Assembly: GCA_053919585.1 (NCBI GenBank)
Contig: CM132792.1
DNA length: 64,000 bases
Source of the DNA: Euprymna scolopes
Taxonomy: Eukaryota
Direction: 5' to 3' (one strand)
The notes under the pieces were generated by a model. It was not told the origin of the DNA. It ran no database searches and was given only the letters and a program-made list of their open reading frames with translations. Made by a program: the position numbers and the translations under genes. Below are positions 1-64,000 of this stretch, piece by piece (positions within the stretch are counted from its first letter, which is position 1; each line of letters begins with the position of its first letter).

Positions 1-560
1 CTAACCCTACAAGGAACTGACTCTTAAGAATGATGTATATGAGTATGGGTTAAGAGCAGCAATAACACAGGTTGAAAAACCAATTGCATTTGCAAGTAGA
101 TCCCTATCAGATGCCGAATAAAGATATGCACAAAGAGATACTAGCAGTTGCATGTGGCCTAGAAAAATTTCACCATTATACCCAAGGAAGAGAAGTGGTA
201 GTTTTGATTGAACACAAGCCTCTCATCTCAATCAGCAAAAAGTCCCTAAATCAGCAAAAAGCCCCTCTCAAAGGTACCAAAACGGCTACAGAACCTCCAG
301 CTATGGGCCCAGCAATGCAATTACACACTCCCATATAAGCCAGCGAAAGATATCTCATAGGCAGATATGCTGTCATGAGCACCAACAAGCAAGCCAGAGT
401 TGGAAGAAATAACGTTGGTGAATAATCTGACAATGCAACCGATGCAAGACCACAGGTTCACAGAGATTTGCCAAAAGATAGTTGAAGACTCCAACATGAG
501 AGCATTGGCAGAAGTAATCGCTAAAGGATGGCGTGGACTGGACAAATTACTAGTCAGGGC
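1..560 (+). mobile_element. Ty3/Gypsy LTR-retrotransposon pol remnant (RNase H region), degenerate
   Basis: Frameshifted translation PIAFASRSLSDAE*RYAQ..EILAVACGLEKFHHYTQGREVVVLIEHKPL...YKP...ADMLS matches the Ty3/Gypsy RNase H pattern. Confidence 0.85.
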
Positions 561-599
561 CTGAAACATTTGAAAGACGCGGGATGCTATCAAAGCACC

Positions 600-1475
600 C
601 GAACCACCAACAGAAGGCCCAAGATGCTACAGATGTGGTGGACCCAACCATTCCTCTAGGGACTGCCAAAGCCAGAGAAATACAAGGTCTACAAATGACC
701 AAATAGCATGAGGATGAATACGCTGTCATCATTGCAACAAGCGAGGCCATATAGCGCAGAATTGTTAAGGAAACGAGTGTGGGGACACAATACTATCACT
801 ACCTTTGCTCAGGTCGGTTAATAAATGCAACATTGTCTGTGGTTGACGTAGACATCAATGGCATATGGTGCTCGGCGTTCATTGATACAGGATGCTAAGC
901 AGGATACAAGAGCAGGACCCTGTTGGAGGAGACTGGTACATGGGCAGCAACAAGATTACAGTCTGAGTGTAGATGTGAGTTCCATAGCTACAGGAATGGC
1001 ATTGGAGGCAAGCAAGAATGTAATCAGAGATGCATGTTGGCTGTGTCTGACTAACGATGTCAGGCAAATAAATTTAGCCAAGCTCGACGTGGTGCTCAGA
1101 GTGTTCAACTTGGCTCTCCAGTGGGATGCGATTACATTACACTTGGTCACTGATTCGGTGTGCGTGCAACGGTGGATTTCCAACACACTGTCTAGGAAGG
1201 CATAAGTAAATACAAGGGTTGCTGGAGAGATGCTGGTTAGGTGATGGTTGGGAACCCTGCAATCACTAGTAAAAGAGTATGAATTGACCATGGATGTGAT
1301 GCTCGTACAGTTTTATTAGAACTGTGCAGATTGCCTCACCAGAATACTCCATATATGGCTGGATCTTTTAAAGGAAGAAGGAGGGCTGGTACTTGAAAGA
1401 AGTGTAGCAGTGGCAGGACAACTGGACTAAGACCAGGTAGCAAATGTTCAATGTCATCAGGGTGTGAATGAACTC
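600..1475 (+). mobile_element. Second Gypsy-like remnant: gag zinc knuckles and protease start fused to RNase H (RT missing)
   Basis: CYRCGGPNHSSRDC (625-666) and CHHCNKRGHIAQNC (724-765) are CCHC knuckles. VDINGIWCSAFIDTGC (849-896) is an aspartic protease motif, followed by RNase H-like VDVSS..INLAKLD..TDS..NCADCLTR. Homologous to the Gypsy relic in each array unit. Confidence 0.8.
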
Positions 1476-1479
1476 TGTT

Positions 1480-3305
1480 CTGGAAGGAGGTGATATGGCA
1501 TAGCACTCAGACTGGTGCATCTGTCAGGAAGTATCGCCAGGGAACACACAGGATGTGATACAGACAGAAATGATCAGATGTGTGATGTAAGCACTATGAC
1601 TGTGTACAAGAATAAGTGTTACCACGGCGACTGCAATAACTACTGTTGAATTTTTCACCTGAGTTTTATTGGAAAGGTCTTTGCCTCAATCGTCCCCAAC
1701 AGGCTGCAGTTGTTTACAGATGTATATGTGAGTAACAATATGAGCTTATAACAAGAAGATCAACTGTCGACATTAATTTTCTTTTCCAGCAGAAAATGCT
1801 ACAAACAGAGGTAATTGCTATGCCTCATCTTCATCGACCTGATCAAGGTTTTTACCTTTGTCAGCAGAAAATAACATTTCATTTGCTCAAAAAGATTGCA
1901 TGTTACTTCAGACTCCTAAAAGTATCCTATTTATTCATAAGGACATGCAGTACAATACAATGACTCTTCTTAAAACCCTTTCCAATCAACAGTGGGGTAA
2001 AAAAAATTTGTGTACTCGCTCCGACAGTCTTTAGAATTTTCTTCTTTCTACTGTTTTCCTACACATTCAACAAGTCAGAATATGGATTGAATCTCCATAC
2101 CAGAGACAGTGGCAGCATTTTCAACCATGGCTACATCTATATATCTATAAAATGAAAGTGTGTGTGTTTGGGGGGAGGGGTTTGTGCGTGGGTGTGTGTG
2201 TGTGTGTCTGTCTGTCAATTTTCAGTCTACAGGCTCAAAATTTAATATACAGGGTATTGAGATTTGGGAAAATCTTTGTTTACGGCCAGAAATGTGGCTG
2301 TTAAGGGGTCAAAGTTCAATGATTTGACCTTTGAGAACTCTACCAAACTCCTCCGACAATTTTAGGTCTTAACACTTGAAATTTTAGATATAGGTTCCTT
2401 GGACATGGATCTAACTTAATAACTTGATTTGCGCCCAAAACAATAAATGTTAAGGGGTCATAATAGGGGTCAAAGTTTAAAAAATTGACCGCTTTTTTTT
2501 TTTGCTCAACATACACCTTCAAACACCCAGGCAACGCCGGGCTAAATTGCTAGTTTTAACTAAGACTAAAATGCATGACGTAAAATATATGTGAGATGCT
2601 CTTTGCTGATGATGCAGCACTGATGAGACACTCTGCAGAATCATTGCAATGACTCATCTATTACTTCGTGCATGCATGTAAAATGACTAACATGTATACA
2701 TTAACCTAAACATCAATATTGAGGCAGTCAAAAACTACAAAATACATCGGCTCCAATATCCTCAGGGATATTTCTCTTGATGTAAAAATCACCAAACATA
2801 TCAGCAAATTGGCAAAAATGATGGTTAGCTTGATGAAGAGTCTTGAACAACAATATGCGAATCAACAATACTCAGCAACCTGTTTTAGCATAACAACATC
2901 TCAAAGACATCCTGAGCATGTTTGCTTTGCTTTCTAAACACGACTCTGGTAGCTTTACCATGCCAAGCACAAACACAAAGATAAAGAAGATGCTTTAGTG
3001 TCTGGAGGACACCAAAGCATCTTCTTTATAGGGAGATCATAACCGGCTTTAGACCACTATATCTGTAAGATTGCAGCTGCTGTAAAGACATGTTCTAAGA
3101 GGAGTGAAAAAGAGGAAAGACCAGCAGAGGAGGGAGAGTCAAGAAAACACATGTATAGAACACAGGTTGCAACTCTTACATCTGTGGCATCTGTAAGTCG
3201 GCTTGTCAATCCAAGATAGGCTTGCACATTTCAGCAGATGCTACAATTCACCAACAGACTAATCTGATGTGCAGAAAACCATTGTCTCATGAAACAGACA
3301 TATGC
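1480..3305 (+). mobile_element. RTE-clade LINE remnant (RT and 3' part), degenerate, interrupted by a Helitron
   Basis: YKNKCYHGDCNNYC..LSFIGKVFA..NRLQ, RSTVD, FIDL.K.F, GVK..CVLAPTVF and MLFADD are typical RTE reverse-transcriptase motifs; many stops. Confidence 0.85.
2136..2553 (+). mobile_element. Non-autonomous Helitron (418 bp)
   Basis: Starts with TC (tctatatatctataaaatg) and ends with a GC-rich hairpin (cccaggcaacgccggg) followed by CTAG. Inserted between A and T with no TSD; the empty site (cttggccaca|ttttaactaag) is visible in array copies of the RTE, e.g. ~49630. Confidence 0.85.
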
Positions 3306-3454
3306 ATCTTTAAAAAAAGATGTTACAAATCCAGTTCAATTTAGATGCGAGTCTTACATGTGGTTAACATAAGAAATTTAATTTAACCTGAAAATACTAT
3401 TTAAAAAATAGTGCAGTAATATTTATTTAAAGTTATTTTTAAACAGGTAATTTA

Positions 3455-3792
3455 CCCCCTCGCCAAACTTTTACAAGAAACACTCGTCTAGCTGAAAACA
3501 CTATCAATAATCCCCCCCACTCTTTATCTGTGCCTAAACCTAAACGTTGATTCCATGAAAAAAGCTTCTTTCTTAGAACTGCATGCCTGCTTTCCAGCTG
3601 ATTACAATCTGATTGTCTTCAAGTCCAACGTAAACAAGTTCTTGATGAGCCGTTCCACTTAAGTTAACAAATTTACCAAATTTCCATTACTAACAATTAC
3701 TATATTGTTCAATTGACTACTGTACATGCTTAACCCTTATCCTCGAGTGGTCTTTGGGCCTTGATAAGTGGTGATGTTCATGTAAAAAAAAA
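3455..3792 (+). mobile_element. 5'-truncated 3' end of a CR1-like LINE
   Basis: Matches the 3' end and poly(A) of the element ending at 9039 (ccccctcgccaaact...cttgataagtggtgatg..tgtaaaaaaa). Confidence 0.9.
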
Positions 3793-3834
3793 CAGTACAA
3801 TTTTATGTTTATACAAGAAAAGGCTGATGTATTA

Positions 3835-4360
3835 TTCACTCTGGATTGGTTAAACTGACTGCTTCACATAAATTCACGGAATCTTGTAAGACCACTGACC
3901 AAACTTAGTGATTCATTGTCAACGATGAAATTATCAACAGCCTATCATGGTTCCAACAGTGAACACCATAGATTGTCAGTACCAGAATCACTTTGGTATG
4001 TATCTTGCAGAACCGTTCTGAGCCACGTTTTAAGCTGGCCGCCACATCACTTCTTCCAGCCCAAAGGAGGAATTGGATTGGTGGTTTCTTAGATGAGATC
4101 GCCTCATTCCATTAAGGTGTCTCATAAGAAGAACCTGCTGTAGGGAGGTGATGTGTCACTGGGCTTGGACCAGCGCATTTTGCAGGGAGTGTTTCCAGGC
4201 CAAACATAGGATGCGATACAAGCATCATCACTCTGTACAAGAATAAGTGTTACCATAGCGACTGCAATAACTACTGTGGAATTTTTCTCCTCAGTTTTAT
4301 TGGAAAGGTCTTTGTCTCAGTCGTCCTCAGCAACTGCAGTTACTTCCAGAGCATGCATAC
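3835..4360. mobile_element. Diverged RTE-like fragments (minus-strand C-terminal piece joined to a plus-strand RT piece)
   Basis: Homologous to 22075-22610. Plus strand ITLYKNKCYHSDCNNYCGIFLLSFIGKVF; minus strand GWKK*CGGQLKTWLRTV. Confidence 0.65.
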
Positions 4361-4769
4361 AGTCTTTTGAATGCTGAAGTTTTTAAAGCTAAAATCCCTT
4401 CAACAGTTTGCATTTTGAATATGGGAACTCTTTCAAAATAAGTTGTTGCGATATTAATTTTTATTTTTATCTTTTTAGATTCAAATGTTAATAACTTCAT
4501 TTTATTTCAAGATTTACTATAAAAGAAAACTCAAAAGTTTGAATTTTCTTTTATAGTAACTATTAAAGGATTTCTCGATACAAGAAAACTTTCAGATTAG
4601 ATAAGTTATAGCAAACTGTATAGAAAATAACATGGTACAACAATAACAGATGAAAACTGACTAGTCAGAAGTAAAGTTTGATCAGTCAGCTTAAATGCTA
4701 TTTAGGTCCAATTCATATAATCCAGTCGAAATAATTTAATATATTAAGTTTCTTAATTTTTTGCGGTGA

Positions 4770-5040
4770 GTATTGATACTTTTTATTATTCATACTATTG
4801 TTCTCATCTTCAGTGTTATTTTCACACCGTTTCAGCCGATGTAACCTTCGACCTTCTTCAGGCGTATTTTGTCAAAATCTGTATAGAATTTTGAATGAAA
4901 CTCTTTATGTAATCTACGCGGGTAGCATGCTCTCATTTTGTCAGCCATGACTAATTAGAAAACTACATTTGTGTTCTTAGTAAAATTTTTAGGACTGAAC
5001 CTTAAACCACCAAAAGAACTGAATTACTTAGTATTTTATC
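4770..5040 (-). mobile_element. Possible Penelope-like repeat remnant with a degenerate hammerhead core
   Basis: Minus strand of ~4823-4862 reads cCTGAAGA-aggtcga aggttaca tcggct-GAAAcggtgtg (CUGANGA, stem II, GAAA). Boundaries approximate. Confidence 0.4.
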
Positions 5041-5059
5041 TTTTTTATATGGTATAATC

Positions 5060-5156
5060 ACATTGATAAACAGTTCTTGCCAGATCACCGAAGTTAAGCA
5101 AAGTTGAGCCTGGCTAATACCAGATGGATGACCATTTGTGAATTCTAGGTATTGTA
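5060..5156 (+). pseudogene. 5S rRNA-derived fragment (pseudogene or SINE3-type head)
   Basis: gatcaccgaagttaagca...gagcctggctaataccagatggatgacc...gtgaattctaggtattgta follows the 5S internal control region (box A, box C) with many substitutions. Confidence 0.7.
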
Positions 5157-6039
5157 TGTGCTCTCTGCTCATCTGAGCATTGTTTCCAGTCGTCCTGTAC
5201 CTCAGATTGCCACTGGTATTCAACAATGGTGACTCAGGATAGGCGTGGTTGGAGATTGCGCAACTCTTGCTACACAAATTTCATGTGCAGGCATCCTTAC
5301 ATTGGGTTTCCATGGTCTGTCAAGGCTGGAGGAAGCCATATATTTCAGTATTTAATTTATATTTTTATTTTTTTATTGTTTTATTTAATAATAGATGTTG
5401 TTTATTATATCTACCAAGTTGATTGCAGAAATTGATCATGGAAATTGTATTAAGTTTCAGTTAGTGAGAGGGGAATCTATCACCATACTTTCCCTTTAAC
5501 ACGCCAATTGGACTTTTATTAAGTACAATACTTTATAAAATCATATGTTTTTTTATTTGTCCCTCACTCCTCATTTTTTCATGAGTGATTTTTCTGACAA
5601 AGGGAGAAGAAAAAGCTGTATTCTAGGTTGCCAGTATTTTGCACGAACAGTCGCCAGAGATGTCAGAAATTTTCTGTTTCTATGTCTATCCTTGTGACCA
5701 TATCAATAGTAAGGGTTCTGGAAGTAATCGTTTTTTTCTGGGCTGACGTTATCCACCTGATAGTCAGGGACCTGAACCTTGGATTAACCACTAAGAAAGC
5801 TGTCCAATCAGCAGGTGCAAAGTACTGGGGCTGTTGGTGAATGGATTCTAGACCTTGCAGTAGCTTCTGGTGGAGGCCTCTCAATGCTATATTAGTGGGT
5901 AATTGTTACGGCTTTACCTTATCATGTACTACAAAAAAAATTTCTTCATATCTTTTTCTGTCTTACTTTCCCTCTCTGTTCTGCTCTAAGCAAGTTTTTC
6001 AACCTAGTCCACAAATCCCAAAACTTCACCATGTAAAGT

Positions 6040-9039
6040 TTCTAGAAAAAATACACAATTAAACCCAGATCTCCATCTTCCAACATAGAACCCCACTATC
6101 ATGTCTCCTTCTCCAACATCAGGGGTCTACGTTCTAACGTTCCAGAGGTTGAAACACAATTACAGGAAACTAAACCACACCTATTATTCCTACTATTCCT
6201 AAGTGAAACTGGCATTGGACAGACTATTTCTCTAGATAAGTTCGTAATAGGATACTCTTACTTAACTTCCAAATCTGACCCCCAAGATCGCCATGGGCAT
6301 GGAATATATGAATAAGATGGCTTCCCATGTGGCAGGGACATTTCCAGAGAAGATCTTAACTTACCCTATATGTGCTTCCGGGTTGCGCTTGCTCACACTA
6401 CTGCATTTATATTTACTCTCTATTGCCCCCACAACAGCGGAGTTACTATCTTTAAAAGCATATCTGAGAAAATTGACCACGTCCTATCTGCTTATCCTTC
6501 AGCTAACATTCACATATGTGGAGACTTCAATGTTAACAATGTGGAATGGTTAACCCACTAAACAAGCCCAATGATGAGGTGAGGTTCTGTCATGATTTCT
6601 CCATTGTTTATGACCTCACTTAGATTGTTCACGAACTCACTTCTGTGCCCGACACTGACGGCCAATATGCAAGTCTTCTAAACCTTTTTCTCACAATTGT
6701 CTGAACTATGTTCAGCTTCCGTTCTATCTCCACTTGGATCTTCCAACCACTCTGTTGTAATTGATACAGATAAGATAAAAATGAAATGTAATAAGTCCTC
6801 AGACGTACCTCTCCATCCTACAGTATATCAATACTCTATAGCTGACTGGGATAGCTTCCGTACATTTATATTAGATCTACCTCTGCATTCCATGTTTAAA
6901 AAGGATGTGTCCGCTATAGTATCAGACGTGATGGAATAGTTAATTGTAGGTATAGACCTTTTCATACCTTCGAAAAAGTTCCAGCAAAAACCTAACAGCC
7001 AGCTGTGGTTCTCTCCAGAATGTACTGCTTCCATTGTGCACAGAAATCACTTTTTCCATTGCTTCCAATGTAATAGATGTACTGAGACTAAAGCTGCTTT
7101 CAGCACTGCCAGCAACCACTGTAGAAAAGTAATAAAGAATGCAAGAGAGTTGTATGCTCAGTCAGAAGTCTGAGCAGCGGCTTCATTTCCACCAGTTTTG
7201 GCAAATTGCAAACAGAATCTTGAACAGAAGCGTGTGCTCTATCCCAACTATCATCAATTGACCTGAGGTAATTTCGTCAGCATCAGACAAAGCCAAACTC
7301 TTTGCCAAGAACTTTGCAGCTAATTCTACCCTTGTGACCAAGGCCGCGAACCTCCAATATTTTCTCCTGTATCAGAAAACACACTATGTGTTATAAAAAT
7401 ATCTATACGTGATATTGCCAAGCTAATCAAAAACTTTGATTCCAGTTAAGTAACTGGCCCTGACGGTATTCCAATTATAGTACTCAAAAAACTTCAACCA
7501 GAACTAGCACCCATACTTACAAAACTGTTTAAACGTTGTCTTAAGGAGAATTGCTTCCCATCACCCTGGAAAATCTCATCAGTATGCCCTGTATTTAAGA
7601 ATTCAGGTGATCAGTCATCTCCAATAAGTCTACTGTGGGTCATGAGTAAGTTGCTGGAATCTGTGTTAAATAGAGAAGTAATCAACCATCTCAGCAAAAA
7701 TAACTTTCTTAGTGACACACAATATGGTTTCCATTCTGCTAGATCTACAGCAGATGTGCTTACAGTTATATCTCATAGGATTAGTGAATCTCTCAACAGA
7801 GGCTACCTTTCAAGGGCAATTGCTGTTGACATATCAAAGGCCTTCGATAGGGTATGGCATAAAGGTTTACTTCACAAAATCTCCAGCTTTGGTATAGCTG
7901 GAAATGTCTTCTCAATTATTAAATCATTTCTCTCTGATAGGTTCATAAGAATATTGGTTGATGGGCAAAAAATTAGAAGCTCACAGTATTAATGCTGGAG
8001 TCCCTCAGGGGTCCATCTTGGGCCCAAATCTTTTCCTGATCTACATTAATGATCTTCCAAATCACATCCTTACATCATTTGTAGACAATTATGCTGATGA
8101 CACTACCATCTATAGTAGCACATCTAAGTCAATAAACGACCAAGTTCTCTCTAATTCCCTCTCCTCTGATCTTGAGCACATGCTACAATGGGGAAAGGAA
8201 TGGCTGGTTACATTTAATGCATCTAAAACCAAGCTTCTCTCTTTACATCATCAGCGTTCTGACCCCCATCTGGCATCAATTGAAATGAATGGCTCTCGTC
8301 TTGAGGAGGCCTCAAGTTTTGACAAACTTCTGAGCTTGACCTTACTCCTGATCTTAAATGGGACAGGTACATCAAATCTGTTGCCAAGGAAAAATGGTGG
8401 GATCCTTCTATCGATCTAGTAGATATCTCATTGCTGATGCAATTCTCTATCTATATAAGAGGCAGGTACGTCCAAGGATGGAATATTGTTGCCACTTCTG
8501 GGTAGGAGCTGCTAGAAAGGACTTGTCCTGCCTTAATAGACTTCCTAGTCTCGTAGGAGATATCCTTTTCTCTTCCCTGCAACCTCTATCTCACAGAAGA
8601 GATGTTGTGAGTTTGTCTCTGATGTATCGTTATTTTCATGGAAAGTGTTCGACTGAGCTTCAGTCTATGGTCCCCCCTCGCCAAACTTTCACAAGAAACA
8701 CTCGTCTGGCTGAAAACACTATCAATAATTCCCCCCCCCACTCGTTATCTGTGCCTAAACCTAAACGTAGATTCCATGAACAAAGCTTCTTTCTTAGAAC
8801 TGCACACCTGTGGAATTGTCTTCCGTTTTCCTGCTTTCCAGCTGACTACAATATGGTTGTCTTCAAGTCTAACATAAACAAGTTCTTGATGAGCCGTCCC
8901 ACTTGTTAACAAATTTACCAAATTTTCTATTACTAACGATTACTATATTGTCCAATTTCTACTGTACACTATTTAACCCTTGTCCTCGAGTGGCCTCTTG
9001 GCCTTGATAAGTGGTGATGCCTGTGTAAAAAAAAAAAAA
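6040..9039 (+). mobile_element. Near full-length degenerate CR1/L2-group LINE ORF2 (APE endonuclease + reverse transcriptase) with 3' UTR and poly(A)
   Basis: Endonuclease motifs SFSNIRGLRSN..LSET and HICGDFNV; RT motifs TGPDG, QYGF, DISKAFDRVWHKGL, GVPQGSILGP, YADD; multiple stops and frameshifts; A14 tail at ~9026-9039. The 5' end may extend to ~5500. Confidence 0.93.
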
Positions 9040-9946
9040 ATGGATTAAAAGTTCGATGTTGTGAAAAAATGTGGAAATGTTCTTAAAAGGAAGAGTTCTG
9101 GCATAAAAGCAATGTTTCTAACTGGTGTATATAGTTGCTTGGACTATATTTAGATTTTAAAACAATCTGATAAGGTTTAGATTAAAATATGCAGTAAAGA
9201 GCAAGAGAGAGAAATCTTTCTCTGACTGAGGCAGAATGTTATTTTTGCAGAATACATGTTTCTTTCTTTTTTTTAGGTAAAGGAAAATAAAGTTTGTTAT
9301 TTCAATCGGTTCCATGAATATATCTGATGCAATGCAGAGTTATATATTTTCTTTTGGTAATTAATCCAGGGAGATTTACGGGTTCCAGATGCATGGTGCA
9401 CAAAATCATAATAACGGTTTTAACGTCTGGAGAAACAGCAAGGGTTGTGTGCTTGTTAACACTTCAAGGGAAATCTGACTCAACTGACTGGGTTTCATGT
9501 GCAGTGCCTTTTTTTTTATAGGTGCAGACCGGCTCCAGCAAAAATGTTAGAAAAATCTTTTTGAAATTTGCTTTCTTTGAATGCCGATTGGATGAAAAGT
9601 TAAGGTCTCTGTCACATGGGGTGCTTTCAACTACATTGGTGCGAAAAGACAGAATTTTAGTTTTTATGCCGGCAGAATTAGCGTGGATGTAGAAAACAGA
9701 TGTATGCACAACTGGAACGGTCCTTGTCCAGCCACTTCTAATGTTTGTGGCGAGTCTTTATGAGTATATGAACTTTAATGAAATAAGATTTGATAAACTC
9801 ATAGCACTTGTGCTTTTTTACAAGAATCTTTATCATTTTTTTCAGTAAGCTTTTCATAAATTTTCCCTGCGGTTGGCACGATGTTGAATAGGTAAGCCAT
9901 ATAATTATATCTGATTAGTTTTGCTTGAACTCCTTTAGCACCGCAC

Positions 9947-11330
9947 TAAGAGTGTCAGAATTCGCCATTAAAAAAGGAGTTATCAAACTTGCTATCTTTC
10001 GAAGATATAAATATGAATGATGCAATTTAAACCCTAATTTTTTTTCAATAAAAGGAGCAAAGACCAAACTTTAAAATAATAAAAGGTTTTATCGAAAAAT
10101 ATACAATATTTTTTTTTAAATCGGTTTTCTTTAAAAAAGATTTCATGAAATTCAACGAATTTTAACTTTATCTAAATATAATAAATATGTATAAATTAAA
10201 AAAAATCACTTACCTATATAAAATACTAATCAATGAATGCTTCCATTCTTCATTTATGAGAATTTGTCCATATTTATATTTTATATTCCATGTATATTTT
10301 AAATAAAATAATTTTTGAAACAACTATTTGAAAAGACCGCCATTACGTAAAAATTAACCGGTGTTAGCAAAGCGGTGTTTCTTCCTGTTTTGAAATACGG
10401 ATGGACAAAAGGATGTAAAAACAACACATACGCGTAAGCCATGAAGCCTTGTGCGTGAAAAAATATGTCACCGTAGTGAAAAATAATCACATTTTACTTG
10501 TCGGTGTTTGCCTTTAAAAAGAAAAACACTCAACGAATTTTTATTTTTCTTCTCTCAAAGAAATGCATGAGTTTTTGATTTAATATATTTTATTTCTTCT
10601 TTATGGAGTGGATTTTTTTTTTTTGAAATATCTAAAAAAAAAAAAAAACATTGAATGAAATAGAAAAAAAGTGTCGCAATTCTACGAAATTTTTTGGACT
10701 ATAAAACAAGATTCAACGTGGTTTAAAAAAAATGGTTTTAAACTTTGGTCTTTATGGGTAATTTTGCAAATAACTGTTCTTTTTTGTTGTTTTAAATTAG
10801 CTTATTTTATTTATTGATCTTTTATCTTCAATTTGTGATATATAAATTTGAGGTGAGAAAATTAATTATTTTCATTTGAATTTGAATAGACATTTCAAAA
10901 TGGGGTTCGGTGAATAAAAAAAAAAACGCTTGTCTAGAATATTATATTCGGTTTATTGGGAAGAGCATAAAATTTCACATTGAACCTGAAAATATCGTAA
11001 AAATTGACCTATTACAAGAATTTTGATAGATTTTTAAAGTTTAAAAATTGAAAAAAATTTAACAACTCGTAAAATTCGATTGATTTCATTATGTAAAAAC
11101 ATGGCTGCATGAACGCGCGCAGGCACTTTGTAAACATTTTTTTTTTTTTGTTAATAAAAAAAATAGCATTTTTGTTATTTCTTAAACAACTTTAATAGTT
11201 TATTTTGGAAGTATATTTCATACAGAAAATAAACAACCCACTTTAAAAAGATAAATTACGAGTTTTTTATATTTTATTCGCAGTTTTGTGTTAGGGTGTC
11301 AAAAATTCCCCAAAATTCCTGACACACCTA
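9947..11330. mobile_element. Non-autonomous TIR DNA transposon (~1.38 kb)
   Basis: Ends taagagtgtcagaatt / aattcctgacacaccta are imperfect inverted repeats. It interrupts a sequence that is contiguous in the units (ctccttaagcgccgcgctatttgaac, ~26412-26437), with an imperfect flanking duplication gcaccgcac/gcgccgcag. Confidence 0.6.
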
Positions 11331-11579
11331 GCGCCGCAGCCGCACTATTTGAACCTATCTTTTTCTTTTTATCACAAGTATTTTTATATCTTCCAATAAA
11401 ACAGCTTTAGTTGGATCGAGTTTATAGATTTGAAAATTGTAAAATTCTTTATTTATACTTAAATTTTACTTAAATTGTAAATCATTGATTAGTTTAAATT
11501 TAACTATCGTTTAATATCGTTTAATAAATACGAATTAGATTTTTCATTGAATTAGTAACTTAAATAATATTTTGAATTT

Positions 11580-13537
11580 GGCGCTTATGTCAACGGATCA
11601 TCAAATCTAAGAGAGATAGCCATCATAAAAATAGCAAAAATAAGCATATTTTGCAAGATATAATTTGGGACGCTAAAATAATCAGTAGAACAATGAAAGA
11701 ATGTTAAACAAAAAAAAAATTGATTACACACAAAAAAAAAATTGATTACACACACAAAAAAAAATTGATTACACACAAAAAAAAATTGATTACACACAAA
11801 AAAAATTGATTACACACACAAAAAAATTGATTACACACAAAAAAAAATTGATTACACACACACAAAAATTGATTACACACACAAAAAAAAATTGATTACA
11901 CACACAAAAAAAATTGATTACACACAAAAAAAAATTGATTACACACAAAAAAAAATTGATTACACACACAAAAAAAATTGATTACACACACAAAAAAATT
12001 GATTACACACAAAAAAAAATTGATTACACACAAAAAAAATTGATTACACACACAAAAAAAATTGATTACACACACAAAAAAAATTGATTACACACACAAA
12101 AAAAATTGATTACACACACAAAAAAATTGATTACACACACAAAAAAAATTGATTACACACACAAAAAAAATTGATTACACACACACACAAAAAAATTGAT
12201 TACACACAAAAAAAATTGATTACACACACAAAAAAAATTGATTACACACAAAAAAAAATTGATTACACACACAAAAAAAATTGATTACACACACAAAAAA
12301 AATTGATTACACACACAAAAAAAATTGATTACACACACAAAAAAAATTGATTACACACACAGAAAAAATTGATTACACACACAAAAAAAAATTGATTACA
12401 CACAAAAAAAATTGATTACACACAAAAAAAAATTGATTACACACACAAAAAAAATTGATTACACACACAAAAAAAATTGATTACACACACAAAAAAAAAT
12501 TGATTACACACAAAAAAAAATGATTACACACACAAAAAAAAATTGATTACACACACAAAAAAAAAATGATTACACACACAAAAAAAAAATTGATTACACA
12601 CACAAAAAAAATTGATTACACACAAAAAAAAATTGATTACACACAAAAAAAATTGATTACACACAAAAAAAAAAAATGATTACACACACAAAAAAAATGA
12701 TTACACACACACACAAAAAAATGTTTTTCCTTATTTTAGGTAATTAGTCAGCGTCAGGATGATTAAAACTTTTTTGAAGGAGATTTTGAAGTATTTGAAC
12801 CATCAATGATTAAAGTTTAATTTAACTTTTTTTTTCATTTTTTAAAAAATTTTTTTTTACTATTCTGTAGTTTCATTTTGCAAGGTATAATTTGGGCCGC
12901 ATAATAATTAACGTACACAAAACAAAGAAAATAGAAAACTATTTAAAACCGTCAATGTAAATTTTTTTTTTTTTTAACGAAAATAAAAAATTAAAAAATA
13001 AAAAATTTGTTTTTCTCTATTTTAGGTAATCAGTCATTTCTGTCTTTGATTAGGAAAAATAACAACGTTCAAAGATTCTGCACAAGATAAAGTGTTCGGG
13101 TTTTTTTTTGGTTTTTTTTTTTTGGTTCTCTTAAATAAGGGAAGCATTTTTCTTTGACTAATTGGAAAACAACTTCTTGGTTGATTAACAAGTTTATTTA
13201 ATTTTTGTTGTTGATTAATTAATTTCATTGTAACAGGTTGTTTACTTTTGTTTTGTGTAATACGTTAATTAATAAGTTTATTTTGTTACTTAACATGGTT
13301 ATATTTTTAAGTTCGTTGATTAACTTCGCTAACTTATTTCCTTTTTGTAAATTGCTTCAACAATTTCCGGAACTCGGCTATAGTAATCTTCTTTCTTTTT
13401 TTTTTTTTTTTTTTCATTTTAGCATTCTGCCATTGTTCTAATGTTCTACTGAATTATATCTTGTAAAATATGCTTATTTTTACTATGTTTATGCTGATTA
13501 TCTCCCTTAGATTTAATGATCCGTTGACATAAGCGCC
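11580..13537. mobile_element. Merlin-like non-autonomous DNA transposon (1958 bp) with ~120-bp TIRs and 8-bp TSD
   Basis: Left end ggcgcttatgtcaacggatcatcaaatctaag, right end cttagatttaatgatccgttgacataagcgcc. TSD ttgaattt at 11572-11579 and 13538-13545. GG...CC termini with an 8-bp TSD fit Merlin. Empty site in units (~26725). Confidence 0.85.
11708..12722. repeat. Minisatellite, ~20-23 bp unit A(7-10)TTGATT(AC)3-5, roughly 45-50 copies
   Basis: Directly visible; lies inside the Merlin-like element. Confidence 0.98.
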
Positions 13538-13597
13538 TTGAATTTTTATGGCGATGAATTACTTCCCTTTAACCGTCTCTTTTAAGTTATTTTAAAC

Positions 13598-13782
13598 NNN
13601 NNNNNNNNNNNNNNNNNNNNNNNNNNNNNNNNNNNNNNNNNNNNNNNNNNNNNNNNNNNNNNNNNNNNNNNNNNNNNNNNNNNNNNNNNNNNNNNNNNNN
13701 NNNNNNNNNNNNNNNNNNNNNNNNNNNNNNNNNNNNNNNNNNNNNNNNNNNNNNNNNNNNNNNNNNNNNNNNNNNNNNNNNN
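13598..13782. other. Assembly gap (N run); others at 21585-21714 and 54227-54368
   Basis: Runs of N. The latter two coincide with (TA)n tracts seen in sister units. Confidence 1.
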
Positions 13783-15129
13783 ATATTTTCAGCCTTAAGT
13801 ACTGACATAAAGTATATGCTACCTAAATTTACCGAAGAAAAAAAAACCCTGAATTTTTTCTCACTTGAACATGATGTATATATCGGCAAAAATATCGGTT
13901 AAATCAAATATTAATAATAAATAATATTACCAAATATTCAAGGTGTTCACACCTAATCGGTTCAGAAATCTTAAACTCGCATAAGGTCTGAAAATGGAAT
14001 CAGCTGAGTTAGGGTGAGGGTACATCAACAAATTTACCGAATATGTAATACATGTTTTAAATAAAATTTTAAATCTTTTAATCTTAGCTTAATATGCCAA
14101 AATGTCAAGAAAGTATTGATCGATCGATGCCTCCGTTCAGTCTCAAGAGACAATGGTCACCCCTCTGCGCATGGAATTGCGAGGCAAGTGTTACGGCTGT
14201 TACGCTATCTTCAATCACACCTCTCCTGGATCGACACTGCTTGGATCCAGTAGCGAGGAAAGGCTCAAGAGTAACTTGAAACAAAGTCACGATAAGCAGA
14301 GGAGAGCACACACAGCATATGAAAATGCTAAATGGTCAATCCACTATCATGAAATGGATTTTTATCAAAATTGGTATAAGGATTCTAGACGTAAATGTTG
14401 AGTTGCATTATATATCATCATTTTAATTTTCGTAAGGGGCCATACATAACTTGACTTCACAGGATAAAAACAGAGCCGATTCAAGACAGAAGATCGGGTA
14501 AACACACTGGCTCAATATCACTTCAGAGAGATTTTTATAAACAAAATTGGATTATCTTAAAACTTTACTCCAATTTCAAAGTCAAATATTTTGGATGAAA
14601 AAAGTCACGTTTAAAACATTTTCAATCCACGTAACGTAAAAACCATTCCACGAGCTGACGCCATGCTAAATAAATTGAATAATAATTTAAAAAAAAAGAA
14701 AAAGAAAAAAAAAGCGTTATAATTCAATTCTGGTTTGTTTGAGCTTACATTCAAATGTATACAGACGTGTGGAATGAAATACAAACCTGACGATTGGATC
14801 AACTGTGAAACTGCAGCAAAGCTAAGAATTTAGTCTTTAAAAATATTTTAGCAAATAATTAATTTAAAATCAACTATATATTCTGTTTATGTTCTCGGCC
14901 AAAGAAGGAAATATTCTTCTAGATTAAGAAATTTAGTCCCTTTTTCTAAGCTGAATTTTTCCCTACAATAAAACACATTCCATGTTTAACTGCTTTGATC
15001 GCAAGGCAAGTATATACTATTATGCAGGCATTTGATTTTTCGACGGACTTTGTTTAATATGTATTGATTGTAAATTTTGGAAATAAGTTATATTTTTTGA
15101 TTAATCATTCGTTTTTTTTTTTTAAAGCT

Positions 15130-15550
15130 TTCTTTCCCATTTTTCTTTTTAATTTCTGTGTCTCTCTTTATCACCCCCTCTCTCTTTCTCATATTCCTAA
15201 CTCTAGCTTCTCTTCTCTTCTCCCTCTCTTGCTTTCTGTTCCTTTTTCCTCTTTCTCTTTTTTCGGCTTACGCTATTCGTTTTAACTACATTATCTCCAA
15301 TTCCTTCATCCTCCTCTTCCTCACAACTCTCCTTCTCCTCCTCCTCCTCCTTGTCTCTCTCTGTTCCTTTTTTCTATTTTTATTTTCTCCTCTTCCTCAT
15401 TCTCATATCATAAAAACCTGTTTCCTCTTCTCAATTTTCTCCTTTCTCCCCCTCCTCCTACTTTCTCTCTTCACTTCACTTTCGCTCTCTTGACCACTCT
15501 CTTTGTTAATCATTTACGGCATTCGCTTCCTCCCACTACTTCTCTTATCA
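15130..15550 (+). repeat. Polypyrimidine (CT-rich) tract upstream of the HMG gene (also ~28110-29090, 41600-42580, 55990-56410)
   Basis: Strongly C/T-biased low-complexity tract ending ~190 bp before each ATG. Confidence 0.9.
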
Positions 15551-15739
15551 TTAGCTGTTTTTATTCGAGACGCCAAGTCATTTTCTGTTTGAGACGCTAC
15601 TCAAAAGATACACGCTACCATAACAAGTAAACAAGATCCACAGTGATTAACTTTTATTTTAATTAATAAGTGAGAAACGACCTTTTTTGGGGCTATTCTT
15701 TCGCAAAAAAGTTAAACAAAAAAAAAAAATTATTTCAAA

Positions 15740-16981
15740 ATGGACGCTCCAAAGATCCAGAAAAATAAAGATGAGGTTAGAAAAAAGAAAGATGTTAAAG
15801 TGAACGCTTCTTCACGCGTCCAGAAAAAAAATGGTCGTGTTAAAAAGCCCCTGAATGCTTATTTCGTCTGGTGCAAACAGTTCAGAAAACAAATACGTGA
15901 ACAAAATCCGACCATCACCATTATTGAAGCCAATGCCCTTCTCGGGAAAATATGGAGTGAAATGTCAGCGGAACAGAAAAAACCTTACTTCAAAGAGGCA
16001 GAACTTATCAAGAAACAACACCAATTAGATTATCCCGATTTCGAGTTTAAGTCGAAACCACGTGTTAAAAACCCCAACAGGTTCCATGCCTACCCCTATC
16101 AACAACATGTGGTGTATTACATACAAACGCTGCCAAGCAAAGATAGAATGCCTCAGGAATATTTTCATGAATCCACTTTCTTTGAGGTAACAAACAAAGC
16201 GGTAACTCAAGAAAATTCTCCTCACGTGGTCGGTACAGATGAAAGCATCAGATCCACGTTTTCTGAAATGCCATCCGAGACACGCGAGAATCTTTCCAAC
16301 AAGAACAGCGTATGTGTTCCGCTGCCAGAGACCGAACTCGACAAGGAGTCACGGGCATTCAGTAATGAACACCTATACAAAAGGCAGTCGAAATACAATC
16401 CCGTAATCATGACGGCTGGCCAAGACAACGATAGAGAGGTGATGGAATTTTCGTCTACTCACTCCAAATCCGAGAGCATTTCTGAAACGCTTCCTCACGC
16501 ACCTGAGCAAAACGGGGTTTATTTTCATCCTGAATGTTACGGTCATGAATGCAATAATAGTAAGTCACAAAATTTTACAGCTTTAACTTACTCGCAAGCT
16601 AAAAATAAACTAATAGAAAAGTTTCAATTCTTAGACGAGAATTCGCCTATAAATACACCAATATGCAACGCAAATATTTTTCTTGGTGTTGAGAACGATA
16701 AAAATACGACGTTTTCTGAAGAAACTCTTGAAGAAGCCCAACATCTCACTTTTGTTGAAGATTATATTATCAATGCAACACCAAATACCGAGGAACATAT
16801 CAACCAATGCACCGAAATGTTCCCCAACACGAAATCTGATATTTTGAACGATGACGATTTCGAATCCCTTAATTGTCTGGAAGATTTGGTCTCGACTTTC
16901 TGCTTAGGTGAAGATTTCCCATCTACAATGTTTTGGAACGAAGAAGGTATTAATTTGGAAGACTTTGCAGAACTGTTGTGA
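15740..16981 (+). CDS. Divergent Sox-type (SoxH/SOX30-like) HMG-box transcription factor, copy 1 (413 aa, single ORF)
   Basis: HMG box at aa ~31-108 (NGRVKKPLNAYFVW...LGKIWSEMSAEQKKPYFKEAELIKKQHQLDYPDF), basic N-terminus, acidic C-terminus (…EEGINLEDFAELL*), caaaATG start context, uninterrupted 1242-bp ORF in AT-rich DNA. Confidence 0.92.
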   Translation: MDAPKIQKNKDEVRKKKDVKVNASSRVQKKNGRVKKPLNAYFVWCKQFRKQIREQNPTITIIEANALLGKIWSEMSAEQKKPYFKEAELIKKQHQLDYPDFEFKSKPRVKNPNRFHAYPYQQHVVYYIQTLPSKDRMPQEYFHESTFFEVTNKAVTQENSPHVVGTDESIRSTFSEMPSETRENLSNKNSVCVPLPETELDKESRAFSNEHLYKRQSKYNPVIMTAGQDNDREVMEFSSTHSKSESISETLPHAPEQNGVYFHPECYGHECNNSKSQNFTALTYSQAKNKLIEKFQFLDENSPINTPICNANIFLGVENDKNTTFSEETLEEAQHLTFVEDYIINATPNTEEHINQCTEMFPNTKSDILNDDDFESLNCLEDLVSTFCLGEDFPSTMFWNEEGINLEDFAELL

Positions 16982-17572
16982 TTTTGTATATCGATTGATA
17001 ATGCAATCGATTAATTTGATCACATGATCGATGTTATCGTTTGATATCATGTGTATATATTTTCTATTGTTCAATTTGTTTAATGTTATTTATTGATTTT
17101 AATTTTTTTCATTAGTGATTTTAAAAAAGTATGACTGTCAGGAATCTCGGATAACGAAAGATAAACAGCTAAGCAAGCATACATCATATGCAAAAATTTT
17201 ACCAACGATCAAACATCATTTTTAGAGTATTGATTTATTTAACGAGCAGTTTTAACAAGTTTGTTGTTACAATAATAATAAACATAATCGGATGTGTGTG
17301 TGTGTGTTAATTTAAAACGAAACGAAACCAACGACTATACATTAAACGTACAGAAACAGTAGATACATACGAAAGAAACACTTTATAAATTAGTTTCTCG
17401 TTATTTTGTTTATTAATTATTGAATTTCTTTTTTTAATAATTCTGTAAAATAAATTTTATTTCAATAAAATGTTTCATGTAACGTTAAATTTGTTTGTTT
17501 ATTTATTGCAAAATGTAAGTTTCATCCGACAAGGCCGGATTAAGCTTACAGAGAGACATTTTTTTGTTTTCT

Positions 17573-18052
17573 GTCCTCGATGTTTTCACATGCGACAAAT
17601 GTAAAATTTCCTGTGATTTTGAACTTTCTTGATTGAAGCAATTTCGTTCCGGTTCATTTAACTTTTCCATTTTTTTCGTTTCAACAATGTTAAATTATTT
17701 TTATTCTTGATTATTAACTTTTTCGGAACACTTATCTATGGGCAGTTTTTATCCAACTTCAATTTTATTTATATACACATTTTCTTATCACTTGAAATTT
17801 GGTGCATGTTGCCAGTGTGAGTGAGAAATGTTCAAACATTGCGCTCTACGATATAAGCACAAATTTTATAACCTAATTCTAAACTTACCCTGTACCTAAC
17901 TCTAAATTGCAGTCGTGGTTAGTGGTAAAAAATTGTTAACTACCCCAAAATGCAAGAATGGCATTTACATTGAATTCAGACTAAAATGACTCCAGTCAAG
18001 AAAGTTCAAAACGGTCAGATTCATTATGTAGCCTGAATCAAAATAAGAGGTC
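17573..18052. mobile_element. Old MITE-like element with ~100-bp degenerate inverted ends (present in every unit)
   Basis: ttttgaactttcttgattgaag (~17617) is the inverse of ctccagtcaagaaagttcaaaa (~17990); similarity extends outward to gtcctc / gaggtc. Confidence 0.55.
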
Positions 18053-18162
18053 ATTTAAGGAGACTGTGATATTTTGGTCACAGCTCGTTAAATAAGTCGC
18101 TTTGATAAATAGAGATAAAAGATACCTTTGTAAACAGTACAATCCCCACGGTGGTCCCTAAG

Positions 18163-18241
18163 TACTGGGTGGGACAGAGCATCTTCTTATTTAAATAATT
18201 TAAGTCATTTAAATAAGCAAGTTGCTCTGCCTCACCCTGTA
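18163..18241. mobile_element. ~80-bp palindromic Tc1/mariner-type MITE (also 31703-31781, ~45727-45805, 59016-59094)
   Basis: ta-ctgggtgggacagagca.cttcttatttaaat...atttaaataagcaagttgctctgcctcaccctg-ta: TA-flanked CAGGGTG-type TIRs making up the whole element. Confidence 0.7.
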
Positions 18242-18389
18242 TAATGTTAACCAAGGTAAACATCAAAACAACCAATGTCATTCATTGTTGGATCAAAATT
18301 TGTTATATATATATAACGTAATAATCAGTAATAAATATATAATTTCTCATATTTAATATTGATAATTATGTTTATATAGGAAAAGGCTG

Positions 18390-19740
18390 TAAGCACCGCC
18401 AAAACTGTGGGGGCAGGTAAGTACTTTTTGACGGACCGTCTTTTTAAAAATCTACCAAAAATCAGATAATTATCCGATCAATACGAAATTTTCAGCGATT
18501 ATTAGGAGAAGAATGAACTTTATAACAGTGTACTTATTTTTCATAAACGATATTTATATATATTTTTTTTTTTGCTTACAAACCCCCCCTTGTTTTGAAG
18601 TGGTACAAATATGCTTAAAATAATCATCTGAAACTGAACACAACATATTGTGTTGTTGTAAGGGACAGAATTATAGATTAAAAAAAATAAATAAATGAAT
18701 TGTTTGCATACCTTATTTGGACGTTTGAATATCAGAACTTCGATTGTGTTTAATTATCCCGCTTTTGAGTTTTAAGTGTGAAATTCGGTGAATATGTTAA
18801 GTAAAATAATTAATTTAAGTTAAGCAAAACAAAAAAATTTTTTTTTTAATATTTATACGAAAAAAGCCATTTTAAAATTTTTGATAAATAAATTAACAAT
18901 TTTTTTTAGCGAGCCGAATAATGCATGACCATTATTAAACAGGGCATGCTTTGAATAATCGATACAAAAAAAAAAAAAATTCGATAAATATTGTGCCCTT
19001 TGTGTTAAAAATAGCATCATTTTTTTCGATCCCGTTTGAAAACGTTTGCCGCCTTTCGACTACGGTGCACCAAACGCGCTGAAATAATTTTTTTTTTATT
19101 CTGCTTTAAATTGCCCCTCCCCCCATTTTGGGGAGCCTGACCCCCACACACATACACATTAAAAACCAAACTCATACAAATGGTCACCCATCTGGTACTG
19201 GCCAGCCTCAGCTTAATAATACATTGAAATTTTCGTCACTGAAAAATAAGTTTTTTTGGCCTGTTTGGTCTTCCATAGTTTTCTTCTTATCAAACGCAAA
19301 CGTAAACAGAGTCGATCTAGACTCTAGATCGACGCGAAATATCTGGTTACCTATATGAATAAGTGGCATTATTTGAAATTTAGGTACTTATATTATAATA
19401 TTTTTGCATATTCTCTTAGAAAATCATCCTAAATCTTAGTTAGACAATAAATAAATAAATGAATTATTTCAAAAACCTTTTTTTTTTTAAATATTTATGT
19501 ACGTTTTTTGTGCAAGACAAAAAATGTCAATTGTAAACTTTTTGGGAAATTTTAACATTTAAAATTTAATTAAAAATAGTAGAAAAAGTTTTACATTATT
19601 CTGTTTTCTATATGATAAAATTCAGGGTTTTATCTTTCTGGAAAAAAAAAGTTACTCAGAAATAATGGAGTTTAATAAATGTAATTTCGTTTTAAAAAAC
19701 AACAACAACTTGATTTTGCGGCCATTTTTGGCGGTGCCTA
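18390..19740. mobile_element. Non-autonomous TIR DNA element (1351 bp), unit 1 copy
   Basis: TIRs ta(a/g)gcaccgccaaaa / ttttggcggtgccta flanked by ggctg / ggcta. Absent from unit 3 (empty site aggaaaaagctaatg at ~45942-45956). Confidence 0.8.
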
Positions 19741-19812
19741 GGCTAATGTATTAAAGGCTAAATAAAATATTTACTTGGAAATGGTTGATGGATAAAAAAA
19801 TAGATTTTAGAA

Positions 19813-21440
19813 GGAGCAAAGACAGAGGTACGTCCAGTGCTGGACTACTATGAATTAAATGGCTCCATGGAAGCGTTCACTGCCAACGTAGAAGTGTGCG
19901 CACAAACGCTAAGACAATGATGGTGATGAGGAGCGGATGTGTCACTTCTGAATTTTTGAAAGGCTTTTGTCTCTGTTGCGTCTGCACTAACATTTTTTGG
20001 ACTTCAGTTTAGTATGCAAGGATCCGGTGTGACTAAAAGATGGAGCAGGAGTTTCTGGGCTTGCAGGTCTGGAAAAAAAACAACATCCTCCAACGGAAAC
20101 AAGGAAATCAGATTCCGGAAATCCCCGGTGTGCTGACATGTCGGTGTGTGTTTTCCCTGTGTGGGAAACTTGTTTGTCATTTTTCTGTGTGTGGATGGTC
20201 ACAGTCAAGCGCCTGATGACTGCAGCAACCAAGGGATGGGAGGATGACATCAAACACCCCGATTTCTGTCACATATTATTGGAGATGCTGAGCAGGGTAC
20301 AAGAGCAGGACCCTGTTAAAGGAGACTGGAGCAGGAGCAGCAGCAAGATTACAGTCTGGCTAGATGTGAGTTCCATAGCTACAGGAATGGCATAGAAGGC
20401 AAGCGGTAATGTCATCGAAGTACAACGTTGGCTGTGTCTGACCAATGATTCTAGGCATATAAATTTAGCTGAGCTTGACGTGATGCTCAGAGTGGGAGGG
20501 GCAACTGAGCCCTCGAATTGGTCAATCATTTGGTGTGTATGCAACGGTGGATTTCTGACACCCTGTCCAGGAAGGCATGGGTAAATACAAAGGCTGCTTG
20601 TGAGATGCTGGTTAGGCAACACTTATGAACCATGCAATCTAGTGAAAGAGTATGAATTGACCATGGTTGAATTGACCATGGATGTGATGGATGTAAGAAG
20701 ACCTTTTCACCAGATTACTGCTAAAGGAAGGAGGATCCGTGTTTGAAAGATGTTCACTAGTGGAAGGAGGACTACACCAAGACCATGTAGTCAATCTTCA
20801 TTATCAAAGCGGACATCCGGGTGTGAATGAACTCTGTACTTTGTCAGTTTAATTGACCCACAAGTGTCCAACGAGAATATGAAATCTGTTGTAAAAGCCT
20901 GTGAAATCTGTCAGCTAATCGATCTGGCACCTGATCGCTGAATAACATGGAAAGTAAATGCGAAAAGCAAAACTGAAGCAGACTGGCAGTGGATATAACT
21001 AACTACAACAGCAAAACTTTTTTGACGCTTGCGGTCCATCTAGGTTTGCATCTTACAATAAGAAAGTGTCTTCCTTGAACGAGGCTCACTAATGAAGATA
21101 CTAATTGACAATTGCATTGCATTTGCTAGTGAGGAGTTCACGAGATTTGTGGATAGTTGGATTGTGCATCTGTAGTTTTGACGTGCCTGTTCGGTGAGTG
21201 GGCACAGGATCATCGAACAAAACAACCGGCAAGACTGCTGGTATAACTTCACCCAAACGATTACGTTTCACTTTCCACAGCACCAGCCAATGCATTGCAC
21301 AGGTACCATGTAAGGAATTGTTTGGGTTAAAAACTTGCATGGCAGGTGTATGACAAGATATGTCATACACCTACAGATATATATGCATCACTGAGATATT
21401 CAGCTTGTGATTAGTGTGGGTTGTTGGTGTGCTCCGTCAC
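19813..21440 (+). mobile_element. Gypsy pol relic (RT start / RNase H / integrase pieces), unit 1; homologues ~33050-35190, 46600-48600, 61340-62380
   Basis: LIPLMAVVQEQRQKVRPVLDYYELN (RT N-terminus, unit 4 ORF), WLDVSSIATG..INLAELD (RNase H), GHPGV...CEICQ (integrase Zn finger); riddled with stops. Confidence 0.75.
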
Positions 21441-21945
21441 TTTAAAGTTTTATGACCAGCGATGCAATTGCAATCATCATTTGATGATAAAAACGAATCA
21501 GATTCTGAGACAGTGAGCTATCACTTTGGTTTAAGCCAGCTCCATCAGTCAGTGATTTAGATATTAGCAGCCTCCTGGGACAGTNNNNNNNNNNNNNNNN
21601 NNNNNNNNNNNNNNNNNNNNNNNNNNNNNNNNNNNNNNNNNNNNNNNNNNNNNNNNNNNNNNNNNNNNNNNNNNNNNNNNNNNNNNNNNNNNNNNNNNNN
21701 NNNNNNNNNNNNNNGCCAGAAGACTAGACACAAGATCAGTTGTGTTTTTGAGAAGTGCACTAGGATAAGCGTACTCTGGCCTACAAAAAGTGAATGAGTT
21801 GCCCCATTGCTTAGCAATAGAGTAAGCCTTTCTCAAAGAGATGTAAAGCCTGAGAGATTAAACTTTCTAAGACTAAACAGAGCCAGACCTCAGTAAGACA
21901 ACAACAAGACTATTGTAACACTGATTTATATCTTAAATCTATTAT

Positions 21946-21983
<38 letters not shown>

Positions 21984-22379
21984 TATACATGCATGTTTTC
22001 TTACCTTATAATACAATGTTGGGAAGAAGAAAGAATTCCAAATAGATGTGTAATTTCTTATTTTTTCTTGAACTCAGATTCACCTGGGTTAGTTAAACTG
22101 GTTCCTTCAAATGCATTTACTGCATCTTACACAAAAGCTGACCAAGGTTGGCAATCCATTGTTGGCAATAATTTTTTAACACTTTCAACAGCCTGTCACA
22201 GTTCCAATGGCGAATACCATAGATTGACAAACTTGGAATCAGTTCAGTATCTTGCTGACCTGTTCTAAGCCACTTTTTAAGCTGGCTGCTGCATCATTCA
22301 TCAAACCTTAAGGAGGAACCGGTTGATGGCTTCTCTAATGGAGGCTTCTCTTGCTGAAAGTGGTGGGTGTGACCAGCTC

Positions 22380-23860
22380 AATGAAGGTGATTATGTGGCA
22401 CTACGTTCAGACTGACATCAGTCAGTCAGGACACACACAGGATGCGACACACACAGCAATGACGTGTGATGCAAGCATCATCACTGCGTACAAGAATAAG
22501 TGTTACCATGGTGACTGCAATAACTACTGTGGAATTTTTCTCCTTAGTTTTATTGGAAAAATCTTTGGTTGAATCGTCCCCAACAGCCTGCAGTTGCTTA
22601 CAGAGCATGTATATGTTAGTAACAATATGAGCTTATAACAAGAAGATCAACTGTCGACATTACTTTTGTTTTGCCTATGAGAGTTCCAGGACAAAATGTT
22701 ACAAACATAGGCAATTGCTGTACATCACCTTCATCGACCTGACTAAAGCCTTTGACCTTATCACCAGAAAATGACATTTCATTTGTTCAAGAGAATTGCA
22801 TGTTACTTCAGACTCCTAAATGTATCACATTTATTCATAAGGACATGCAGTACAATACGATGACTCTTTTAAAAACCCTTTCCCAATCAAGAGTGAAACA
22901 GGGTTGTACAATTGCTTCAACAGTCTTTAGCATCTTCTTTTTTCTGCTGTTTTCCTACACATTCAACAAGTCAGAGGATGGAGTGAATCTCCATACCAGA
23001 GACAGTGGCAGAATTTTCAACCTTGGTCACGTTTTAACTAAGAACAAAATGCATGACGTGAAATATATGTGAGATGCTCTTTGCTGATGATGCAGCGCTG
23101 ATGAGACACTCTGCTGAATCATTGCAGTGACTCATCCATTGCTTTGTGCATGCATGTAAAAGACTAACATCTTTGACCAATATGTATGCATTAACCTAAA
23201 CATCAATATTGAGGCCGTCAAAAAATGTACATACATCGGCTCCAATGTATCCAGGAATATCTCTCTGGACGAAGAAATCACCAAACATTTAAGCAAATTA
23301 GCAACAAATATGGCTAGCTTGATAAAGAGTGTCTCAAACAACAATATGCAAATCAACAATACTCAGCAAACAGCTCTAGCAGGACAACATCTCAAAGAAA
23401 ATCATCTTTGATCAGGCAAATAACCCGTGCATGTTTGCTCTGCTTACCTAACAACGACTTTGGCAGCTTTGCTGTGCCAGGCAAAAAGATACTGAGAAGA
23501 GCCGAAAGGATCTTCTTTATAGTGAGATCATATTAGATCAGTAGGAAATCATGTCATACGCTATAAGGATGTTTGTAAGCAAGACATAAGGGTAGTTGGC
23601 ATCGACCCAGCAGGCTGGGAGTTTGCAGCTGCTGAAGAAGAGCTGTAAAGACACGTTCCAAGAGGAGTGAAAAGAGGAGAGACCAGCAGAGGAGAGAGAA
23701 CACATATTGCACAGATTGCAACTCTTACATCTGTTGCGTCTGTAACTCAGCCTGTCAATCCAAGATAGGCTTGCATGTTTCAGAAGATGCTGCAATTTAC
23801 CAACAGACGAATCTGAGGTGCAGAACACCATTGTCTTCTGAAACAGATGGATGCAAACAA
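22380..23860 (+). mobile_element. RTE LINE relic, unit 1; homologues ~36130-37610, 49150-50440, 63300-64000
   Basis: DASIITAYKNKCYHGDCNNYCGIFLLSFIGKIF, FIDLTKAFDL, RVKQGCTIASTVF, MLFADD. Confidence 0.85.
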
Positions 23861-24479
23861 AAATGCTCGATGATGTTCTGTCATGTCCGTCCATCAAGAC
23901 AAGGTTGGGAATATGGACATGACCTTATCAATTGTGAAAAACGCGGAAGTTACAAATTTAGTTCGATTTAGAGATGAGTCTAAAAAATGTGATTAAAACA
24001 AGAAATAACGATGCAGAAGAGCAACAGATTCAACTCATTTATTTAGATATTAAATTATATTCCTCACATGTTGAACTTGATGTTAATTCAACTCATTAAA
24101 GATGTGGAGGGTGTTGAAGTCTTTGCTGACAATTCATATATTTCCCATTTCCAAAACTATGTAATGTGTAATGCTGCTTTGTGGTAGATATTAATATTAT
24201 GTGGATAGTGCAGCATCAGTAGGATTGAGAAATAGAAAATCTACAAAGCAAAAATAAAAATCTGAATAAGACAGCAAAAAACAAAACAACAAAAAAAACG
24301 ATAATTAGTTAAACAGAATGTCGATAGGAAAGCAAAAACTGTTATGTAGTATAGTTAGTGAATCGGTGAGGACATTGATATGTCTGCCTGACCTGGTAGA
24401 CTGTGTTGGTTTAGGTGAGACGCCGTTGCTGAAATAAACTGTATGCGTAGGCTACGTTGGTTTCTGACTTGTGGTATCG

Positions 24480-25360
24480 TCGTGGGCTTTGTGTAACGTG
24501 TCTGAAGAATACCGTGCACTCCGTCATTCTGGATAATTACATGAGTCCATGTGTTAATATTCTGGGGAACATGAGTAGTGACATTTTTGTGGTCTGGCTT
24601 TAATATTCAGAAGTTTTGCCATTTATTCCTTCACGCGAGAGGTGTAGCTCATTGGGTATGGCATCTGCTCTGGTGTAGCTGGTGTGTCCATCTCTCTGGG
24701 TAAGGTCAGTGAGGTTCCGTAAACCATTTCGTTGGAAGACAAGCTGATGTCCATTTTAACAATCGATTGAATACCGAGAAGCACAAAAGGCAGGCATTCT
24801 ATCCATCTGATGGGGTCAGAGTATGCTTTAAGACATGCCTTTAACTGTCGATGCAAGGTGCTAAATCATGCCGTTTGCTGTTGGGTGATAAGACATAGTG
24901 CATATGTTTCTGCATCCAAGCAGGCGGGACAGCTCGAAAAAAAGATGTGAGTCAAATTGTCAGTTGTAATGGTATTAGGTATGCCATAACGGGATATCCA
25001 ATGTATAATGAGTGCTTTGGTGACAGTTTAAGCAGAAATATCTCTAATCGGGAATGGCTTCAGGCCATCTCGAATACCTGGTGGATGTGGACCCATTATG
25101 TCTATGTGGATATGCTGAAAACGAGCCTTGGGGGTTAAAAACGTTGCAGGAGGACTCTAAATGTGACATTGAATCTTGGACTTCTGGCAAGGAAGACAAC
25201 GCCGTGTCCATTCTCGTATATCTCGATTGATGGCAGTCCATACATAACGTGACATCACCAATTTCTTAGTCAAATGGACGCCAGGATGTGACAGACTCTG
25301 CAGCTTTGTAAACACAACTCGCTTATGCTTGAGGGGCACATATGGACGCTCGTGACCATA
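24480..25360 (-). mobile_element. Gypsy integrase relic, minus strand, unit 1; homologues ~38400-38830 (internally deleted) and 52200-53090
   Basis: LSHPGVHLTKKLVMSRYVWTAINRDIREWTRRCLPCQKSK (integrase Zn-binding domain) and HRQLKACL...WIECLPFVLLGI...EMVYGTSLTLP (integrase core C-terminal part). Confidence 0.88.
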
Positions 25361-26040
25361 TCACTTCATTGGAGAAACGTAAAGAAAATTGCTTGAACAT
25401 TAGGTTTAGCGATCCTGTTGCAGTTTCAAATCACTACCTCTATTTTTAATTCCCCCCCCCCTTTTCATCATCGATTTCGCTACACATGTCGGAATTCAAA
25501 TATATCAAACAAAACGCCAATAATTCAGGCAATTGACTTTTTACTTTTTAGACGACTGATGCTACCAGTCACGTTGACCGAATCTTCCAGCCAAAGGATT
25601 TCCAGCAGTGGCAGCCGTCTTAGCAGCAGGTCAAACATCTCTTATAAGGTCTAAACAACCAGCACTTATCAAGGCTAATAAGTTTTTCACTAATGCGATT
25701 CACTACTGCTTGCCTTCTGAGACCCACCAGCAGCAAACTTCACTTTCACCTCTGGCCTGCAACCTCGCTCCTCCGATCTGCAACCTCGCATGCACCTGGT
25801 TCCCTACTGACCATTCGTTCCTTATCACTGACCCTACGTCCTCACTGTCGTCCATTCCTTAACACTGACCCCACATTCTCAGTGTCCACTGACCATTCAA
25901 GATCGCCCTGACGGCCAGCCGATCGTCCAGACCCAGCGAGAAACCCTAAACCAGAGTACCTGGTCCAGCCCTCCAGACCAAGCCTCCGGTAACATGCGAC
26001 CTTCCGGACAACTAGCATCCAGCTCATACAATTTTTCGCA

Positions 26041-26229
26041 TTTTTTTTTTTTTTTACCACTTATCAAGACTAAGAGGCCACTCGAGGATAACGGTTAAAA
26101 AGTGTACAGTAGAAATTGGACAATATAGTAATCGTTAGTAAATGGAAATTCTGTAAATTTGTTAACAAGTGAAACGGCTAATCAGGAACTTGTTTACGTT
26201 AGACTTGAAGACAATCATATTGTAGTCAG
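26041..26229 (-). mobile_element. Short antisense 3' end of the CR1-like LINE (also ~39508-39696, 53852-54041)
   Basis: Poly(T) followed by the reverse complement of ~8840-9015. Confidence 0.88.
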
Positions 26230-26434
26230 ATTTCTTCGCAAATAAAAGGCGAACCTTCGCCTTTAACCAAACAACCTGTGTCGGTCATTCTTCTTGCCTT
26301 TTTGCTGTTTACTTTTGCCCGTGTCTACATTGTTAGTTGTAGGGTCGATTGTCCCAGTATAACCGGCCCCGCAGCAATCCAATTCTTTGCATCCTATTGA
26401 TTTCGCTCAAACTCCTTAAGCGCCGCGCTATTTG

Positions 26435-26468
<34 letters not shown>

Positions 26469-28256
26469 CACTAGCATTTTCTTCCAATAATAAACTTTTA
26501 GCTTAATTGAGTTTATCTCTATTTTTATCACAAGTATTTTTATATCTTTCAATAAATCAGTTTTAGTTGGATCGAGTTTATAGATTTGAAAATTGTAAAA
26601 TTCTTTATTTTTACTTAAATTTTACTTGAATTGTGAATCATTAATTAATTTAAATTTAACTCGTTTAATATCGTTTAATATATATAATTTAGCCTTTTCA
26701 TCGAATTAGTAACTAAAATAATATTTTGAATTATGATGCGAGATGAATTACTTCCCTTTAACCGTTTCTTTAAGTTATTTTAAATAATTTAACTCGACTC
26801 TTTTTTTTTTTAATGGCGAAGTCGGTATTTCATGTTTTCAGCGTTAAGTGCTGACATAAAATAAAAAGAATAATTTTTTTGTCACTTGATAATGATGTAT
26901 ATATCGGCAAAAGTATGGGCTGAAATCAAATATTAATAATAAATAATATTACATTATATATTATATTCACACATAATCGGGCCAGAAATCTTCAACTCGC
27001 ATAAGGCCTGGAGGTGGAATCAGCTGAGTTTGAATGAGGGTTAATCAACAAATTTATCGAATATGTAATAAATGTTTTAATCGTTTAACCTTAGCTTAAA
27101 ATGCCAAGAAAAGTTGAGAAACTCGGCACCCGACATAAACATGTATTCTAGCTAGTATCGATTGATCGATCGATGCCTCCGTTCAGTCTCAAGAGACAAT
27201 GGACACCCCTATAAGGTAGCTGCGCATGGAATTGGGAGGCAAGGGCTACGCAATCTCAAGAGTGACGGGAACAATGGCGAGAAAGCGAAGAACACACACA
27301 GCATCTGGAAATGCTAAATGGTCAATCACAATTATGAAACGGATTTGAATCAAAATTGATATAAGGATTCTAGACGTAAATGTTCAGTTGCATTATATAA
27401 TCATTTTTTATCTTCGTAAGGGACCATACATAACTTGACTTCACGGAATAAAAACAGAGCCAATCCAAGACAGCAGAGCGAGTAAATACACTGGCTCAAT
27501 ATCACTCCAGATAGATTTTTATGAACAAAATTGGATTATCTTAAAACTTTACTTCAATTTCAAAGTCGAATATCATGGATGAAAAAAGTCACGTTTAAAA
27601 CATTTTCAATCCACGTAACGTAAAAACCACTCCACGAGCTGACGCCGTGCTAAATAAATTGAATAATAATTTTTAAAAAAAAAGCGTTATAATTCAATTC
27701 TGGTTTGTTTGAGCTTACATTCAAATGTATACAGACGTGTGGAATGAAATACAAACCTGACGTTCGGATCAACTGTGAAACTGCAGCAAAGCTAAGAAGC
27801 ATTTAATCTTTAAAAATATTTTAGCAAATTATTAATTTAAAATCAAATATCTATTCTGTTTCTATTCTCGGCCAAAGAAGGAAATATTCTTCTAGATTAA
27901 GAAATTTAGTCCCTTTTTCTAAGTTGAATTTTTCCCTACAATAAAACACATTCCATTTTTAACTGCTTTGATCGCAAGGCAAGTATATACTACTATGCAA
28001 GCATTCGATTTTTTCGACGGATTTTGTTTAATATGTATTGATTGTAAATTTTGGAAATAAGTTATATTTTTTGATTAATCATGCGTTTTTTAAAGCTTTC
28101 TTCACCATTTTTTAAAAAATTTCTTCGTCTCTCTTTATCCCCCCTCTCTCTCTTTCTCATATTCCTATCTCTAGCTTCTCTCTTCTCCCTCTCTTGCTTT
28201 CTGTTCCTTTTCCCTCTTTCTCCTTTTTCGACGCGCTATTCGTTTTAACCACATTA

Positions 28257-28833
28257 CGTCCAAGGATGGAATACTGTTGCCACATCTGACAGGAGCTGCT
28301 AGAAAGGACTTGGCCTGCCTTGATAGAGTTCAAAATAGACTTCGTAGCCTCGTAGGAGATGTCCTTTTCTCTTCCTTGGAACCTCTATCTCACAGAAGAG
28401 ATGTTGCGAGTTTGTCTCTGATGTATCGTTATTTTCATGGAAAGTGTTCGACTGAGCTTCAATCTATGGTCCCCCCTCGCCAAACTTTCACAAGAAACAC
28501 TCGTCTAGCTGTAAACACTATCAATAATTCCCCCCACTCTTTATCTGTGCCTAAACCTAAACGTAGATTCCATGAACAAAGCTTCTTTCTTAGAACTGCA
28601 CGCCTGTGGAATTGTCTTCCGTTTTCCTGCTTTCCGGCTGACTACAATATGGTTGTCTTCAAGTCTAACGTAAATAAGTTCTTGATGAGCCGTTCCATAT
28701 AAGTTATAAAATCTACCAAAATTTCATTACTAATGATTACTATATTGTCCAATTTCTAATGTACACTCTTTAACCCTTATCCTTGAGTGGCCTCTTGGCC
28801 TTGATAATGTGGTGATGCCTATGTAAAAAAAAA
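28257..28833 (+). mobile_element. 5'-truncated CR1-like LINE (577 bp) inserted ~450 bp upstream of HMG copy 2
   Basis: Matches 8469-9039, poly(A) end, atta duplicated at 28253-28256 and 28834-28837. Empty site in copies 1 and 4. Confidence 0.93.
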
Positions 28834-29281
28834 ATTATCTCTAATTCCTTCATCCTCCTCTTCCTCACCACTCTCCTCCTACTCCTCTCTCTCTCTCTCT
28901 CTTTCTCTTTCGCCTTTTTCTTTCTCCTCCTCCTCATTCTCATATCATAAAAACCTGTTTCCTCTTCTCAATTTTCTCCTTTCTCCCCCCTCCTCCTACT
29001 TTCTCTCTTCACTTCTCTCTCACTCTCTTGACCACTCTCTTTGTTAATCATTTACGGCATTCGCTTCCTCCCACTACTTCTCTTATCATTAGCTGTTTTT
29101 ATTCGAGACGCCAAGTCATTTTCTGTTTGAGACGCTACCCAAAAGATACACGCTACCATAACAAGTAAACAAGATCCACAGTGATTAACTTTTATTTTAA
29201 TTAATAAGTGAGAAAAGATCTTTTTGGGCTATTCTTTCGCAAAAAAGTTAAAAAAAAAAAAAAAAAAAAAATTCTTTCAAA

Positions 29282-30520
29282 ATGGACGCTCCAAAGATCC
29301 AGAAAAATAAGGATCAGGTTAGAAAAAAGAAAGATGTTAAAATGAACGCTTCACGCGTCCAGAAAAAAAATGGTCGTGTTAAAAAGCCCCTGAATGCTTA
29401 TTTCGTCTGGTGCAAACAGTTCAGAAAACAAATACGTGAACAAAATCCGACCATCACCATTATTGAAGCCAATGCCCTTCTCGGGAAAATATGGAGTGAA
29501 ATGTCAGCGGAACAGAAAAAACCTTACTTCAAAGAGGCAGAACTTATCAAGAAACAACACCAATTAGATTATCCCGATTTCGAGTTTAAGTCGAAACCAC
29601 GTGTTAAAAACCCCAACAGGTTCCATGCCTACCCCTATCAACAACATGTGGTGTATTACATACAAACGCTGCCAAGCAAAGATAGAATGCCTCAGGAATA
29701 TTTTCATGAATCCACTTTCTTTGAGGTAACAAACAAAGCGGTAACTCAAGAAAATTCTCCTCACGTGGTCGGTACAGATGAAAGCATCAGATCCACGTTT
29801 TCTGAAATGCCATCCGAGACACGCGAGAATCTTTCCAACAAGAACAGCGTATGTGTTCCGCTGCCAGAGACCGAACTCGACAAGGAGTCACGGGCATTCA
29901 GTAATGAACACCTATACAAAAGGCAGTCGAAATACAATCCCGTAATCATGACGGCTGGCCAAGACAACGATAGAGAGGTGATGGAATTTTCGTCTACTCA
30001 CTCCAAATCCGAGAGCATTTCTGAAACGCTTCCTCACGCACCTGAGCAAAACGGGGTTTATTTTCATCCTGAATGTTACGGTCATGAATGCAATAATAGT
30101 AAGTCACAAAATTTTACAGCTTTAACTTACTCGCAAGCTAAAAATAAACTAATGGAAAAGTTTCAATTCTTAGACGAGAATTCGCCTATAAATACACCAA
30201 TATGCAATGCAAATATTTTTCTTGGTGTTGAGAACGATAAAAATACGACGTTTTCTGAAGAAACTCTTGAAGAAGCCCAACATCTCACTTTTGTTGAAGA
30301 TTATATTATCAATGCAACACCAAATACCGAGGAACATATCAACCAATGCACCGAAATGTTCCCAAACTCTAAATCTGATATTTTGAACGATGACGATTTC
30401 GAATCCCTGAATTGCCTGGAAGATTTGGTCTCGACTTTCTGCTTAGGTGAAGATTTCCCATCTACAATGTTTTGGGACGAAGAAGGTATTAATTTGGAAG
30501 ACTTTGCAGAACTGTTGTGA
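29282..30520 (+). CDS. Sox-type HMG-box transcription factor, copy 2 (412 aa)
   Basis: Intact ORF nearly identical to copy 1, with an identical HMG box. Confidence 0.92.
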   Translation: MDAPKIQKNKDQVRKKKDVKMNASRVQKKNGRVKKPLNAYFVWCKQFRKQIREQNPTITIIEANALLGKIWSEMSAEQKKPYFKEAELIKKQHQLDYPDFEFKSKPRVKNPNRFHAYPYQQHVVYYIQTLPSKDRMPQEYFHESTFFEVTNKAVTQENSPHVVGTDESIRSTFSEMPSETRENLSNKNSVCVPLPETELDKESRAFSNEHLYKRQSKYNPVIMTAGQDNDREVMEFSSTHSKSESISETLPHAPEQNGVYFHPECYGHECNNSKSQNFTALTYSQAKNKLMEKFQFLDENSPINTPICNANIFLGVENDKNTTFSEETLEEAQHLTFVEDYIINATPNTEEHINQCTEMFPNSKSDILNDDDFESLNCLEDLVSTFCLGEDFPSTMFWDEEGINLEDFAELL

Positions 30521-31929
30521 TTTTGTATATCGATTGATAATGCAATCGATTAATTTGATCACATGATCGATGTTATCGTTTGATATCATGTGTATATATT
30601 TTTTATTGTTCAATTTGTTTAATGTTATTTATTGATTTTAATTTTTTTCATTAGTGATTTTAAAAAAAGTATGACTGTCAGGAATCTCGGATAACGAAAG
30701 ATAAACAGCTAAGCAAGCATACATCATATGCAAACATTTTACCAACGATCAAACATCATTTTTAGAGTATTGATTTATTTAACGAGCAGTTTTAACAAGT
30801 TTGTTGTTACAATAATAATAAACATAATCGGGTGTGTGTGTGTGTGTTAATTTAAAACGAAACGAAACCACCGACTATACATTAAACGTACAGAAACAGT
30901 AGATACATACGAAAGAAACACTTTATAAATTAGTTTCTCGTTATTTTGTTTATTAATTATTGAATTTCTTTTTTTAATAATTCTGTAAAATAAATTTTAT
31001 TTCAATAAAATGTTTCATGTAACGTTAAATTTGTTTGTTTATTTATTGCAAAATGTAAGTTTCATCCGACAAGGCCGGATTAAGCTTACAGAGAGACATT
31101 TTTTTTGTTTTCTGTCCTCGATGTTTTCACATGCGACAAATGTAAAATTTCCTGTGATTTTGAACTTTCTTGATTGAAGCAATTTCGTTCCGGTTCATTT
31201 AACTTTCCCATTTTTTCGTTTCAACAATGTTAAATTATTTTTATTCTTGATTATTAACTCTTTCGGAACACTTATCTATGGGCAGTTTTTATCCAACTTC
31301 AAATTTATTTATATACACTTTTTCTTATCACTTGAAATTTGGTGCATGTTGCCAGTGTGAGTGAGAAATGTTCAAACATTGCGCTCTACAATATAAGCAC
31401 AAATTTTATAACCTAATTCTAAACCTACCCTGTACCTTACTCTAAATTGCAGTCGTGGTTAGTGGTAAAAAATTGTTAACTACCCCAAAATGCAAGAATG
31501 GCATTTACATTGAATTCAGACTAAAATGACTCCAGTCAAGAAAGTTCAAAACGGTCAGATTCATTATGTAGCCTGAATCAAAATAAGAGGTCATTTAAGG
31601 AGACTGTGATATTTTGGTCACAGCTCGTTAAATAAGTCGCTATGATAAATAGAGATAAAAGATACCTTTGTAAACAGTACAATACCCACGGTGAACCCTA
31701 AGTACTGGGTGGGAAAGAGCAACTTCTTATTTAAATAATTTAAGTCATTTAAATAAGCAAGTTGCTCTGCCCCACCCTGTATAATGTTAACCAAGGTAAA
31801 CATCAAAACAACCAATGTCATTCATTGTTGGATCAAAATTTGTTATATATATATAACGTAATAATCAGTAATAAATATATAATTTCTCATATTTAATATT
31901 GATAATTATGTTTAGATAGGAAAAGGCTG

Positions 31930-32301
31930 TAGGCACCGCCAAAACTGTGGGGGCAGGTCAGTACTTTTTGACGGACCGTCTTTTTAAAAATCTACCAAAA
32001 ATCAGATAATTATCCGATCAATACGAAATTTTCAGCGATTATTAGGAGAAGAATGAACTTTATAACAGTGTACTTATTTTTCATAAACGATATTTATATA
32101 TATATTTTTTTTTTTTGCTTACAACCCCCCCCCCTTGTTTTGAAGTGGGAACAAATATGCTTAAAATAATCATCTGAAAATTCAGGGTTTTATCTTTCTA
32201 GAAAAAAAAAAGTTACTCAGAAATAATGGAGTTTAATAAATGTAATTTCGTTTTAAAAAACAACAACAACTTGATTTTTCGGCCATTTTTGGCGGTGCCT
32301 A
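31930..32301. mobile_element. Internally deleted (372 bp) copy of the same TIR element, unit 2
   Basis: Both TIRs intact; junction catctgaaaa|ttcagggtttt at ~32180. Confidence 0.8.
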
Positions 32302-33831
32302 GGCTAATGTCTTAAAGGGTAAATAAAATATTTACTTGGAAATGGTTGATGGATAAAAAGATAGATTTTAGAAAAATAAATCTGATTTCTTGATGTCATC
32401 CATTTGCAAGTAAATATATCTACTAAAAAAAGCACTTTAATTAATAATAAATATATAATTTCTCATATTTAAGAGAAAAAATTGTGGAAACCATAAAATG
32501 GCTTCTGTTCAAGTATATGTGTGTGCATCATGTCAAATCAAGTTGAAAAGAGGAAAGAAAATCAAGATGGCAGCGTTCACAACTTTTATAACTAGCGATA
32601 TCACAAACTGACTCAAAATCCCACTGCTCGACTGCATAAAATTAGGCTTCATAGAGAACGCAGACTGACGGTTGTATGAGAATCCTCGGAGAATGTTGTT
32701 ACTGAGTCACTTTGTTTTCTTGCTTTTTTTTTGCTTGTTTTTTTTTTTGTACTTTCGTTTTTGTTGTACAAGCTATTTTTGGCAAATTTTATGGACAAAT
32801 ATGACATGAGTTGATTCCTGAATTCGAAAGATTCCTTGCTGATCCCTCCGCTATTGAATGGTTTGAAAAAGCTAAACGTGTTACCAGGCTGTTCAACTTA
32901 TAAGAACCCATACCCAAAAGAGTCTCTCATCCAAATGCAGTTCACAAACAGAGTCTACACGATGTACAACCAACTCGGGAATGACATACATTATACAACG
33001 GGAGATGTGAAAATTGGTGGAAGAAGTGTGGGGGGTGGGGCTTAGGTTGCAGAGTATAAGGTGCCTGATAGCATCAGAGAAAAGTATGAGAAAAAAATAC
33101 TGGGGCCTCCTGATTCCTTTAATGGCGGTTGTCCAGTGCTGGACTACTATGAATTAAATGGCTCCATGGAAGCGTTCACTGTCAACGTAGAAGTGTGCGC
33201 ACAAACGCTAAGACAATGATGGTGATAAGGAGAGGATGTGTCACTTCTGAATTTTTGAAAGGCTTTTGTCTCTGTTGCGTCTGCACTAACATTTTTTGGA
33301 CTTCAGTTTAGTATGCAAGGATCCGGTGTGACTAAAAGATGGAGCAGGAGTTCTGGGCTTGCAGGTCTGGAAAGAAAACAACATCCTCCAACGGAAACAA
33401 GGAAATCAGATTCCGGAAATTCCCGGTGTGCTGACATGTCGGTGTGTGTTTTCCCTGTGTGGGAAACTTGTTTGTCATTTTTCTGTGTGTGGATGGTCAC
33501 AGTCAAGCGCCTGACGACTGCAGCAACCAAGGGATGGGAGGATGACATCAAACACCCCGATTTCTGTCACATATTATTGGAGATGCTGAGCAGGGTACAA
33601 GAGCAGGACCCTGTTCAAGGAGACTGGAGCAGGAGCAGCAGCAAGATTACAGTCTGGCTAGATGTGAGTTCCATAGCTACAGGAATGGCATAGAAGGCAA
33701 GCGGTAATGTCATCGAAGTACAATGTTGGCTGTGTCTGACCAATGATTCTAGGCATATAAATTTAGCTGAGCTTGACGTGATGCTCAGAGTGGGAGGAGC
33801 AACTGAGCCCTCGAATTGGTCAATCATTTGG

Positions 33832-34218
33832 TGTGTATGCAACGGTGGATTTCTGACACCCTGTCCAGGAAGGCATGGGTAAATACAAAGGCTGCTTGTG
33901 AGATGCTGGTTAGGCAACACTTATGAACCATGCAATCTAGTAAAAGAGTATGAATTGACCATGGTTGAATTGACCATGTGTGAATTGACCATGGATGTGA
34001 TGGATGTAAGAAGATCTTTTCACCAGATTACTGCTAAAGGAAGGAGGATCCACGTCACTTTAAAATTTTTATGACCAGCGATGCAATTGCAATCATCATT
34101 TGATGATAAAAGCGAATCAGATTCTGAGACAGTGAGCTATCACTTTGGTTTAAGCCAGCTCCATCAGAAAGTGAGTTAGATATTTGCAGCCTCCTGGGAC
34201 AGTCGGGACTCCCTGCTC

Positions 34219-34270
<52 letters not shown>

Positions 34271-35354
34271 TATCTACCTCCTTGCCAGATGTGTATGCAA
34301 CGGTGGATTTCTGACACCCTGTCCAGGAAGGCATGGGTAAATACAAAGGCTGCTTGTGAGATGCTGGTTAGGCAACAGTTATGACCCATGCAATCTAGTG
34401 AAAGAGTATGAATTGACCATGGTTGAATTGACCATGGATGTGATGGATGTAAGAAGACCTTTTCACCAGATTACTGCTAAAGGAAGGAGGATCCGTGCTT
34501 GAAAGATGTTCACTAGTGGAAGGAGGACTACACCAAGACCATGTAGTCAATCTCCATTATCAAAGCGGACATCCGGGTGTGAATGAACTCTGTACTTTGT
34601 CAGTTTAATTGACCCACAAGTGTCCAACGAGAATATGAAATCTGTTGTAAAACCCTGTGAAATCTGTCAGCTAATCGATCTGGCACCTGATCGCTGAATA
34701 ACATGGAAAGTAAATGCGAAAAGCAAAACTGAAGCAGACTGGCAGTGGATATAACTCACTACAACAGCAAAACTTTTTTGACGCTTGCGGTCCATCTAGG
34801 TTTGCATCTTACAATAAGAAAGTGTCTTCCTTGAACGAGGCTCACTAATGAAGATACTAATTGACAATTGCATTGCATTTGCTAGTGAGGAGTTCACGAG
34901 ATTTGTGGATAGTTGGATTGTGCATCTGTAGTTTTGACGTGCCTGTTCGGTGAGTGGGCACAGGATCATCGAACAAAACAACCGGCAAGACTGCTGGTAT
35001 AACTTCACCCAAACGATTACGTTTCACTTTCCACAGCACCAGCCAATGCATTGCACAGGTACCATGTAAGGAATTGTTTGGGTTAAAAACTTGCATGGCA
35101 GGTGTATGACAAGATATGTCATACACCTACAGATATATATGCATCACTGAGATATTCAGCTTGCGATTAGTGTGGGTTGTTGGTGTGCTCCGTCACTTTA
35201 AAGTTTTATGACCAGCGATGCAATTGCAATCATCATTTGATGATAAAAGCGAATCAGATTCTGAGACAGTGAGCTATCACTTTGGTTTAAGCCAGCTCCA
35301 TCAGAAAGTGAGTTAGATATTTGCAGCCTCCTGGGACAGTCGGGACTCCCTGCT

Positions 35355-35429
<75 letters not shown>

Positions 35430-35448
35430 TATCTACCTCCTTGCCAGA
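33832..35448 (+). repeat. Local tandem duplication in unit 2: short version (33832-34289) followed by long version (34290-35448)
   Basis: Both start tgtgtatgcaacggtgg and end (TA)n-cttatctacctccttgccaga. Confidence 0.9.
35358..35427. repeat. (TA)n microsatellite, followed ~250 bp later by (CA)n (~35678-35734); both recur with variable length in other units
   Basis: Directly visible. (TA)n also at ~26437, 34223, 39905, 48772, 62550; (CA)n at ~21950, 62856. Confidence 0.95.
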
Positions 35449-35675
35449 AGACTAGACACAAGATCAGTTGTGTTTTTGAGAAGTGCACTAGGATAAGCGT
35501 ACTCTGGCCTACAAAAAGTGAATGAGTTGCCCCATTGCTTAGCAATAGAGTAAGCCTTTCTCAAAGAGATGCAAAGCCTGAGAGATTAAACTTTCTAAGA
35601 CTAAACAGAGCCAGACCTCAGTAAGACAACAACAAGACTGTTGTAACACTGATTTATATGTTTAATCTATTATAG

Positions 35676-35737
<62 letters not shown>

Positions 35738-38700
35738 TATACATGCATGTTTTCTTGCCTTATAATACAATGTTGGGAAGAAGAAAGAATTCCAAATAGA
35801 TGCGTAATTTCTTATTTTTTCTTGAACTCAGATTCACCTGGGTTAGTTAAACTGGTTCCTTCAAATGCATTTACTGCATCTTACACAAAAGCTGACCAAG
35901 GTTGGCAATCCATTGTTGGCAATAATTTTTTAACACTTTCAACAGCCTGTCACAGTTCCAATGGCGAATACCATAGATTGACAAACTTGGAATCAGTTCA
36001 GTATCTTGCTGACCTGTTCTAAGCCACTTTTTAAGCTGGCTGCTGCATCATTCATCAAACCTTAAGGAGGAACCGGTTGATGGCTTCTCTAATGGAGGCT
36101 TCTCTTGCTGAAAGTGGTGGGTGTGACCAGCTCAATGAAGGTGATTATGTGGCACTACGTTCAGACTGACATCAGTCAGTCAGGACACACACAGGATGCG
36201 ACACACACAGCAATGACGTGTGATGCAAGCATCATCACTGCGTACAAGAATAAGTGTTACCATGGTGACTGCAATAACTACTGTGGAATTTTTCTCCTTA
36301 GTTTTATTGGAAAAATCTTTGGTTGAATCGTCCCCAACAGCCTGCAGTTGCTTACAGAGCATGTATATGTTAGTAACAATATGAGCTTATAACAAGAAGA
36401 TCAACTGTCGACATTACTTTTGTTTTGCCTATGAGAGTTCCAGGACAAAATGTTACAAACATAGGCAATTGCTGTACATCACCTTCATCGACCTGACTAA
36501 AGCCTTTGACCTTATCACCAGAAAATGACATTTCATTTGTTCAAGAGAATTGCATGTTACTTCAGACTCCTAAATGTATCACATTTATTCATAAGGACAT
36601 GCAGTACAATACGATGACTCTTTCAAAAACCCTTTCCCAATCAAGAGTGAAACAGGGTTGTACAATTGCTTCAACAGTCTTTAGCATCTTCTTCTTTCTG
36701 CTGTTTTCCTACACATTCAACAAGTCAGAGGATGGAGTGAATTTCCATACCAGAGACAGTGGCAGAATTTTCAACCTTGGTCACGTTTTAACTAAGAACA
36801 AAATGCATGACGTGAAATATATGTGAGATGCTCTTTGCTGATGATGCAGCGCTGATGAGACACTCTGCTGAATCATTGCAGTGACTCATCCATTGCTTTG
36901 TGCATGCATGTAAAAGACTAACATCTTTGACCAATATGTATGCATTAACCTAAACATCAATATTGAGGCTGTCCAAAAATGTACATACATCGGCTCCAAT
37001 GTATCCAGGAATATCTCTCTTGATGAAGAAATCACCAAATATATCAGCAAATTAGCAACAAATATGGCTAGCTTGATAAAGAGTGTCTCAAACAACAATA
37101 TGCAAATCAACAATACTCAGCAAACAGCTCTAGCAGGACAACATCTCAAAGAAAATCATCTTTGATCAGGCAAATAACCCGTGCATGTTTGCTCTGCTTA
37201 CCTAACAACGACTTTGGCAGCTTTGCTGTGCCAGGCAAAAAGATACTGAGAAGAGCCGAAAGGATCTTCTTTATAGTGAGATCATATTAGATCAGTAGGA
37301 AATCATGTCATACGCTATAAGGATGTTTGTAAGCAAGACATAAGGGTAGTTGGCATCGACCCAGCAGGCTGGGAGTTTGCAGCTGCTGAAGAAGAGCTGT
37401 AAAGACACGTTCCAAGAGGAGTGAAAAGAGGAGAGACCAGCAGAGGAGAGAGAACACATATTGCACAGATTGCAACTCTTACATCTGTTGCGTCTGTAAC
37501 TCAGCCTGTCAATCCAAGATAGGCTTGCATGTTTCAGAAGATGCTGCAATTTACCAACAGACCAATCTGAGGTGCAGAACACCATTGTCTTCTGAAACAG
37601 ATGGATGCAAACAAAAATGCTCGATGATGTTCTGTCATGTCCGTCCATCAAGACAAGGTTGGGAATATGGACATGACCTTATCAATTGTGAAAAACGCGG
37701 AAGTTACAAATTTAGTTCGATTTAGAGATGAGTCTAAAAAATGTGATTAAAACAAGAAATAACGATGCAGAAGAGCAACAGATTCAACTCATTTATTTAC
37801 ATATCAAATTATATTCCTCACATGTTGAACTTGTTAATTCAACTCATTAAAGATGTGGAGGGTGTTGAAGTCTTTGCTGACAATTCATATATCTCCCATT
37901 TCCAAAACTATGTAATGTGTAATGCTGCTTTGTGGTAGATATTAATATTATGTTGATAGTGCAGCATCAGTAGGATTGAGAAATAGAAAATCTACAAAGC
38001 AAAAAGTCAAAATCTGAATAAGACAACAAAAAACAAAACAACAAAAAAACGATAATTAGTTAAACAATGGAATGTTTTTCTCTTCGCAATTTTTCGTAGA
38101 ACAGTTTTTGAAGTTTCAACCTTGGTCCTATCATCGCACAGAATTTGTGTGGGTGTAGAAAACAGATGACCACACAACAAGAACGCTCCTTGTCCAGCCA
38201 CGTTTAATGTTTGTGGTGAGTCGCTACAGTACCCCCCTATTAGACAGAATGTCAATAGGAAAGCAAAAACTGTTACGTAGTATAGTTAGTGAATCGGTGA
38301 GGACATTGATATGTCTGTCTGACCTGGTAGACTGTGTTGGTTTAGGTGAGACGCCGTTGCTGAAATAAACTGTATGCGTAGGCTACGTTGGTTTCTGACT
38401 TGTGGTATCGTCGTGAGTCAAATTGTCAGTTGTAATGGTATTAGGTATGCCATAACGGGATATCCAATGTATAATGAGTGCTTTGGTGACAGTTTAAGCA
38501 GAAATATCTCTAATCGGGAATGGCTTCAGGCCATCTCGAATACCTGGTGGATGTGGACCCATTATGTCTATGTGGATAAGCTGAAAACGAGCCTTTGGGG
38601 TTAAAAACGTTGCAGGAGGACTCTAAATGTGACGTTGAATCTTGGACTTCTGGCAAGGAAGACAACCCCGTGTCCATTCTCGTATATCTCGATTGATGGC

Positions 38701-39901
38701 AGTCCATACAAAACGTGACATCACCAATTTCTTAGTCAAATGGACGCCAGGATGTGACAGACTCTGCAGCTTTGTAAACACAACTCGCTTATGCTTGAGG
38801 GGCACATATGGACGCTCGTGACCATATCACTTCATTGGAGAAACGTAAAGAAAATTGCTTGAACATTAGGTTTAGCGATCCTGTTGCAGTTTCAAATCAC
38901 TACCTCTATTTTTAATTCCCCCCCCCCCTTTTCATCATCGATTTCGCTACACATGTCGGAATTCAAATATATCAAACAAAACGCCAATAATTCAGGCAAT
39001 TGACTTTTTACTTTTTAGACGACTGATGCTACCAGTCACGTTGACCGAATCTTCCAGCCAAAGGATTTCCAGCAGTGGCAGCCGTCTTAGCAGCAGGTCA
39101 AACATCTCTTATAAGGTCTAAACAACCAGCCCTTATCAAGGCTAATAAGTTTTTCACTAATGCGATTCACTACTGCTTGCCTTCTGAGACCCACCAGCAG
39201 AACACTTCACTTTCACCTCTGGCCTGCAACCTCGCTCCTCCGATCTGCAACCTCGCATGCACCTGGTTCCCTACTGACCATTCGTTCCTTATCACTGACC
39301 CCACGTCCTCACTGTCGTCCATTCCTTAACACTGACCCCACATTCTCAGTGTCCACTGACCATTCCAGATCGCCCTGACGGCCAGCCGATCGTCCAGACC
39401 CAGCGAGAAACCCTAAACCAGAGTACCTGGTCCAGCCCTCCAGACCAAGCCTCCGGTAACATGCGACCTTCCGGACAACTAGCATCCAGCTCATACAATT
39501 TTTCGCATTTTTTTTTTTTTTTACCACTTATCAAGACTAAGAGGCCACTACAGGATAACGGTTAAAAAGTGTACAGTAGAAATTGGACAATATAGTAATC
39601 GTTAGTAAATGGAAATTCGGTAAATTTGTTAACAAGTGAAATGGCTAATCAGGAACTTGTTTACGTTAGGCTTGAAGACAATCATATTGTAGTCAGATTT
39701 CTTCGCAAATAAAAGGCGAACCTTCGCCTTTAACCAAACAACCTGTGTCGGTCATTCTCCTTTCCTTTTTGCTTTTTACTTTTGCCCGTGTCTACATTGT
39801 TAGTTGTAGGGTCGATTGTCCCAGTATAACCGGCCCCGCAGCAATCCAATTCTTTGCATCCTATTGATTTCGCTCAAACTCCTTAAGCGCCGCGCTATTT
39901 G

Positions 39902-39945
<44 letters not shown>

Positions 39946-41746
39946 TATATTATCACTAGCATTTTCTTCCAATAATAAACTTTTAGCTTAATTGAGTTTA
40001 TCTCTATTTTTATCACAAGTATTTTTATATCTTTCAATAAATCAGTTTTAGTTGGATCGAGTTTATAGATTTGAAAATTGTAAAATTCTTTATTTTTACT
40101 TAAATTTTACTTGAATTGTGAATCATTAATTAATTTAAATTTAAATCGTTTAATATCGTTTAATATATATAATTTAGCCTTTTCATCGAATTAGTAACTA
40201 AAATAATATTTTGAATTATGATGCGAGATGAATTACTTCCCTTTAACCGTTTCTTTAAGTTATTTTAAATAATTTAACTCGACTCTTTTTTTTTTTTTAA
40301 TGACGAAGTCGGTATTTCATGTTTTCAGCGTTAAGTGCTGACATAAAATAAAAAGAATAATTTTTTTGTCACTTGATAATGATGTATATATCGGCAAAAG
40401 TATGGGCTGAAATCAAATATTAATAATAAATAATATTACATTATATATTATATTCACACATAATCGGGCCAGAAATCTTCAACTCGCATAAGGCCTGGAG
40501 GTGGAATCAGCTGAGTTTGAATGAGGGTTAATCAACAAATTTATCGAATATGTAATAAATGTTTTAATCGTTTAACCTTAGCTTAAAATGCCAAGAAAAG
40601 TTGAGAAACTCGGCACCCGACATAAACATGTATTCTAGCTAGTATCGATTGATCGATCGATGCCTCCGTTCAGTCTCAAGAGACAATGGACACCCCTATA
40701 AGGTAGCTGCACATGGAATTGGGAGGCAAGGCTACGCAATCTTAAGAGTGACGGGAACAATGGCGAGATAAGCGAAGAACACACACAGCATCTGGAAATG
40801 CTAAATGGTCAATCATAATTATGAAACAGATTTGAATCAAAATTGATATAAGGATTCTAGACGTAAATGTTCAGTTGCATTATATAATCATTTTTTATCT
40901 TCGTAAGGGACCATACATAACTTGACTTCACGGAATAAAAACAGAGCCGATCCAAGACAGCAGACCGAGTAAATACACGGGCTCAATATCACTTCAGATA
41001 GATTTTTATAAACAAAATTGGATTATCTTAAAACTTTACTTCAATTTCAAAGTCGAATATCATGGATGAAAAAAGTCACGTTTAAAACATTTTCAATCCA
41101 CGTAACGTAAAAACCACTCCACGAGCTGACGCCGTGCTAAATAAATTGAATAATAATTTAAAAAAAAAAAAAAGCGTTATAATTCAATTCTGGTTTGTTT
41201 GAGCTTACATTCAAATGTATAGAGACGTGTGGAATGAAATACAAACCTGACGTTCGGATCAACTGTGAAACTGCAGCAAAGCTAAGAAGCATTTAATCTT
41301 TAAAAATATTTTAGCAAATTATTAATTTAAAATCAAATATCTATTCTGTTTCTATTCTCGGCCAAAGAAGGAAATATTCTTCTAGATTAAGAAATTTAGT
41401 CCCTTTTTCTAAGTTGAATTTTTCCCTACAATAAAACACATTCCATTTTTAACTGCTTTGATCGCAAGGCAAGTATATACTACTATGTAAGCATTCGATT
41501 TTTTCGACGGATTTTGTTTAATATGTATTGATTGTAAATTTTGGAAATAAGTTATATTTTTTGATTAATCATGCGTTTTTTAAAGCTTTCTTCACCATTT
41601 TTTAAAAAATTTCTTCGTCTCTCTTTATCCCCCCTCTCTCTCTTTCTCATATTCCTATCTCTAGCTTCTCTCTTCTCCCTCTCTTGCTTTCTGTTCCTTT
41701 TCCCTCTTTCTCCTTTTTCGACGCGCTATTCGTTTTAACCACATTA

Positions 41747-42323
41747 CGTCCAAGGATGGAATACTGTTGCCACATCTGGCAGGAGCTGCGAGAAAGGACT
41801 TGGCCTGCGTTGATAGAATTCAAAATAGACTTCGTAGCCTCGTAGGAGATGTCCTTTTCTCTTCCTTGGAACCTCTATCTCACAGAAGAGATGTTGCGAG
41901 TTTGTCTCTGATGTATCGTTATTTTCATGGAAAGTGTTCGACTGAGCTTCAATCTATGGTCCCCCCTCGCCAAACTTTCACAAGAAACACTCGTCTAGCT
42001 GTAAACACTATCAATAATTCCCCCCACTCTTTATCTGTGCCTAAACCTAAACGTAGATTCCATGAACAAAGCTTCTTTCTTAGAACTGCACGCCTGTGGA
42101 ATTGTCTTCCGTTTTCCTGCTTTCCGGCTGACTACAATATGGTTGTCTTCAAGTCTAACGTAAATAAGTTCTTGATGAGCCGTTCCATATAAGTTATAAA
42201 ATTTACCAAAATTTCATTACTAATGATTACTATATTGTCCAATTTCTAATGTACACTCTTTAACCCTTATCCTTGAGTGGCCTCTTGGCCTTGATAATGT
42301 GGTGATGCCTATGTAAAAAAAAA
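41747..42323 (+). mobile_element. Same 577-bp CR1-like insertion upstream of HMG copy 3
   Basis: Same breakpoints and atta duplication as 28257-28833. Confidence 0.93.
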
Positions 42324-42758
42324 ATTATCTCTAATTCCTTCATCCTCCTCTTCCTCACCACTCTCCTCCTACTCCTCTCTCTCTCTCTCTTTCTCTTTCG
42401 CCTTTTTCTTTCTCCTCCTCCTCATTCTCATATCATAAAAACCTGTTTCCTCTTCTCAATTTTCTCCTTTCTCCCCCCTCCTCCTACTTTCTCTCTTCAC
42501 TTCTCTCTCACTCTCTTGACCACTCTCTTTGTTAATCATTTACGGCATTCGCTTCCTCCCACTACTTCTCTTATCATTAGCTGTTTTTATTCGAGACGCC
42601 AAGTCATTTTCTGTTTGAGACGCTACTCAAAAGATACACGCTACCATAACAAGTAAACAAGATCCACAGTGATTAACTTTTATTTAAATTAATAAGTGAG
42701 AAAAGACCTTTTGGGCTATTCTTTCGCAAAAAAGTTAAAAAAAAAAAATTATTTCAAA

Positions 42759-43997
42759 ATGGACGCTCCAAAGATCCAGAAAAATAAAGATGAGGTTAGA
42801 AAAAAGAAAGATGTTAAAGTGAACGCTTCACGCGTCCAGAAAAAAAATGGTCGTGTTAAAAAGCCCCTGAATGCTTATTTCGTCTGGTGCAAACAGTTCA
42901 GAAAACAAATACGTGAACAAAATCCGACCATCACCATTATTGAAGCCAATGCCCTTCTCGGGAAAATATGGAGTGAAATGTCAGCGGAACAGAAAAAACC
43001 TTACTTCAAAGAGGCAGAACTTATCAAGAAACAACACCAATTAGATTATCCCGATTTCGAGTTTAAGTCGAAACCACGTGTTAAAAACCCCAACAGGTTC
43101 CATGCCTACCCCTATCAACAACATGTGGTGTATTACATACAAACGCTGCCAAGCAAAGATAGAATGCCTCAGAAATATTTTCATGAATCCACTTTCTTTG
43201 AGGTAACAAACAAAGCGGTAACTCAAGAAAATTCTCCTCACGTGGTCGGTACAGATGAAAGCATCAGATCCACGTTTTCTGAAATGCCATCCGAGACACG
43301 CGAGAATCTTTCCAACAAGAACAGCGTATGTGTTCCGCTACCAGAGACCGAACTCGACAAGGAGTCACGGGCATTCAGTAATGAACACCTATACAAAAGG
43401 CAGTCGAAATTCAATCCCGTTACCATGACGGCTGGCCAAGACAACGATAGAGAGGTGATGGAATTTTCGTCTACTCACTCCAAATCCGAGAGCATTTCTG
43501 AAACGCTTCCTCACGCACCTGAGCAAAACGGGGTTTATTTTCATCCTGAATGTTACGGTCATGAATGCAATAATAGTAAGTCACAAAATTTTACAGCTTT
43601 AACTTACTCGCAAGCTAAAAATAAACTAATGGAAAAGTTTCAATTCTTAGACGAGAATTCGCCTATAAATACACCAATATGCAACGCAAATATTTTTCTT
43701 GGTGTTGAGAACGATAAAAATACGACGTTTACTGAAGAAACTCTTCAAGGAGCCCAACATCTCACTTTTGTTGAAAATGATATTATCAATGCAACACCAA
43801 ATAACGAGGAGCATATCAACCAATGCACCGAAATGTTCCCAAACTCTAAATCTAATATTTTGAACGATGACGATTTCAAATCCCTGAATTGCCTGGAAGA
43901 TTTGGTCTCGGCTTTCTGCTTAGGTGAAGATTTCCCATCTACAATGTTTTGGAATGAAGAAGGTATTAATTTGGAAGACTTTGCAGAACTGTTGTGA
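42759..43997 (+). CDS. Sox-type HMG-box transcription factor, copy 3 (412 aa; most divergent C-terminus)
   Basis: Intact ORF. Start placed at the ATG homologous to the other copies rather than the upstream GTG (42696) used by the ORF track. Confidence 0.92.
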   Translation: MDAPKIQKNKDEVRKKKDVKVNASRVQKKNGRVKKPLNAYFVWCKQFRKQIREQNPTITIIEANALLGKIWSEMSAEQKKPYFKEAELIKKQHQLDYPDFEFKSKPRVKNPNRFHAYPYQQHVVYYIQTLPSKDRMPQKYFHESTFFEVTNKAVTQENSPHVVGTDESIRSTFSEMPSETRENLSNKNSVCVPLPETELDKESRAFSNEHLYKRQSKFNPVTMTAGQDNDREVMEFSSTHSKSESISETLPHAPEQNGVYFHPECYGHECNNSKSQNFTALTYSQAKNKLMEKFQFLDENSPINTPICNANIFLGVENDKNTTFTEETLQGAQHLTFVENDIINATPNNEEHINQCTEMFPNSKSNILNDDDFKSLNCLEDLVSAFCLGEDFPSTMFWNEEGINLEDFAELL

Positions 43998-46900
43998 TTT
44001 TGTATATCGATTGATAATGCAATCGATTAATTTGATCACATGATCGATGTTATCGTTTGATATCATGTGTATATATTTTCAATTGTTCAATTTGTTTAAT
44101 ATTATTTATTGATTTTAATTTTTTTCATTAGTGATTTTAAAAAAGTATGACTGTCAGGAATCTCGGATAACGAAAGATAAACAGCTAAGCATACATTATG
44201 AAATTCGAAAAATACATGTTTTAGCACATAATATGAGAAGGACTTAACTATACTATTCAATTATTTTAATTATAATGTGTTTTGTTTGAGCTCCAAAAAA
44301 ATAAGGTGCTAATGCAGAGAGTGATCCGCGCTATTTTTAAATCGTATTTCCACGTTTAATTAAAGTTTTATGATATGTTTTTTATTCAATTGTAAGGTTA
44401 AAGTACAGAATAGGTACAAAACACCCTCCTCTCCCCATGTTAAGAATGGCTTTTTAAATAATAACGTTATTATTTCAGCATGGATCACTCTCTGCATGAA
44501 TACCAAAATAATACTTCATTCATTCCTATAAAATTCAATTCAGGTCAGATCGAGTTAATATCGTTGGTAATCTCTTGTTTAAAATCACCGTTGGATTCGT
44601 TCTGTTCGCAAGGTTATTTTTTTACTTTAATTAAATACCGAACTAGTTGTTTATATTCATTCACAAAAACTTTAAATATATATTTTCCACAAAATTAAAC
44701 GTCTGCATAGCAAAATTATAAATCATATGCAAAAATGTTAGTTGATTCTTACCAACGATCAAACATCATTTTTAGAGTATTGATTTATTTAACGAGTGGT
44801 TTTTACAAGTTTGTTGTTACAATAATAATAAACATAATCGTGTGTGTGTGTGTGTGTGTGTTAATTTAAACGAAACAAAACCAACGACTATACATTAAAC
44901 GTACATAAAACGTAGATACATACGAAAGAAACACTTTATAAATTAGTTTCTCGTTATTTTGTTTATTAATTATTGAATTTCTTTTTTTAATAATTCTGTA
45001 AAATAAACTTTACTGAAATAAACTGTTCCATGCAACGTTAAATTTGTTTGTTTATTTATTGCAAAATGTAAGTTTAATCCGACAAGGCCGGATTAAGCTT
45101 ACAGAGAGAGATTCTTTTTTGTTTTCTGTCCTCGATGTTTTCACATGCGACAATGTAAAATTTCTGGTGATTTTGAACTTTCTCGATTGAAACAATTTCG
45201 TTCCGGTTCATTTAACTTTCCCATTTTTTCGTTTCAACAATGTTAAATTATTTTTATTCTTAGTTATTAACATTTTCGGAACACTTATCTATGGGCAGTT
45301 TTGATCCAACTTCAATTGTATTTATATACACTTTTTCTTATCACTTGAAATTTGGTGCATGTTGCCAGTGTGAGTGAGAAATGTTCAAACATTGCGCTCT
45401 ACAATATAAGCACAAATTTTATAACCTAATTCTAAACCTACCCTGTACCTAACTCTAAATTGCAGTCGCTTTTACTTAGGGTTAGTGGTAAAAAAATTGT
45501 TAACTACCCAAAAATGCAAGAACGGCATTTACATTGAATATAGACTAAAATGACTCTAGTCAAGAAAGTTCAAAACGGCCAGATTCATTATGTAGCCTGA
45601 AACAAAATAAGTGATCATTTAAGGAGACTGTGATATTTTAGTCACAGCTCGTTACATAAGTCGCTATGATTAATGGAGATAAAACATACCTTCGTAAACA
45701 GTACAATACCCACGGTGGTCTCTAAGTACTGGGTGGGAAAGAGCAACTTCTTATTTAAATAATTTAAGTCATTTAAATAAGCAAGTTTCTCTGCCTCACC
45801 CTGTGTACTATTAACGAAGGTAAACATCAAAACAACCAATGTCATTCATTGTTGGATCAAAATTTGTTATATATATATAACGTAATAATCAGTAATAAAT
45901 ATATAATTTCTCATATTTAATATTGATAATCATGTTTAGACAGGAAAAAGCTAATGTATTAAAGGCTAAAAAAAATATTTACTTGGAAATGGTTGATGGA
46001 TAAAAAATAGATTTTAGAAAAATAAATCTGATTTCATGATGTCATCCATTTGCAAGTAAATATATTTACTAAAAAAGCACTTTAATCAATAATAAATATA
46101 TAATTTCTCATATTTAAGAGAGAAAATTATGGAAACCATAAAATGGCTTCTGTTCAAGTATATGTGTGTGCATCATGTCAAATCAAGTTGAAAGGAGGAA
46201 AGAAAATCAAGATGGCAGCGCCCACAACTTTTATAACTAGCGATATCACAAAATGGCTCAAAATCCCACTGCTCGACTGCATAAAATTAGGCTTCATAGA
46301 GAACGCAGACTGACGGTTGTATGAGAATCCTTGGAGAATGTTCTTACTGAGTCACTTTGTTTCCTTGCTTTTTTTTTTGTTTTGCTTGCTTTTTTTTTCT
46401 TGCTTTTTTTCTTTTTTTTTTTTGTACTTTCGTTTTTGTTGTACAAGCTATTTTTGGCATTATGGACAAATTTGACATGAGTTGATTCCTGAATTCGACA
46501 GATCCCTCCCTGACCCCTCCGTTATTGAATGGTTTGAAAAAGCCAAACGTGTTATCAGGCTGTTCAACTTATAAGAACCCATACACAAATGGGTCTCTCA
46601 TGCAAATGCAGTTCACAACAGGAGTCTACACAATGTCCAACCAACTCGGGGATAACATACATTATACAACAGGAGATGTGAAAATTGGTGGAAGAAGTGG
46701 GGGAGGGGGTTTACATAATAATGGACCCGATTTTGATGAAGGAGTGCAGATCGCCAGGGAACAGTTGACTCAAAAGGACTCACCAGTTCAACTCCACAAC
46801 AAGGTTGCAGAACACAAGGTGCCTGATAGCATCAGAGAAAAGTACAAGAAAAAACTAGGATTTTGGATCACAAATTGCTGTTTGATTCCATAACCTCAGG

Positions 46901-48767
46901 AGAGACGGGGGCCTCCTGATTCCTTTAATGGCGGTCGTCCAGGAGCAAAGACAGAAAGTACTGTGAATTAAATGGCTCCATGGAAGCGTTCACTGCCAAC
47001 GTAGAAGTGTGTGAACAAACGCTAAGACAATGATGGTGATAAGGAGAGGATGTGTCACTTCTGAATTTTTGAAAGGCTTTGGTCTCTTGTTGTGTCTGCC
47101 CCAACATTTTTCGGACTTCAGTTTAGTATGCAAAGATCCGGTGTGACTAAAAGATGGAGCAGGAGTTCTGGGCTTGCAGGTCTGGAAAGAAAGCAACATC
47201 CTCCGATGGAGACAAGGAAATCAGATTCCGGAAATCCCCGATGTGCTGACATGTCGGTGTGTGTTTTCCCTGTGTGGGAAACTTGTTTGTTATTTTTCTG
47301 TGTGTGGATGGTCACAGTCAAGCGCCTGACGACTGCAGCAACCAAGGGATGGGAGGATGACATCAAACACCGCTATTTCTGTCACATATTATTGGAGATG
47401 CTGAGCAGGGTACAAAAGCAGGGCCCTGTTAAAGGAGACTGAAGCAGGAGCGGCAGCAAGATTACAGTCTGGCTAGATGTGAGTTCCATAGCTACAGGAA
47501 TGGCATAGAAGGCAAGCGGTAATGTCATCGAAGTACAATGTTGGCTGTGTCTGACCAATGATTCTAGGCATATAAATTTAGCTGAGCTTGACGTGATGCT
47601 CAGAGTGGGAGGAGCAACTGAGCCCTCGAATTGGTCAATCATTTGGTGTGTATGCAACGGTGAATTTCTGACACCCTGTCCAGGAAGGCATGGGTAAATA
47701 CAAAGGCTGCTTGTGAGATGCTGATTAGGCAACAGTTATGAACCATGCAATCTAGTGAAAGAGTATGAATTGACCATGGTTGAATTGACCACGAGTGAAT
47801 TGACCATGGATGTGATGGATGTAAGAACATCTTTTCACCAGATTACTGCTAAAGGAAGGAGGATCCGCACTTGAAAGATATTCACCAGTGGAAGGAGGAC
47901 TACACCAAGACCAGGTAGTCAATCTCCATTATCAAAGCGGACATCCGGGTGTGAATGATCTCTGTACTTTGCCAGTTTAATTGACCCACAAGTGTCCAAT
48001 GAGAATATGAAATCTGTTGTAAAACCCTGTGAAATCTGTCAGCTAATCGATCTGGCACCTGATCGCTGAATAACATGGAAAGTAAATGCGAAAAGCAAAA
48101 CTGAAGCAGACTGGCAGTGGATATAACTAACTACAACAGCAAAACTTTTTTAACACTTGCGGTCCATCTAGGTTTGCATCTGAGAGTAAGAAAGTGTCTT
48201 CCTTGAACGAGGCTCACTAATGAAGATACTAATTGACAATGGCATTGCATTTGCTAGTGAGGAGTTCAAGAGATTTGTGGATAGTTGGATTGTGCATCTG
48301 TAGTTTTGACGTGCCTGTTCGCTGAGTGGGAACAGGATCATCGAACAAAACAACCAACAAGATTAGGCAGGACTGCACAGAATTTGATGCGGTTTGCTGG
48401 TATAACTTCACCCAAAAAGATTAGGTTTCACTTTCCACAGCACCAACCAACGCATTGCACAGGTACCATGTCAGGGTGTAGAGCATTTTTTGGGTAAAAA
48501 ACTTGCATGGCAGGTGTATGACAAGATATGTCATACACCTACAGATACATACGCATCACTGAGATATTCAGCTTGCGATTAGTGTGGGTTGCTGGTGTGC
48601 CCCGTCACTTTAAAATTTTATGGCCAGCGATGCAATTGCAATCATCATTTGATGATAAAAGCTAATCAGATTCTGAGACAGTGAGCTATCACTCTGGTTT
48701 ACGCAAGCTCCATCAGTCAGTGATTTAGATATTAGCAGCCTCCTGGGTCCGTCGGGACTCCCTGCTC

Positions 48768-48815
<48 letters not shown>

Positions 48816-51800
48816 TATCTACCTCCTTGCCAGAAGACTAGACACAAAATCAGTTGTGGTTTTGTAGAAGTGCACTAGGATAAGCGTACTCTGGCCTACA
48901 AAAAAGTGAATGAGTTGCCCCATTGCTTAGCAATAGAGTAAACCTTTCTCAAAGAGATGCAAAGCCTGAGAGATTAAACTTTCTAAGACTAAACAGAGCC
49001 AGACCTCAGTAAGACAACAAGACTATTGTCACACTGATTTATATCTTAAATCTATTATACAGCACACACTGAACTGTGTAAGCCACGTTGCTGCATCATT
49101 CATCAAATCTTAAGGAGGAACCAGATTGACTTGCTGAATGTGATGGGTGTGACCAGCTCAGTGAAGGTGATTATGTGGCACTACGTTCAGACTGACATCA
49201 GTCAGCCAGGGCACACACAGGATGCGTCACACATAGCAATGACGTGTGATGCAAGTATCATCACTGCGTACAAGAATAAGTGTTACCATGGTGACTGCAA
49301 TAACTACTGTGGAATTTTTCTCCTTAGTTTTATTGGAAAAATCTTTGGTTGAATCGTCCCCAACAGCCTGCAGTTGCTTACAGAGCATGTATATGTGAGT
49401 AACAATATGAGCTTATAACAAGAAGATCAACTGTCGACATTACTTTTGTTTTGCCTATGAGAGTTCCAGGACAAAATGTTACAAACAGAGGCAATTTCTG
49501 TACATCATCTTCATCGACCTGACTAAGGTCTTTGACCTTATCACCAGAAAATGACACATTCAACAAATCAGAGGATGGAGTGAATCTCCATACCAGAGAC
49601 AGTGGTAGAATTTTCAACCTTGGCCACATTTTAACTAAGAACAAAATGCATGACGTAAAATATATGTGAGATGCTTTTTGCTGATGATGCACTGCTGATG
49701 AGACACTCTGCAGAATCATTGCAGTGACTCATCCGTGCATGCATGTAAAAGACTATCTTTGACCAATATGTATGCATCCTTGACCATAACCAAAACACCA
49801 ATATTGAGGCTGTCCAAAAATGTACATACATCGGCTCCAATGTATCCAGGAATATCTCTCTGGACGAAGAAATCACCAAACATTTAAGCAAATTAGCAAC
49901 AAATATGGCTAGCTTGATAAAGAGTGTCTCAAACAACAATATGCAAATCAACAATACTTAGCAAACAGCTCTAGCAGGACAACATCTCAAAGAAAATCAT
50001 CTTTGATCAGGCAAATAACCCGTCCATGTTTGCTCTGCTTACCTAACAACGACTGTGCCAGGCAAAAAGATACTGAGAAGAGCCGAAAGGCTCTTCTTTA
50101 TAGTAAGATCATATTAGATCAGTAGGAAATCATGTCATACGCTATAAGGATGTTTGTAAGCAAGACATAAGGGTAGTTGGCATCGACCCAGCAGGCTGGG
50201 AGTTTGCAGCTGCTGAAGAAGATCTGTAAAGACACATTCCAAGAGGAGTGAAAAGAGGAGAGACCAGCAGAGGAGAGAAAACACATATTGCACAGATTGA
50301 ACTCTTACATCTGTGGCATATGTAACTCAGCCTGTTAATCCAAGATAGGCTTGCACATTTCAGAAGATGCTGCAATGCACCAACGGACCAATCTGAGGTG
50401 CAGAACACCATTGTCTTCTGAAACAGATGGATGCAAACAAAAATGCTTGATGACGTTCTGTCATATCCGTCCACAAGACAAGGTTGGGAATATGGACATG
50501 ACCTAATCAACTGAGAAAAAAGTGGATGTTACAAATTCAGTTCGATTTAGAGATGAGTCTAAAAAAATGTGATTAAAACAAGAAATAACGATGCAGAAGA
50601 GCAACAGATTCAACTCATTTATTTACATATTAAATTATATTCCTCACATGTTGAACTTATTAATTCAACTCATTAAAGATGTGGGGGGGGGTTGAACTCT
50701 TTGCTGACAATTCATATATCTCCCATTTCCAAAACTATATAATGTGTAATGCTGCTTTGTGGTAGATATTAATATTATGTGGATAGTGCAGCATCAGTAG
50801 GATTGAGAAATAGAAAATCTACAAAGCAAAAAATAAAAATCTGAATAAGACAGCAAACAACAAAACAACCAAAAAACGGTAATTAGTTAAACAATGGAAT
50901 ATATTTGTTTCTTTGTGTTTTTACTATGTTCTTTGCCCCATATATAAATTTATCATTTCCTTTAAAAATGGTATTGCCTATAGAAATGGTATTGCCTATG
51001 CAAACATGAATGTACACCCGAAACAATATTATACATAGCAAATTTTTTAATATATGCGATTTCTTCTTAAATACAAGCTCACTGATGTGTTTGCTGTTTG
51101 TGATATGCAACTTTCGTAGAACAGTTTTTGAAGTTTCAACCTTGGTCCTATCATCGCATTTGTTATGATGTGCGACCAGATCAACGTTGAGTGTCACCAC
51201 TGCTACTACAGTGAACATTTAAAACGGCAGTTGTCGCCAGTGTTACTATATAAATGAAACTAGGTTTTTCTAACCTCAACGTAAACAAAATATTAAAACA
51301 GGTATCAAAATCAGCATTAAAACGAAGTCGAATATAAAAATTAATAATATTGGTTTTTATTTAATATAGCAAGGAATAATGAATCATGCTTTTATTGTTT
51401 ACGTATTTTAATGTATTTTTAAAACAGCCTGATAAGGTTTAGATTAAAATATGCAGTAAAGAACAAGAGAGAGAAATCTTTCTCTGACTGAGGCAGAATG
51501 TCATTTTTGCAGAATACATGTCTCTTTCTTTTTTTTTAGGTAAAGCAAGATAAAGTTTGTTATTTTAATCGGTTCCATGAATATATCTGATGCAATGCAG
51601 AGTTATATATTTTCTTTTGGTAATTAATCCAGGTAGATTTACGGGGTCCAGGTGTAAGAGGCACAAAATCATAATAATGGTTTTAACGTCGGGAGACAGA
51701 GCAAGGTTTGTGTGCTTGTTAACACTTCAACGGAAATCTGACTCGACTGACTGGGTTTCATGCGCAGTGCCTTTTTTTATAGGTGCAGACTGGCTCCAGC

Positions 51801-54800
51801 GAAAAATGTTAGAAAAATCTTTTGGAAATTTGCTTTCTTTGAATGCCGATTGGATGAAAAGCCAACGCCTCTGTCACATAGGGATGTTTTCAACTATGTC
51901 GGTGTGAAAAGACAGAATGTTTGTTTTTATGCCCACAGAATGGTGTGTGTGTAGAAAACAGATGCACACACAACAAGAACGCTCCTTGTCCAGCGACGTT
52001 TAATGTTTGTGGTGAGTCGCTACAGTACCCCACTATTAGACAGAATGTCGATAGGAAAGCAAAAACTGTTACGTAGTATAGTTAGTGAATCGGTGAGGAC
52101 ACTTGATATGTCTGCCTGACCTGGTAGACTGTGTTTGTTTAAGTGAGTCGCCGTTGCTGAAATAAACTGTATGCGTAGGCTACGTTGGTTTCTGACTTGT
52201 GGTATCACCGTGAGCATGTGTAAGGTGTCTGAAGACTACCGTGCACTCCGTCATTCCGGATGAATACATGAGTCCATGTGTTAATATTCTGGGGAACATG
52301 AGTAGTGACATTTTTGTGGGCTGGCTTTAATATTCAGAAGTTTTGACATTTATTCCTTCACACAGGAGGTGTAGCTCATTGGGTATGGCATGTGCTGCGG
52401 TGTAGCTGGTGTGTCCATCTCTCTGGGTAAGGTCAGTGAGGTTCTGTAAACCATTTCGTCAGAAGACAAGCCGATGTCCATTTTAACAATGGATTGAATA
52501 CCGAGAAGCACAAAAGCCAGGCATTCTATCCATCTGATGGGGTCAGAGTATGCTTTAAGAGATGCCTTTAACTGTCGAGGCAAGGCGCTCAATCATGCTG
52601 TTTGCTGTTGGGTGATAAGACATAGTGCATATGTGTCTGCATCCAAGCAGGTTGGACAGCTCGAAAAAAAGATGTGAGTCAAATTATCAGTTGTAATGGT
52701 ATTAGGTATGCCATAACAGGATATCCAATGTATAATGAGAGCTTTGGCGACAGTTTAAGCAGAAATATCTCTAATCGGGAATGGCTTCAGGCCATCTCGA
52801 ATACCTTGTGGGAGTGGACCCATTATGTCTATGTGGATATGCTGAAAACGAGCCTTGGGGGTTAAAAACGTTGCGGGAGGACTCTTGATGTGCCGTTGAA
52901 TCTTGGACTTCTGGCAAGGAAGACAACCCCGTGTCCATTCTCATATATCTCTATTGATGGCAGTCCATACAAAACGTGATGTCACCAATTTCTGAGTCAA
53001 ATGGACGCCAGGATGTGATAGACTCTGCAGCTTTGTAAACACAACTCGCCTATGCTTGAGGGGCACATATGGACGCTCGTGACCATATTACTTCATTGGA
53101 GAAAAGTAAAGAAAATTGCTTGAACGTTAGGTTTAGCGATCCTGTTGCAGTTTCAAATCACCACCTCCATTTTTAATTCTTTCCCCAACCCCTTTTCATC
53201 ATCGATTTCGCTACACATGTCGGAATTCAAATATATCAAACAAAACGCCAATAATTCAGGCAATTGACTTTTTACATTTTAGACAACTGATGCTACCAGT
53301 CACGTTGACCGAATCTACCAGCCAAAGGATTTCCAGCAGTGGCAGCCGTCTTAGCAGCAGGTCAAACATCTCTTATGAGGTCTAAACAACCAGCCCTTAT
53401 CAAGGCTAATAAGTTTTTCACTAATGCGATTCACTACTGCTTGCCTTCTGAGACCCACCAGCAGCAAACTTCACTTTCACCTCTGGCCTGCAACCTCGCT
53501 CCTCCGATCTGCAACCTCGCATGCACCTTGCTCCTTTGCTCTGCAACCTCGCCTGCATCTGGTTCCCTACTGACCATTCGTTCTTTAAAACTGACCTCTA
53601 CGTTCTCAGTGTTGTCCGTTCCTTATCACTGACCCCACGTCCTCAGTGTCGTCCATTCCTTAACACTGACCCACATTCTCAGTGTCCACTGACCGTTCCA
53701 GATCGCCCTGACGGCCAGCCGATCATCCAGACCCAGCGAGAAACCCTAAACCACACTACGTTTAGAGAACCTGCTCCAGCCCTCCAGACCAAGCCTCCGG
53801 TAACATGCGACCTTCCGGACAACTAGCATCCAGATCATACAATTTTTTGCATTTTTTATTTTTTTTTACCACTTATCAAGACCAAGAGGCCACTACAGGA
53901 TAACGGTTAAAAAGTGTACAGTAGAAATTGGACAATATAGTAATGGTTAGTAAATGGAAATTCGGTAAATTTGTTAACAAGTGAAACGGCTAATCAAGAA
54001 CTTGTTTACGTTAGACTTGAATACAATCATATTGTAGTCAGCTTTCTTCGCAAATAAAAGGCGAACCTTCACCTTTAACCAAACAACCTGTGTCGGTCAT
54101 TCTTCTTGCCTTTTTGCTTTTTACTTTTGCCCGTGTCTACCTTGTTAGTTGTAGGGTCGATTGTCCCAAGATAACCGGCCCCGCAACAATCCAATTCTTT
54201 GCATCCTATTGATTTCGCTTGAACTCNNNNNNNNNNNNNNNNNNNNNNNNNNNNNNNNNNNNNNNNNNNNNNNNNNNNNNNNNNNNNNNNNNNNNNNNNN
54301 NNNNNNNNNNNNNNNNNNNNNNNNNNNNNNNNNNNNNNNNNNNNNNNNNNNNNNNNNNNNNNNNNNNNTCCAATAATTAACTTTTAGCTTAATTGAGTTT
54401 ATCTCTATTTTTATCACAAGTATTTTTATATCTTTCAATAAATCAGTTTTAGTTGGATCGAGTTTATAGATTTGAAAATTGTAAAATTCTTTATTTTTAC
54501 TTAAATTTTACTTGAATTGTGAATCATTAATTAATTTAAATTTAACTCGTTTAATATCGTTTAATATATATAATTTAGCCTTTTCATCGAATTAGTAACT
54601 AAAATAATATTTTGAATTATGATGCGAGATGAATTACTTCCCTTTAACCGTTTCTTTAAGTTATTTTAAATAATTTAACTCGACTCTTTTTTTTTTAATG
54701 GCGAAGTCGGTATTTCATGTTTTCAGCGTTAAGTTCTGACATAAAATAAAAAGAATAATTTTTTGTCACTTGATAATGATGTATATATCGGCAAAAGTAT

Positions 54801-56599
54801 GGGCTGAAATCAAATATTAATAATAAATAATATTACATTATATATTATATTCACACATAATCGGGCCAAAAAGCTTCAACTCGCATAAGGCCTGGAGGTG
54901 GAATTAGCTGAGTTTGAGTGAGGGTTAATCAACAAATTTATCAAATATGTAATAAATGTTTTAATCGTTTAACCTTAGCTTAAAATGCCAAGAAAAGTTG
55001 AGAAACTCGGCACCCGACATAAACATGTATTCTAGCTAGTATCGATTGATCGATCGATGCCTTCGTTCAGTCTCAAAAGACAATGGACATTGGACACCCC
55101 TATAAGGTCTGCGTATGGAATTGGGAGGCAAGGGCTACGCAATCTCAAGAGTGACGGGAAACAATGGCGAGATAAGCGAAGAACACACACAGCATCTGGA
55201 AATGCTAAATGGTCAATCACAATTATGAAATGGATTTGAATCAAAATTGATATAAGGATTCTAGACGTAAATGTTCAGTTGCATTATATAATCATTTTTT
55301 ATCTTCGTAAGGGACCATACATAACTTGACTTCACGGAATAAAAACAGAGCCGATCCAAGACAGCAGAGCGAGTAAATACACGGGCTCAATATCACTCCA
55401 GATAGATTTTTATAAACAAAATTGGATTATCTTAAAACTTTACTTCAATTTCAAAGTCGAATATCATGGATGAAAAAAGTCACGTTTAAAACATTTTCAA
55501 TCCACGTAACGTAAAAACCACTCCACGAGCTGACGCCGTGCTAAATAAATTGAATAATAATTTAAAAAAAAAAAAAAGCGTTATAATTCAATTCTGGTTT
55601 GTTAGAGCTTACATTCAAATGTATACAGACGTGTGGAATGAAATACAAACCTGACGTTCGGATCAACTGTGAAACTGCAGCAAAGCTAAGAAGCATTTAA
55701 TCTTTAAAAATATTTTAGCAAATTATTAATTTAAAGCCCAACATCTATTCTGTTTATGTTCTCAGCCAAAGAAGGAAATATTCTTATAGATTAAGGAATG
55801 TAGTCCCTTTTTCTAAGCTGAATTTTTCCCTACAATAAAACACATTCCATGTTTAACTGCTTTGATCGCAAGGCAAGTATATACTACTATGCAAGCATTC
55901 GATTTTTTCGACGGATTTTGTTTAATATGTATTGATTGTAAATTTTGGAAATAAGTTATATTTTTTGATTAATCATGCGTTTTTTTAAAGCTTTCTTCCC
56001 CATTATTTTAAAATTTCTTTATCTATCTTTATCCCCCCCCCTCTCTCTCTTTCTCATATTCCTATCTCTAGCTTCTCCTCTCTCCTCCCTCTCTTGCTTT
56101 CTGTTCCTTTTCCCTCTTTCTCTTTTTTCGACTCACGCTATTCGTTTTAACTACATTATCTTTAATTCCTTCATCCTCCTCTTCCTCACCACTCTCCTCC
56201 TACTCCTCTCTCTCTCTCTCTTTCTCTTTCTCCTTTTTTTCTTTCTCCTCCTCCTCATTCTCATATCATAAAAACCTGTTTCCTCTTCTCAATTTTCTCC
56301 TTTCTCCCCCTCCTCCTACTTTCTCTCTTCACTTCTCTCTCACTCTCTTGACCACTCTCTTTGTTAATCATTTACGGCATTCGCTTCCTCCCACTACTTC
56401 TCTTATCATTAGCTGTTTTTATTCGAGACGCCAAGTCATTTTCTGTTTGAGAGGCTACTCAAAAGATACACGCTACCATAACAAGTAAACAAGATCCACA
56501 GTGATTAACTTTTATTTTAATTAATAAGTGAGAAACGACCTTTTTGGGGGCTATTCTTTCGCAAAAAAGTTAAACAAAAAAAAAAAAAATTATTTCAAA

Positions 56600-57838
56600 A
56601 TGGACGCTCCAAAGATCCAGAAAAATAAGGATCAGGTTAGAAAAAAGAAAGATGTTAAAATGAACGCTTCACGCGTCCAGAAAAAAAATGGTCGTGTTAA
56701 AAAGCCCCTGAATGCTTATTTCGTCTGGTGCAAACAGTTCAGAAAACAAATACGTGAACAAAATCCGACCATCACCATTATTGAAGCCAATGCCCTTCTC
56801 GGGAAAATATGGAGTGAAATGTCAGCGGAACAGAAAAAACCTTACTTCAAAGAGGCAGAACTTATCAAGAAACAACACCAATTAGATTATCCCGATTTCG
56901 AGTTTAAGTCGAAACCACGTGTTAAAAACCCCAACAGGTTCCATGCCTACCCCTATCAACAACATGTGGTGTATTACATACAAACGCTGCCAAGCAAAGA
57001 TAGAATGCCTCAGGAATATTTTCATGAATCCACTTTCTTTGAGGTAACAAACAAAGCGGTAACTCAAGAAAATTCTCCTCACGTGGTCGGTACAGATGAA
57101 AGCATCAGATCCACGTTTTCTGAAATGCCATCCGAGACACGCGAGAATCTTTCCAACAAGAACAGCGTATGTGTTCCGCTACCTGAGACCGAACTCGACA
57201 AGGAGTCACCGGCATTCAGTAATGAACACCTATACAAAAGGCAGTCGAAATTCAATCCCGTTACCATGACGGCTGGCCAAGACAACGATAGAGAGGTGAT
57301 GGAATTTTCGTCTACTCACTCCAAATCCGAGAGCATTTCTGAAACGCTTCCTCACGCACCTGAGCAAAACGGGGTTTATTTTCATCCTGAATGTTACGGT
57401 CATGAATGCAATAATAGTAAGTCACAAAATTTTACAGCTTTACCTTTCTCGCAAGCTAAAAATAAACTAATGGAAAAGTTTCAATTCTTAGACGAGAATT
57501 CGCCTATAAATACACCAATATGCAACGCAAATATTTTTCTTGGTGTTGAGAACGATAAAAATACGACGTTTTCTGAAGAAACTCTTGAAGAAGCCCAACA
57601 TCTCACTTTTGTTGAAGATGACATTATCAATGCAACACCAAATACCGAGGAACATATCAACCAATGCACCGAAATGTTCCCCAACACGAAATCTGATATT
57701 TTGAACGATGACGATTTCGAATCCCTTAATTGTCTGGAAGATTTGGTCTCGACTTTCTGCTTAGGTGAAGATTTCCCATCTACAATGTTTTGGAACGACG
57801 AAGGTATTAATTTGGAAGACTTTGCAGAACTGTTGTGA
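56600..57838 (+). CDS. Sox-type HMG-box transcription factor, copy 4 (412 aa)
   Basis: Intact ORF. Start placed at the homologous ATG rather than the upstream GTG (56528). Confidence 0.92.
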   Translation: MDAPKIQKNKDQVRKKKDVKMNASRVQKKNGRVKKPLNAYFVWCKQFRKQIREQNPTITIIEANALLGKIWSEMSAEQKKPYFKEAELIKKQHQLDYPDFEFKSKPRVKNPNRFHAYPYQQHVVYYIQTLPSKDRMPQEYFHESTFFEVTNKAVTQENSPHVVGTDESIRSTFSEMPSETRENLSNKNSVCVPLPETELDKESPAFSNEHLYKRQSKFNPVTMTAGQDNDREVMEFSSTHSKSESISETLPHAPEQNGVYFHPECYGHECNNSKSQNFTALPFSQAKNKLMEKFQFLDENSPINTPICNANIFLGVENDKNTTFSEETLEEAQHLTFVEDDIINATPNTEEHINQCTEMFPNTKSDILNDDDFESLNCLEDLVSTFCLGEDFPSTMFWNDEGINLEDFAELL

Positions 57839-59244
57839 TTTTGTATGTCGATTGATAATGCAATCGATTAATTTGATCACATGATCGATGTTATCGTTTG
57901 ATATCATATGTATATATTTTCTATTGTTCAATTTGTTTAATGTTATTTATTGATTTTAATTTTTTTCATTAGTGATTTTAAAAAAGTATGACTGTCAGGA
58001 ATCTCGGATAACGAAAGATAAACAGCTAAGCAAGCATACATCATATGCAAAAATTTTACCAACGATCAAACATCATTTTTAGAGTATTGATTTATTTAAC
58101 GAGCAGTTTTAACAAGTTTGTTGTTACAATAATAATAAACATAATCGGATGTGTGTGTGTTAATTTAAAACGAAACGAAACCAACGACTATACATTAAAC
58201 GTACAGAAACAGTAGATACATACGAAAGAAACACTTTATAAATTAGTTTCTCGTTATTTTGTTTATTAATTATTGAATTTCTTTTTTTAATAATTCTGTA
58301 AAATAAACTTTATTGAAATAAAATGTTTCATGTAACGTTAAATTTGTTTGTTTATTTATTGCAAAATGTAAGTTTCATCCGACAAGGCCGGATTAAGCTT
58401 ACAGAGAGACATTTTTTTCGTTTTCTGTCCTCGATGTTTTCACATGCGACAAATGTAAAATTTCCTGTGATTTTGAACTTTCTTGATTGAAGCAATTTCG
58501 TTCCGGTTCATTTAACTTTCCCATTTTTTCGTTTCAACAATGTTAAATTATTTTTATTCTTGATTATTAACATTTTCGGAACACTTATCTATGGGCAGTT
58601 TTTATCCAACTTCAATTTTATTTATATACACTTTTTCTTATCACTTGAAATTTGGTGCATGTTGCCAGTGTGAGTGAGAAATGTTCAAACATTGCGCTCT
58701 ACAATATAAGCACAAATTTTATAACCTAATTCTAAACCTACCCTGTACCTTACTCTAAATTGCAGTCGTGGTTAGTGGTAAAAAAATGTTAACTACCCCA
58801 AAATGCAAGAATGGCATTTACATTGAATTCAGACTAAAATGACTCCAGTCAAGAAAGTTCAAAACGGTCAGATTCATTATGTAGCCTGAATCAAAATAAG
58901 AGGTCATTTAAGGAGACTGTGATATTTTGGTCACAGCTCGTTAAATAAGTCGCTATGATAAATAGAGATAAAAGATACCTTTGTAAACAGTACAATCCCC
59001 ACGGTGGTCCCTAAGTACTGGGTGGGACAGAGCAACTTCTTATTTAAATAATTTAAGTCATTTAAATAAGCAAGTTGCTCTGCCTCACCCTGTATAATGT
59101 TAACCAAGGTAAACATCAAAACAACCAATGTCATTCATTGTTGGATCAAAATTTGTTATATATATATATAACGTAATAATCAGTAATAAATATATAATTT
59201 CTCATATTTAATATTGATAATTATGTTTATATAGGAAAAGGCTG

Positions 59245-60596
59245 TAAGCACCGCCAAAACTGTGGGGGCAGGTAAGTACTTTTTGACGGACCGTCTTTTT
59301 AAAAATCTACCAAAAATCAGATAATTATCCGATCAATACGAAATTTTCAGCGATTATTAGGAGAAGAATGAACTTTATAACAGTGTACTTATTTTTCATA
59401 AACGATACTTATATATATATATTTTTTTTTGCTTACAAACCCCCCCTTGTTTTGAAGTGGTACAAATATGCTTAAAATAATCATCTGAAACTGAACACAA
59501 CATATTGTGTTGTTGTAAGGGACAGAATTATAGATTAAAAAAAAAATAAATGAATTGTTTGCATACCTTATTTGGACGTTTGAATATCAGAACTTCGATT
59601 GTGTTTAATTATCCCGCTTTTGAGTTTTAAGTGTGAAATTCGGTGAATATGTTAAGTAAAATAATTAATTTAAGTTAAGCAAAACAAAAAAAATTTTTTT
59701 TTAATATTTATACGAAAAAAGGCATTTTAAAATTTTTGATAAATAAATTTACAATTTTTTTTAGCGAGCCGAATAATGTATGATCATTATTAAACAGGGC
59801 ATGCTTTGAATAATCGATACAAAAAAAAAAAAAAATTCGATAAATATTGTGCCCTTTGTGTTAAAAATAGCATCATTTTTTCGATCCCGTTTGAAAACGT
59901 TTGCCGCCTTTCGACTACGGTGCACCAAACGCGCTGAAATAATTTTTTTTTTATTCTGCTTTAAATTGCCCCTCCCCCCATTTTGGGGAGCCTGGCCCCC
60001 ACACACATACACATTAAAAACCAAACTCATACAAATGGTCACCCATCTGGTACTGGCCAGCCTCAGCTTAATAATACATTGAAATTTTCGTCACTGAAAA
60101 ATAAGTTTTTTTGGCCTGTTTGGTCTTCCATAGTTTTCTTCTTATCAAACGCAAACGTAAACAGAGTCGATCTAGACTCTAGATCGACGCAAAATATCTG
60201 GTTACCTATATGAATAAGTGGCATTATTTGAAATTTAGGTACTTATATTATAATATTTTTGCATATTCTCTTAGAAAATCATCCTAAATCTTAGTTAGAC
60301 AATAAATAAATAAATGAATTATTTTAAAAACCTTTTTTTTTTTTAAATATTTATGTACGTTTTTTGTGCAAGACAAAAAATGTCAATTGTAAACTTTTTG
60401 GGAAATTTTAACATTTAAAATTTAATTAAAAATAGTAGAAAAAGTTTTACATTATTCTGTTTTCTATATGATAAAATTCAGGGTTTTATCTTTCTGGAAA
60501 AAAAAAGTTACTCAGAAATAATGGAGTTTAATAAATGTAATTTCGTTTTAAAAAACAACAACAACTTGATTTTGCGGCCATTTTTGGCGGTGCCTA
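59245..60596. mobile_element. Full-length copy of the same TIR element, unit 4
   Basis: Same TIRs and interior as 18390-19740. Confidence 0.8.
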
Positions 60597-62545
60597 GGCT
60601 AATGTATTAAAGGCTAAATAAAATATTTACTTGGAAATGGTTGATGGATAAAAAAATAGATTTTAGAAAAATAAATCTGATTTCTTGATGTCATCCATTT
60701 GCAAGTAAATATATCTACTTAGAAAGCACTTTAATTAATAATAAATATATAATTTCTCATATTTAAGAGAAAAAATTGTGGAAACCATAAAATGGCTTCT
60801 GTTCAAGTATATGTGTGTGCATCATGTCAAATCAAGTTGAAAGGAGGAAAGAAAATCAAGATGGCAGCGCCCACAACTTTTATAACTAGCGATATCACAA
60901 ACTGACTCAAAATCCCACTGCTCGACTGCATAAAATTAGGCTTCATAGAGAACGCAGACTGACGGTTGTATGAGAATCCTTGGAGAATGTTGTTACTGAG
61001 TCACTTTGTTTTCTTGCTTTTTTTTTTGCTTGCTTTTTTTTTTTTTTTTGTACTTTCGTTTTTGTTGTACAAGCTATTTTTGGCAAATTTTATGGACAAA
61101 TATGACATGAGTTGATTCTTGAATTCGAAAGATTCCTTGCTGATCTCTCTGCTATTGAATGGTTTGAAAAAGCTAAACGTGTTACCAGGCTGTTCAACTT
61201 ATAAGAACCCATACCCAAAAGAGTCTCTCATCCAAATGCAGTTCACAAAAGGAGTCTACACGATGTACAACCAACTCGGGAATGACATACATTATACAAC
61301 AGGAGATGTGAAAATTGGTGGAAGAAGTGTGGGAGGGGCGCTTAGGTTGCAGAGTATAAGGTGCCTGATAGCATTAGAGAAAAGTATGAGAAAAAAATAC
61401 TGGGGCCTCCTGATTCCTTTAATGGCGGTCGTCCAGGAGCAAAGACAGAAAGTACGTCCAGTGCTGGACTACTATGAATTAAATGGCTCCATGGAAGCGT
61501 TCACTGCCAACGTAGAAGTGTGCGCACAAACGCTAAGACAATGATGGTGATAAGGAGAGGATGTGTCACTTCTGAATTTTTGAAATGCTTTTGTCTCTGT
61601 TGCGTCTGCACTAACATTTTTTGGACTTCAGTTTAGTATGCAAGGATCCGGTGTGACTAAAAGATGGAGCAGGAGTTTCTGGGCTTGCAGGTCTGGAAAG
61701 AAAACAACATCCTCCAACGGAAACAAGGAAATCAGATTCCGGAAATTCCCGGTGTGCTGACATGTCGGTGTGTGTTTTCCCTGTGTGGGAAACTTGTTTG
61801 TCATTTTTCTGTGTGTGGATGGTCACAGTCAAGCGCCTGACGACTGCAGCAACCAAGGGATGGGAGGATGACATCAAACACCGCGATTTCTGTCACATAT
61901 TATTGGAGATGCTGAGCAGGGTACAAGAGCAGGACCCTGTTAAAGGAGACTGGAGCAGGAGCGGCAGCAAGATTACAGTCTGGCTAGATGTGAGTTCCAT
62001 AGCTACAGGAATGGCATAGAAGGCAAGCAGTAATGTCATCGAAGTACAATGTTGGCTGTGTCTGACCAATGATTCTAGGCATATAAATTTAGCTGAGCTT
62101 GATGTGATGCTCAGAGTGAGAGGAGCAACTGAGCCCTCGAATTGGTCAATCATTTGGTGTGTATGCAACGGTGGATTTCTGACACCCTGTCCAGGAAGGC
62201 ATGGGTAAATACAAAGGCTGCTTGTGAGATGCTGGTTAGGCAACACTTATGAACCATGCAATCTAGTAAAAGAGTATGAATTGACCATGGTTGAATTGAC
62301 CACCGGTGAATTGACCATGGATGTGATGGATGTAAGAAGATCTTTTCACCAGATTACTGTTAAAGGAAGGAGGATCCACGTCACTTTAAAGTTTTATGAC
62401 CAGCGATGCAATTGCAATCATCATTTGATGATAAAAGCGGATCAGATTCTGAAACAGTGAGCTATCACTTTGGTTTAAGCCAGCTCCATCAGAAAGTGAG
62501 TTAGATATTTGCAGCCTCCTGGGACAGTCGGGACTCCCTGCTCGT

Positions 62546-62607
<62 letters not shown>

Positions 62608-62851
62608 TATCTACCTCCTTGCCAGAAGACTAGACACAAGATCAGTTGTGTTTTTGAGAAGTGCACTAGGATAAGCGTACTCTGGCCTAGAAAAAGTGAA
62701 TGAGTTGCCCCATTGCTTAACAATAGAGTAAGCCTTTCTCAAAGAGATGCAAAGCCTGAGAGATTAAACTTTCTAAGACTAAACAGAGCCAGACCTCAGT
62801 AAGACAACAACAAGACTGTTGTAACACTGATTTATATCTTAAATCTATTAT

Positions 62852-62909
<58 letters not shown>

Positions 62910-64000
62910 TATACGTGCATGTTTTCTTACCTTATAATACAATGTTGGGAAGAAGAAAGAATTCCAAATAGATGTGTAATTTCTTATTTTTTCTTGAACC
63001 CAGATTCACCTGGGTTAGTTAAACTGGTTCCTTCAAATGCATTTACTGCATCTTACACAAAAGCTGACCAAGGTTGGCAATCCATTGTTGGCAATAATTT
63101 TTTAACACTTTCAACAGCCTGTCACAGTTCCAATGGCGAATACCATAGATTGACAAACTTGGAATCAGTTCAGTATCTTGTTGAACGTTTCTAAGCCACT
63201 TTTTAAGCTGGCTGCTGCATCATTCATCAAACCTTAAGGAGGAACCGGTTGATGGCTTCTCTAATGGAGGCTTCTCTTGCTGAAAGTGGTGGGTGTGACC
63301 AGCTCAATGAAGGTGATTATGTGGCACTACGTTCAGACTGACATCAGTCAGTCAGGACACACACAGGATGCGACACACACAGCAATGACGTGTGATGCAA
63401 GCATCATCACTGCGTACAAGAATAAGTGTTACCATGGTGACTGCAATAACTACTGTGGAATTTTTCTCCTTAATTTTATTGGAAAAATCTTTGGTTGAAT
63501 CGTCCCCCAACAGCCTGCAGTTGTTTACAGAGCATGTATATGTGAGTAACAATATGAGCTTATAACAAGAAGATCAACTGTCGACATTACTTTTCTTTTG
63601 CGTATGAGAATTCCAGGACAAAATGTTACAAACAGAGGCAATTGCTGTACTTCACCTACACATTCAACAAATCAGAGGATGGAGTGTATCTCCATACCAG
63701 AGACAGTGGTAGAATTTTAAACCTTGGCCACATTTTAACTAAGACTAAAATGCATGACGTAAAATTTATGTGAGATGCTTTTTGCTGATGATGCACCACT
63801 GATGAGACACTCTGCAGAATCATTGCAGTGACTCATCCATTGCTTCGTGCATGCATGTAAAAGACTATCTTTGACCAATATGTATGCATCCTTGACCATA
63901 ACCAAAACACCAATATTGAGGCTGTCCAAAAATGTACATACATCGGCTCCAATGTATCCAGGAATATCTCTCTTGATGAAGAAATCACCGAATATATCAG

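Follow-up and report, generated by a model that had tools for sequence, protein, structure and literature searches.

A tandem array of intronless Sox-like HMG-box genes in the genome of Euprymna scolopes and its comparison with other amplified regulators

Amplified regulatory genes and a new tandem array

Sox factors regulate development in a dosage-sensitive way, and animals nearly always have them as single genes. The ampliconic route is otherwise known for DUX, for Obox/Rhox, and for the testis genes of sex chromosomes, and Slx/Sly in mouse represents a conflict-driven arms race in copy number. The closest described systems are D4Z4/DUX4 and mouse Dux, in which kilobase-scale repeats are arranged head to tail, and each unit contains an intronless open reading frame (ORF) of likely retrogene origin and restricted expression, encoding a DNA-binding protein with an acidic C-terminal region. 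These features are all shared by an array found in the window, the whole 64,000-nucleotide stretch of Euprymna scolopes contig CM132792.1 that was analyzed, although the activator role of the acidic region is here a prediction. In contrast to the double homeobox of DUX4, the array protein contains an HMG box; the D4Z4 units are 3.3 kb long and near-identical, whereas those of the array are ~13.5 kb long and 93–99% alike; and, unlike in D4Z4, every unit of the array has its own polyA signal.

Multicopy Sry, in rats and some other rodents, is similar in that several near-identical, intact, and intronless Sox-type copies coexist. However, the Sry copies are Y-linked and either dispersed or palindromic, whereas the array is a regular tandem on a large contig of a mollusc. 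For one bobtail squid, the small chr43 has been reported as the putative Z (PMC10925132), while C10, the contig that carries the array, measures 162 Mb. The Dox family of Drosophila simulans is likewise a young HMG-box family in rapid expansion, but its members are X-linked, derive from protamine-like basic HMG proteins, and undergo silencing by hairpin RNAs, whereas the array protein is acidic as a whole (pI 5.3). The locus is not mentioned in the literature on cephalopod genomes, sex chromosomes, and Sox genes, and no paper describing it was found, in line with the first-pass annotation, which had not recognized it as a described locus.

Organization of the array

Four intact ORFs of 412–413 aa, pairwise 96–99% identical, lie head to tail on the plus strand of the window: copy 1 at 15740–16981 (413 aa, with an extra Ser codon resulting from an in-frame 3-nt insertion), copy 2 at 29282–30520, copy 3 at 42759–43997, and copy 4 at 56600–57838 (412 aa each). 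The GTG starts listed for copies 3 and 4 lie in frame upstream and extend the ORF that begins at the same ATG. The period of the array is ~13.5–14.1 kb, with self-BLAST offsets of 13.3–14.5 kb between collinear units, and the DNA identity between the units of the window is 93–99% by self-BLAST. On the basis of these offsets, unit 1 spans 15290–28833 (13,544 bp), unit 2 spans 28834–42323 (13,490 bp), unit 3 spans 42324–56154 (13,831 bp), and unit 4 begins at 56155, is cut by the window end at 64000, and continues to ~70223 in window numbering, all on the plus strand. The array is preceded by the tail of a partial unit (14264–15289, plus strand), a spacer sequence homologous to unit positions ~11934–12920, which follows a run of N at 13598–13782 located at the left edge of the array. 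Diverged fragments of unit spacer (80–84% identity), without the gene, are found further out in the left flank (891–2130, plus strand).

Two other runs of N, at 21585–21714 and 54227–54368, reside in the spacers of units 1 and 3, and all three lie outside the ORFs. The flanks of the former map to neighboring positions in unit 2, with offsets of 13756 and 13755, and those of the latter likewise adjoin in unit 2, with an equal offset on both sides; as the unit-2 offset is the same on either side, each of these two gaps is internal to a single unit. Five more units follow beyond the right end of the window, and the assembly-wide count is nine units over ~115 kb in total on the 162-Mb contig C10, a count taken from the assembly, in which gaps could hide further whole units. 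The first-pass annotation, which had proposed at least four copies with a ~13.5-kb period and an array running off the right end, was therefore correct in these respects. Eight of the nine ORFs are intact, and that of unit 7 is broken by a 38-nt deletion at ORF nucleotide 670. The locus thus has the form of a protein-coding macrosatellite, in which head-to-tail units of at least 1 kb each carry the same ORF.

The units are distinguished from one another by private indels and by a variable SINE-like insert. This polyA-tailed, 580-bp element, located at 28255–28834 on the plus strand, ~90 nt before the start of the copy 2 transcript, precedes copies 2, 3, 6, and 9 and is missing before copies 1, 4, 5, 7, and 8. 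The earlier description of the spacers as decayed transposons is borne out in part: they contain very-high-copy repeats, of which the SINE-like insert is one example, and a Pfam scan of the other ORFs of at least 90 aa in unit 2 gave no match. Unequal crossing-over, accompanied by mosaic exchange among the units, would have shaped the array on C10, and its mosaic SNP patterns, together with an insert present in four of nine units, make it natural material for studying evolution by unequal exchange.

A Sox-type protein and its probable SoxH/Sox30 origin

Each ORF in the window contains one Pfam HMG_box (aa 33–100, E ~4e-19), encoded in copy 1 by positions 15833–16063 of the plus strand (aa 32–108). 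AlphaFold predicts three helices at aa 39–96 with a pLDDT of 77–88, and the remainder of the protein falls below 50. The first 112 residues have a pI of 10.1, and the last 73 have a pI of 4.05 (19 Asp/Glu, one Lys/Arg). The array protein is composed of a basic N-terminal Sox-type HMG box, predicted to bind and bend DNA, a long disordered middle region, and a strongly acidic C-terminal tail studded with hydrophobic residues, and this tail is predicted to resemble those that serve as transcription activation domains. Except for one SRY–HMGB1 fusion chain, each of the 22 best PDB matches is a SOX or SRY chain, with E-values down to 2e-16, and HMGB and LEF boxes score below SOX and SRY. Judged by these matches, the box is of the sequence-specific Sox class, closer to Sox than to other boxes such as HMGB or TCF. 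The Sox-like HMG-box identity and the acidic C-terminus, both originally proposed from the sequence, are thus upheld by Pfam, the PDB matches, and the pI values.

Classically, Sox proteins are defined by at least 50% identity to the HMG box of SRY, and helix 1 begins with the signature RPMNAFMVW. The array box falls below this limit, with ~30% identity to SRY and ~35% to SOX17 (counted by hand from phmmer alignments), and the Sox signature is replaced by KPLNAYFVW, which is invariant across the family in the E. scolopes genome; a relative in the cuttlefish Sepia pharaonis carries RPLNAFFVW. KPLNAYFVW departs from RPMNAFMVW at several canonical Sox contact positions, and contacts in helix 2 are altered as well, so the DNA specificity of the box may have shifted, and the array offers natural material on how an HMG box alters its DNA-contact residues. 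The box is also hit by three singleton amino-acid changes in copies outside the window, one of which affects the otherwise invariant Asn in PLNAYF.

Within a lineage-specific family of ~20 loci, the array makes up a single branch. Forty-seven matches were found genome-wide, and those in the C10 array are monophyletic, on a long stem branch. One intact copy with 82% identity and one broken copy lie upstream of the array, and about a dozen paralogues reside on C24, C34, and C2, with those on C24 including a large inverted duplication. No copy or paralogue has an interruption in its HMG box, and the array copies are single-exon, with no splice joints, so the intronless, lineage-specific tandem amplification described in the first-pass annotation holds.

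SoxH is a spermatogenesis factor in molluscs, with a strictly conserved intron within the HMG box (PMC13219418, PMC11202624). The only full-length relative found outside the species is a protein auto-annotated as SOX15_30 [Sepia pharaonis] (P0001/P0155; E = 7e-73, 45% identity), encoded by a single-exon gene of 1773 nt for 590 aa. The box of this cuttlefish protein fits SOX30 best, with 100 bits versus 77 for the next single-box chain, SOX9 (the two-box SRY–HMGB1 fusion chain reaches 95.5 bits in total), and shares SEEQKKPYY and PGW with it. The window protein scores 63.5 bits against SOX17, 62.1 against SOX18, 61.3 against SOX11, and 59.3 against SOX30, and for the family paralogues SOX30 comes anywhere from first to fourth, with no margin. 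Within the squid genome, the HMG boxes of the family members do not point specifically to SOX30, and the case for a SoxH origin is based on the cuttlefish relative. Both SoxH and the array gene contain a single Sox-type HMG box, but they differ in several respects: the SoxH proteins are 750–1010 aa long, whereas the array protein has 412 aa; the array box, with its divergent helix 1 signature, is 37–38% identical to that of human SOX30; the array gene is multi-copy; and the conserved SoxH HMG-box intron (PMC13219418) is missing from the array copies, the paralogues, and the cuttlefish gene. Taken together, the comparisons suggest that the family is SoxH-derived and has lost its introns. A protein-homologue search with the single protein and with the family alignment found nothing, whereas sister species (organisms B, C, and D) contain 7–25% of the gene's words. 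When the E. scolopes genome was queried with the box of human SOX30, no clearly canonical, intron-containing SoxH emerged, only short N-terminal half-box matches on C3 and C26. The ten best single-box representatives bear mixed names (a SOX-30-like frog protein, a sea slug "sox-17", and unnamed proteins), which do not settle the Sox group.

The family most likely arose from SoxH/Sox30 through an intron-losing copy, probably a retrocopy, and would have spread afterwards by duplication at the DNA level. Since the likely ancestor is a spermatogenesis factor in both molluscs and vertebrates, a germline role is a reasonable guess, and the array gene may act, as SoxH does in other molluscs, most likely in spermatogenesis. 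With a likely ancestor that is also a candidate sex-pathway gene in molluscs, the locus would provide a handle on germline regulation in cephalopods, which is poorly understood.

Constraint, transcription, and competing explanations

Indels and substitutions are unevenly distributed within the units. Two distinct indel events fall in the ORF versus 53 in the adjacent downstream sequence (~20-fold fewer, p = 3e-11), and 5.0% of ORF columns are variable versus 20% downstream (4-fold fewer, p = 5e-28). The eight intact copies segregate at 17 synonymous and 39 non-synonymous sites (omega ~0.56, p = 0.037), with dS values of 0.012–0.047 within the array. Compared with the 82%-identical upstream copy, dN/dS is 0.37–0.43 (~0.38) at a dS of ~0.24. 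The reading frames are kept by selection against indels and amino-acid changes. The synonymous sites of the ORFs are also less variable than the spacer, and this, together with a within-array omega of just ~0.56, suggests that preferential gene conversion of the ORF could add to its conservation.

The array gene is transcribed. In X1 and X5, two presumed-RNA runs of a single study, an unspliced RNA of ~2 kb covers 15380–17348 of unit 1 (plus strand), with a 5′UTR of ~350 nt that contains no ATG and a 3′UTR of ~360 nt. The RNA depth is 175–1200 over this segment (250–1400 over ORF copy 2 in X1) and falls just downstream, within the same repeat unit, to ~2 in X1 and ~20 in X5; an AATAAA at 17277–17282 (plus strand) lies just before the drop. 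No splice joints occur in the RNA contigs from X1 and X5 over the unit 1 transcript. Expression is confined to some samples, as the RNA runs X21, X23, and X24 have zero reads over the ORF; X33–X37 are silent too. A C24 paralogue (L019) is present at 0.74 in X5 and 0.65 in X1 and at 0.00 in five other runs of the species. The P2 runs (X2–X4 and X6) contain the gene but were rejected as expression evidence, as their depth is flat and their reads end in Nextera adaptor, as in DNA libraries. The only other study with signal, X8, gave a low-depth contig with an 859-nt internal skip that has no canonical ends at any allowed shift; it was rejected as splicing and represents an artefact or a deleted copy. 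New to this locus are thus the constraint on the ORF relative to the spacer, the dN/dS of 0.38, the ~2-kb unspliced RNA in two samples, and the co-occurrence of the C24 paralogue there.

The explanation that best accounts for these data, with a probability of roughly 0.7 for the whole, is a young, functional array on C10 of a Sox-like gene derived from SoxH/Sox30, which is selected and transcribed and which would encode a sequence-specific activator acting in the germline, its dose raised through copy number. A selected, transcribed array with eight intact copies, within a family of ~20 loci, implies that a Sox-type factor can take the ampliconic route. A more speculative proposal, which is doubtful at present, is that the C10 array and the C24 inverted-duplicate paralogues would together form an amplicon, specific to cephalopods and restricted to the germline, that stems from a SoxH-derived retrogene. 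Its copy number would be driven either by genetic conflict (drive, or its suppression, in spermatogenesis) or by demand for much pioneer-type activator within one short stage, for instance when spermatids differentiate or the zygotic genome is activated. If true, DUX4/Dux or Dox would have a counterpart in molluscs.

It is unlikely that the array is a selfish or conflict-driven amplicon, encoding a segregation distorter in spermatogenesis, a suppressor of one, or a sperm-competition factor, with an arms race, as for Dox or Slx/Sly, and not a need for regulatory dose setting the copy number. The gene evolves rapidly, as reflected in the long stem to the C10 clade and the 45% identity to the cuttlefish relative, amplification has occurred repeatedly, including the C24 inverted duplication, constraint within the array is relaxed or mixed (omega ~0.56), and two reports describe growing families of HMG-box drivers (bioRxiv 10.1101/2021.08.05.454923; PMC10292708). 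However, the acidic protein, with its activation-domain-like tail, is unlike the basic, protamine-derived HMG proteins, the long-term dN/dS of 0.38 reflects ordinary purifying selection, and evidence of sex linkage, small-RNA suppressors, and testis expression is lacking.

A neutral, recent segmental duplication, in which the ORFs are intact through youth, transcription is incidental, and copy number is functionless, is quite improbable. Such an origin would fit the low dS within the array, the copy already broken, the absence of a mapped transcript start in unit 8, and a within-array omega that is only marginally below 1, but it does not explain why ORFs are so much less variable than the flanks of the same units, why the older, 82%-identical copy is still intact at a dS of 0.24 with a dN/dS of 0.38, or why the RNA depth is high and sharply bounded. 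An assembly artefact, in which haplotypes or collapsed reads were joined into a false tandem array, is very improbable, as the array comprises nine units rather than two, the units are 1–7% apart, with private indels and an insert before only four of nine genes, six units lie within one gap-free stretch of 83 kb, and the RNA contigs contain several distinct variants, even though N gaps, three in all, occur within the array or next to it, one of them adjoining its left edge, and the copy number is that of the assembly.

Among these variants, position 16675 is represented by two forms within X1, and the dominant forms differ between X1 and X5. None of the nine reference units carries the T>C change found at this position in the RNA contigs, which is no more than a hint of differences between haplotypes.

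Tandem Sox-derived genes in the window

Exactly four open reading frames (ORFs) of at least 250 aa lie on the + strand of the 64-kb window, at 15740–16981, 29282–30520, 42696–43997 and 56528–57838, the real ATG of the third being at 42759 and that of the fourth at 56600. Counted from their common MDAPK start, they are 412–413 aa long and 96–99% identical, and each contains one Pfam HMG_box at aa 33–100 (E about 4e-19). Self-BLAST of the window places their units head-to-tail and collinear, at offsets of 13.3–14.5 kb and 93–99% DNA identity, and the best PDB matches of the protein are all SOX HMG boxes (SOX17, 63.5 bits; SOX18, 62.1; SOX11, 61.3; SOX30, 59.3). The four intact, head-to-tail HMG-box genes described in the first-pass annotation are thus borne out. 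At a probability of about 70%, we read the locus as a genuine tandem amplification, transcribed and maintained by selection, of a gene for a putative Sox-derived activator, in which copy number would raise the dose.

AlphaFold, run with a 10-sequence family alignment, predicts a folded region at aa 31–104 only, with three helices and a pLDDT of 77–88; elsewhere the pLDDT is about 30, with short helices at 380–387 and 405–411. The N-terminal 112 aa have a pI of 10.1, and the acidic C-terminus noted earlier is upheld by a pI of 4.05 over the last 73 aa (19 D/E and 1 K/R; rich in F, L and W), a make-up usual for an acidic activation domain. The box carries KPLNAYFVW where Sox proteins have RPMNAFMVW, and is about 30–38% identical to those of SRY, SOX17 and SOX30 (hand count on alignments). 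Judged by sequence, the protein falls outside the classical criteria for a Sox protein, yet is clearly Sox-derived. Its changes affect the wedge, where FM becomes YF, the NxEIS segment of helix 2 and the C-terminal YKY (to FEF). These positions contact DNA in Sox–DNA structures, and we infer from this placement that DNA specificity would be shifted.

D4Z4/DUX4, Dux, multicopy Sry and Dox are known examples of coding macrosatellites and of ampliconic transcription-factor families. The present array is likewise ampliconic, but it is of Sox type and in a mollusc, and is new within this known class. A literature search yielded no paper on the locus, as the earlier reading had supposed, and the cuttlefish genome paper makes no mention of Sox or HMG. 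Among alternatives to a dose-raising amplification, a Dox-like amplicon driven by conflict ranks first, although it is unlikely.

Selection on the ORF and its transcription

A neutral young duplication is less probable again, and is contradicted by the clearest signal of selection, namely the contrast between the ORF and the next 1.65 kb downstream in the same units, which served as the spacer control. Distinct indel events number 2 in the ORF and 53 downstream (Fisher p = 3e-11), 45 of the latter not being multiples of three, and variable columns amount to 5.0% in the ORF as against 20% downstream (p = 5e-28). The ORFs are therefore kept by selection rather than left to neutral decay. Synonymous sites also vary less than the spacer (p = 3e-7), so gene conversion acting preferentially on the ORF may contribute alongside purifying selection. 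Between the array copies and L009, an intact relative upstream on the same contig, dN/dS is 0.37–0.43 at a dS of about 0.24 (Nei–Gojobori); the eight intact copies of the whole array segregate at 17 synonymous and 39 non-synonymous sites (omega about 0.56, binomial p = 0.037). The HMG box is identical in all four window copies, and copies outside the window carry three singleton changes in it, one at an invariant Asn.

Transcription is seen in X1 and X5, two runs of one study labelled 'RNA?'. On unit 1, word depth in both runs is 20–40 before about 15380, rises there to 175–240, stays at 100–1200 across the ORF, and falls past about 17348 to about 2 (X1) and about 20 (X5); unit 2 shows the same ORF-bounded pattern. 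As ORF and spacer are of equal copy number, this contrast cannot come from DNA. The RNA over the array ORF has no splice joints in X1 or X5; the 5′UTR, of about 350 nt, contains no ATG, and an AATAAA lies at 17277–17282. At 16675, X1 shows two variants, and X1 and X5 do not share the same dominant variants; therefore, more than one array copy or allele is transcribed. L019, a paralogue on C24, is best represented in the same two runs (X5, 0.74; X1, 0.65; 0.00 in five other runs of the species), so that members of the family are co-expressed in one sample type. Reads over the ORF are essentially zero in the polyA RNA-seq runs X23 and X24 and in the single-cell run X21.

Four runs of a second study (X2, X3, X4 and X6), likewise labelled 'RNA?', were rejected as RNA and treated as DNA because of their flat depth of about 10–20 over ORF and spacer and their Nextera adaptor ends; they probably represent tagmented DNA, such as ATAC or WGS. 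A run of another study, X8, gives one contig over the ORF (depth 7) with an 859-nt skip whose ends are at 15866 and 16726. Splicing was rejected for this skip, whose ends do not form canonical splice sites under any allowed shift and whose length is not a multiple of 3; the contig may be an artefact or may reflect a deleted copy in the animal sampled. The spacer segments 18334–19900 and 31925–32318 show high depth in all RNA runs, gene-silent ones included, and are probably expressed interspersed repeats.

Extent of the array and differences between units

The window corresponds to C10:48,670,001–48,734,000 in the 5.9-Gb assembly. With flanks added, the array begins at window position 14264 and ends at about +129,764; it comprises nine units in roughly 115 kb, and so does run off the right window end as first described. 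Six units are covered by a single gap-free 83-kb stretch. Runs of N lie outside all ORFs (13598–13782, 21585–21714 and 54227–54368): the first adjoins the left edge of the array, and both flanks of each of the other two map to adjacent unit 2 positions at equal offset, which places each within the spacer of one unit. Because N gaps may hide whole units, the unit count is as assembled.

The ORF is intact in eight of the nine units, that of unit 7 being broken by a 38-nt deletion at ORF nt 670. Unit 8 (C10:48,781,168; about 110977–111124 in window numbering) has an intact ORF but lacks unit positions 1–399. These about 400 nt, which contain the transcript start as mapped and the greater part of the 5′UTR, are replaced by about 150 unrelated nt. 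A 580-bp polyA-tailed SINE-like insert (28255–28834 and 41745–42323 in the window) is present in units 2, 3, 6 and 9 and absent from units 1, 4, 5, 7 and 8, about 450 nt 5′ of the ATG and about 90 nt 5′ of the transcript start. SNP patterns between units are mosaic, which we attribute to unequal exchange or gene conversion. L009 (intact, 82% amino-acid identity) lies about 60 kb upstream, with a broken copy closer to the array. An assembly artefact is very improbable, since these unit differences and upstream copies argue against stitched haplotypes.

Word depth of the SINE-like element is enormous in every RNA run, reaching about 200,000 in X1, and its read counts in X23 and X24 range from hundreds to about 1,800. 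In the left flank, 5045–5160 (+) is a full-length 5S rRNA match (Rfam RF00001; its 46 bits exceed the gathering score), either a 5S gene or a 5S-derived repeat, and an A-rich satellite occupies 11708–12722, with about 46 copies of a 22-bp period (43 bp for the dimer) and 92% matches.

Relatives and origin of the family

The genome holds 47 matches to the array protein. Single-exon paralogues, intact or nearly so, lie on C24 (87.49, 89.47–89.62, 100.23 and 101.77–101.80 Mb) and on C34, and C2 has a copy riddled with stops. A maximum-likelihood tree groups the C10 copies with L009 in a clade with 100% support and a long stem, sister to a C24/C34 clade. When 1.84 billion representatives were searched exhaustively with HMMER, one full-length relative emerged, the cuttlefish protein P0001 (E = 7e-73, 45% identity); all other matches align to the HMG box alone. 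The P0001 cluster includes 'SOX15_30 [Acanthosepion/Sepia pharaonis]', and this sets the genome of the window among the decapodiform cephalopods. The cuttlefish gene has 1773 nt encoding 590 aa and is hence a single exon. The cuttlefish box scores 100 bits against SOX30 versus 77 against SOX9, the next single-box SOX chain, and 95.5 bits in total against a two-box SRY–HMGB1 fusion chain.

Throughout the bilaterians, SoxH has a strictly conserved intron within the HMG box, and in scallop the gene consists of seven exons (PMC13219418). For a family that lacks introns, the best explanation is therefore that an old retrocopy arose, or that all introns were lost, and that duplication at the DNA level came afterwards. 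A SoxH origin is held at about two in three, as the genome's own boxes no longer discriminate Sox groups. SoxH shows a testis bias in octopus, oyster and scallop, and scallop spermiogenesis requires it (PMC11202624, PMC13219418); such ancestry would suggest a germline or spermatogenesis setting for the array gene.

Within C24:89,497,526–89,624,765, the pairs L019(+)/L018(−) and L016(+)/L015(−) are symmetric about a centre near 89.561 Mb, a placement that indicates a large inverted duplication whose arms measure at least 64 kb. The pairs are 89–95% alike in DNA, and the L015 and L016 proteins differ at about two residues.

What the first reader, a model, noticed from the sequence alone, without database searches (positions are those of the whole stretch)
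15830..16063. HMG box looks SoxH/SOX30-derived but has rewired DNA-contact residues
Seen: NGRVKKPLNAYFVWCKQFRKQIREQNPTITIIEANALLGKIWSEMSAEQKKPYFKEAELIKKQHQLDYPDFEFKSKP. Aligned by eye to recalled sequences, the NG.VK start, S.EQKKPY and EA..IK..H match SOX30/SoxH better than SRY/SoxB. The Sox signature RPMNAFMVW has become KPLNAYFVW (KKPLNA is TCF/LEF-like). Helix-2 NSEIS is IIEAN, placing a hydrophobic residue where sequence-specific boxes have Asn and non-specific HMGB boxes have a second intercalator. The tail YxY is FxF. Known: SOX30 and molluscan SoxH are testis-biased. Inference: a fast-evolving SoxH offshoot with altered or relaxed DNA specificity.
Basis: partly seen in the sequence, partly recalled or inferred. 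Interest (0 to 1): 0.8.

Follow-up and report, generated by a model that had tools for sequence, protein, structure and literature searches.

The report
Rewired SoxH-type HMG box, tandem array
A cephalopod-like genome carries repeated copies of an intron-free gene descended from the sperm-development factor SOX30/SoxH, whose DNA-binding domain has replaced seven of the ten DNA-contact residues that are otherwise fixed in Sox proteins, yet is identical in all four copies.

Summary
The peptide is real. It is the HMG box (Pfam E=4e-19) of an intact, intronless 413-aa ORF (15740-16981, +). The ORF occurs four times in the window, about 13.5 kb apart.

SoxH descent is supported, but not by the box alone. 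Without a bridging sequence the box cannot be placed: AU tests do not reject SoxH, SoxF or a position beside HMGB1 box B. The only full-length relative is a single-copy, intronless cuttlefish protein (Sepia pharaonis "SOX15_30"). Its box matches human SOX30 far better than any other solved Sox box (100 vs 78 bits). With it included, the window box joins the SOX30 clade (95/86).

The rewiring is confirmed. Of the ten core Sox DNA-contact residues, only N8, R18 and W41 remain. K5, N34 and F72 resemble LEF-1; F11 and I30 match HMGB1 box B.

The box is not decaying. It has 0 differences in 345 nt among the copies, against 2-4.5% elsewhere. It folds onto Sox-DNA structures. One run has transcript-like depth over the ORF; two polyA runs have none.

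Altered or relaxed specificity remains an inference. Tissue is unknown, and so is whether the array is an orthologue or a paralogue of the cuttlefish gene. The scan had already noted this array on neighbouring DNA (s1-244823, s1-244934).

The parts
15740..16981 (+). Copy 1 of the intronless SoxH-derived gene: 413-aa ORF including stop, ATG in a strong context (A at -3, G at +4)
   Evidence: ORF list; sequence; full-length homology to cuttlefish SoxH-like P0001/P0155
15740..15799 (+). 20-residue basic N-terminal extension, absent from the cuttlefish homologue. The cuttlefish start Met aligns with residue 21, which is Met in copies 2 and 4 and Val in copies 1 and 3
   Evidence: Alignment A2; copy variants
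15833..16069 (+). HMG box, Sox box positions 1-79 (protein residues 32-110). Three helices, L-shaped Sox-type fold
   Evidence: Pfam; AF2 model pLDDT 89.4; Foldseek onto SOX18/17/2/11-DNA complexes, rmsd 0.7-0.9 A
15845..15865 (+). KPLNAYF: K5 (Sox R5), L7 (M7), retained N8, Y10 (F10), F11 (M11, the primary intercalating wedge)
   Evidence: Alignments; core contact list in PMC4856986; K at this position is the LEF-1 state (PMC11458547)
15884..15886 (+). Retained R18 (SRY R20), a base-contacting Arg whose Ala substitution costs SRY 21-fold in affinity
   Evidence: PMC11458547
15917..15934 (+). Helix-2 contact patch T29-I30-I31-E32-A33-N34 (Sox H29-N30-x-E-x-S34). I30 is the HMGB1 box B state. 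N34 is unique among the 67 Sox boxes and is the LEF-1 state
   Evidence: PMC4498601; PMC11458547
16040..16048 (+). F70-E71-F72 (Sox Y70-K71-Y72; SOX30 W70-V71-Y72). The Tyr72 hydroxyl that hydrogen-bonds a base is lost. The codons for Y67-P68-D69-F70 are continuous, where several SoxH-clade gene calls run into unrelated sequence right after 'YPG'
   Evidence: intron statement in PMC13219418
16760..16978 (+). Acidic, hydrophobic C-terminal tail (residues 341-413, pI 4.05), conserved with the cuttlefish protein. Inferred to be a transactivation-type region; predicted mostly disordered with short helices
15394..17300 (+). Approximate transcribed span, unspliced. Contig depth in run X3 is 255-1050 here against under 80 in the flanks. 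AATAAA lies at 17277
   Evidence: read laying; polyA signal scan
29282..30520 (+). Copy 2, intact 412-aa ORF. Box at 29372-29608 is identical in nucleotides to copy 1
42759..43997 (+). Copy 3, intact 412-aa ORF. Box at 42849-43085 is identical in nucleotides to copy 1
56600..57838 (+). Copy 4, intact 412-aa ORF. Box at 56690-56926 is identical in nucleotides to copy 1

Best explanation
The box is the DNA-binding domain of a lineage-specific, intronless, tandemly amplified descendant of the cephalopod SoxH (SOX30-type) gene.

Shown:
- It shares its whole length with a single-copy intronless cuttlefish SoxH-like gene, whose own box is clearly SOX30-like.
- It keeps the Sox-type three-helix fold.
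- It keeps N8, R18 and W41, but has replaced the other seven 'invariant' Sox contact residues: R5K, F10Y, M11F, H29T, N30I, S34N and Y72F.
- The box region is identical at the nucleotide level in all four copies, while the rest of the unit differs by 2-4.5%.
- Depth in one run looks like an unspliced transcript of about 1.9 kb over the ORF, and two polyA RNA runs show none.

Inferred: the protein still binds and bends the minor groove as a Sox-like transcription factor, with a basic N-terminal half and an acidic activation-type tail. N8 and R18 are kept, and position 5 stays basic (Lys for Arg). In SRY, alanine at these three positions weakened binding most. The base hydrogen bonds of N30 and Y72 are lost and that of S34 is altered; alanine at these positions changed SRY affinity twofold or less. 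A second hydrophobic wedge (I30, with F11) is gained, as in HMGB1 box B. I therefore expect a core ACAAT-like preference that is weakened or shifted, and a changed bend, rather than loss of binding. By analogy with SoxH elsewhere, expression is probably in the male germline, but that is untested.
For: - Identity and structure: Pfam HMG_box E=4e-19. The AF2 box model has pLDDT 89.4 and superposes on SOX18/17/2/11-DNA complexes at 0.7-0.9 A.
- Only full-length relative: P0001, E=2e-73, with the box 53% and the C-terminal 314 aa 42% identical. Its 90% cluster holds 'SOX15_30 [Sepia pharaonis]'.
- That protein's box scores 100 bits to SOX30 (7jjk) against 78 for the next single box.
- ML tree: window and P0155 are sisters (97/89) inside a clade that holds proteins named SOX30 (95/86). 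H plus the two cephalopod boxes form one side of a branch in 100% of bootstraps.
- SoxH-diagnostic states are kept at positions 0-1, 35, 59-60 and 71.
- Contact residues were compared with the core list in PMC4856986 and the SRY alanine scan in PMC11458547.
- Constraint: 0/345 variable nucleotides in the box region, against pi of 2.0% in the rest of the CDS and 2.4-4.5% in the flanks. Pairwise dN/dS is 0.2-0.6. All four ORFs are intact.
- Transcript-like depth in X3, zero depth in polyA runs X20 and X21.
- Charge: pI 10.0 for residues 1-113 and 4.05 for residues 341-413.
Against: - Without the cuttlefish sequence the box is not placed in SoxH, and AU tests do not reject SoxF or a position beside HMGB1 box B.
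- Even with it, forcing the pair into SoxF is not formally rejected (delta lnL 23.6, p-AU 0.10).
- The tree has only 81 columns.
- X3 is only guessed to be RNA, and contig depth is a poor measure of expression. The tissue is unknown.
- No binding data exist. The effect of N30I, S34N and Y72F together cannot be read from single alanine substitutions in SRY.
- Nucleotide identity of the box among copies could partly reflect gene conversion rather than selection.
Confidence: 0.7

Rival explanations
1. The array is not an offshoot. It is this species' own orthologue of the cuttlefish SoxH-like gene, amplified in place and diverged, with no canonical SoxH left in the genome.
For: Only one full-length relative type was found among 1.84 billion representatives. 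The cuttlefish gene is also intronless and of the same architecture. dS against the cuttlefish transcript is about 0.8-1.5 over the C-terminal part, which could fit either a species split or an old duplication.
Against: Nothing here excludes it. I could not search the rest of this genome, and a sequence look-up in the scan's notes was blank. The canonical gene is single-copy within +/-10 kb in two cuttlefish-type assemblies, so the array state is derived either way.
Confidence: 0.35
2. The box has become a sequence-neutral, HMGB-like architectural DNA bender (for example a germline chromatin protein) rather than a site-specific transcription factor.
For: F11 and I30 are the residues of HMGB1 box B at its two wedge positions. 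A second nonpolar residue at the start of helix 2 marks non-sequence-specific boxes (PMC2691818; PMC4498601). The gap between the best Sox score and the HMGB scores is only about 18 bits. AU does not reject a position next to HMGB1 box B.
Against: N8 and R18, invariant in all 66 other Sox boxes and shared with LEF-1, are kept. HMGB1 box B has Ser at position 8. The protein is acidic overall (pI 5.3) with an acidic, hydrophobic tail conserved with the cuttlefish SoxH, which is unlike basic sperm chromatin proteins. Other SOX30-clade proteins also lack N30, with F, I, T, K or Q in 7 of 19.
Confidence: 0.15
3. The copies are decaying retro-pseudogenes or an assembly artefact, and the odd contact residues are drift.
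For: The gene is intronless, lies in a repeat-rich region with N gaps, and the units are 93-99% alike.
Against: All four ORFs are intact with no frameshift. dN/dS is 0.2-0.6. The box region has 0/345 variable nucleotides against 2-4.5% around it. Depth is transcript-like, and contigs carry variants specific to different copies, for example the 3-nt deletion at 15807 and 15769 A>G. The model is confident.
Confidence: 0.03
4. The box belongs to another sequence-specific HMG family (TCF/LEF, CIC, HBP1, BBX, TOX).
For: K5, L7, N34 and a non-Tyr at 72 are LEF-1 states (PMC11458547).
Against: PDB scores are LEF1 33, CIC 32-33, TOX 34, HBP1 and BBX 24 bits or less, against 54-68 for Sox boxes. Full-length homology is to a SOX30-like protein. 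There is no CTNNB1-binding or C1 domain. The multi-box protein P0010, whose boxes I judged TCF-like by eye (not labelled by any tool), did not attract it in the tree.
Confidence: 0.02

Closest known systems
SOX30 / molluscan SoxH (Sox group H)
   Same: There is one HMG box near the N-terminal half and a long, mostly disordered remainder. The box shares group-H states: NG before the box, a non-basic residue at 35 (19/19 H against 0/47 others), IK at 59-60, Y52 and a non-basic residue at 71. Its sister, the cuttlefish protein, scores 100 bits to the human SOX30 box. The tree places both in the clade with proteins named SOX30.
   Different: Canonical SoxH has an intron at a conserved position inside the box (PMC13219418), is reported from single loci, and binds ATTGT/ACAAT. 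This gene is intronless, is present in at least four tandem copies, is much shorter (413 aa against 753-1010), and has lost 7 of 10 core contacts. Human SOX30 has lost 1 of 10 and cuttlefish SoxH 3 of 10. Its box is 33-42% identical to other SoxH boxes, no more than to other groups.
Cuttlefish 'SOX15_30' protein (CAE1301939.1, Sepia pharaonis; P0155/P0001/P0163)
   Same: The proteins are collinear over the whole length, both CDSs are intronless, and they share RPLNAFFVW-type L7/F11, F72 and the acidic C-terminal block.
   Different: The cuttlefish gene is single-copy within +/-10 kb and 587-592 aa long, and it keeps R5, F10, N30 and S34. The window protein lacks a linker of about 100 aa and a tail of about 87 aa, and gains 20 N-terminal residues. 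It has 15 unique box changes against 6.
LEF-1/TCF HMG box
   Same: K at Sox position 5, L at 7 (KKPLNA), N at 34 and no Tyr at 72 (PMC11458547; PMC4498601).
   Different: The score is only 33 bits. LEF-1 has Ser, not Ile, at position 30. The LEF-type basic tail and beta-catenin-binding domain are absent.
HMGB1 box B (non-sequence-specific)
   Same: Phe at the primary wedge position and Ile at the secondary one. 'AYFVWC' aligns with 'AFFLFC'.
   Different: HMGB1 box B has Ser at position 8, where the window keeps the Asn common to sequence-specific boxes. The window protein has a single box with an activation-like tail. The box scores about 50 bits to HMGB boxes against 68 to SOX17.

Membership tests
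HMG-box superfamily | Significant match to the HMG_box profile and an L-shaped three-helix fold | tested here: met
   Pfam PF00505 E=4.2e-19. AF2 pLDDT 89.4 with helices at residues 15-30, 36-49 and 52-72 of the 88-aa segment. Top 19 Foldseek hits are Sox/SRY boxes.
Sox family (classical criteria) | At least about 50% identity to the SRY HMG box (criterion from general knowledge of Sox nomenclature) | tested here: not met
   24/79 = 30% identity to the SRY box of PDB 2gzk. Foldseek gives 29-31% to SRY chains.
Sox family (classical criteria) | RPMNAFMVW motif | tested here: not met
   KPLNAYFVW, 5 of 9 positions. The cuttlefish sister has RPLNAFFVW.
Sox family | Core DNA-contact set R5 N8 F10 M11 R18 H29 N30 S34 W41 Y72 (PMC4856986) | tested here: not met
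   Only N8, R18 and W41 are kept: K5 Y10 F11 T29 I30 N34 F72.
Sox family | Descent from a Sox gene (best matches and phylogeny among HMG families) | tested here: met
   All best single-box PDB hits are Sox, at 54-68 bits, against LEF1/CIC/TOX at 34 or less. Full-length homologue of a SOX30-like protein.
Sox group H (SOX30/SoxH) | Box groups with SOX30 in a phylogeny | tested here: inconclusive
   Met with the cuttlefish bridge: 95/86, and 100% of bootstraps against F. Not met for the box alone: it falls outside the H clade, with AU p of 0.31 for H, 0.22 for F and 0.49 for HMGB1 box B.
Sox group H (SOX30/SoxH) | Group-H signature residues in the box | tested here: met
   NG at 0-1, T29 (not His), A35 (non-basic: 19/19 H, 0/47 others), Y52, IK at 59-60, E71. 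W70 of most SoxH is F here.
Sox group H (SOX30/SoxH) | Conserved intron inside the HMG box (PMC13219418) | tested here: not met
   The ORF is continuous through the whole box, including Y67-P68-D69-F70. The cuttlefish gene is also intronless, 1773 bp for 590 aa. Another SoxH-clade gene, P0129, is also a single ORF.
Sox group H (SOX30/SoxH) | Testis- or spermatid-restricted expression | tested here: inconclusive
   Depth is transcript-like in one run and absent from two polyA runs, but tissues are coded and unknown. Octopus Sox30 is testis-biased (PMC11202624).
Sox group H (SOX30/SoxH) | Binds ACAAT/ATTGT | not testable with these tools
   The scallop SoxH DAP-seq motif is ATTGT (PMC13219418). 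There are no data for this protein.
TCF/LEF | Best box similarity to LEF/TCF, with an N-terminal beta-catenin-binding domain | tested here: not met
   LEF1 scores 33 bits against 68 for SOX17. There is no CTNNB1_binding hit.

The most novel reading that the evidence does not exclude
A Sox-class transcription factor has been turned into a multicopy, fast-diverging germline gene. Its box combines the sequence-reading Asn8/Arg18 of Sox with the double hydrophobic wedge of HMGB, giving a new recognition mode. Its amplification into a macrosatellite (4 copies here; a neighbouring window is noted with 9 more) would reflect dosage selection or genetic conflict in spermatogenesis, as with ampliconic testis genes in other animals.
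Probability: 0.15. Interest if true: 0.85.

Novelty: new variant of a known kind. Interest (0 to 1): 0.6.

Why it matters
Sox boxes are among the most conserved DNA-binding domains in animals. Ten contact residues are described as invariant across all 20 vertebrate paralogues, and Ser34 was invariant in the 66 other Sox boxes aligned here.

This box has replaced seven of those ten residues, yet is under strong constraint and probably expressed. It is a natural experiment on how much of the Sox-DNA interface can be exchanged while keeping function. The cuttlefish protein supplies a ready-made intermediate with 3 of 10 changed.

The case also shows a developmental transcription-factor class, normally held at one copy, amplified as a macrosatellite. 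It adds a cephalopod case to the SoxH genes that lack the box intron reported as strictly conserved.

If expression proves male-germline, it bears on cephalopod spermatogenesis and on the rapid evolution of reproductive regulators.

Tried and rejected
- Word-indexed protein search with the whole protein found nothing. With the cuttlefish box it found only its own cluster and one SOX5. That tool is too insensitive here.
- Exact-sequence look-ups of copies 1 and 2 found no record.
- The ESM Atlas gave only generic Sox clusters at 0.84.
- DNA for the cuttlefish and P0129 loci could not be fetched because the files were too large. Synteny, including the GDPD neighbour, could therefore not be compared.
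- Blastn of the cuttlefish transcript against the window shows only 63-71% CDS similarity and no flank similarity.
- dS over the box is saturated, so there is no usable box dN/dS against cuttlefish.
- The full-length AF2 model with 8 sequences was uninformative outside the box.
- Three classic HMG papers were not held in the library.
- Literature searches found no description of this array or of cephalopod SoxH amplification.
- Pseudogene, TCF/LEF, CIC and HMGB membership were considered and rejected, as set out under the rival explanations.

Full report
**Observation.** window:15830-16063 (+) translates to exactly the peptide quoted; the other strand is closed by stops. The peptide sits in an uninterrupted 413-aa ORF, 15740-16981, with an ATG in a good context. 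Pfam HMG_box matches residues 34-101 at E=4.2e-19. The motif statements hold in HMMER alignments to SRY and SOX17: RPMNAFMVW is KPLNAYFVW, NSEIS is IIEAN, and YKY is FEF.

**Context.** The ORF is one of four intact head-to-tail copies at 15740, 29282, 42759 and 56600, 96-98.5% identical in protein. They lie in a unit of about 13.5-14 kb that is 93-99% alike over its non-coding DNA too. No other ORF of 130 aa or more recurs in the unit except a 141-aa TTG-initiated one, which I did not look at further. Earlier notes of this scan describe the same array continuing beyond the window (s1-244823, nine more copies; s1-244934). I did not test that.

**What family.** Against solved structures, the best single boxes are all Sox: SOX17 68, SOX18 66.5, SOX11 65, SOX30 63, SOX9 62 and SOX2 54 bits. 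HMGB boxes follow at about 50, and TOX, LEF-1, CIC, HBP1 and BBX score 34 or less. So it is Sox-like, but no group stands out.

A full HMMER scan of 1.84 billion representatives found one full-length relative, P0001 (E=2e-73). Its box is 53% identical and the C-terminal 314 aa are 42% identical. Its 90% cluster contains CAE1301939.1, 'SOX15_30 [Sepia pharaonis]'. That protein's box matches human SOX30 (7jjk) at 100 bits, against 78 for SOX9.

**Trees.** ML trees of 81 box columns (LG+C20) were labelled with source names:
- SOX30 or SOX30-like for P0118, P0142 and P0139
- AmphiSox1/2/3 for P0107
- Sox9 for P0141
- Sox7/17 for P0041
- SOX5 for P0164
- SRY and HMGB1 box B for the two boxes of PDB 2gzk

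The window and cuttlefish boxes are sisters (97/89) inside the SOX30 clade (95/86). H plus these two is one side of a branch in all bootstraps.

Without the cuttlefish row the window box drops out of the H clade. AU tests then reject none of H (p 0.31), F (0.22) or a position beside HMGB1 box B (0.49). Forcing the pair into F costs 23.6 lnL units, but p-AU is 0.10. Mean identity of the window box to H rows (37.8%) equals that to other groups (36.5%).

Discrete states do discriminate:
- a non-basic residue at 35: 19/19 H against 0/47 others
- no Lys or Arg at 71: 19/19 H, against K or R in 46 of 47 others
- IK at 59-60: 12/19 against 2/47
- NG before the box: 10/19 H, and not among the six commonest states in the other 47

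The window has the H state at each.

[quoted passage not shown] Several SoxH-clade gene calls in my hit list run into unrelated sequence immediately after '...YPG', which would fit an intron there; this is my inference. The window ORF is continuous through the whole box. So are the cuttlefish genes (1773 bp for 590 aa, 1779 bp for 592 aa) and one further SoxH-clade gene of unknown origin. Retroposition or intron loss preceded the split of the window and cuttlefish genes. I cannot tell which.

**Contact residues.** Klaus et al. list R5, N8, F10, M11, R18, H29, N30, S34, W41 and Y72 as the core contacts invariant among Sox paralogues (PMC4856986).

| Box | Residues at the ten positions | Changed |
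|---|---|---|
| Window | K5 N8 Y10 F11 R18 T29 I30 N34 W41 F72 | 7 |
| Cuttlefish SoxH (P0155) | changes are F11, S29, F72 | 3 |
| Human SOX30 (7jjk) | change is N29 | 1 |

S34 is invariant in the other 66 boxes, so N34 is unique. N30 is lost in 7 of 19 SoxH-clade rows, including a bichir SOX30-like protein that also has Ile. This site is therefore labile in group H.

In SRY, R7, N10, R20, N32, S36 and Y74 hydrogen-bond to bases (SRY numbering is Sox numbering plus 2). Alanine at N32, S36 or Y74 costs twofold or less in affinity. Alanine at R7, N10 or R20 costs 3.5-, 3.8- and 21-fold (PMC11458547). The window keeps N8 and R18 and keeps a basic residue (Lys for Arg) at 5; these are the three positions where alanine cost SRY most. 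The non-conservative changes fall on the three mild positions. The same paper notes that LEF-1 has K7, S32 and N36 and lacks Y74.

I30 and F11 align with the Ile and Phe of HMGB1 box B. A second nonpolar residue at the start of helix 2 characterises non-sequence-specific boxes (PMC2691818; PMC4498601).

**Is it functional?** The evidence points to yes.
- The AF2 model of the box has pLDDT 89.4 and overlays SOX18, SOX17, SOX2 and SOX11 DNA complexes at 0.7-0.9 A. The rest of the protein is predicted disordered.
- Among the four copies, nucleotides 73-417 of the CDS, which include the whole box, have no difference at all. pi is 2.0% in the rest of the CDS, 2.9% in the N-terminal extension and 2.4-4.5% in the UTR and flanks.
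- Pairwise dN/dS is 0.2-0.6.
- A relative-rate test gives 15 window-unique against 6 cuttlefish-unique changes with SoxH outgroups, p about 0.05. The ML end branch is 0.71 against 0.33. The past acceleration is modest and the present constraint is strong.
- Residues 1-113 have pI 10.0, and the last 73 residues have pI 4.05 and are conserved with cuttlefish. This is a transcription-factor layout, not a basic chromatin protein.

**Expression.** Run X3 has contig depth of 255-1050 from about 15400 to 17250, against 2-77 beside it. It carries variants of other copies (the 3-nt deletion at 15807, 15769 A>G). The depth falls at the AATAAA at 17277. Two polyA RNA-seq runs of the same organism show zero depth over the ORF, while the neighbouring high-copy repeat is covered. 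This points to an unspliced, sample-restricted transcript. X3 is only guessed to be RNA, and tissues are hidden. Octopus Sox30 and bivalve SoxH are testis-biased (PMC11202624; PMC13219418), which is an analogy only.

**Open points.**
- Whether this genome also has a cuttlefish-type SoxH, which would make the array a paralogue rather than an amplified orthologue.
- The tissue of expression.
- The actual DNA specificity and bend.

**Verdict.** This is a new, strongly derived variant within Sox group H, noted before by the scan on adjacent DNA.

Noticed in passing
window 11708-12722: A 22-bp satellite (ACACAAAAAAAATTGATTACAC, 46.5 copies, 92% matches) lies in a very AT-rich stretch (GC 22-24%) just left of the first gene copy, next to an N gap at 13598-13782. 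It seems to mark the left edge of the array.
   Followed up: partly
window 18348-19800 (and the equivalent part of each unit): A very high-copy repeat, with contig depth up to 170,000 in X1 and heavy coverage in both polyA RNA runs with a strand bias. It is probably an expressed transposon embedded in every unit and was not classified.
   Followed up: no
window 8467-9036 and 9155-9756: The left flank holds 90-91% matches to the region about 450-1030 bp upstream of the ORF in copies 2 and 3, and to another part of the unit, but no ORF copy.
   Followed up: partly
window 15800-15802 vs 29342-29344, 56660-56662: Residue 21 is Val (GTG) in copies 1 and 3 and Met (ATG) in copies 2 and 4. This position aligns with the start Met of the cuttlefish protein, so the 20-residue basic N-terminal extension is a recent 5' extension of the reading frame.
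   Followed up: partly
protein hits P0118, P0127, P0079, P0139, P0089, P0117: Fish and amphibian 'SOX30-like' proteins also lack the supposedly invariant Asn30 (I, F, F, F, T, K). Group H as a whole seems to tolerate loss of this base contact.
   Followed up: partly
P0129 locus (ENA ERZ25072999): A 681-aa SoxH-clade gene of unknown organism is also a single 2046-bp ORF running through the 'PGW' site. Intronless SoxH genes therefore exist outside this family, despite the reported strictly conserved intron.
   Followed up: no

Follow-up and report, generated by a model that had tools for sequence, protein, structure and literature searches.

The four SOX-type genes in the stretch of Euprymna scolopes DNA analyzed here (64,000 nt; the window) are mosaics of one another, and they belong to an array of nine tandem units that was probably shaped by unequal crossover and gene conversion between its copies. 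The preliminary description of the window had claimed that no single duplication tree explains the four genes. This claim held for the ORFs, and the same kind of mosaic was found over the length of the repeat units.

Self-comparison and unit alignment revealed nine head-to-tail units, all on the + strand, with a period of ∼13.5 kb (12.9–14.1 kb) and pairwise identities of 95–99%. Two older relic copies lie upstream of them, so that the larger array suspected in the preliminary description was indeed found. Each unit was taken to begin 1470 bp before the start of its ORF. Under this definition the window carries (i) unit 1 (14270–27811, with ORF1 and a first run of N), (ii) unit 2 (27812–41288; 13,477 bp, free of N), (iii) unit 3 (41289–55129, with ORF3 and a second run of N), and (iv) unit 4 (55130–64000, truncated by the window end). 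Five further units follow beyond the window, the last of them ending at approximately C10:48799770. One of the nine ORFs is broken; the other eight are intact. Beside the single-exon gene, the units also contain transposon debris. The two N runs are located in the spacers of unit 1 (130 nt, 21585–21714) and unit 3 (142 nt, 54227–54368), and the flanks of both are colinear with all other units, in which the homologous flanks are 62–130 nt apart (distances only). The runs lie 4.6 kb beyond ORF1 and 2.2 kb ahead of ORF4, respectively; since they are outside all of the compared ORFs, the reading frame is unaffected.

The window ORFs, all on the + strand, are copy 1 (15740–16981), copy 2 (29282–30520), copy 3 (42759–43997) and copy 4 (56600–57838). 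All are intronless HMG-box (SOX-type) genes. Copy 1 encodes 413 aa and has a private 3-nt insertion (15807–15809), while the other three encode 412 aa, counted from the shared ATG in copies 3 and 4. A stretch of 347 nt that includes the HMG box (15810–16156, + strand) is identical in all four copies. Each protein has one such box, at aa 33–100 (Pfam PF00505, E 3.9e-19). The best relatives among solved structures (PDB) were SRY, SOX17, SOX18, SOX11 and SOX30 (E 1e-15 to 1e-21), the SOX30 structure (7jjk, E 3.7e-15) being no better a match than SOX17 or SOX11; SOX30-type genes function in spermatogenesis (PMC13219418). The atlas neighbours were SOX12, SOX9 and SOX17-like proteins, at weak similarity (0.83). 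Like SRY, SOX17 and SOX30, the array proteins carry a single HMG box of the sequence-specific type. They differ from these SOX factors at the start of the box, where the SOX signature RPMNAFMVW is absent and KKPLNAYFVW is present instead.

Only one full-length relative of the 300-aa tail was identified among 1.84 billion representative proteins. It comes from another species (45% identity) and is closest to the C24 paralogs. A word-based homolog search returned no matches. The eight intact copies encode eight different proteins, with a pN/pS of ∼0.5 overall and ∼0.6 in the tail; these values are compatible with relaxed constraint, and no signal of positive diversifying selection was seen in them. 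The reads of two public poly(A) RNA runs covered LINE fragments only and left the ORF uncovered, so that no expression of the copies was seen in these two runs.

The alignment of the four window ORFs contains 13 sites at which two copies differ from the other two, and these sites form three perfect blocks (given in copy-1 coordinates, + strand). In the N-terminal block (15769–15800; three sites, at ORF nt 30, 34 and 61), copies 1 and 3 carry DEV and KVN, and copies 2 and 4 carry DQV and KMN. The central block (16324–16763; five sites, at ORF nt 585, 656, 666, 668 and 1024) groups copies 1 and 2 (SKYNPVI, ccgctg) against copies 3 and 4 (SKFNPVT, ccgcta). In the C-terminal block (16825–16876; five sites, at ORF nt 1086, 1090, 1092, 1131 and 1137), it is copies 1 and 4 (FPNT, cttaattgt) that are set against copies 2 and 3 (FPNS, ctgaattgc). 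The peptide and nucleotide strings were thus grouped exactly as first described.

Such perfect blocking has an exact probability of 6/72072 (8.3e-5), and the PHI permutation test that the preliminary description had proposed gave p = 1e-4 for the four ORFs. A single duplication tree therefore fails. The minimum lengths of the three tracts are 32, 440 and 52 bp, with upper bounds of ∼650, 1000 and 700 bp, in agreement with the short exchange tracts originally postulated. Only unit 3 combines G (ORF nt 1024) with A (nt 1086), and 11 substitutions are private to copy 3 when the four copies of the window are compared.

When all nine ORF copies were compared, 27 informative sites were obtained, of which 62% of the site pairs were incompatible (Rm 12 in 1.2 kb; PHI p = 0.006). 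The analysis of whole units was based on eight units with 7657 shared columns and 190 informative sites. The four-gamete share of site pairs rose monotonically with distance, from 0.08 (<25 bp) through 0.33 (200–400 bp) and 0.57 (1.6–3.2 kb) to 0.80 (>6.4 kb). The PHI test again rejected a tree (p < 2e-4) and Rm was at least 60, which sets the minimum number of exchange events across the unit. Painting of the units under a copying model gave 8–17 segments per unit; their median length was ∼0.8 kb, the shortest measuring tens of bp and the longest several kb. In the painting of shared columns there were 44 segments, compared to 8–23 in 20 tree-like simulations. The four window units taken together have 97 two-against-two sites, arranged in 20 runs versus 53.7 expected, and the large indel markers B and C occur in all four combinations. 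A Sawyer/GENECONV-type longest-run test also yielded small p values; these were set aside because the 3′ flank of unit 9, with its strong divergence, confounds the test.

A LINE insertion provides an additional marker. Upstream of ORF2, at a distance of 448 bp, there is a 5′-truncated LINE fragment with a poly(A) tail (28264–28834, + strand; 571 bp), flanked by a target-site duplication of ∼11 bp and 91% identical to the 3′ end of the LINE located at 8467–9036 of the window. The same fragment, at the matching site, precedes ORF3 (41754–42324, + strand), with poly(A) in RNA reads at 42324. Comparison of the units identified the empty insertion site in unit 1 (15288–15304, + strand) and unit 4 (56153–56169, + strand). 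The reported grouping of units 2 and 3 against 1 and 4 was therefore reproduced, with the insert at a shared position. In the whole array the carriers are units 2, 3, 6 and 9, whereas units 1, 4, 5, 7 and 8 have the empty site. The LINE, inserted once at a single site, is now present in four non-adjacent units. Among the carriers the upstream DNA differs by 0.7%, and the ORFs differ by a pS of 3.5%. The partitions within the ORFs conflict with the grouping of LINE carriers.

Identity drops sharply at the right edge of the array. Unit 9 is 97–99% identical to unit 2 in the upstream region and the ORF, versus 77–82% from ∼220 nt past the stop codon. The relic copies have an identity of 84–93% in the ORF and 71–80% in the flanks. 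Homogenization specific to the ORF was not detected in the comparison of LINE-bearing with LINE-free units, in which synonymous divergence was 2.7% versus 3.6% in the 450 bp upstream, with no convincing difference. Counts of W>S and S>W changes gave no indication of GC-biased conversion, either among shared derived alleles (8 versus 8) or among singletons (12 versus 11), although the power of this comparison is low.

The pattern observed thus comprises a spatially clustered mosaic that decays with distance, a LINE that has spread to four units and a sharp drop of identity at the right edge. The probable explanation is that the units of the nine-unit array mispair and keep trading sequence. Misaligned pairing followed by unequal crossover would produce hybrid units and alter the copy number, and misaligned pairing followed by non-reciprocal gene conversion would overwrite parts of one unit with sequence from another, tens to hundreds of bases at a time. 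After repeated rounds, each unit would be pieced together from the others, and no single tree would fit. The interior units would be held 95–99% alike, while the array edges and the older relics would escape and diverge. Some of the events were probably crossovers and others conversions, and the exchange is presumably still active. The array may be "dynamic" in the sense that its copy number changes between individuals.

Among the alternatives, an artefact of assembly or consensus fares best, and we consider it unlikely. In that case, reads of near-identical units would have been mixed in the consensus or during short-read polishing, and the copies would be chimaeras of fewer haplotypes. An identity of 95–99% is indeed in the range where read placement fails, and the array is interrupted by N runs. 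If these are true gaps, the array falls into three pieces (7.8, 32.5 and 83.5 kb), and the order and number of units depend partly on scaffolding; the 83.5-kb piece, however, crosses six units without interruption. Short-read polishing would scramble the phase beyond ∼0.5 kb, and mixing of long reads would preserve the phase below 1 kb, whereas the incompatibility between sites rises already from 25 bp and climbs smoothly to >6 kb. Nor can polishing create a LINE with its target-site duplication or indels of hundreds of bp, and these are equally discordant. An open frame of 412 codons in eight of the nine ORFs indicates good base-level accuracy, and the divergence of the edge unit and the relics fits the biological expectation.

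Public sequencing runs bear on the same question. The material compared consisted of low-coverage Logan contigs of 35–306 nt over the ORF and of the poly(A) RNA reads, and at most 47% of the sampled words occurred in any one run. Haplotype-specific contigs of DNA run X2 had k-mer depths in the order expected from the assembled copy numbers (5.5 < 28.9 < 42.8 < 76 for haplotypes with 2, 5, 6 and 9 assembled copies). The private variants of copy 3, however, were not recovered from this run: at 43173 the run shows the base of the other copies in place of the private one, and no X2 contig of ≥99% identity to copy 3 was found over 43740–44000, the site of most of its private changes. Such holes are no proof, and the haplotype of copy 3 as assembled should be regarded as provisional and unconfirmed. 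The public protein collection contained no exact match to the eight intact proteins or to one relic, and thus offered no independent confirmation of any of the eight. Taking both sides together, we infer that biological exchange, rather than assembly, caused the mosaic.

It is much less probable that the array is a false duplication, i.e., that two parental haplotypes were scaffolded in series, some of the copies being alleles and the mosaic a product of allelic recombination. Such an error would be favored by the N runs within the array and by the position of unit 1, on a piece of 7.8 kb that is bounded by N runs at both ends. Yet no unit stays close to a single partner throughout, the nearest relative switching 8–17 times per unit. 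Along the array, the structural types (I, II, II, I, I, II, III, III, II) follow one another without any repeated block, and no additional array copies were found on the unplaced scaffolds. Recurrent or parallel mutation on a simple duplication tree is ruled out by the perfect blocking of the incompatible sites, which are not scattered, and by the counts (∼0.26 parallel hits expected versus 8 needed, P = 5e-10); the only point in its favor is the CpG context of 11 of the 60 variable sites, and since such sites are few and the ratio of transitions to transversions is 31:29, hypermutable sites fail to explain the mosaic.

Exchange between units by unequal crossover and gene conversion has familiar counterparts. 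Concerted evolution by unequal crossover and interlocus gene conversion is known from rDNA, histone, globin and U2 arrays. In Trypanosoma brucei, chimaeric copies resulting from gene conversion were found in 21 of 47 tandem arrays (PMC1855330), and the concerted evolution of rDNA arrays has been reviewed (PMC10462631). The array described here resembles these systems in its head-to-tail units of high identity, its chimaeric copies and the clustering of phylogenetic incompatibility. Further similarities are the exchange of non-coding spacers and the greater divergence of edge units and relics. It differs in that there are nine units of 13.5 kb, each composed of one single-exon transcription-factor gene and transposon debris, and in that the copies fall short of identity, all eight intact proteins being distinct. 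Moreover, the neighbouring unit is not a favored donor (27% versus 25% expected).

The testis gene families of the mammalian X and Y chromosomes are ampliconic arrays kept alike by gene conversion. The array shares with them a multi-copy, lineage-specific and fast-evolving gene family that exchanges sequence between copies. In contrast to those amplicons, it is composed of direct repeats and not palindromes, and a link to a sex chromosome is unsupported. The idea of a sex-chromosome amplicon was dropped, as the counterpart of the decapodiform Z is a small chromosome (PMC13218726) and the record analyzed here is 162 Mb long.

The mechanism is a textbook one, and the array is an ordinary but clean case of it that involves no new mechanism. 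Its value lies in the well-resolved exchange between copies of a cephalopod-type tandem array, in which a single-event transposon and the array edge roughly bound the exchange. For annotators it carries a warning: trees of these paralogs have no meaning, and copy-specific variants require proof from long reads. It is conceivable, though highly doubtful, that the exchange persists because it recombines ∼40 amino-acid variants of the tail while the DNA-binding box remains constant. In that case selection would favor neither dosage nor uniformity but a set of SOX-type regulators that differ combinatorially. In any case, the array draws attention to a lineage-specific family of SOX-type genes that lack introns and have expanded in number.

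Self-comparison of the window revealed four direct repeats spaced ∼13.5 kb apart, each carrying one long intronless ORF on the plus strand (copy 1, 15740-16981; copy 2, 29282-30520; copy 3, 42759-43997; copy 4, 56600-57838). The products (412-413 aa) contain a single HMG box at aa 33-100 (Pfam PF00505, E 3.9e-19), and their nearest solved structures are SRY, SOX17, SOX18, SOX11 and SOX30. Copy 1 has a private 3-nt insertion (15807-15809), which adds one serine (ASSRV vs ASRV in the others). The window corresponds to C10:48670001-48734000 of the assembly (G000; 5.9 Gb, 925 records). When the whole assembly was searched, the larger array suspected in the preliminary description was found: nine near-identical copies form one row on record C10, with ORF starts at 48685740, 48699282, 48712759, 48726600, 48740684, 48754826, 48768236, 48781168 and 48794343. 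Eight of the nine ORFs are open through 412-413 codons. The only broken copy, in unit 7 (L009, G000:C10:48768236-48769436), lacks ORF nt 670-707, a deletion of 38 nt that disrupts the frame and leaves a 234-aa ORF.

Among 1.84 billion representative proteins, the tail of ∼300 aa has a single relative over its full length, P0001 (587 aa, 45% identical), encoded on ∼3.4-kb contigs in six public runs from another species. The best match of P0001 in G000 is in turn a paralog on record C24 (57%; gene at 89.47 Mb). The array gene thus belongs to a SOX-type family of single-exon genes that is lineage-specific and expanded; its members, which occupy at least 30 loci of the genome, lie on C24, C34, C8, C2 (76% identical to the array gene) and C10. 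Related HMG-box ORFs without introns occur in further clusters, on either strand, at ∼83.0, 87.5, 89.47-89.62 and 100.2-101.8 Mb of C24, at C34:22.15 Mb and at C8:101.7 Mb (loci L013-L028 and L045-L049), some of them open across 320-550 aa.

In the alignment of copies 1-4, 33 sites differ by substitution and three more columns vary through the copy 1 insertion; 13 of these 36 variable columns divide the copies two against two. Copies 1 and 3 are grouped against 2 and 4 at ORF nt 30, 34 and 61, copies 1 and 2 against 3 and 4 at nt 585, 656, 666, 668 and 1024, and copies 1 and 4 against 2 and 3 at nt 1086, 1090, 1092, 1131 and 1137. All strings from which the preliminary description had derived these groupings, such as SKYNPVI and SKFNPVT in mid-ORF, were present as stated. 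The three classes form perfect blocks, which only 6 of 72072 orderings achieve (p 8.3e-5), and the PHI permutation test gave p 1e-4. The mosaic is thus real and far above chance. As had been claimed, no single duplication tree accommodates it: one tree fits one class only, leaving eight sites for which parallel identical hits would be required (P = 5e-10). The patches span at least 32, 440 and 52 bp, with upper bounds of ∼650, 1000 and 700 bp; the tracts in the ORF are short, as had been proposed. In the nine-copy ORF set (27 informative sites), 62% of site pairs are incompatible, no fewer than 12 exchanges are required (Hudson-Kaplan Rm), and the PHI test gives p 0.006.

A second type of marker is provided by a LINE insertion upstream of the ORF (571 bp, 5′-truncated, with a poly(A) end and a target-site duplication of ∼11 bp), whose source type is a LINE with reverse-transcriptase ORFs at 7958-8909. 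The latter element, of full-length type, lies in the left flank of the array. Units 2 and 3, the carriers originally described, have the insertion at one and the same position, which is unoccupied in units 1 and 4; colinear alignment places it in units 6 and 9 as well, whereas 5, 7 and 8 lack it. The insertion happened once and later spread to four units that are not adjacent. Across the 450 bp from the LINE to the ORF, these four carriers differ by only 0.7%, while their ORFs are as distant from one another (pS 3.5%) as from those of non-carriers. Other large indels yield further groupings: marker B is carried by units 1, 4 and 5, C is lacking in units 4 and 6, and D is carried by units 3, 4, 6 and 7. 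B and C occur in all four combinations. D in a given unit and the LINE state of the unit that follows are in perfect linkage, and therefore the unit borders are arbitrary and multi-kb blocks are co-inherited.

The remaining array sequence was then added and the units were aligned, the eight full units giving 7657 shared columns with 190 informative sites. In units 1-4, 97 two-against-two sites fall into 20 runs, compared to 53.7 expected (p < 5e-5). Across the eight units (PHI p < 2e-4, Rm at least 60), the share of site pairs showing all four combinations climbs smoothly with distance, from 0.08 under 25 bp to 0.20 at 25-100 bp, 0.33 at 200-400 bp, 0.44 at 0.8-1.6 kb, 0.57 at 1.6-3.2 kb, 0.69 at 3.2-6.4 kb and 0.80 over 6.4 kb. 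Painting with a copying model drew 8-17 segments per unit from other units (median 0.8 kb, quartiles 0.36-1.6 kb); on the shared columns it gave 44 segments, compared to 8-23 across 20 simulations of tree-like evolution. It revealed no preference for neighboring donors (27% adjacent vs 25% by chance). Identity between changing partners was seen in many 400-column windows, and units 6 and 7, for example, are identical along 2 kb.

A mosaic could also be produced by chimaeric assembly, and reads were compared with copy 3 at 99% likeness, using low-coverage runs as short DNA contigs (35-306 nt) and poly(A) RNA runs. A private letter of copy 3 at 43173 is read as the common letter in these short, low-coverage contigs, and none match copy 3 over 43740-44000, the region of most of its private changes, although holes in such contigs prove nothing. 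The contigs do contain the mid-ORF local haplotypes, including the SKFNPVT version, and haplotype-specific depths rank as the assembled copy numbers predict. The poly(A) runs X23 and X24 gave no RNA reads on the HMG-box ORF of copy 3, while LINE fragments were covered. The LINE fragment (42000-42324) and another dispersed repeat (44262-44522) reach k-mer depths of 1e5-1e6 in the DNA contigs, both with poly(A) RNA reads. Run X1, guessed to be RNA, is probably a tagmentation DNA library (e.g., ATAC-seq), since its contigs end in the Tn5/Nextera mosaic-end adaptor (loose ends at 42016, 42133 and 44472).

The assembly contains N runs of odd lengths at 13598-13782 (185 nt), 21585-21714 (130 nt; spacer, 4.6 kb past ORF1), 54227-54368 (142 nt; spacer, 2.2 kb ahead of ORF4) and, outside the window but in its numbering, 137891-137990 (100 nt). 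No compared ORF touches an N, and therefore the reading frame is unaffected. The 400-nt flanks of the two spacer runs are colinear in all other units, where they lie 62-130 nt apart (a comparison of distances only); these runs therefore represent a short length-variable stretch with no hidden unit, and the variation in length suggests a simple repeat. If the N runs are true gaps and not deliberate masking, the array consists of three pieces (7.8, 32.5 and 83.5 kb), and its unit number and order are partly scaffolding-based. Against a chimaeric assembly, which we consider rather doubtful, stand the smooth climb of incompatibility from 25 bp to >6 kb, the eight open reading frames, the unbroken 83.5-kb stretch spanning six units, and the LINE and large indels, markers that base-level error cannot create. 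Concatenation of two parental haplotypes is unlikely, as none of the units keeps to a single partner and the order of blocks never repeats. Parallel mutation was rejected, with ∼0.26 hits expected under generous assumptions against the eight sites needed; only 11 of 60 variable sites are in CpG context, and transitions and transversions number 31 and 29.

The eight open copies, all encoding distinct proteins, differ by 15 synonymous and 40 non-synonymous changes (pN/pS ∼0.5), with no sign of positive selection among them. Two singleton replacements, but no silent change, fall in the HMG box; the tail has 36 replacements and 14 silent changes. No signal of GC-biased conversion was found among the copies. 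The last unit (9) matches unit 2 at 97-99% identity upstream and in the ORF, falling to 77-82% from ∼220 nt beyond the stop codon. Two older relic copies are situated further upstream, at distances of 41 and 61 kb (within G000:C10:48624371-48646338), one 88% identical and open at 417 aa, the other 86% identical and truncated; their identity is 84-93% across the ORF and 71-80% in flanking DNA. The left flank itself (895-13597) contains diverged fragments of the array unit. Alike interior units with escaping edges match what unequal exchange would predict.

Judged from these sequence comparisons, ordinary exchange between paralogs is the best-supported explanation of the mosaic, in agreement with the original interpretation. 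Unequal crossovers would create hybrid units and move multi-kb blocks, and non-reciprocal conversion would paste short patches between units. Chimaeric copies likewise occur in 21 of 47 tandem arrays of T. brucei (PMC1855330), and sequence exchange among tandem paralogs is well documented. The SOX-type array of E. scolopes would represent a further case of this process.
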